36,593 nt of DNA from Candidatus Omnitrophota bacterium (lineage in GTDB: Bacteria > Omnitrophota > Gorgyraeia > Zapsychrales > JANLHA01): assembly GCA_023143685.1 (NCBI GenBank), contig JAGLHE010000084.1, positions 1 to 36,593 on the forward strand. Direction: 5' to 3'. The notes beneath the pieces were generated by a model. The model saw nothing but the letters and a program-made list of their open reading frames with translations, did not search any database and was not told the DNA's origin. Position numbers and translations under genes: made by a program. Each line of letters begins with the position of its first letter. Position 1 is the stretch's first letter. Below are positions 1 to 36,593 of this stretch, piece by piece.

Positions 1-3000
1 TTTTCGCTTAGCCTTTTTAGAATTAAATTCTTCAGGGCCTAAAATACCCGCTGTTGGCCCAATAGAATTTAATTGCGTCGCCAGTTTATAATACGTCTCA
101 ATTATTCTATTAACCGCAACACGACTGTAACCTTCTGCTTGATTTTCACCTAAAAGTCTTGCTTTTTTAGCATAAGACAAGACTTCATCAATAGAGTCTG
201 CCAACACGACTAACTCCTCTAATGGTTTTTGAAAATCCCCTCTCTTTTCTCCATCTTTCAGCCAGTTATAAATTTCTCCATAAAACTTTTTGTCGTATAA
301 AATAACAGGCCCGCTCTTAAAAGGCTGTTTGTCCTTTATCACCACAACTTCAAACAATTCATCCAGTGTTCCAAACCCGCCCGGCATACAAATAAAGACT
401 TGGGATAATCGAATAAAGGCAAGCTTCCGAGGGAAGAAATATTTAAATGTAACCGGTATACTGATATACGGGTTGCCTGATTGCTCATTTGGCAACTTAA
501 TCAATAACCCAATGGATGGTGTGCCTTCCAGGAAAGCACCTTTATTCGCTGCTTCCATAATTCCAGGGCCGCCGCCGCTCACAATAGCAAAACCAACGCG
601 TGCAAGAGCCCTTGAGACTTCCACTGTTTTCTTGTAATAACGATGTCCTGGATCCGTGCGCGCAGAGCCAAAAACAGTAGCTGCCTGGCCTCCGGTTATA
701 CGAATCAACCGGTTCATCAACCTCATCTCGCGAAGAGATGATCGCATAAAACCATAACTCAATATCGGTGAAAACAGCCGCAAGTAACTTGCATTTTCAC
801 CTTCATCTGTGTTTATTTTCTTACTTCCGCTCTCAGATAATGGTTCAACGGTATTCCTGTCTAGGTCCAAATAATACATACTTGACCAACAATACTCATG
901 AAAACTTGCTTTAACTTTTTGCTTAAATTTTTCACGCACAAATTTTCTGCCAACAAACAAGATATTTCTTCCTTTCAAGCAGGCATAATGAATTTTCTCT
1001 TTTCCTTTAAGATCAGCATATCGAATATAGAAAATCGGCCTGACTCTCTGCCCTTTTTCAAGATGTTTAGCTTGTTCCTCGTCAAAAATCTGCACCGCTA
1101 TCTGGAAAATATTTTCTTGCAGTGTTTTTAATTGCACTTCCGAAATCTGATGACTTTCAAATGCTTTTATGAACGCAAACTCAAGTCGATACGCAATTTT
1201 TGTTAACCGTCTGATATTTTTAAACCGATAATGAGGAAAAGACAGAGCTAACATACTATAAGTAAACCCTCCCCACATCGGTAGAAGAACCCACAATGAA
1301 GACCAAGACCAAACACAATCAAACGAAATATGCGGATATTTTCGATATTGGAAATACGCTATTAAAGCTAGTCGCATAATTCCGCCCGTAAACCAAAACG
1401 GAATACTCGCGATCCCGCCTAACGCGGAATACCCGGCAATAACGCCGCCGCCGATTGTTATCACACATCCACTATATTTAATAATTTCAGAAGCGAATTT
1501 AATTTTAACGAAAGCCCATTTTAACTGATTATATGCATCGCGGCATTCTACAGAAACCGAGGCCTCATGCTTCGTAGCAAAGTTAAGAAGTTTTGTAATA
1601 TCTCGGTGAGAATAAAGACGTAACCGTTTCATCATCCGAACAGTCTTTCGGAATAATCGATAAATACGGAATTGAACAACTTCCAAATGGTTTAATATAG
1701 GGAAAGCAGAGCCTTTAGAAAGGAAAACAAGGACTGGTGCGGGATCAAAATTATCTTTTTCTGAAAGTATATAATATTGATTAAAGAATGCGCCTTTGCT
1801 GTACGTTAGCGGACCGGCACGCAAAAGGCCTGACTTAACAGCATTTTTTAAACGTTGATTTAACCTGTCAGCTTTCTTTTTGCGGAAAACAGAAGCATTA
1901 AAACTCTCAATATACTTAACAACAGGATGATTCTTTTGAATTTTTCTAAACTGTTCAATTTGCCCTGATGTAACTACATCCATAACTTCCTTTTGAGCCC
2001 GTTCTTCAGAAGCCCCCGGCTTTTTCCAAACAACAGCTTGATCATTCATCGCACTGTGCTTTACAGGCGAACTGCTTTTTGTCGGTTCAAAAACAGGGTT
2101 TGAGGAGTTTTCCTGGCTTTCCGCAAGAACCTGCCTGAAGATCCCTTGCGTTTTGCCGGCTGAGAAATCAACATGCTGTTCTTGTTGATACCGTCGAATT
2201 TCCATTTTTCTTAATGTTACATTATCTTTTCTGACCAAACCTCTTTCACGGGCAGCCGCAACCAATACTTTATAAAAAACTCGTTTAACTTTTTCGGGTA
2301 TAGCTTCTGACCTTGCCATCAATTCCGGGACAAACGAAACTATTGTTTCAAAAATTATTTTTCGTATAAATTCTCTGCTGCTAAAATCAAACTCTTCCAG
2401 GTTCTGAATACGGTCGGCAATCTTGATGATTTGCGCGGCAAACAGGATGCATTCTTTTATTTCCCTTTCATCCTGAGGCAACAACTGCTTAATCCATTTA
2501 GATTTCCCTGTTAACAATTGGTTCAAATACGCAAATTCCCGGACATGCCGATTAAAATAAAATCCCGGAGGAGCCTTGCTTAAAAGAAGAACCATATGAT
2601 ATATACAACTCCCGAATTCCTTTTGAATAACAAGAGGATCAATAAAGGTGTCTTCAACAACGTCGTGCAAGAGGGCTGCTAACAAAATATTAAAGGCCCG
2701 CATATTAAATCGTTCTAATAAAATTAACGCGACTTCAATAGGATGAACAATGTACGGCCTGCGGTCTTGCCTGTGCTCTCCCGCATAAGCTAAAACAACA
2801 AATCTCAATGCCTTTTTTAACCGTTCTTCTTCTTTCTTTGAAATATTGAAATTTTCTTTGATTTTTCTTATAAACTCATCAATTTTTTCTTTAATAATTC
2901 TCTTATCTTCCCGAACATCCTTAATAAACGATCCCAGGTTCATTTCAGCATCTAATTGTTTAGAACCTTTCGATACGATGACCGCGTTTACATACTCTAC

Positions 3001-6000
3001 AAGTTGTCCAATACTATCAATGTTCCACGTTGTGAGCGTATCTGTAATTCTATCCCTGTTAGCCGCGCGGTCTGCTAATTGAACTAACAGCAAGGAATGC
3101 AACAACCGTGGTGTAGAAATATCTTCTAAAAGCTGTCCAAAATTCTCAAAACTATATTCCCGATACATCATTTTAAATAAGCTGTCATGATGGCGAACAA
3201 GGACAACAACATCCTTAATATCTTGTTTACTATAACCAATCTTTTTCATTGTTCTTTTGGCAATACGGGCAGACTGTTCCGGGTGTTCCTTAATAGAATC
3301 TGTCTTCATCTTGCCTGCCTCATGAAAAAGGATAGCCAGCCTTACTAACCTCAAGTCAATTTCTTTGCTGTATTTGGAAAAAACGTTTTTCAAGGTATCC
3401 TGTATTTTTTTCCTCTCAAGAGAAACAGGCCTCTTCTTTACATCAACTAAAAGGACATCTTCCATTAAAAACTCCAGAGCCTTTAAAACATGGACCACTC
3501 TGGTATCCTGATATCCAGGGGTGAACGGGTCGACAAACCTTTTTAATTTTTTCCAAAACGGCAATAATTCTTCCCATTCACCACTTTGAAGAGCAGGCCC
3601 CATCTCTCTGCGCGTTGAAAGCACCTGATCTAATCGTTTCCATCCTGTTTTTTGAACTGGAGATGAACTGTTTTCTTCTTGAGATCCTGTGCTTCTTTTA
3701 AGCTTTACAATATCAACCTCTTGTTCTCCAAAATGTTTCCGTGCTTTGTGCTGAACCCTGTCCAACTTGTCTTCAATCTCATCTCTCTTCTCTAAGCGTT
3801 CCGGGGACATATCGCTCAAAAGTTCAAGAACATTATGGAACAGGGGTTGCCACGTCATAAGATTAAAATGCCTCAGCAACCATTTCATCTCTGCACAAAA
3901 ATCAAGAACATCATCAAACCTTATTTCTTCAAAAGATGCAAATCTTGACCTATCTTTATAGTCAATCCATTTAACACTCACGCCATCCCATCCGAACACA
4001 ACATTTCTTAATCCAACATCACCGTGAGCAACACCTTTTCCGTACAAGAAAGACAGCCCTTTAATCATCTGACTAATTATTTTTATAACAAAGACTTGTC
4101 TTAACGCGGGTACAGCAATCGCCATGTTATCGAATAAATCTTTCCCGCTAACCCCGTCAACATATTCAACTGTTTGATATTCCATAGCGCCTGGCACATC
4201 AGTTATGGCAATTTTATCAACACGCCATATCTGCGCGACATTTGGATGCTGTTCACCCTGAAGCATCTCCCTGAATTTTTCCGCCTCCTTATTGTTCAAC
4301 GATAAAGACCTTTTCGGAATTTTTAAAGCAACTATCTTCCGGTCAACGACATCATGTGCTTTATAAACATAAGCATTGCTGCCGCGGAAACTAATCGGAT
4401 CCTTGATCACAAGGCCCTTTTCAGCAAACATCAATCCTAATTTATAGGGAATAATATCGTCCATATAAACATTTTGATTTTGAACCATTTCAATTACCGG
4501 GCTGCTGGATTGTTCATTAAACAAGAATGTTTCTCTCTTGCCCAGGTCAACACCCATAATGACCATCTTGTCTTGAGGTAATTGCGAAATAATACGCCGT
4601 ACAATTTCATGAGACTTTCGCCCTTCATAAATAAGATTGTTTCGTTTTTTAGACAATAAAACCTGTATAGTCTTTAATAACTCGGGATGATAGCTGTATC
4701 TCTGGAAAACACTTCCTGCAAATCTACCACTCAATGTATCCCCTCTTATCCTCGATACAAACTTGCGGCCATGTTTTTTGCGAACAGCTTGTTGGATCAA
4801 TTTTGCCAAAGGTTCTTTTCCGCAGGATTCCGGGCCATCCAGAACAACGAGCAACCGCTGTCCGCTGTTTCCTGAAACAGCTAAATCTGATACAGACTGG
4901 ATAATTTCTTCCCACCATGAAGAATGTTGCGGCCGCCATTTCCAAACAATTTGTTTATTTCCGGAGAACCAAACCGGTGAAGAAGAGTTTTTGTGCTCTT
5001 TGGCAATATTTACAAACAAAGCCTGAGGATTCGTCCTCGGAAGATGAGCAAGATACGCCTCAACCAGATCGTGGTTTCTGTTTCGCAACGATGCTTCAAA
5101 AATCCGGGAAAGTATATTATTAACATCCCTGTCAATTACCCTTTTAAGATTTCCGTTTATTTTTGCGCCTAAAAATTTCTTTAATACCGGGACATTCACG
5201 GTTTTTGCCTCGTTACAAACAATACCGACATACTCTTCCCTCTTATGTTGAGGAAGAGCCATCCAGCTCTTTATCGTATAAACAATCGCCGAACCATGAG
5301 GCGTAATGTTGTCGCGTAATATTCCCTTAATTTTATTGTTATTCATAAGGTCCTGAACTGTCTTATGTAAATCAAATGTTTGAATTTTATACGGCGCCTT
5401 CTTTTGAAAACGCATAATTTCTTTTAAAAGCTTTTTCTTAGAAATATTCCTTTCCGCAAACCAATGGTATGACCTGAACACTTCCGTATAGGCACTTAAG
5501 AAATCAAGAAGCATAAATGTTTCGAGCAGCTGAAGAACCTTATATTTATTAACATAAATCTCTTTTGGTCCTTTTGAAACATACGGCAACTCTTTATAAA
5601 GCGGATCTGTAAAAATCAAAGATGGTGAATGGTGGTACCGCACAAGCAGCAACACGACTTTCGACTCTTTGACAATTCTTCTACGCATTAATTCCCCGAT
5701 TATTCTTATCGAATACTCTGGATGCACTCGGACAGAACCAATCTCTTCTGAGTTAAGCCTGCGCGGTGCATTAACAAGCACATTAATATCGGGGACAATC
5801 TTTCCTATATCATGAAGGGCGGCCGCTCTTTGAAGAATAAATTGTTCACCCACAGAATGCCCGAAAATACCCTGTGATGCCCGGGCTAATTTCACAACAA
5901 TATCAGCATGCATCCGCGTAGGCACTGCGACATCCGGATACAAATCAAGCAAGCCGTTACCTTTATTTTGATTCCTCAACTCACGGACTTTTTCAAACGG

Positions 6001-9000
6001 ACACAACTCAAAAAGAGCCCTGCCCCCACCATACTTTGGATCAATCGGTGAACTGCTGCTATCTCCGGCTATTTCCTTCATGCGATCCAGCCCTTTTTCA
6101 AGCCTGGAGATATTAGTTATATATTTAACCTGATAGACGATCTCGAGGTCTTCATCCGAAAGGTCAAAAACCAACCCTGACTCTTTAATTCTTTGTATTA
6201 ATGGCAAGATCTGATTGATTAAATCTTTATATTTGTGCCGCTCTGTTAATGTCATAGATTTAATATCTATTAAACCACGCGTATGTTCGTGATTTGCCAG
6301 ATGAAGCAACAATGAATCATAATCAAAGAAATGATTGTCCTCGTGAGCTCCTTCCGGCAACGGCTTGCCATCTTCCCGCGACCGATGAATTTCTTCAGCG
6401 CGCTTGAGGTACCACTCAATATCTTTTACCGGTGAAGAGGATTTGTTCGTTTCTTTTGGTTGTGGATACTTTTCTTTCAACGCGTTGAGAAGTTGTGAAT
6501 ATGCAGCAACCGCGATTGTTTCATCTTTCTTCCATAACACCCAAAGCGCGTTTTCTTTCCAGTACCGCAAGACATAATCTTTAAACATCTTGTCCTGATT
6601 CATCACAACCTTAAACGCGGCAACCGCGCGCTGTGGCGCTTCGCTGAATTGCGTCAGCCTTTCAAGCAATAAATATTTCTTTGACGAATCAAATTTAAAC
6701 AATCGCCAAATCTCGCGGAGAGCCAAATCATTTTCTTTCTCAACAGCGGCAACGTTTAAAATATTAATGATATACGCCTGTAGATATCGATCTTTACCTC
6801 GAGCAATCTTGCCAAGCAAATTAACAGCGTTTGGCCAGAAGGATTGATTCGCCTCTTCCTTTAAGAACCGGCTGATTTCATCATAGAATTCTCTTCGCTC
6901 TTGCGCCTTAGAATCCCCTTGCCACCATATTGGATCAGTCTTTTGCTTATAAACCTTTTCAAGCCCTAACCACGTTTCTTTTGCCTGTTGATATACGTTT
7001 TGTTCCACGTTAAGATTTTGTGGCAGGCGTTTTGTTTTTTGCAAAATCAAATCTTTTGCACTAACCTGAATTCGAACTCTCTCTCTTTTTTCACCACGCT
7101 TCACAAAAACTTCATAGGTTTGTTTTGATCGTCTGCCCACCAATTCCTTCCATAACAATTCTCTAAAGGCCCGTTTACCAAACTCGCTAAAATACATCCC
7201 GCGCAAATTCTTAAACGGCATATTTTCAAAATACTCTGCGGGCTTACCTATCAGTTGGCCTAACTGCCTGACCATTTTATCCCGACTGATCGACGCGGAA
7301 ATATCAACGTTATGGCCTGAAACAGGATCCATAAACAACTCATCAAAGGATTTACTAAACCACATGTGATTCAAATATGTGCTATCTGTCCTGACAAACT
7401 TAACATCAGCCTTAACCTCTGGTGTTTCTTCCGCGATCAATGACGCCTGCACGCGTGTAAGGCCACGCTCAACAATTTTACGTTCGAGGACCTCCTTGAT
7501 TCCTGCCGGAATTACTGCCGACCATTTATACTCTACTGGTGAACTGCTTATCTCCGACAACAATGGTATTGCTCTATCATTACCAGAACGTTTTGCCGCA
7601 AAGACCGATTTTAACAATGTTGTTTTATCGTGTGTCTCTTCTTTAATCCCTCTCTTCTTTGACACACCTCGTGCACCTAATCCACACACTCCTGACACCT
7701 CTGGCCTTAAGACTGTAGGCGCCAGGATATTACGCACTGTTACTTCTTTATTTTCAACATGTTCTTCGATCCTCACTTCGCTACGTCCTGCCAGAGGGCT
7801 TGAGGAAGCCCTGGCAGCGAATAATGCGTTGTCATGAACTCCTGAAGATACTCCGCTGTTATATCTTTGCTCAACTAAACTATCATTATTGTGTCCTCTA
7901 AAATCTATATTCCCGTCACTGACTTTAATGCTTTCATCTTTTGTGCCTAACGACCTGACATATTTCATAATGCCCTGATCTTGCGGTGTCTTTTTCCTTA
8001 CCCCTTCTCCTGATAATCGCGCACCCAATAAAATAAACGGTATTGCTGTTACCGGAACCGCGTCATTAGATAAAGGTGTTGTATGGACCGGCAAATTCTT
8101 CTCTATATCATTCCACATCTTGAGTAAATAAATCTTCCGCGAGATCGAAGCGTAATCAACCGGCCTTTCATAATCACTTAGTTCGTCAGCAATGGAAAGG
8201 ATAATCGCAGCCTGAGCAGCTTTGCTTGCCAAATACGCTGCCCAAACAGGGTCGCTTTCATTAACTACAGAAGAAGAGGAAACTACAAAAACAGAACCAA
8301 CCGGGTTCGCATTTAGTATTTCGTGTTTCGCATTTCGGTTAGGGAGTAGTTTTGTGTTAAGATCTCTCTCTTCGTTCGAGATGACATCTATAGGTGAGGC
8401 GCTTGGAACAATAATGTTCATCAACTCAAATAATTCTTTGAGAATATATACCAGGTGTTCCCATAGAGATTTTTCTTCAGTCAGGTCAGCAAGGGAAAGT
8501 TCAATAACTCTTTGTTTCTTAGGAATGATTCTATTGATCGGAACAAACTCTTTATCAACTGTATGAACCAGAATATTCGGATCAGAAGTATCAACCTTCG
8601 TACCTCGAACCTCGTACTTCGTACTTTCTACAATCGGACTGGATGCATTAGCCCCATTAGCAGGCAGGACAACCGTAAATTTTATTCCTTTATTATCTTC
8701 ACTCTTAACATCAATTGTTCCACCAAGATTTTCTACAGCTAATTTGGCGATATCAAGGCCAACCCAATCTTCATGTAATGCTTCAGGGAGCTGCTCACCC
8801 TCTGTCACTGGAAGATCAAAGATTTTATCTATAAACTTCGAATCAATGCCGACACTTGTATCTTCAACGGAGATAATAATATTTTGAGATTCTGCTTCCT
8901 CTTCTAAAGAAACAACCACATGCCCTTTCTCTGTAAAATTCAAGGCCTTTTCAATAATGGCCTGTAACCCTATCATAAGGAATATTAACTGTTTCTTTGT

Positions 9001-12000
9001 TACAGCTAAACCGGCCTGTTCAAAGCGAGTCTTTAATTTCAAACCTTTCGCCTTAAACTCTTTTGCTAATCCGAAAACAATTTCTCCAAGATTTTCAGAA
9101 AAATCAACGTTAATCACCGTGTCCTTTTTTCCTAACCCGTTAACAACTCCTGATAATGCCACAAAATCCTGAACCCTTGACAAAAGCATCTCAATCTTCG
9201 CGTAAAGTTTTAGTTTCTCCCCATATCTTGGAGATTTTAAACCAAAAGTAGTTACGCACGTGCCGCAAGATTTACTCAGCTCTTGAAGCTTCTGTGCTTG
9301 TCGCTTAATGTTTTCAATAGCCCGAAGAATATCCTTCTCTGACCTTTTCAAAGAATTAATTTCATCTTGCATATATTTTTCTAAAAAGAGTTTTTCTAAC
9401 GCGATCCTGCTGACATTCAAAATCCGTTCCCTCTCTTGTGTCTCTTTTCCTGCTTTCTTTAGCTCCCTGCCCGCCAGAGAAAAGACTTCGTCCACCGAAA
9501 CCCCTCCCATTATTCTTTGTGTTATCTCATAAATATTTTTCTTAACAGATAAATCCGCTGTTTCTTTTCTTGATACGACCTTTTGTAACCGGCTTACTTC
9601 TTTATCAACTTTTCGCGATAAGGATTCTTTGTCCTGTTTAAGGCTTAAACTAACTGTGTTTATTTGCCGCAAGGCTTCTTCTATATATTCCATCAGCCGG
9701 CCGGCAATCTCTTTCATTTGAAACAACACTACACACGCGCCGGTATCTTGTTCTTCTATATACTGGTGATACGCACCTATTAAATCAGCTAAAATTTTCT
9801 TAACAGAATACACCGTGTGGACCAGGAACCTGAGCTCTTGTGCATACCGAACGCGTTGTGCGTCAAGATAATCATTTGTTTCATTGCGCTGCAAAGCAAC
9901 CTCTGTCATTTTAATAAACGGCTCAAGAAGCGACTTGATAATATCTTGTTCATCGCTGGATAAAAGTTCCTTGTTGATAGGCCATCTATTCATCATTATG
10001 ACAAACCATTTATTCTCCTGGCTGTGGTTAGAAACCTGGCCTGTCATATAAAGGATGTCGTCGGGATTGTCATATTTACGACGATCTTCCGCGTATTTCT
10101 CAGGGACAACACGGTTTTCAGGGCCTAATGGCTTATCAGGGCTGTATTGTTTAGATATCCTTACTTTATAATAATCCCACCAGTTCTGAGAACCTTCGGG
10201 CAACACCCCGTCTTTGGTTAATTGATCAAAATTCATCAAACGCTCAATCTGCCATAAAATTTCTGTGTTAGTCATCGGAGCCCATTGCGGCCACAAGGAT
10301 CTTCCTTCTTGCTGGCGCATAACATTCTTTATCCGCAACGCGTCCTCTTTTTCTTGAACAACATAAACACTAAGGCTGGAAATTCCCATAACAAATTCCA
10401 GCGCGTTTTGCAGTCCAAGCAAGATTTCCTCCTGGCCAGTAGTACGCAAAAGATCTTCTGCCAAACCTTTTAAAGATTCAATATTCTCAAGGTCCCCTAT
10501 CCCTTTATACGAACCCATATCATTAAATAACCGGTCAATCTTTGATATTCGGGATTCCAGGGCCTCACCAATAGTAGTCCCCTGAATTTCTTGATTAAAC
10601 AATTTATCCACATCTTCAAGCTGCTTCAATTTAACATACAAACTTTTTACAGCCTTAAAGGTTGGAAGCATCGACTCTGCTGTTTCACGGTATAGCTGTT
10701 CTTTTAACATAGTTTTTTCAGTTAAACTATAAACAGCGTCCGTCTTATACCGGGCAATAATTTCCTCAAGATCTTTTTCCATCTTGTCAACAAAATCGGT
10801 CATTTCACCTAAAATGCCAAAACCGGAAAATACTGTTTCTTCCTGATTACCTTGCTGTTTCTTCTTTAATTTTTTAACCCCATTACGAATTACGCCTCCA
10901 AAAGTTATACTAATATTCCTGACACCATGACGGATATCCCAACTTTCTTTACGTACGACTAGCTGCCCAATTACTTCCCCTGCCCTGGCCTGAATTTCTT
11001 TTGAACGATCTCTCCACATAGGGTAAAGAAGATTTAATATTTCCGGAATATTATGTATCGCTGTCCCCATATCCTTATCCCAAATGCATGCCATATCATT
11101 TAAAAACATCAACCGCACTCTCCTGTAGCGGTGATAAATAAAGGATTCCAGGATATCCCTTGTCTGTTTTTTGGCAAGTTCTTCTTCTCTCTTGTCCTCC
11201 TGAGATTTCAGAGAATAGGAAACAACTTCCCGCAAAATTTCTCTTCGTTCTTCTTCTCCCACCTCAGGATGCAGGTAGCGGTCCTTTTTACCGCTCATCC
11301 ATTGCTCTCTTGATTCTCCCTTAAGATCAACTTTAATTTGCACAACGCCATTCTCCGACGCGTCTTTCGTAACATATTGCCCGTAATCTAATGCCTCTCC
11401 TTTAATATTAATGAACGGAGCGAATATAAATTTGCCGGGCTGCCGAGCATGAATTGTCATCTTAATCCGTGTATTTTGAGAACGCGTGAAGAACCTGTCA
11501 ATCCGTGTTGACGCGCCGTTGGCATAAACCCCATTGCCGTTTTCTTGAGCATAATAAATGTCACCTGCTTCTTTATATAACTTAACCACCTTTAATTGGC
11601 CAATCTCTGCCTTTACCGGAATTTCTTCTTTTATCTTTGTACCGTCAGATTGCGGCTTCTCAATTTCATACGCGTAATATCCTTCATTATTCGGATCCAG
11701 GATAGCTTCAGCAATTACAGAGTTTACTGGACGGTCAAATATTATGTCGAAATAACTTAGAACAGGATCTTTCCTATAAACCCACGGATATTCACTAGGC
11801 AGGAAGTTGCTTATATCCTTAATTCTATAAGGCACTATCGAGAGCAATTTCTTAACTGCAGCATCTTTTTCTGCTTCCTCTGTCTCTTGCTGCAATATCT
11901 CCCAAACAACAAATTCAACCATGTTCTCTTCAGCCTCTTTAATGTCCGCGAACTTTGCAGCCAGGGTAATCAAGTCTAAAGAAAATTCTCGTCGATCTTC

Positions 12001-15000
12001 TTTTATATCTATAGAAGACTTTTCAAGCGCTGCCTCTTTTATAACCAAAGAAACATCATAAAATCGTCCCGCAATAACAGGCACATCCCTATACTTCTCA
12101 GACATACTGGCCATAAACTCTGAGGTAATTTTGACAACATTTTCCTTTTTCTTAACCGGTGAACTGGCAGGAGAACTCGTATCCTTTGAAGAAGATGCCG
12201 CGCCTTTATCTTCTTGCTCTTTTTTAATTCTTAGATCTTCCGCAACAACAACCTTTTCTATTTCATCAAAATCAGTTATAGACCCGTTGAGCTTTCGCAA
12301 TACTTTTTGCATCTCTTCTTCTGAAGAAAGGGCCTCACCAAACTGTGCCTCTAAAGACTTCATGTCTTCTTCTGCAACAGCTTTTCCTTCTTCAAGAGCC
12401 TTCAGGTAAGCATCTACTTTTGCGGCATCATTCTCGACAAGCGGATGAATCTTTGTCCAATCCGTCGTTCCTTCTTCAAGAAGAGCAACGAGATTCTTTA
12501 AATTGTCCTTAAAGAAAACAAGCAAATCTGACAATATGTCGCGCTCTTTCATTCGAGCTTCTTCTTCGAGCTGTGATGCAAGTAAAACATTTTCTTTCCA
12601 GGCCTCGATGTTTTCATCTGCTTTTGCCCGAAGATTGCTTCTGTCAGCATAATAATCTTGAATCGTTGTGTCATATTTCCCGAATAGTTCTGCCAGGCCT
12701 TTTAAAGATTCCGGTTTACCAATAAATAATTTTCTTAACCCTCTGCTAATCAAAGCAGCTGACATCAAACTCGGTGTCTTCAACTCATGCAAAAGCTCTC
12801 CGATATTATCTTCATCAACAGAATTTTCATCTATCGGCGAAGAGGAGCCATTTGTTTTTTCTTCTAGACTCCTAATATCTCTTTTAAATGCAGCTGCTTT
12901 TTCTTTAGCTAACCATTCTGCCTCATCAAGATATCCAAGATATGCTTCAAGCATTTCCGGCCGTGATAAGTAATATGCTTCCAAACGATCAAGGATCTCT
13001 ACAATATCCTGTCCGTCCGGTATCTTATCTACCGCGGCATATATACGCCCTCGTTGACGAGCGATCTCATTAACCATCTTTCTGTTCCAACTAAGAGTGT
13101 TTCCATTATTATTTCCATTGTTATAACTATTTTGTCTGCCATTCTGTTTCCTAATCGGTGAAGAGGCCTTGCTTTCATCACCAGAACTCAATCCATCTAT
13201 TGATGGATGAATTGGGCTGGAAAATTCTTCGTGGCGCACGCCTGGGTTCTTATCGCCCACAGCTAACATATCTTTCGGCAGAATGAAAGTCACTTCCAAC
13301 CCTTTGCCCTGAGCATCTTCAAAATTCTTAACATCAACCGTGCCGCCGTGGAGTTGCGCAATCAATTTAATATTATGCATCCCTAGCCCTAACCCATGAC
13401 GCAGCGTGCCTTCTTTGTCGGAAAGTTCCTTTGTGGAATATCCTGCCAAGTACGCATCTGCCTCTACTTCTTCCGGGATCCCGCCGGCATAATCGCGCAT
13501 ACGAATACTGATATTCTCACCCAGAGATAACAGCTCCACAAAAATCTTTCTGTCTTCTTGCGGCGCCCCTTGCTCCACATAAGCCTGATATGAATTTCTT
13601 AATACATCGCTAAAAGCATTTCCAAGTTCATAAACTTTTGCGACAGCCAATTGAGCATCCGCTTCTCCTTCAAAAACCAACTGCAACCCTGCCCCCCCGG
13701 CAGATTGATTAACAAAATCAACAAACCTTTCGATATTCTTCTTAAGTGAAATATCTTTAGAAAAATCATTCCCGTTTCCGGCCAACACCATTAAATATTG
13801 AATGAACGTTCTTATATCAGCGTCGATTCCGTGTATCTTTTCAATCACAGCCTGAACCTCTGGCTGTTTAATCTGCTCTTTACTCAACGATTGAGAAATA
13901 CCCCTGATGTTTATAGAAAATCGTATATCACTTAAAAATACGGTAAACTTCTTATCCAAAGCCCCTCTTAAAATAACCATAATCTCTTGTATATCTTCCC
14001 CTTCCAGCCCGGCTATTTCCAATCCATCTGTCGCCTCTTTCATCTCGGCAATAATCCTATCAAAAATCTCTAAAGATATTTCATCCTCAATAGACGGTAT
14101 CATCTGAGTTCGAGATTGCAACTCATCAACTAACCTGTCATGCCGAATTCTCAATTCCTGAATTTGCGTTAACACAGACGGGATTTCTTCAACAATAGCA
14201 AGGCCCTGCGCCCACCCTTTCTTGGCTAACAGGCTGTTGATTCTACGCACTATTTCTCCATACAAGATCGGTGAGCTGGAAATATTTGTACCTTTATCAA
14301 TGTTCTGGATTTGCGAAGAAGAGGATTCTATCTTTTTCGATGGTGTCTTATATGTATTTTCCCTCTCTTCACCGGCTATGCCTAATGCCTCCTTCGCTGC
14401 TTGACGTACTTCCGGATGCTCGTCTTCTAATACCTGATCAAAATACAACAACGTTTTAATCGTCTTCAAAGATAAAACAGCCTCTCTACGAACGACCCAG
14501 ACAGGATCTTTTAAGGCCTCAACCAATAAGGCAACTGCCTTGTCTCCTCCAATATATCCTAACGCCTCTACCGCAAACTTTCGCGCCTCCCAATTGTCCG
14601 GATATATAGGCATTTTTAAACGATCCACCTTGCTCTCGTCCAATATCTTACCTAACGCCCAAGCAGCAACGCTTCCAACTTCCCATGAAATTTGGCCTAG
14701 GCTTGTTGTTAATTCTCTGTTTGAATTCCTCTTTTCTTCCCAAGGTGTTTTTCGCCAAGGATGATATTCCAAAGAATTGACGTTTCCATTTTCTGAGTTA
14801 TATTCTTCAAAACCAGTTATCGGTGGCGTAACCGAACGATACCCCAAGTGTATTCTTAAAATAGATATCGCGCGTTCATCATTCATATGCGCTAATGCGA
14901 TCGCGAGTCCAACACGTGCCGGGATCAATGTCTTATCATTGGCCATCTTCTGAATTAACGAATCTACCAAATCCAGATTTTTTCGCTTGCTCACCTCCAA

Positions 15001-18000
15001 TGAGTTCGAAACTCCTCCACCCGGAGACGCTAACGACACTTTGACTTTCCCTCGCGCATGATTTACTTCAACTTTATACTCAAGGGTTCCATTAATATGG
15101 CCTTCTTCATAAATAACTTTCTCTTGCGGCTCCTTAACCGGAGAAGAAACAGCTGAAGACAAAGTTCCTTGTGTAATCTTGTCTTTATTAAGTTCTTCAT
15201 AGAGTCCCTGATAAACATTTAAGTAGTGAATCAAACTGCGGCTCCAGTCATTATCCTGTCTCATGCCATTTGCAACAATTTGGTGCCACAGATCAGGATC
15301 GTTCTCATAGATACGAATGGCTCTCTCTATCGCCGCATACCCTTGATCCGCATTAATCCCTTTACGATTCGCATCTTCATCCGGATGAATAAGTGCACGG
15401 GAAACACCTTCAAACACAAAACCTGTCCAATTGTCCCCTCCTTCAAACACCGTATCTGCTAAACCACCGGTCAACCTTACGATCGGTACGGCACCATACC
15501 GCATCGCATGCATTTGCGTTAACCCGCTCGGTTCATAATCCGAAGGAATGAGCAACCCGTCTGCGCCAGCATAAATCATGCTAGCTAACTTCGCTGAATA
15601 AGCCTGCACATAAGCTATTGAAATCCCCAATTCTTCTTTTCGCGGATCAGACGCTAACCGCGCAAACTCTTCTTCCAAACTCTTTTCTTCATCTGTTTCA
15701 CCGGTCCCCAAAATAACAATGTCCATACTCAACGCTGCGCGCTTGCCTTCATACATTTCTTGAATCATCTGCGCTAAAATATCTAACTGTTTCTGGCTCG
15801 CCACACGGGATACCACGCCAAGCAAGAACCGGCCTGTCGCAACGTTTAAGAATCCGTGCTTCTTGCTTGAATCCTTAACTCCTAGGGTTGTTACATCGCC
15901 GTGCCGTGATAACACTTCCTGTAAAAGCATCTTATTGACAGAACGGGCTTTCTTAACACTCCCGATCCCGTCATCAATGCTATAATTCACCACAATCTTA
16001 GAATCGGTCGCCGGATTCCACACACTAAAGTCAATACCGTTTAAGATCCCGCCGAAACGCTCGCCAGCTATTTTTAAGAGCCGGTCAACCTCAAACTCTG
16101 TATACGAAATCTCACGTGCATATGTATCGCTTACCGTATTAATATAATGACCCAGCCCTTGACCATACTGAATAATCCCTGGCACAGTGGCCATAAAGTT
16201 GAGCTGCCCGTTCTTAATAATCAAGTTTCTTATTTTGTCAGTTTCAGACAACCCTGTTTCGTTTAACCATTCCACCGGATACTCGCCCTGATATCCGATA
16301 TTGTGGATCGTAAAGGCGCTGCCGCTTTGCGCGAACTTATCTTGATAAAGAGTACGCATATATGTCGGAACAAGCGCGGTATGATGATCGTGCGCATGAA
16401 TGACATCCGGTTTCGTTCCTAAGAATTGCAACAAGTCTAGCGCCCCGCGAGACAAAATGATGGATTCATAGAACTCTGCTTCTTTGCCGGTATATGGTTT
16501 CACAAAGAGGTCTGAACTTTGTGCCTCTAACATATAAACTGTCATGCCGTCTTTCGTAATCTTCTTGGCGGTCACACGTTCTTTTGCCCTGCGTGTAAAA
16601 ACAAGTTCACCTACAAACCCTTCAACATCTTCAACCGTATATTCATCTAAAATTTTATCTACCAAAGATTTAAAATAAGGAATGATCAGTGTCACGTCAT
16701 TCCCCTGCGCTGCAATGACTTTAAACAATTCATACATCACATCGCCTGCCCCGCCGACTTTAACGATCGGCCCGAATTCCATGCCCACCGCAGCAACCAT
16801 GCCCTTAAAGGCATGGTTGAGTTGCTTAATAATAGGTGAGGACGTCTGACTATCAAAGTTCTCTCCGACCCACTGCCCAACAGCCTGAAATTTTGCGATC
16901 TCGCTATTTTTTATTACCCCTTTAGGATGTGCTTTCACCGGTGATGAAACTGTTGGCATTCTTTCCGAATCCAAAATAACCCAATGGTGTTCACTCAATT
17001 TAAATGGTACACCCCATATTTCAACAACCGTCCCTTGCTCTAAAGATTCTTTATAGCGGTTCATGTCGGCTGACATGATCTCGTCCACACTAACATCTTT
17101 CCAGGCAGTATTAACTTCTTGATCTTTCCCTCGAGCATTAACATCAAACTCTCTCATTCCTGTTATTTTTGATAATTTAAACAATATTGTCCAGAACTTG
17201 ACAATTGCCTCATCCTCTAGCTTATCAATAAAGTAATAACAATAGACATTAGACGTTTTCAAGAAATCTTTAAGCGCTTTAGCTTTAGAAGGATATTTAG
17301 CATAAATACTTTCAATTTTCTGTATAACCCTTTGTGCTTTTGCGTCTCTCTCCACATCCGGATTACCTTCATAATCACTTAACAATCGATAGATTCTATC
17401 TGTATCCCACTTCTTGCTAAGCTGGGCCAACCCTTCTTTTGTAATAAATGTATTGGCAAATTCAACAACACTATTACGCAAGAACCCTTCTTTTCGAACA
17501 CCTCGAATATCCGCAAGGTTCAAGACCCGCAACGCTGCTAAGTCAACACCCTGAATAGAAGCAGGGTCAACCTCACCCTTAAGAGCAACCCCTATAGCAG
17601 CATGGTTCAAAAGCAACGCCTTACTTTCATGAATCTCTTGTTGAGAAATATCTGGGATAAGGCGCGGCATAATATGGGCAGCCATCTCAACGCTATAAAT
17701 CAAATGCTGCGCGCCGGAAGCCTTGGCCTTGCCGATGTCATGCAGTAGCGCGTTCAGCCAGAAAACAAGCTTTTTGCTTGGGGTGTTTGTTACCTTGACA
17801 TAATCACGGTGGATTGCTGAAAAATGTTCTTTTATAATATTCTCAATCGCATCATTATTAAATCCATCCCTGTCATTGACCGCAATAAACTGAACGGCAT
17901 CCAAGACCATTTGCGTATGCGCCCACGCGCTTATCGCTCCCAGTCGCGGATTAGTTGTGCCATTATAAAAACACAGCGCTTTAAGCTCTGGGATAACCTC

Positions 18001-21000
18001 CCAAAGCTTTCCACTATCAGCCCATTTTCTGATCACATCAGCTGGTCGAGAACTAGAAATAATTTCCTGGTTAAACTCTTGTGTTAATTTCTTAATACTA
18101 TCTGTTCTTTCTTCTACCTTCTGATCTGTGGCCTCTGTCTTCGGCGCTACTCCAATAACCACCGCAGCCTCTTTATCCTGCTCTAGTTCCTTAATAAACG
18201 CATTCCACAATCCTTCAAGACTTTCTTCCTGTGCCGCGTTAGTAAAGATTTCTTTGATCACGTCAACATCTTCTTTAATCACTCTCATACGATAATAATC
18301 TCTCCAAGCCTGATCTGTGATATCCACAACAGGTGAGCTGGATGCTGCGAATGTTGAACCAACAGTGTTACGTCTGTTAACCTTTTGGACTTGGTCGATA
18401 TCAATTAAGCGAAGCGTTGACTCCTCAACAGCTGTCATGCCTGGTTTCACATAATCAATAAAATGAACCATTCTTTTTTGTGCTACGATTTGTTGTAAAT
18501 ACTGATCAATGGCGATCATGTGGCCTAAAACCTTCTTCAAGGCGGCTAAAAATCTTTCGATAAGCTCCAACAAGAAGTTAAACAACGAGCTGCCAGCCAC
18601 ATAATTCTCCAAGAACAGATTAACAACTGACTCAACAGAAGCTGCTTGCCTATCGATAGCAACAACGTTCATGTCGACCACGACCCGGCCCGGCACCGCG
18701 ACAATATCTTTCCCTGTAGTTTGTAATGCATACACGGGCTGGATTGGGGAAGAAGATAATTTCTCTTTTTCCAGATGATCTTTCCATTCTCCATCCAAAA
18801 CATCAACCAGGTTGTCATAGAGGTTATAATTATTAATAATTACATCAGAGAATTTTTTGTAGTTTTCTTTGTGCTTCTCTGGAGCAGCAAAGATGCCAAC
18901 TGTTGTCTCTGTTGCTAACCCTTTACTAAAATCTTCTAATGCTTTTGCAACATCTTCTAATTGTGCATCCGCGTTAAGAATACTTAACAAGCCTTCGAAC
19001 ATCTCTTTCTTCCATTTATAAACCTCATAAACAAACGGGATTCCCATAACAATCGCATCAAGAAGCGTGTACATCCCTCTAACCCCAACAGGGAGATCTG
19101 CAGACTTTTCTATTTTCTGGAAGACCTGTCCTTCTTGTGGAGCGATAAGATGCATTTTGACAGATGACTTGCCTTCTTTTCCTGCAATTATTTCCCCTCC
19201 TACTCCGTAAACAGCAATTCTTTCGTCAATCTTATCGACAAACACATCTTCCCCTGCAACATTCTTTGGATCATAAACGAACAATACGTCAACACTTTCA
19301 TTTTCCCGCCCTTTGAAAATATTTTCTAAATAACTATTCAACGTCTCAACTTTATTAAAATATGCAAATCCCCATGTGCGCGCTGCCTGCATATTTTCAA
19401 CCGATCGGCCTTGGGCAGCTAAGAGTGAAATAATTTCCTGCTTCTTCACAACGCGATCTTCTGCTGTCAGCTCTAACATCTCTTCGCGCGTATCATAAAG
19501 ATTCTCAGGCAAGTTGGCGCCCAACCGTTCTTGTCCAAACCCTGCCTCAATGATCTTAGCCATCCAAGCAAAAGTCTGGTCTTCATTAGGATTAGGCTCT
19601 GTTGCCATTTGGTCTTCTTCGGTAAGAACAACCGGAATCTTCGGCATTGGATAATTACGCAACCAATCTGAAGACCCTGATACCGAAATCCCAATATCAG
19701 CTGGCTCAAGGCCTAATTCAATATTTTGATCCATTGCGTCAACAACCACGATATTACCAATCTTATTAATTTTAACGTTCTCATCAATGCCAGGATAAAT
19801 TGCTTGAAGTTTTCTATAGTTATCTTCATCTTTAATAACAACCAAACGGATCTCTTTTTCTGGGAATCTTGAAGCCAAGGCCTGCGCCAACAATACTGCC
19901 GCTGTGATGTCTCCGTATCCTTCATAAAGGAAGTTAATATAAATATCCATAATCTTAACGCCTTCTAATTTTTCTTCAGCTTTTGAACCTTCAACCGGTG
20001 AAGAAGTTTTATCTGCCTTTAACGCTTCTTCTGCTTTGGCTCTGGAAAAATAAACCTCTTCGCCTGTCACAACGATCAAGGAATTACGGTTAACATCTGA
20101 ATAAGACTTGGCGTAAGGACCGTTGACCCATTCTGTGTGGCCGTTCTCGTAACAGATAATGAACTTGAATTCGTATGGATTATTTCTGGCAGGTACGATG
20201 TTGGCTGGCACAACAACAGCCCATAAATCATCGCGGATATGTGTAAGTGTTAAAGCACCGTCATTTTCGTTTTGTACCCAATTAGTGAAATCGCCGGTGA
20301 GAACAATTTCGCTGATACCTTCCGGCGGTGCCCGCAAGCTGAACAGCATCCCTTCTTCAACACCGGATTGTGAACGAAATTCCACTAATGTTTGTTCTGA
20401 AGAATCAAATGCCTCTTCTAAATATTCGTGAAGAAGTGCCTGAACAACTGGCCGCTGATCATGTGACAACCAACGTACAATACGTCTCTGAGTTGTCGCT
20501 ATCAAATTACGGTTTCCTGGGCCATCTGTTATAACAGCCATTGCATGAAGAAGCCTATCTCTCGCGATATTATCTTGGCCAACTCTATTGGCGCGTAACT
20601 CACTCATAAGAACTTGCTCTAATTCGTAAAAACGATTACGCACCTGATCAGCTTCGTTCAAAAGTTGTGGTATATTTCTAAAGACAACATGCATATCAAT
20701 ATCAGAAGCAACCCCTGCCTCACCCATTTGGACACTTCCGAGAAGGCTTCCGTCTACAACAAATTCAGAACCAAATTCATTCTGTACCTGACGTAAAATC
20801 GCATGAGCCATTAATGTCAGTGCCATCGCATTAATATTTTCACCAGAAGCCGTAACAGCAACATTTCTTTTTCCCCAAGATTCGAAGCTGTCTTTATAAA
20901 TATCCTGCTCTTCATATCCAGCCTTAGCCTCAAACAACGCCTTGATAATCGGCGTAACCTGTTCAAAGACCGGAGAAGAAGATGCTTCGCGGTACTGTGT

Positions 21001-24000
21001 CTTACCGTCTTTCGCATACACAGAGGCTTCTTCGAAATTAACGTCATCTGTTTCTTGCACTTCCACAATCGCTGTCACCGACTCTAACGGTCTGTACATG
21101 CCTCGTGTTAACTGCTGTGCGGCTGTATTATAGAGGAGATCCCACTGGTGCGCTGTGCAGGAGAGTGTAACTTCTCTAACCTCATTAACGATCATATGGA
21201 TAATTTGTTCATAATTTAAACCATCCACATTGCGTGCTACCATATCGGCCTGACCTTCATAATCGAAACCTGTAACCGTCACGCCAAACTGCTCAAACAC
21301 ATGGAAGGCTTCGCGAACAAGGGCGTCAAAGCTTTGTTCCGGCTGTGTTCTCTTAATAACCGCTGCTACCTTCTCGCCTGTATTCCAAACATATCCGCTG
21401 ATCGCCACAACCATTTGAAACGTTGAATTAGCGCCGATAGAAACGATATTGACCGGCTTACCTGTCTTTGGCATAACAACCACCCATCCTCTATTAACGA
21501 AGATCGCATTTTCTGGATAGTATTGTGTGGCCGCCGAATAACCATCGCTGTACTGGAATGTTAAGGCTTTCTTATCTGCAGCGTAAACCGGTTTTGATAT
21601 CGCTGCCATCGTAACTTCATAATCAGGGATCAGAGCCTTCATAAAATCATCCGACACCTTCTCCCCCGCCCACACCACGCGGATTAGGGAGGATGTCTGG
21701 GCGTCGGCTTTTGTGACCGGGGAGGAGGAACTGTTGTTGTCAGCTGTTGCGACAGGTGAAGAGAAGGTGGTGCCTGAAGAGGAGTCTTGTGTTTGATGTC
21801 TTTTCATATAAGGCTTTCCTGCCGCCTTTTGTGGTACAACATCAAACAATCTTCTGTTTGCCCACGCGACTAATTGATTTTCTAAGAATGTATAAATCTC
21901 GCCCGCATCGCCTGGGACATATGCGTTCTTAATTTGACGTTTATCTACATCAACTTCTTTAGCCAATTTCTGTATAAAATCATCGACGGAGACTTGTATC
22001 TCTTTTCTTCTTACGACCCCAACTCTTTGGGCTGTCGTCTTTTTAAATATTTCTTTTCTCTTTGCCGCATCACCTTCATCATAGATCGGGAACGTAGAGT
22101 CGCTCAACAATCTTACAGCTTTACGGCTCAATCCCATCTGTTTCGCTATACTGGTAATAAACTCTTTAAATTCTGCAGGATGTGTATTAATAAAGTTCCT
22201 CATCACAGAAACCGTTACCCCTTCTGGCAGGTATTTCTTAACATATTTATCAACTTGTGACCCATTGCTTAAATTCGTTTCTGGAGTCGTAAAGATTGTC
22301 TCAGCTCTCAATAACGGATATGTTATCTTTCTCTGAATTTTCATCGCGATCATCGCATTAGCAAACGCGCGTCGAACAATCTTCCTCATATAATTAATTG
22401 CTTTTTTCTTTACGTCTCGGTAACATGGTCCGTCTTTAATTTTCTCATTATCATAATTTACTCCTATTTGCTTGGCTACCTGATCAAAAGTTCCCGCTTT
22501 GACTTTCTTATCCTCAAATTCTCGCATTAATTTATTGCGTATACTTATATACAATTTATAATCGACGCTGCGTTTAACAATCCAAATACCCATCGGTATC
22601 ATCACAGCCCATGGCACAATCCAAAGATACCCAAACCAATAAGCCGCAACAAGTACGCCCACGACTGGGACAATAACTTTATAATAATCAACAATATTAT
22701 CTAAGTTCCCTTTAAAGAACGCCCACACTGTCGGAACACCCACATATTTAGCAAACGACTTGAAGTTCGGATCAAGAACCATCCAGAAAAATATTGGGAT
22801 AATCGCAAAATGCTGATAACTAATGAATATCATAAAGAGAATAGAAAAGATAACATCCCCTGCAGCCTGTGCATTTCGACCAGCCTGATACTTGTCATGA
22901 TTCAAATTAGCAATTACCTGTGAAGTAAAATATATCCCTGCCAAGATAAAGAAGATACCTTGCCCTGACACCAATCCTGCCGTGACCATAGAAATAACAC
23001 CTATTGTTGGAGCAACATATTGTGTTCGTGGCGTATCATAACTTGGTCGTGGATCAGATAAATAAGGATAGACCAACATAGCAACCGCCAAAGACATCCA
23101 CAAGAGTTCAAAAACAAATAAACCTGTAGGAATAAATGGACCAATCAAGAGATACGCCAACAACAACCCACCCCCGATACGAATAGAGGCTTCGTTCGCC
23201 CGATAATTAGTTAGCTTATCTAATCCGTTTGTTGCTGGAGCCCGAACAGTTGGAACAAAGTCAGATTTTCCTGTCACAGAGAATTGAACCTGGACAACCA
23301 CATATCGAATAACATACGCCATAAAATGCCATAATGCGCCTGGCTTATAAAGCGTCCTGTATAACCACATCCCGAACCCTTTATGGAACCCATGAACCCG
23401 ATTCATCAAGGCAATAAGACCTGTGTTGATAGATTGTGAGAAGAGGAACATATACCCAACAAACAACATCATAAACGGATAAGCCGCATAAAAATCAATC
23501 CCCAAGATAACAATGGATATCATGTGCAACAAGAAGTTAACAAAGACAAACGGCTTCATCCCGTAGAACATAAGCAACAAGACAACCTGCGTTAATTTAT
23601 CTGTTACAAGAACATTTTTATTCTTAAAGAATTTGTTCCCATAATAATCTTGCAACATTTCCAGATAATCCAACGAATATTTTTCATTCGGTGTACGAGC
23701 AGGAATAAATCCTAACGCTCGTCCTTCCCCACCTTTATAAAGGAAGTCATACTCAATATCTCCACCATCTTCAACTTTAGCCTGACCGCCCACAGCATCT
23801 TCAGCCGCACGCTCTAATGAAGATGTAATTAATCCTTCGTATTCTTCCTTGGCCACAAACTTACCATATTCCAACAATGTTCCAACCTCATCCGCCCAGA
23901 CCTGAGAAACCTGAGTCCACCCTATGGATGCAATATTTTCACTTCCCGCAACATTGCTTCCTCTCGCATCTGCCGCATATTGAGGGAAGGTAATTGACGC

Positions 24001-27000
24001 TACGTTAGGCTGACTGATACGTGCAGCTAAAGCTGGCATAAAGAACCCTGCCTCTGGTCGCATTTCCGCAATCCCGTCAATACGGAAACTTGCTGGGGAA
24101 CGATATCGTGAGAAAACTGTAATCAAACCACCACGAATATTTAACAACCATTCCACAACCAAATTCGTCGGGCCACCTGTTTGAGTAAAATTATTCCCCG
24201 CCGTTACTTTATCAAAGTAAAATTGATTTTCCGGACGGAAAAAATATTCCTCAGCCTTTGCTGCATTACCACCAAACCCTGCCCGGATTACCAGAAACTC
24301 TGCTTTTTCTTTAATTCGCCACCGCAAGTGTTCATCAATCTTAAGGAACTCTTTTTCCTCATCCGTCAAGTCACCATTTAAAACAACTGCTCTTTCTGCA
24401 GGGTTTAAGTATGCCAGAGACAAGAAATGTTCATGGCTTCGGAAGAGCATCTCTTTCCAATCATAATCAGAAACGCCCTCTAGAGCCCTTAACACCTTTT
24501 CCTCATCCGTCAAGTCACCATTTAAAACAACTGCTCTTTCTGCAGGGTTTAAGTATGCCAGAGACAAGAAATGTTCATAGCTTCGGAAGAGCCTCTCTTT
24601 CAAATCATAATCAGAAACGCCCTCTAGAGCCCTTAACACCTTCTTCATCAATTGTCGCTTCCCTTTCCCACTCTCAAAGAATTTTTCTTTCATATCAAAG
24701 TATCTCTCAGCCTCATTTTCGTCAGCAAGGAATGTCGACTCAACCAAATGCCTAAATCCTAAATCAAATGCGGCTTTGCCCTGTTCCCAAATCCTTAACC
24801 CTGTTGGATTATATTCGTTGAGAATACGCATCATCTTGTGTTGAATATGCTCCATATTGAACATCTTCACATTCTCATCTGTTATTCCCATGTCTTTTAA
24901 CATTTGCATTGTTTCTTCAGTATGGACTTCATCCTCAAACTTTTCTTCCAATAATCGAGACAATGCCTCTTTGCTCGCTTTAGTAATAATCTGCTGCATC
25001 AGAATATCTCGTTGTTTTTCAGATAAACTATCCAAATGATCAATCAGTTTATCTGACAAAATCCACTCTATTTCTTGTTCATCAAACATATTATGCAGCA
25101 TATTACGCCACTGCGTTCCAGCTGTGCGTGTAATCAAATTATTAAACTCATTCGGATAAACAGCACCCTCAAAAGGATTTACCGCTCCTTCATCTAAATT
25201 CCCTCGTTCAATCTTCTTTAATGCCAGAATTCCTTTATTTTTCGCAAAAATCTTTAACAACTGGCTCTTGTCTTCTTTAGTCATATATCGACCTTTTTTA
25301 CGAACCCAAAACCGCTTACTTTCATCATAATGATAAAAGTTGTCCCATAATCTTGCTTCTTCATCAGAAAGAGGAACTTCTTCATTAACTATTTCATTAA
25401 CTTTTATAACGTCAGGGATATCTATACTCTTTCTTCCCTCCTCAAACGTCATCCAAACAATCGGATCATTAAATGTTGCCTCACGCATTGTGATCCGCTG
25501 CATATCTTCCCAAACAATGCCACCCTTAAATACGGCACTTTCAATGTCAAAATCATAGAATCGATTAGAAATTTCTTTTAATCTTTCCCATGCATCAACA
25601 AATGTTATCCCAGCGTCTTTACCCGCCAAAATAGCATCCATTTGTTTTTTCGTAAGATGCCCATCTTCACGAGCGGAATCAAGAAGCTTCATCACAACCC
25701 CCCTAGTCATCCTCTCCTGAATATTCTTCGGCATCTTAACCCAGCTGAAATTGTGGAGGCCAAAACGTTTGCTCAAGACAGAAATTTGCATTTCCAGGTT
25801 AACCCAGCTAAGGACATAAATCCACAAGCCAAGCAATGCTACAGCGGTCCAAACAACAGCACCGATCGTATATAGTTTGATACTCGCAACAACAAGGCCG
25901 ACAATAATAACAGCACTTAATATTCTTGCTGGTGAATACCATCTTGCGCCACCAATGCCAAACACTTTTCGCATGGTATGCTTCACATGTCCATTATAGC
26001 GGACCATATAACGAAGTTGCCGTTCCCAGACTTTCTTAATAACATTTGGCTTGCCAATCAAATATGTTGTCACTTTCGGGAACAAGACCCCTGCCACAAC
26101 TGTAATGCTTCCCGCAAGATAATAATAAAATGCTTGTTCAAACAACGAATACGCCAACTGAACTTCCTGCAGATACGGAAGACCGAAGATAAATGTTAAC
26201 CCGAAGAAAACGGCCCAGAGATATGCAGGATAAGAAATCATATATTTATCCGGCCGTTCTGTGTCTTTGACGATGACTTCAATGACCCTCTGAACAAAGA
26301 ACGGCACAATAAAGACCATGAATGCCATAAAGACAAGCTTCGGCATCAAATATAACGAGAGGACGTTGCTTAAGAAAAGGCCTGCCATGACTACTGAAAC
26401 AGCTAAAATAATTTCTCGTGGCTTTGGCAATGGCCGCACAAACTTCGTAAAGAATGGCATATACTTTCGCATCGTCTCTTTACCCTTTTCATTAGCAAAC
26501 TCATACGATGCGTTATATTCTGAATCTTGGCTAAACATATAAACCTGTTCAACAGCAAAGTCTATGAGGCCTAATTTGCTTCCGTCTAATTGAGCTCTAA
26601 GATACTTGACAAATCTCCCTTCTTCTCCGCCTGTCGCATATTTTAATAACCATAAGATCAATCCTAAAGCAAATGGTGTGCTTCCAAAGACAACCGCAAG
26701 CGGCGTTAAATGAACATCCGGCAAGATCCCCAAGAATAAAATTCCACTGATCGCAAGAACATAAGAGAAAACAGATGTCTTCTTTACCGTCCATTCAGTC
26801 AAAACCCTAATAAAGTTAAGAACATTAAAATGTTGCCCTGGATATTGATAATAATGTCCTTTTTGTGTCTCCTCTTTAAGTGGCTTAACAAAAGGAGAAA
26901 TATATTGACTGTAAATCGTTTGGCCAATATATTGACGTCTCTCTGAACTCTCTTTTTCAACAGCTATTAAAATAGCCCAAAGAACTTTAAAAGGAACATG

Positions 27001-30000
27001 TTTCTGAGAATCAAAATTGTCAAATGAAAACTCAGGATCCTTCAACAAGTTCCTTACCTGATCCAACAATAAACCTTTATCATTCAAATCACCCTTTAAG
27101 ATTTCATTCAATTTAGCAAACGTAAGCCCAATAGCCTTAAGGGGATTCTGATATGTTTCGACATCTTTCCCGTCTACATTCTTTACTATCTTAGAGCCCT
27201 TAAACAACATACTAAATGCCTCAGAATTCAATGTCTCCCTTGCCTGCTCCGGTCCTCGAGAAACAAGGGGTTGATGAACTTTACCCATTTCTGTCTTCAT
27301 AATCTCACTCAAAGCCATGGCTGTTGTTGTAATCTCTTCAATAATCTCATCTTCTCTATCCTCTTCTCTGTAGGTCTTTGATAAATCACGCATATATTCT
27401 GCGAACTCAACATTATTCGCATAACTTCCTATAACAAACTTAAAGATCAGGTCTTCTGTCACCTTCCTCAACGGAACCTCAATCCAACCATCCCACTTTT
27501 TACCTGTACTATCTTTCTTGTATTTACGCGGCCGTTCAACCTTAATATAAATCCCATCTTCTGAATAACGCCCCTCTTCACTCGCAACACCTAATTTTTC
27601 TTCAATATATTGAGATTCAAACTTATTTATATTTCGATCAATCAAATTATAAAGCATATACCCTGTTATATAATCAAAGACATCAACATCTTTATGCCAA
27701 ATAAAGGTATCTTTTCTTTTAAATGGAATAAACCCACGCAAGCTTCGTAACAAGGCTTCAATCTGAGCCAACTTCTTTTCTTCAAGGATAGGGAAGGACT
27801 GTTTGAAATCATCATTCAATTCTTTAAAATCTTTATTGACCAAACTTTGATCATCAATATACCCAAATTCTTTCAACTTCTTAAGAATACGCTCCGGCTC
27901 CAATTCAAGATCCAATCTTTTAATTGCTTCTTTTTCAACAGGCATATCGCTCTTTCCAAAACTCCATTCTTTCTTAGCGTCCTGATTGAAGCCTATTTTC
28001 TCCAATATCTCTTCAATATATGGCCTATAAACTGTGCGTATTAACCTTGTATATAATTGCCAGTAATAATCGCGGCTGCCCTTTCCGCCTAATACCACTG
28101 TAGTTCCCGCCTTCATTTCTGCATCAAGATCCTTCTCAAGTTGTTCTTTCGTCACATCAATATCAAGATCTTCTTTCTTCCCATCGACAACAACTTGCAT
28201 TGACTTAAAGGCATCTTCATAAACTTTAGAATCAAACTTCTTCGCAGCCCCAACAGGCGTTCTAACAAACAATGCCTTAATTAAGGAAATCAATCGCGGA
28301 ATAGCGAATAATGAAACCACTACAGCAACAGCAAAGATTACAGATATGATTGTTCCCTGAGAAGATGTCATCTTGGGCAATTTATCTTTACCAATATTAT
28401 TTATACTCTCATCAAATTCACCCTTAACCTTGGGTAAGGTTTCCTCGACAAACTGTCTGTAATGAGATCCCACAATATTACCAATAATTCTGTTGTACCC
28501 TTCCTTAGTTTGCGGCGCAATATCGACACCAAAATCTTTCAAGAATTGTCTGTTCTGATATTTTCTTTCTCGATTATTGTCAATTCTGAGAATATTGCCA
28601 TTCATGAGAAGCGATCTCTTTAATCGAGTCTCAACAGGTAATATCCCTTTGCCATAATTTAAGAATAGTCTATTCAGATCTTCTAGAAGGCCTTCTTGAA
28701 CAGGAATTTCAACAATGGTAATCTTTCCGGTTTCACTTAATTGAACAACAAATTTAAGATGCGGGACAAGCTCCGGAATCTTTGTGAATGTATGGTCCTG
28801 TTTAATATACGCCTGTTCTGGGAAATCTAAATCAAAATACGTTCGAATCAACTTCGGTCCTTCCCTGGATGTCTGATCTTGATAAACCTTGTCTCCAAAA
28901 CCTAACCGTACTGCTTCCAGAACCTTCCCTCTTTCAGAGGCCTCAGCCTTTTCACTATCCACGATATTTACATCATAAAGGGCGACACCGTGTCCTGTCG
29001 TGAGATCAGCATCATAACCTGTGAATCGCGTCTTCTTGACCAAGCTATTATCCTTCGTCGTATACGTCTCTGCGGATTCCGCTAAACGTCGGTCGCCTTC
29101 GGATGGATAAATGTAACCTGTTCTAAATCGGGCATCCTTCTTCGCAAAACCTAACACGTTAAAGCCCGTAGCCTGATCAAGAGTCTCAACTAAAGAACCA
29201 TCCCCTCTTCTTATTTCGTCCCACGCCTTTATTGGATATTTAAAGAAAATATTATTTGTTGCCTTAAGATGTTGATGTAAATACGCATGAACATCATCCG
29301 GATTTGCTGGCAAGACAAGCTCTTTGGCGTCCTGCCCTTCTTTTGTACTATAATAAACATTTCCTTGATCAAACTTTGTATTGTTTGAATAATAACGGAT
29401 CGATTCTTTCCCATTGCGATGGTAGGTTGTAACAGACTTATTCGCGACCCCTGCCAAACCTAATTCTTGAATATTAAAGGCATAAAATCTATATGTTGAT
29501 TTTTCTTTCATGAGGGTCCCGTCCTCCTCAACTTTTCCAAAATGCGTCTCATGAACATCCCCTAATGCATTGCGGACTTCCTGATAAGCAACAGAATCCT
29601 TGAGGACGTCCTCGCTATCATAATAATATTGATTTCCGACGGCCTTAATTCTTCCTTGTTTATCAAAGACCTTATTAAAGATATCTTTGGTATCTTTAGA
29701 ATTATCTGGCAAGCCGATTTCTGTTTCGTCAAAGTTCACCAGACAACTTGCATCAAGCGGCTTCCCTTCTGTAACAATTCTTTCGTCCTTATCATAAACA
29801 CCGACATAAGTCTCTGATTCAGAAGAAAGGTTTCTCGTGGTCAAAATCGGATGATTATATTTCTTAATAACGATATTATCTGGTATAAATTTCCCTTGTT
29901 TTGATTGTTCCTGAATGGCGCTAATCACCTGCGTTAATTGGTTATGCTTATTACTAATTTCTCTCCAAACTAAATCATTGAATTTCTGATTCTTTAATTC

Positions 30001-33000
30001 AACCATTAATACACCCTCAAGATAATCATAGGCAATCGCCTGAGATTTCTTATATTTATCTTCCTCCAACACCTTATCTGTCCCCATATCACGCAAACGA
30101 TTCAGCACCTGTGATGTATTCGCGATATCAAAATAGGTCAACGGCAAAGTAACTTTTGTCCCATCTGATTTTGTATAAGGAACATGAAGCCCATTGTAAT
30201 CATGTACTGTTGTCTGTTCGAGGATCTTCCCAGATACAGGTCGACTAATCGTCTTACCCCCATCTTCAGCAAAATACGTTGTACTAATATACGGTCTATT
30301 TCGATGATGTACATCCTTCTGTTCATACCATGTAAATTTATCGCGCTCCGCATCCGTTAACTTTAAAGTAATAATCCCACCTTGAAAGTCAACAACTCTT
30401 GATTTTGTGAACGGAACTTCAACCGTTTCATCCCCAATGGTAATTTGAACAACCGTTTCCCCTTCTGCGGCGATGCGCGGGTATTTGCCGCTATAGGCAT
30501 ATCTTGTTACGCGCTTAACTTCTCCAACGATATCCCTTTCTTCATCCTCAATCTCTTCTCTTAAATCAACCTCCACGCTAGGCAATCCTTGTGCGGAAAT
30601 CTCTTCATCAACAATACGGCCGCCATTTAAGATCTCTATACGCGCACGTAGTAATTTACCGTCCTGCCAAGTGTACGGACTGTACTCAAACTCTTGTAGC
30701 CATTCGTTGTGCCATGGCGCGTATTTGTATCCTTTTCCAGAAACCTCACGACCGCTACGATCATAGATCGGAGCGTATAAACGATCAATGCTGTAATCCT
30801 TGTCTTTCTCTTTCTCAAATAATGTCTTTTGATAAATCAGCTTGCCGTGGGCACTGCGGATGGTTTCAGTTTTCTCCTGATAATTATTCTTATCATATTC
30901 TGCCCATCTTGTTGCATTGTCTCTCCATGTCTTGGTTGCGCTGTCATAAGTCGCATACGCTGTCTCAGAAACCGTTTTACTGTTTTGGCCTATCTTTTTT
31001 TCTTGTTTTATCTCAGCGATAGTCTCATCCGTGTTATAAATAAAGGTTGTTACCCATTGATATCCTTCGTCATCTGTGCTGATGGACATAACCGGATTCT
31101 TCCAGCGGTAATCCCAAACATATATTGTTCTCTTATTACCCTTCGTATGATCAATCTCCTCAGCCTTTAACTCACGTGTTACAGCGTTATAAGAAAGTGT
31201 CTTAACCGTTGTTAAATGCTCGCCTGTGTCTTCAGAATAAATATAAGTCGCATAAGGAATGCGCCCATAATAGAACTTGTCACTGTAAAGCGGAATAACC
31301 CTTGTTGCAAAATCATATTTACGGCCACAGGTCCCTGCAAATTTATCTCTGTAGAACTCTGACATCTTGCGGCCGGCATTAGCATTATCAAATGTTATGC
31401 GGCTTGTTAAGTCATGAGCCATATCTGTCTGTTCTATCGGCGTCTTCCATCCATAAATCTCAAGGTCTTTGGCTATATGGTGAACTAAGGACTTATTCTT
31501 TACTCGCAGTTTTCCTTGTTTCGGAGTTTCGGTCGTCCCATCATTTTCATGAACCTTCGAGGAACGGAAGATACCGTTGGCATCATATACAGGTTTTGTA
31601 ATATAAAGATCATCAGATCTATGAATATACCCGCCATAAAGATCATAGGGACCATACGTATCAACAGAAACCCCTCCTCCAACATAATCCAATCGCACGT
31701 GTTTCTCGATTTCATCATCATCCATCAGTGATTCAACTTCTTCTCTATTAAAAGGATTAATAACGTACTGCCAATCAACAAACGTCTTTTCTGTTGGCTG
31801 ACTTTGTTTTGCAGTTTTAATATGATCAAGCAGGTCTGATTTTGTCATAATCTGTTTACTTGGTAATCCCTTCGGGTTAAAATGAGTTACTGTTCTGTCA
31901 AGCAGCTGTTTCCCGTCATAGATTCTTTCTGTAACTGACTTACCCGTAAAAGAATACTTCCATAAACCTTTTTCGTTATAAGCATTGACTTCCGGACCGC
32001 TGTTTGGATTAACCCTTTCAACTAATGTGTATTTACCAACTGGGAAGATGATTGTTGCCAAAACCTCTTCTTCTTGCCCATCCCCATCCGCATCCATTGT
32101 GACCTGAATATCAGCATATCCTTTATTGTTGGCAATAAAGCGATCGCGAGCCTCAAGGCTTGTGACTTTTGTTAAAAGATAATTAACAGTCTTAGAATCG
32201 CGGATAATGTTCCCCTGATGATCCGTAATCGGTGCGTCTCTAATAATCTTGGTACCATCTTTAATGATTCCTGTAATAACCGCCGCACCATTTCGGAAAT
32301 CATATATTATTCCATCCTGCGCAAAGCTTTCATTTCCGGTCAGGGCAGCTGCCATCCGTCTTGCATTGACAGCACCGGCTGCAATTAATTCTCTATATTC
32401 CTTAACTTCTTCATCTGACGACATCATGATAACTTGATGAACTCTTTTTTCCGCATCAATATAAACAAATTCTTGGCCGTTAATCTTATCAAGATAAACC
32501 AACTCTTCCGACAGTTGATTAAGGCCAGCCAGCTTCACTTTATCTTCATCCGTAAAGATGACCCTCTTTCTTAATAAACTTTCTTCCCGTTTGGTTAATT
32601 CGTCTTTAGCGTTTTTCCGTACTAACTCTGCTTGCCTTGCGATTAAAGCTGCCTTGCTTCTTAACCGTTCTCTTTCATCCAACAAGGCAGCTAATTCTTC
32701 CTTCTTCTCACGTTCTTGTTTTCCGAGGACAACCTCACCCAAAGTGTCTTCTTTTGTTATTGGTGTCTTTGGTTTCTCAATATGAGAAAGGGTTGTTGTC
32801 AAATCATCTATCTCAACCTTCAATGTCCAAGGATTATCCCCGGCGATAACGCTGATGTCATATTCCGCAATCGATGCTAAGGCATATTTCCCTAACGGCG
32901 TATACCAGCCAAACCCTGTATAAATCCCGCCCTTAGTTGCCTGCGGTAAACTCGGCTCATCGCCTTTCATTCTGATCAATTCATCACGATAGAAAACAGC

Positions 33001-36000
33001 ATGATCCTTAGCATATTTAGCTGCCTCGGTCATGCCCTTCTTCGAGAAAAAGGTTGCTGTCTGTCGATAAACATTTACCATCTCCGCCGTAACCTCTGGG
33101 AACCCAAGATCAATGCCGCCTTTTCTCTGTGCTCTTCTTTCCTGAGGAGCTAAATCAAACAATGTATACTCTTCACCTCTATAATCCACAATAACGCTGA
33201 ATGCTTTTTCAACCCTTTTTAAATACGCCAAGAATTGTGTTGGGCTCATATCGAATTCCTTCATAAACCTTTCAGGCCCTAACGCGAGAACCCAACGGCC
33301 CTGGGCATCAGCAGACGGCGCAAGATCATCTGTCCCCGCACGAAGCAACCCATTATTCCACATATCACCTTTCTTAACCCAAGCCAAAATATCGTTCGCG
33401 ACATCTCTGTAAGATGTCAAATCCTTACCGCCAAACCAAGATGAAATCATTTCTCCAAACGTTTGTGACTGTTTATGCGTACCAAGATAATCCCCATAAT
33501 TAGACAAGAACGCATAAATAATCGCGTTCGGCTCTGTATATTTACGTACTTTATCTTTGTCAAATTCCGATTTTGGATTTAATCTAAGCCCTCCGGACCC
33601 ATATTCATCATGCCTGTCTACTAACCAATCAGCCATTGGCTTAAGCATTTTATGATATGCCTTCTTGCCTGTTATATATTCATAGAACATAATTTCCTGC
33701 CCTAGAGAAGCCGTAACGCCAATATCACCATTTCCGACATTTGCTCGATTATATGCGCGGTAACTCTTCGGGATTCCGTCAAATTTACCAACTTTCGTTA
33801 CCGACAAATAATTCTCATAATGAATATTCAATAATTGTTCGGCTTCTTTAATAGCTGCAATTCGTTGTGCCTCCTTAACATCATTACCGCCTATTTTTTC
33901 TATCTCTTTACCAAGCTGATCTGCCTTGAGGAGATGTCGGGCAATGGATCTTGAATGATCCCAAGAATACGAGTTATCATAATCTCCTTGTTTTTGATAA
34001 TCATGTGACTTTGGCGCCCCAGACTCAAGATTTTGTTCATACGTCCCTCCTTGCGGGAATATACGATGGACATATCCGCCTTCTTTCTTGGATGCTTCGT
34101 AATCTTCACGATTCTTAATAGTCCGTTCCTTGATCGCCTGAAAATATTCCAACCCCTTCTGTGTTAACATGACCATTCTTTGCTTATATTCACCTGAATG
34201 CTGCTGTTCGGAAACAAGATACACAGGGATATTTACGGTTTCTTTCCCAATGCCTCGTGTCTTTGCAACCTCGATACTCAAAACACCAGGAACCTGCGGA
34301 AGGCCGAGGAAGGCATCTTTTGAATAAGTCACTAAGTCATCCCTAAAGATTTTTTCGTCAATGTCATAAGCAAAGGCCTCGTTCTCTTCATGCATTTTAA
34401 TGAGTTTTTTAGCAAGATCCCACTGAGAATAAAGGCTATATGAAAAATCCAGGAAGGAAAGATTTACGCGGATCTTACTAGGACTATTGATAAACACCTT
34501 ATCAGCTGGCCCTTCACTAAACATGGCATTCGCCACAGATTTTAGATCAACCGAAGCGCCCCCATAGCTAAGAATCTTTTCAATGAAAGAAGCCTCTCCG
34601 CCAAGCTCATTAATTGGCACAAAAGACAATCCTTCCCCTGTGACGGCTAATGATATCGTCTGGCCTATATTAAGTTCTCCTGTGATTGATATATAACGTT
34701 GCTGAAGGATGTCGACCCATTCTTTTTCTTTTGGCTGATAGTAATAAGCTGTTTCTTGCCCGCCTGGAAGCTTTGTGCCGTCTGTAACAAATTCTTGATC
34801 CTGATTGACAAAAAATCCGCCAAAAGACATGCCTTTGGAAAGCAACCCTAAGTAAAAATCAAATGTTATCGCGGACTTGCGTTTTTCAACGAAGGAATAA
34901 AGTTTTTCTCTTTCTCTTTCTGTTAACAAGCCCTTAATGTTCTTTCCGTTTCTTTCGTATTCTTTTCTTTCTTCATTTGATAAACTTACGAACTTCTTGG
35001 CGACATTACCAAAGATCTCTGCCTCTTCTTTTTCATTAAGTTTTTCAGGAACATGATTAAGCGGATTATAGATAATATCAAATAACGTTCTTCCAATGAG
35101 ATTTAACGGTATCCCCAAACCATTTATGTTGAGCGCAATATTTGCAGGGAGAAGAATTCCTTCCAAGATCATCATCTTATCCAAACGATCCTTATTGGCG
35201 AGCAACGCCTGCTTTTCTCGTTTTTGGAGTTCTTCCAAGAACTCTCCACGCATATAATCTAATTTGTCAAAATTGTTCCCGAGAATAATCTCCCCACGGG
35301 ATATCATCGGCTTATACTCTGTTAGTGTGTCTTTTTCAACCCCAAGAGCTTGAGCCATTTGCTCCTTATCAAGATAAAGATCCAAAACGGCGCTCCCTCT
35401 GTCTGTACTATCCAACTGGATTTCTTCGTCTAGTCTCGGGCTAAACACTTTTGTTATCTGATCCGCAATAGCCGGCCACCATTTCAAACTGGCACCTTTT
35501 TGTTTATCGCTCTCGGGTGTATCGCCATATTTTCTCCCCTTAACATATAAAAGTTCTTGACGTGCATACGGTTTATCTTTTTTGTCAGGAACGATTTCAT
35601 GAGAAAGAATAAACCTCGCCAATTTAGTAATATTGCCCCAGTCATCCCTACCCTCAGCTTCAACCCCAACAAAGACGCTTTTCGCCTCTGGAGTATCTTC
35701 GTCTGAAGGAAGGACGATGCTACGGATCATCGGATTCCAGTGATTCTCTATTAAGAATCTTTGTGTATTTCTATTCTCAATATTCAAAATATAAGCAAGG
35801 TCTTTCATTAGATTACGGTTAGCAACCTGTGCCTCAACCATCGCTTCTCTCGCTTCCGCAGCTAAAAGACCCGGTTCAAGAATACCTTCCTTAGCCACCC
35901 CGTCTTCTTCCCACTCAACAAAAGTATAAAAATGTTTATATTTCTTAAGATACTCTTTGATCTCTAGAGGACTGATATCTTCAAAATCACTAATCTTAGA

Positions 36001-36591
36001 AAGGTCTACGGCTGCTATGTCATCTAACGGCGCCTTCTTGGACGTAAACTTAACTGTTGAATTCTCATAAGCGAAAGACAAGAAAGATTTCTCGTCGTTG
36101 ACCGGACCTAATACAGGGAATCGTGCTTCAGGAGCATGCAAGTTCTTTGAATCAGTTGAACCGATAATATATGTTTCCTGTTTTTCTCCTAAATTATTAA
36201 GCTCTATCAAATTCGCTCTTTCATTATCTCTCGCTATTATTCGCCTATTATGTCCCGGAAGGTCTCCGTCTATCTTTTTAGATGTTGGAATCGCTGGGGC
36301 AAACTTTTTATCAAGCTCATCAATAATCGTCTGATCATGCGAAGCGTGTCTTTGATCTAACCCAGACTGTTTCGCTTTTTCTTCAGACAGAGGAATAAAT
36401 TTAATCTCTTTTTCAATATCAAAGATTTGCTGTGATCCTGTTGTTTGGGTTGTTTGGATTACTGCCGCGTCAAATTCCGAACCAAAGAACAAGCTGAATT
36501 TGTATTGACCGTCTACTACAAAATCTTTAGCAGACTTCTCTGATACGAATAACCAGTCTGTCCTTAATGTATTTTTGTTCATCTCATCAGC
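1..36591 (-). CDS. Giant multidomain membrane protein, internal fragment of about 12,197 aa, open at both window edges
   Basis: One minus frame (triplets starting at positions = 1 mod 3) translated without a stop wherever read, from ...ADEMNKNTLRTDWLFVS at the right edge to ...GPTAGILGPEEFNSKKAKRK at the left edge. All recognisable motifs across 36 kb lie in this frame. No minus-strand ORF in the supplied track uses this frame, as expected if it contains no stop. Confidence 0.95.
190..700 (-). other. LOG-family (Rossmann-fold nucleotide phosphoribohydrolase / TIGR00730-like) domain within the giant CDS
   Basis: TVFGSAR, VSGGGPGIMEAANKGA, SIGLLIKLPNEQSGNPYI, FKYFFPRK and the signature MPGGFGTLDELFE. 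Confidence 0.93.
1225..1480 (-). other. Hydrophobic segment, probably 2-3 transmembrane helices
   Basis: GCVITIGGGVIAGYSALGGIASIPFWFTGGIMRLALIAYF and WSWSSLWVLLPMWGGFTYSMLALSF. Confidence 0.5.
2330..2830 (-). other. RelA/SpoT-type (p)ppGpp hydrolase HD domain (small alarmone hydrolase / Mesh1-like)
   Basis: AYAGEHRQDRRPYIVHPIEVA, AALLHDVVEDT, KEFG, IIKIADRIQNL. Confidence 0.9.
3040..3600 (-). other. HD-superfamily domain of GlnD/CCA-adding-enzyme type, with HD changed to HE
   Basis: LLPFW...VVHVL...LAILFHEAGK...HPEQSARIA...VRHHD...LADRAA. Confidence 0.75.
3800..4420 (-). other. Hanks-type Ser/Thr protein kinase-like domain
   Basis: RGSNAYVYKAHD, IVALK, HPNVAQI, VEYVDG, catalytic loop HGDVGLRNVV, VKWIDY in the DFG position. 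Confidence 0.88.
4520..4870 (-). other. Small P-loop (nucleotide-kinase-like) domain with a degenerate Walker A
   Basis: LLVVLDGPESCGKEPLAK (GKE instead of GK[S/T]); later LIYEG resembles the strand of NMP-kinase-like folds. Confidence 0.55.
5400..5960 (-). other. HD-GYP-like phosphohydrolase domain lacking the GYP motif
   Basis: TRMHADIV, AAALHDIGKI, PRRLNSEE...HPEYS, VRYHHS, LDFLSAYTEVFRSY (matches the D..AMT..R.Y position). Confidence 0.8.
8655..9100 (-). other. Histidine-kinase HATPase_c-like domain, degenerate
   Basis: AIIEKALNFTEKGHV (N box with N changed to K), ISVEDTSVGI (G1 degenerate), KIFD, WVGLDIAK...LGGTIDVKS...GIKFTVVLP. Confidence 0.82.
12690..12815 (-). other. HisKA-like phosphoacceptor helix (H box)
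   Basis: IGELLHELKTPSL matches the H-box consensus HEL[K/R]TP. Confidence 0.6.
13275..13700 (-). other. Histidine-kinase HATPase_c domain, boxes largely intact
   Basis: NAFSDVLRNSYQA (N box), IRMRDYAGGIP (G1), GYSTK (F), HGLGLGM (G2), HGGTVDV...GLEVTFILP. Confidence 0.88.
14380..14950 (-). repeat. HEAT / PBS-lyase-type helical repeats
   Basis: VAAWALGKI; WEARKFAVEALGYIGGDKAVALLVEALKDPVWVVRREAVLSL; LEDEHPEVRQAAKEALG; RVGLAIALAHMNDERAISIL. Confidence 0.85.
15195..16810 (-). other. glgA: Glycogen/starch synthase (GT5, GlgA-like), complete domain within the giant CDS
   Basis: [101 protein letters not shown]. Confidence 0.95.
17450..18010 (-). other. HD-superfamily domain of GlnD/CCA type
   Basis: VIPELKAL...AWAHTQMVL...NALLHDIGKAK...QH...LLNH...NLADIRGV. 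Confidence 0.82.
18800..19955 (-). other. GT-B glycosyltransferase, EarP (DUF2331)-like
   Basis: N-terminal MDIYINFLYEGYGDITAAVLLAQALA resembles the EarP DIFC.V.DN[F/Y]GDIGV.WRLA motif. C-terminal ADLPVGVRGMYTLLDAIVMGIPFVYEVY resembles D.NFVRGEDSFVRAQWAG.PF.W.IY (consensus recalled from memory). Confidence 0.6.
20070..20360 (-). other. CBM48 / glycogen-binding E-set domain
   Basis: FSLRAP...IVLTGDFTNW...DDLWAVVVP...YEFKFII...EWVNGPYA...NSLIV. Confidence 0.85.
20450..20830 (-). other. Pol-beta-superfamily (minimal) nucleotidyltransferase domain
   Basis: LLGSVQMGEAGVASDIDMHVV matches GS..G.....SD.D. Confidence 0.8.
22560..27500 (-). other. FKS1/callose-synthase-like 1,3-beta-glucan synthase (GT48-like) multi-pass region
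   Basis: Collinear motif matches: IGSYANNVEFAE; FAKLNEIL; FNVLNFIRV then a TM bundle; VYPNEFNNLITR; RPENQ; YRSPASFRIDG; LEYG; AAEDAVGG...GGDIEYDFLYKGGEGRALGF...EK; second TM bundle with GKSDFVPTVRAPAT and VYPYLSDP. Confidence 0.75.
24353..24642 (-). repeat. Tandem duplication, 2 x 144 bp (48 aa), in frame
   Basis: 24353-24496 versus 24497-24640 differ at 3 positions by my comparison; unit KVLRALEGVSDYD[W/L]KE[M/R]LFRS[H/Y]EHFLSLAYLNPAERAVVLNGDLTDEE. Confidence 0.97.
28265..28360 (-). other. Single transmembrane helix
   Basis: GTIISVIFAVAVVVSLFAIPRLISLIKALF. Confidence 0.85.
28800..32250 (-). repeat. Degenerate YD/RHS-like beta-hairpin repeat region
   Basis: Recurrent YDRSGR, YDANG, YDLYG, YNEKG, YHRNG, YNTDE, YNAVT turns between T/V/Y-rich strands. 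Confidence 0.55.
32810..34030 (-). other. (alpha/alpha)6 six-hairpin glycosidase-like domain
   Basis: SYSWDHSRSIA; GVTASLG...YEYITGKKAY...MADWL...GGL; YTEPNAIIYAFL; SADAQGRWVLALG; FPEVTAEMVNVY; LPQAT...TGFGW; ASIAEY...NPW. The order fits uncharacterised six-hairpin glycosidases. Confidence 0.6.
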
Positions 36592-36593
36592 AA

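Follow-up and report, generated by a model that had tools for sequence, protein, structure and literature searches.

The analysed stretch of 36,593 nucleotides (the window) comprises the entire contig C312 of a 328-contig assembly that is 89% complete. Translation of its minus strand (1..36591) revealed one stop-free open reading frame that is open at both ends; since the termini lie off the contig, its length of 12,197 aa is a lower bound, and the size classes of West-Roberts et al. (10.1101/2023.11.21.568195) are therefore not applicable. ORFs of 11,205 to 85,816 aa are present in relatives of the window's genome. A Pfam scan run on unsplit 1200-aa tiles and a hydropathy scan with a crude predictor (Kyte-Doolittle, 19-residue windows, mean ≥1.7) yielded the following features, with E-values of 3.5e-43 for GT5, 1.1e-18 for HEAT_2 and 1.9e-22 for Lysine_decarbox, while 4.9 k aa of the ORF carry no recognisable domain:

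1..36591, minus strand, single ORF of at least 12,197 aa, Archaeovorin-like giant multi-module protein (ORF analysis)
22639..28356, minus strand, 12 transmembrane-like hydrophobic segments, aa 2746-4651 (crude hydropathy scan)
18802..19209, minus strand, EarP-like glycosyltransferase domain, aa 5795-5930, next separator 16 aa on (Pfam)
15406..16797, minus strand, complete glycogen-synthase module (GT5 + GT1), aa 6599-7062 (Pfam)
14380..14598, minus strand, HEAT repeats, aa 7332-7404 (Pfam)
13270..13623, minus strand, HATPase_c domain, aa 7657-7774, next separator 16 aa on (Pfam)
8659..8970, minus strand, HATPase_c domain, aa 9208-9311, separator 5 aa on (Pfam)
5617..5862, minus strand, HD domain, aa 10244-10325 (Pfam)
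3958..4386, minus strand, protein kinase domain, aa 10736-10878 (Pfam)
2368..3390, minus strand, HD + HD_4 (RelA/SpoT-type) domains, aa 11068-11408 (Pfam)
175..558, minus strand, LOG / SLOG (Lysine_decarbox) domain, aa 12012-12139 (Pfam)

The separators mentioned in this list are copies of the tetrapeptide SSP[V/I]. The original prediction had counted about 25 such linkers; the motif is indeed present, and the number is to be corrected to 22, or to 24 SSP including one SSPA and one SSPL:

21751..21762, minus strand, SSPV separator, aa 4944
21715..21726, minus strand, SSPV separator, aa 4956
20968..20979, minus strand, SSPV separator, aa 5205
19993..20004, minus strand, SSPV separator, aa 5530
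18742..18753, minus strand, SSPI separator, aa 5947
18328..18339, minus strand, SSPV separator, aa 6085
16936..16947, minus strand, SSPV separator, aa 6549
16831..16842, minus strand, SSPI separator, aa 6584, GlgA module 11 aa on, aligned with an SSPV of P0121
15136..15147, minus strand, SSPV separator, aa 7149, boundary shared with SSPV (P0121), NSAV (G022) and DQAM (P0004)
14266..14277, minus strand, SSPI separator, aa 7439
13210..13221, minus strand, SSPI separator, aa 7791
13153..13164, minus strand, SSPI separator, aa 7810
12832..12843, minus strand, SSPI separator, aa 7917
12154..12177, minus strand, SSPA (aa 8139; 12166-12177) followed at once by SSPV separator (aa 8143)
8632..8643, minus strand, SSPI separator, aa 9317
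7792..7803, minus strand, SSPL variant site, aa 9597
7534..7545, minus strand, SSPV separator, aa 9683
6427..6438, minus strand, SSPV separator, aa 10052
6043..6054, minus strand, SSPI separator, aa 10180
4972..4983, minus strand, SSPV separator, aa 10537
4495..4506, minus strand, SSPV separator, aa 10696
3655..3666, minus strand, SSPV separator, aa 10976
2062..2073, minus strand, SSPV separator, aa 11507

The SSP[V/I] sites thus span positions 2062-2073 to 21751-21762 (residues 4944-11507). All of them lie C-terminal of the transmembrane-like region (aa 2746-4651), and the first 4943 residues hold none, in agreement with the predicted absence of the motif from the 14.8 kb encoding the N-terminal part. 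Based on composition 0.17 sites would be expected in the C-terminal 7297 aa and 0.06 in the N-terminal 4900 aa, which corresponds to an enrichment of about 130-fold in the window. The comparison with shuffled sequences that had been proposed as a check gave a mean of 0.15 and a maximum of 2 sites when the C-terminal part was shuffled 2000 times, against the 22 found.

The sites are located between the modules. Exactly as the original prediction had stated, the sites at 15136-15147 and 16831-16842 enclose GlgA, those at 3655-3666 and 4495-4506 the kinase, and those at 18742-18753 and 19993-20004 the EarP-like domain, and none of the 12 Pfam envelopes holds a site. The chance that 22 random sites miss all envelopes is p ~0.007, a value that results from the envelopes covering approximately 20% of the site-bearing region. 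Furthermore, residues 16-468 of the genome's stand-alone GlgA (469 aa) align to aa 6608-7131, between the sites at 6584 and 7149, the alignment of a stand-alone kinase-type ORF reaches its last residue 3 aa short of the site at 9317, and the HATPase_c domain at aa 9208-9311 aligns with the C-terminal part of an ORF of 1012 aa that stands alone. The modules of the window are whole, normally free-standing enzymes.

The original prediction also suggested looking for the same linker in other giant proteins of the genome. Over the whole genome it was detected at 65 sites in 11 large ORFs (29,076 aa; 0.7 expected). The remaining 4062 six-frame ORFs (973,625 aa) contain 39 SSP[V/I] versus 29.6 expected, which is near background, and throughout the genome the motif is confined to the multi-module proteins. 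Nine of the 11 motif-rich ORFs are members of a large family of Omnitrophota proteins built of a signal peptide, a 320-aa N-domain ending in RKYFSGG, variable enzyme cargo (commonly kinase, PP2C-type phosphatase and glycosyltransferase modules) and a 55-aa C-terminal domain with the pattern GGIDL...PVIINxxP. In these proteins the separator is found directly after the N-domain and directly before the C-domain, and each of the genome's 9 full N-domain ORFs holds two or more SSP[V/I]. The family accounts for 2889 matches in one length class, and the C-terminal tag matched 6043 representative clusters; of the best 150 of these, 149 carry it at their very C-terminal end. This family is a very large, previously undescribed group of signal-peptide-bearing multi-enzyme proteins, linked to the giants by the separator. 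The N-domain matches included no giant ORF of the relatives; the longest frame matched had 4891 aa. The sequence at hand of the window ORF, with both termini off the contig, contains neither signal peptide nor N-domain, and the GGIDL word occurs in it at aa 1158 without the rest of the C-terminal domain, the C-terminus lying beyond the contig. No PDB fold match was obtained for the N-domain and none of the hits was protease-like (best Foldseek E-value 0.033, best VIA Z 3.9); it contains no invariant His or Cys.

An alignment of 63 sites gave the motif [S28 A16 T6 V6]-S-S-P-[V44 I19], hence an extended form [S/A/T/V]-S-S-P-[V/I], within mutually unrelated flanks. The hydrophobic fraction is lowered to 0.19-0.24 from -5 to +5 only, compared to a background of 0.35; the fixed word and the narrow limits of this dip are not those of a low-complexity flexible linker. 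In an AlphaFold2 model of an N-domain with 73 aa attached, the N-domain is confident and both modelled sites fall into blocks with mean pLDDT of 39 and 42, so that these two sites are predicted to be exposed, low-confidence loops.

At the nucleotide level, the predicted switching of serine codons between TCN and AGY was confirmed, with the first Ser of the motif using five of the Ser codons and the second all six. Conservation at the protein level, as had been concluded from this switching, is also apparent from the DNA information being limited to codons -1 to +4 with varying synonymous sites; outside these five codons the relative entropy is at background, and within them third positions are variable. 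Codon preference is mild, with CCG in 39/65 sites against a background of 38%, and with the second Ser encoded by TCA in 25/65 against 20%.

The relatives employ variants of the separator, N[SA]AV, D.AM[LI], ASSA and SS[SA][LIV], which are enriched 10-50-fold and nearly mutually exclusive, with the patterns having been set after inspection of the very sequences later counted. SSP[VI] of the window's genome (G000; 65 observed/0.7 expected) is thereby set beside N[SAP]AV in the G022 giant (35/0.7), SS[SA][LIV] and ASSA in the G021 giant (16/1.9 and 9/0.4) and D.AM[LVI] in the G013 giant (5/0.5). In each genome the patterns of the others are mostly near expectation, apart from small exceptions (SS[SA][LIV] in G000, 7/4.2; SSP[VI] in G021, 2/0.2, and in G018, 1/0.2). 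Among the 120 best N-domain homologues, from which 18 with one or two SSP[VI] were left out of this count, the 25 with at least three SSP[VI] contain no D.AM[LVI] in 43,888 aa, whereas the 77 without SSP[VI] contain 74 in 126,343 aa. In their sources the homologues are named Candidatus Omnitrophota or Omnitrophica.

The variants occupy equivalent positions. The homologous GlgA module is followed by SSPV in G000, has SSPV aligned at both ends in P0121, and is followed by NSAV after ~19 aa in G022 and by DQAM after ~21 aa, directly before the C-domain, in P0004 (1424 aa). The C-domain was found in 106/120 homologues, and the preceding 45 aa contain SSP in 33, D.AM in 18, D.A[LV] in 8 and SS[SA]x in 2 of them. 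Across the genomes the separator has the general form [S/N/D]-x-[P/A/S]-[V/I/L/M] at equivalent module boundaries. No separator was detected in the sampled parts of the giants of G031 (20,005 aa), G030 (13,332 aa) and G034 (6,666 aa), so giant proteins do not require one.

The use of one motif at many unrelated junctions and its change between genomes argue for a co-evolving trans-acting reader. We presume, with a probability of roughly 0.45, that this reader is most likely a processing protease. In this reading SSP[V/I] is this genome's form of a short separator between complete enzymes, used in two kinds of proteins, the Archaeovorin-like giant and the N-domain/GGIDL family, and an endoprotease as the most likely reader would release the individual modules from these polyproteins, be it in the course of export, after it, or within the cytoplasmic array of the giant. 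The recognition site envisaged by the original prediction is supported in so far as the motif is under selection as amino acids and marks the borders of modules, but the protease that it suggested seeking within the ORF was not found there: no peptidase family matched at E ≤0.01 in the 12,197 aa, which are incomplete at both termini. The proteases detected in the genome belong to ordinary families, none of them tied to the motif (one S8, three S41, three HtrA-like and a weak S9); C39 was not found in this 89% complete genome, and one S8 ORF runs off the end of its contig. For most endopeptidases, Pro in P1 immediately ahead of the aliphatic residue is unusual.

The genome-specific uniformity and the turnover of the variants would fit any trans-acting reader, including a non-proteolytic one that leaves the chain intact, with the separator acting as a docking or start signal for modulewise export, unfolding, chaperoning or assembly, or as the ligand of a binding domain. 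The signal-peptide-like N-termini and conserved C-terminal tag of the carriers, together with the separator's position right after the N-domain and right before the C-domain, would be in agreement with this. However, we regard such a reader as unlikely, since no candidate for it has emerged so far and the AlphaFold2 model does not dock the motif on the adjacent N-domain, although this is weak evidence at a pLDDT below 50 for the sites. A modification site likewise seems improbable. Phosphorylation of the serines by co-encoded kinases or O-glycosylation of the linker, serving regulation or protection from proteases, would be consistent with the Ser-Ser-Pro core, with the frequency of kinase, phosphatase and glycosyltransferase modules among the cargo, and with the Ser retained in SS[SA]x, ASSA and SGSP. 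D.AM[LI] and D.A[LM]LP, however, occur at the same boundaries without a fixed Ser or Thr, which weakens this part of the original prediction, and the aliphatic fourth residue is no less invariant in G000 than the serines.

The separator might also have no reader at all and be a favoured short structural cap or linker that spread within each genome as linker segments were inherited, duplicated or subject to gene conversion. Helices are classically N-capped by S, N or D and favour Pro at position N1. The beginning of the AlphaFold2 helix at the Val of the first modelled site and the mild codon preference would also be in line with this explanation. Nevertheless we give this explanation little credence, as a generic cap predicts a mixture of S, T, D and N in each genome instead of the one stereotyped tetrapeptide seen, the sequences flanking the 63 sites show no relationship to one another, and the use of six Ser codons without nucleotide conservation in the flanks argues against recent copying. 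Finally, the original prediction considered the motif as a junction for module shuffling. A boundary common to modules with different neighbours, such as that of GlgA in the giant, P0121 and P0004, could point to recombination at the DNA level, but with entropy at background beyond the five codons and variable third positions, 4-5 codons presumably offer too little homology, and we consider DNA-level junctions highly improbable.

If a processing protease is indeed the reader, it may be proposed, still more tentatively, that one Omnitrophota class makes much of its exported or membrane-tethered enzyme repertoire as polyproteins, in which dozens of complete cytoplasmic-type enzymes are joined and then cut at a genome-specific word co-evolving with a dedicated protease. 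The Omnitrophota giants are among the longest known proteins and may function either intact or after cleavage. The separator offers concrete, testable cut points and a segmentation rule based on its ~10- to 130-fold enrichment, its position between complete enzymes, its presence in all such proteins of a genome and its replacement by a related word in other genomes. If the polyprotein reading is true, the separator would be a key with which giants of 10,000 to over 85,000 aa could be resolved into their actual products, and cells would be shown to use polyproteins to an extent so far known solely for viruses. A co-evolving protease would be the cellular counterpart of viral polyprotein processing and would provide a handle on the deployment of enzymes by these suspected predators or parasites.

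Archaeovorins of Omnitrophota have been described as giant ORFs with many transmembrane helices and with HEAT, GT5 glycogen-synthase-like, GT1, HATPase_c and Lysine_decarbox domains; their cleavage into smaller products was suspected, and missing information on the cleavage points prevented splitting giants for structure prediction (West-Roberts et al., 10.1101/2023.11.21.568195). As far as the text of that paper was covered, the window ORF resembles them in being a very long single ORF (at least 12,197 aa) in an Omnitrophota genome, in its transmembrane-like segments (12 in the crude scan) and in its GT5, GT1, HEAT_2, Lysine_decarbox and two HATPase_c domains, which match the listed ones. The C39 or S8 peptidase near the terminus, a further trait given there, has no match in the window, where both termini are off the contig. 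The text covered does not mention the separator motif, its dialects or its sharing with the N-domain family (10.1101/2023.11.21.568195). Nor was the motif mentioned in the related literature searched by term.

In viral polyproteins and MARTX toxins many units are likewise made as one chain, and short recurring junction motifs are read by a dedicated co-evolving protease. The analogy is functional only. The window yielded no protease domain, the motif is here common to 11 or more distinct genes of one cellular genome, and the units are housekeeping-type enzymes. The P97/P102 adhesins of Mycoplasma hyopneumoniae undergo endoproteolytic processing at S/T-X-F|X-D/E and thus provide a case of a short motif recurring in many large surface proteins of one bacterium, but motif, organism and protein families differ, and in the window's genome the modules are enzymes and processing is putative. 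Cellulosomal and other secreted multi-domain proteins contain Pro/Thr- or Ser-rich flexible linkers that are long, of low complexity and variable. The separators share with these linkers the character of polar, exposed segments between folded modules, whereas they consist of a fixed word of 4-5 residues within ~10 polar residues that is uniform across the genome.

The window spans the whole of contig C312, one of 328 contigs of a 2.55-Mb assembly, and is filled by a minus-strand reading frame of 12,197 codons, stop-free and open at both ends, whose N-terminus lies toward the high coordinates. In this giant protein the tetrapeptide SSP[V/I] occurs 22 times between residues 4944 and 11507 (window 2062-21762), and two additional SSP sites (SSPA and SSPL) likewise fall in its C-terminal part. 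Based on composition 0.17 copies of SSP[V/I] would be expected there, and 2000 shuffles of this part gave a mean of 0.15 and a maximum of 2; the comparison with shuffled sequence proposed in the original prediction thus came out in favour of the motif. Its figure of about 25 linkers was slightly high, while its coordinates proved exact, including those of the three modules named as bracketed by the motif (GlgA, kinase and EarP-like), and the N-terminal part is indeed devoid of the motif, with no SSP site in the first 4943 residues.

A crude hydropathy scan detected 12 transmembrane-like segments at residues 2746-4651, and every site lies C-terminal of the last one. No Pfam family scored above the cut-off in the first 4.9 k residues, and the ends of C312 showed no overlap of at least 15 nt with other contigs. 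Cysteine accounts for 0.2% of the 12,197 residues (window 1-36591, minus strand). A search for orthologues of the giant among proteins of 3990-12,697 aa returned P0121, an Omnitrophica protein, as the sole match, and this through the GlgA module alone (43% identity). The 40 relatives include no genome of the same genus, and a BLAST comparison of the giant with 120 homologues and the other ORFs of the genome yielded eight HSPs, too few for boundary statistics.

The pieces between the sites were assigned by Pfam to EarP-like, GT5 and GT1 (GlgA), HEAT, HATPase_c (two), HD (three, plus HD_4), protein kinase and LOG/SLOG domains. Since splitting at the sites might conceal domains that span them, the scan was redone on eight overlapping 1200-aa tiles of the unsplit giant, which recovered the same 12 envelopes. 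None of these (0/12) holds a site, in agreement with the earlier statement that the motif never falls within a recognised domain; as the envelopes occupy about 20% of the region, the probability that 22 randomly placed sites all fall outside them is about 0.007. GT5 starts 11 aa past a site, while the next site comes 16 aa after the end of EarP and of one HATPase_c and 5 aa after that of the second HATPase_c. Moreover, the stand-alone GlgA of the genome aligns over residues 16-468 of its 469 with residues 6608-7131 of the giant, within the sites at 6584 and 7149, and a stand-alone ORF of 1012 aa aligns through its final residue at position 9314, the next site being at 9317. Judged by these alignments, the modules of the giant are whole proteins.

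The logo of 63 sites of the genome reads [S28 A16 T6 V6]-S-S-P-[V44 I19], with a depletion of hydrophobic residues limited to positions -5 to +5 and flanks that are otherwise unrelated. At the DNA level the information is restricted to five codons, and the two serine positions together draw on all six serine codons, so that the proposed conservation at the protein level was confirmed. Codon preferences are mild: counted over the 22 window sites and 43 sites elsewhere in the genome, proline is encoded by CCG in 39/65 sites (background 38%) and the second serine by TCA in 25/65 (background 20%), the latter reaching 12/22 in the giant alone (p = 4e-4). A DNA repeat or recombination scar was rejected as the main cause, relative entropy being at background beyond the five codons. 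Internal translation starts were likewise rejected since the fourth codon is GTG in a single site, the other 21 of 22 carrying GTT, GTC, GTA, ATT, ATC or ATA.

A six-frame scan of the genome placed 65 of 104 sites in 11 ORFs (29,076 aa; 0.7 expected), whereas the remaining 4062 ORFs of at least 100 aa (973,625 aa) hold 39 sites against 29.6 expected. The motif is genome-wide yet family-specific, and the linker thus recurs in other large proteins, where the original prediction had suggested looking for it. The carriers are the giant, an ORF on contig C37, which probably continues C36 because repeats are common to both, and nine ORFs of a further family. A transposase-like ORF recognised by eye (C36:55-1050, plus strand) lies directly upstream of the family gene leaving C36, and may be why the assembly breaks off between C36 and C37.

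The nine family ORFs begin with a signal-peptide-like N-terminus and a 320-aa domain ending in RKYFSGG (N-domain; paralogues 45-66% identical), and the complete ones end in a C-terminal domain spanning some 55 aa, GGIDLNP..LQIKRDGNGVPLP..GFxPVIINxxP..LLG (C-domain); neither domain was matched by Pfam or NCBIfam models. The first site follows the N-domain by about 5-60 aa and the last one lies roughly 10-30 aa ahead of the C-domain, and the cargo between the sites comprises methyltransferases, HATPase, nucleotidyltransferase, complete LpxC, HEAT and AAA_5 with VWA. Family members are located on contigs C212, C7, C299, C71, C53, C36 and C29 (loci L001-L008). On C212, some 3.6 kb upstream of the intact family gene, there is a 151-aa frame (3563-3874, plus strand) that matches N-domain positions 64-167 only (E 5.5e-59), probably the fragment of a gene. 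Two small ORFs directly upstream of family genes (C7:12596-13003, plus strand; C53:10171-10683, minus strand) are by eye presumably PilZ-like (RxxxR ... D/NxSxxG). In the available text of the giant-protein preprint, pilZ homologues adjoining giant genes are noted (West-Roberts et al., 10.1101/2023.11.21.568195).

Searching with the N-domain retrieved 2889 proteins of 1274-4057 aa (E <=0.001), all of which, where named by source, belong to Candidatus Omnitrophota or Omnitrophica. Their cargo includes glycogen synthase, PGM, PGK, GPI, GAPDH, aldolase and PEP synthase as well as kinases, PP2C, receivers and GGDEF. The N-domain profile matched 26/201 genomes sampled phylum-wide, all 26 from one class and with at most 14 matches per genome; the C-domain profile hit 6043 representative clusters, 3014 of them at 1e-10, and was located at the extreme C-terminus in 149 of the best 150 matches, the longest of these proteins having 5808 aa. 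In one protein (P0122, 3396 aa) the middle of this C-terminal tag (profile positions 20-48) occurs as an internal repeat of 20 partial copies. This large Omnitrophota family of multi-enzyme proteins with signal peptides is apparently undescribed, and the accessible portions of Seymour et al. (PMC10066038) make no mention of signal peptide, multidomain, fusion or cleavage, but do refer to peptides that map to the giant ORF of Velamenicoccus archaeovorus.

An AlphaFold2 model of the N-domain built from 34 sequences was confident (pLDDT 84.5, pTM 0.84). Compared with the PDB it gave no fold match (lowest E in Foldseek 0.033; highest Z in VIA-align 3.9 over 48,161 chains), and the ESM Atlas returned Omnitrophota clusters alone, without names. 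A protease function of the N-domain was rejected, as no PDB fold, Pfam or NCBIfam match was obtained, though it might be a protease with a new fold. When the next 73 aa were included, the domain was still modelled confidently, the first two sites fell in blocks with mean pLDDT of 39 and 42, and a helix began at the valine of the first site. The two low-confidence separator loops are separated by a strand with pLDDT of about 80 (residues 359-368 of L004:4162-5334, minus strand) of the form x-V-x-x-x-L-x-E-N, 30-60 aa past the N-domain, which may complete the N-domain sheet; many homologues have similar words (LVEN, LLEN, LVEL) behind their N-domain.

SSPV is the commonest 4-mer past residue 420 in the 120 best homologues, yet many of these proteins have none. 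We contrasted 25 proteins with at least three SSP[VI] with 77 that have none, excluding 18 with one or two, so that the SSP contrast exists by construction but that of D.AM does not: D.AM[LVI] occurs 0 times in 43,888 aa of the former and 74 times in 126,343 aa of the latter, where DAAM alone is found 27 times against 1.0 expected. The giant ORFs of relatives were located via their GlgA module.

Separator words by genome (observed/expected). Patterns were set after inspecting the very sequences counted, and counts cover the sampled parts of each relative's giant.
This genome (G000), 11 ORFs: SSP[VI] 65/0.7
G022, giant: N[SAP]AV 35/0.7
G021, giant: SS[SA][LIV] 16/1.9; ASSA 9/0.4
G018, giant: SS[SA][LIV] 7/1.3
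G013, giant: D.AM[LVI] 5/0.5

Patterns other than a genome's own are mostly near expectation, with small exceptions (SS[SA][LIV] 7/4.2 in G000; SSP[VI] 2/0.2 in G021 and 1/0.2 in G018). The N-domain proteins share the word of the giant within the same or a sister genome: tN[SA]AVl in G002, which belongs to the same genus as G022, D.AM[IL] in G013, and ASSA or SSA in G021. Further variants are SSPA (G180), [AV]SSP[VIL] (G193, G133, G101), SGSP (G231), SS[SA][LIV] (G036) and D.A[LM]LP (family proteins of G031), and in the 6091-aa fragment P0121 SSP occurs 20 times against 1.24 expected, with the fourth residue free. Aligned at the aliphatic residue, the words take the common form [S/N/D]-x-[P/A/S]-[V/I/L/M] and, by our reading of the genetic code, are linked via single-nucleotide steps. 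No separator was found in the sampled giant parts of G031 (20,005 aa), G030 (13,332 aa) and G034 (6,666 aa), and DAYI, with seven occurrences in G002, was rejected as it proved to be an internal repeat.

That the dialects are equivalent is seen from the homologous GlgA module, which bears different words at its boundary. The alignment with P0121 has an SSPV at either end and takes in both sites of our genome, G022 carries NSAV about 19 aa past the module, and P0004, a 1424-aa N-domain protein, carries DQAM about 21 aa past it, followed by the C-domain. Similarly, the 45 aa ahead of the C-domain, which 106 of the 120 homologues possess, contain SSP in 33, D.AM in 18, D.A[LV] in 8 and SS[SA]x in 2 proteins, and many of the other 45 have similar words by eye (DKAI, DPAI, ASPM, NSAM). 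Just upstream of the GlgA module, P0004 and the giants of G031, G030, G010 and G022 (L011-L014) have a conserved stretch of some 60 aa (..YEV.L.P...FEYTF....W...P.GNGRV..) fused without a separator; at this position our genome has two SSP sites 35 aa apart.

The separator is a short word under selection at the amino-acid level, located at the ends of complete enzyme units. Within a genome it is uniform over non-homologous junctions and two classes of proteins, and it changes from genome to genome while keeping its place. Because of this combination, the separators would be recognised by a common reader co-evolving with its sites. The reader may be an endoprotease releasing the modules from the chain, and we regard this as the most likely identity (probability roughly 45%); it is preferred because the units are whole enzymes, the modelled sites are found in exposed loops, and the word (polar, small, then aliphatic) is like protease subsites in form.

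A reader that binds without cutting, for export, docking or chaperoning, would account for the same uniformity and, next to a protease, is rather unlikely. Modification of the serines, which the SSP words would offer, is weakened by the serine-free dialects and seems equally unlikely. A cap or linker with no reader at all is similarly doubtful, since a generic structural cap would vary within a genome. A copied DNA element should have left nucleotide conservation, of which there is none beyond the motif codons; recombination junctions, the suggested role in module shuffling, are very improbable.

The protease that the original prediction suggested looking for in the rest of the ORF or locus did not emerge: no protease domain was found within the window, and none of the genome's proteases (one S8 ORF, three S41, three HtrA-like ORFs and weak S9 matches) could be linked to the motif. 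C39 was not found in the genome, and BLAST among 13 ORFs flanking family genes revealed no conserved neighbour (no pair at E <=1e-3). The only Peptidase_S8 match (C232:607-1716, plus strand) lies in a 591-aa frame open at the 5' end of its contig, which might represent a larger protein's tail; the available part of the preprint by West-Roberts et al. (10.1101/2023.11.21.568195) reports giant proteins with S8 domains.

Processing was suspected on other grounds by the authors who gave the Archaeovorins their name, as far as the accessible text of West-Roberts et al. (10.1101/2023.11.21.568195) goes, and neither SSP nor a linker is mentioned in the accessible text of the giant-protein preprints, theirs included. 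Our giant is like the described Archaeovorin in domain content and transmembrane segments; the peptidase domains of the latter are reported at the termini, whereas the termini of our giant lie off the contig. In functional terms the nearest known counterparts are viral polyproteins, MARTX toxins and the adhesins of Mycoplasma, whose processing is directed by a motif; no membership in any of these is claimed. Polyprotein junction motifs are of a kind already known; new here is that they are genome-specific and occur in cellular giant proteins.
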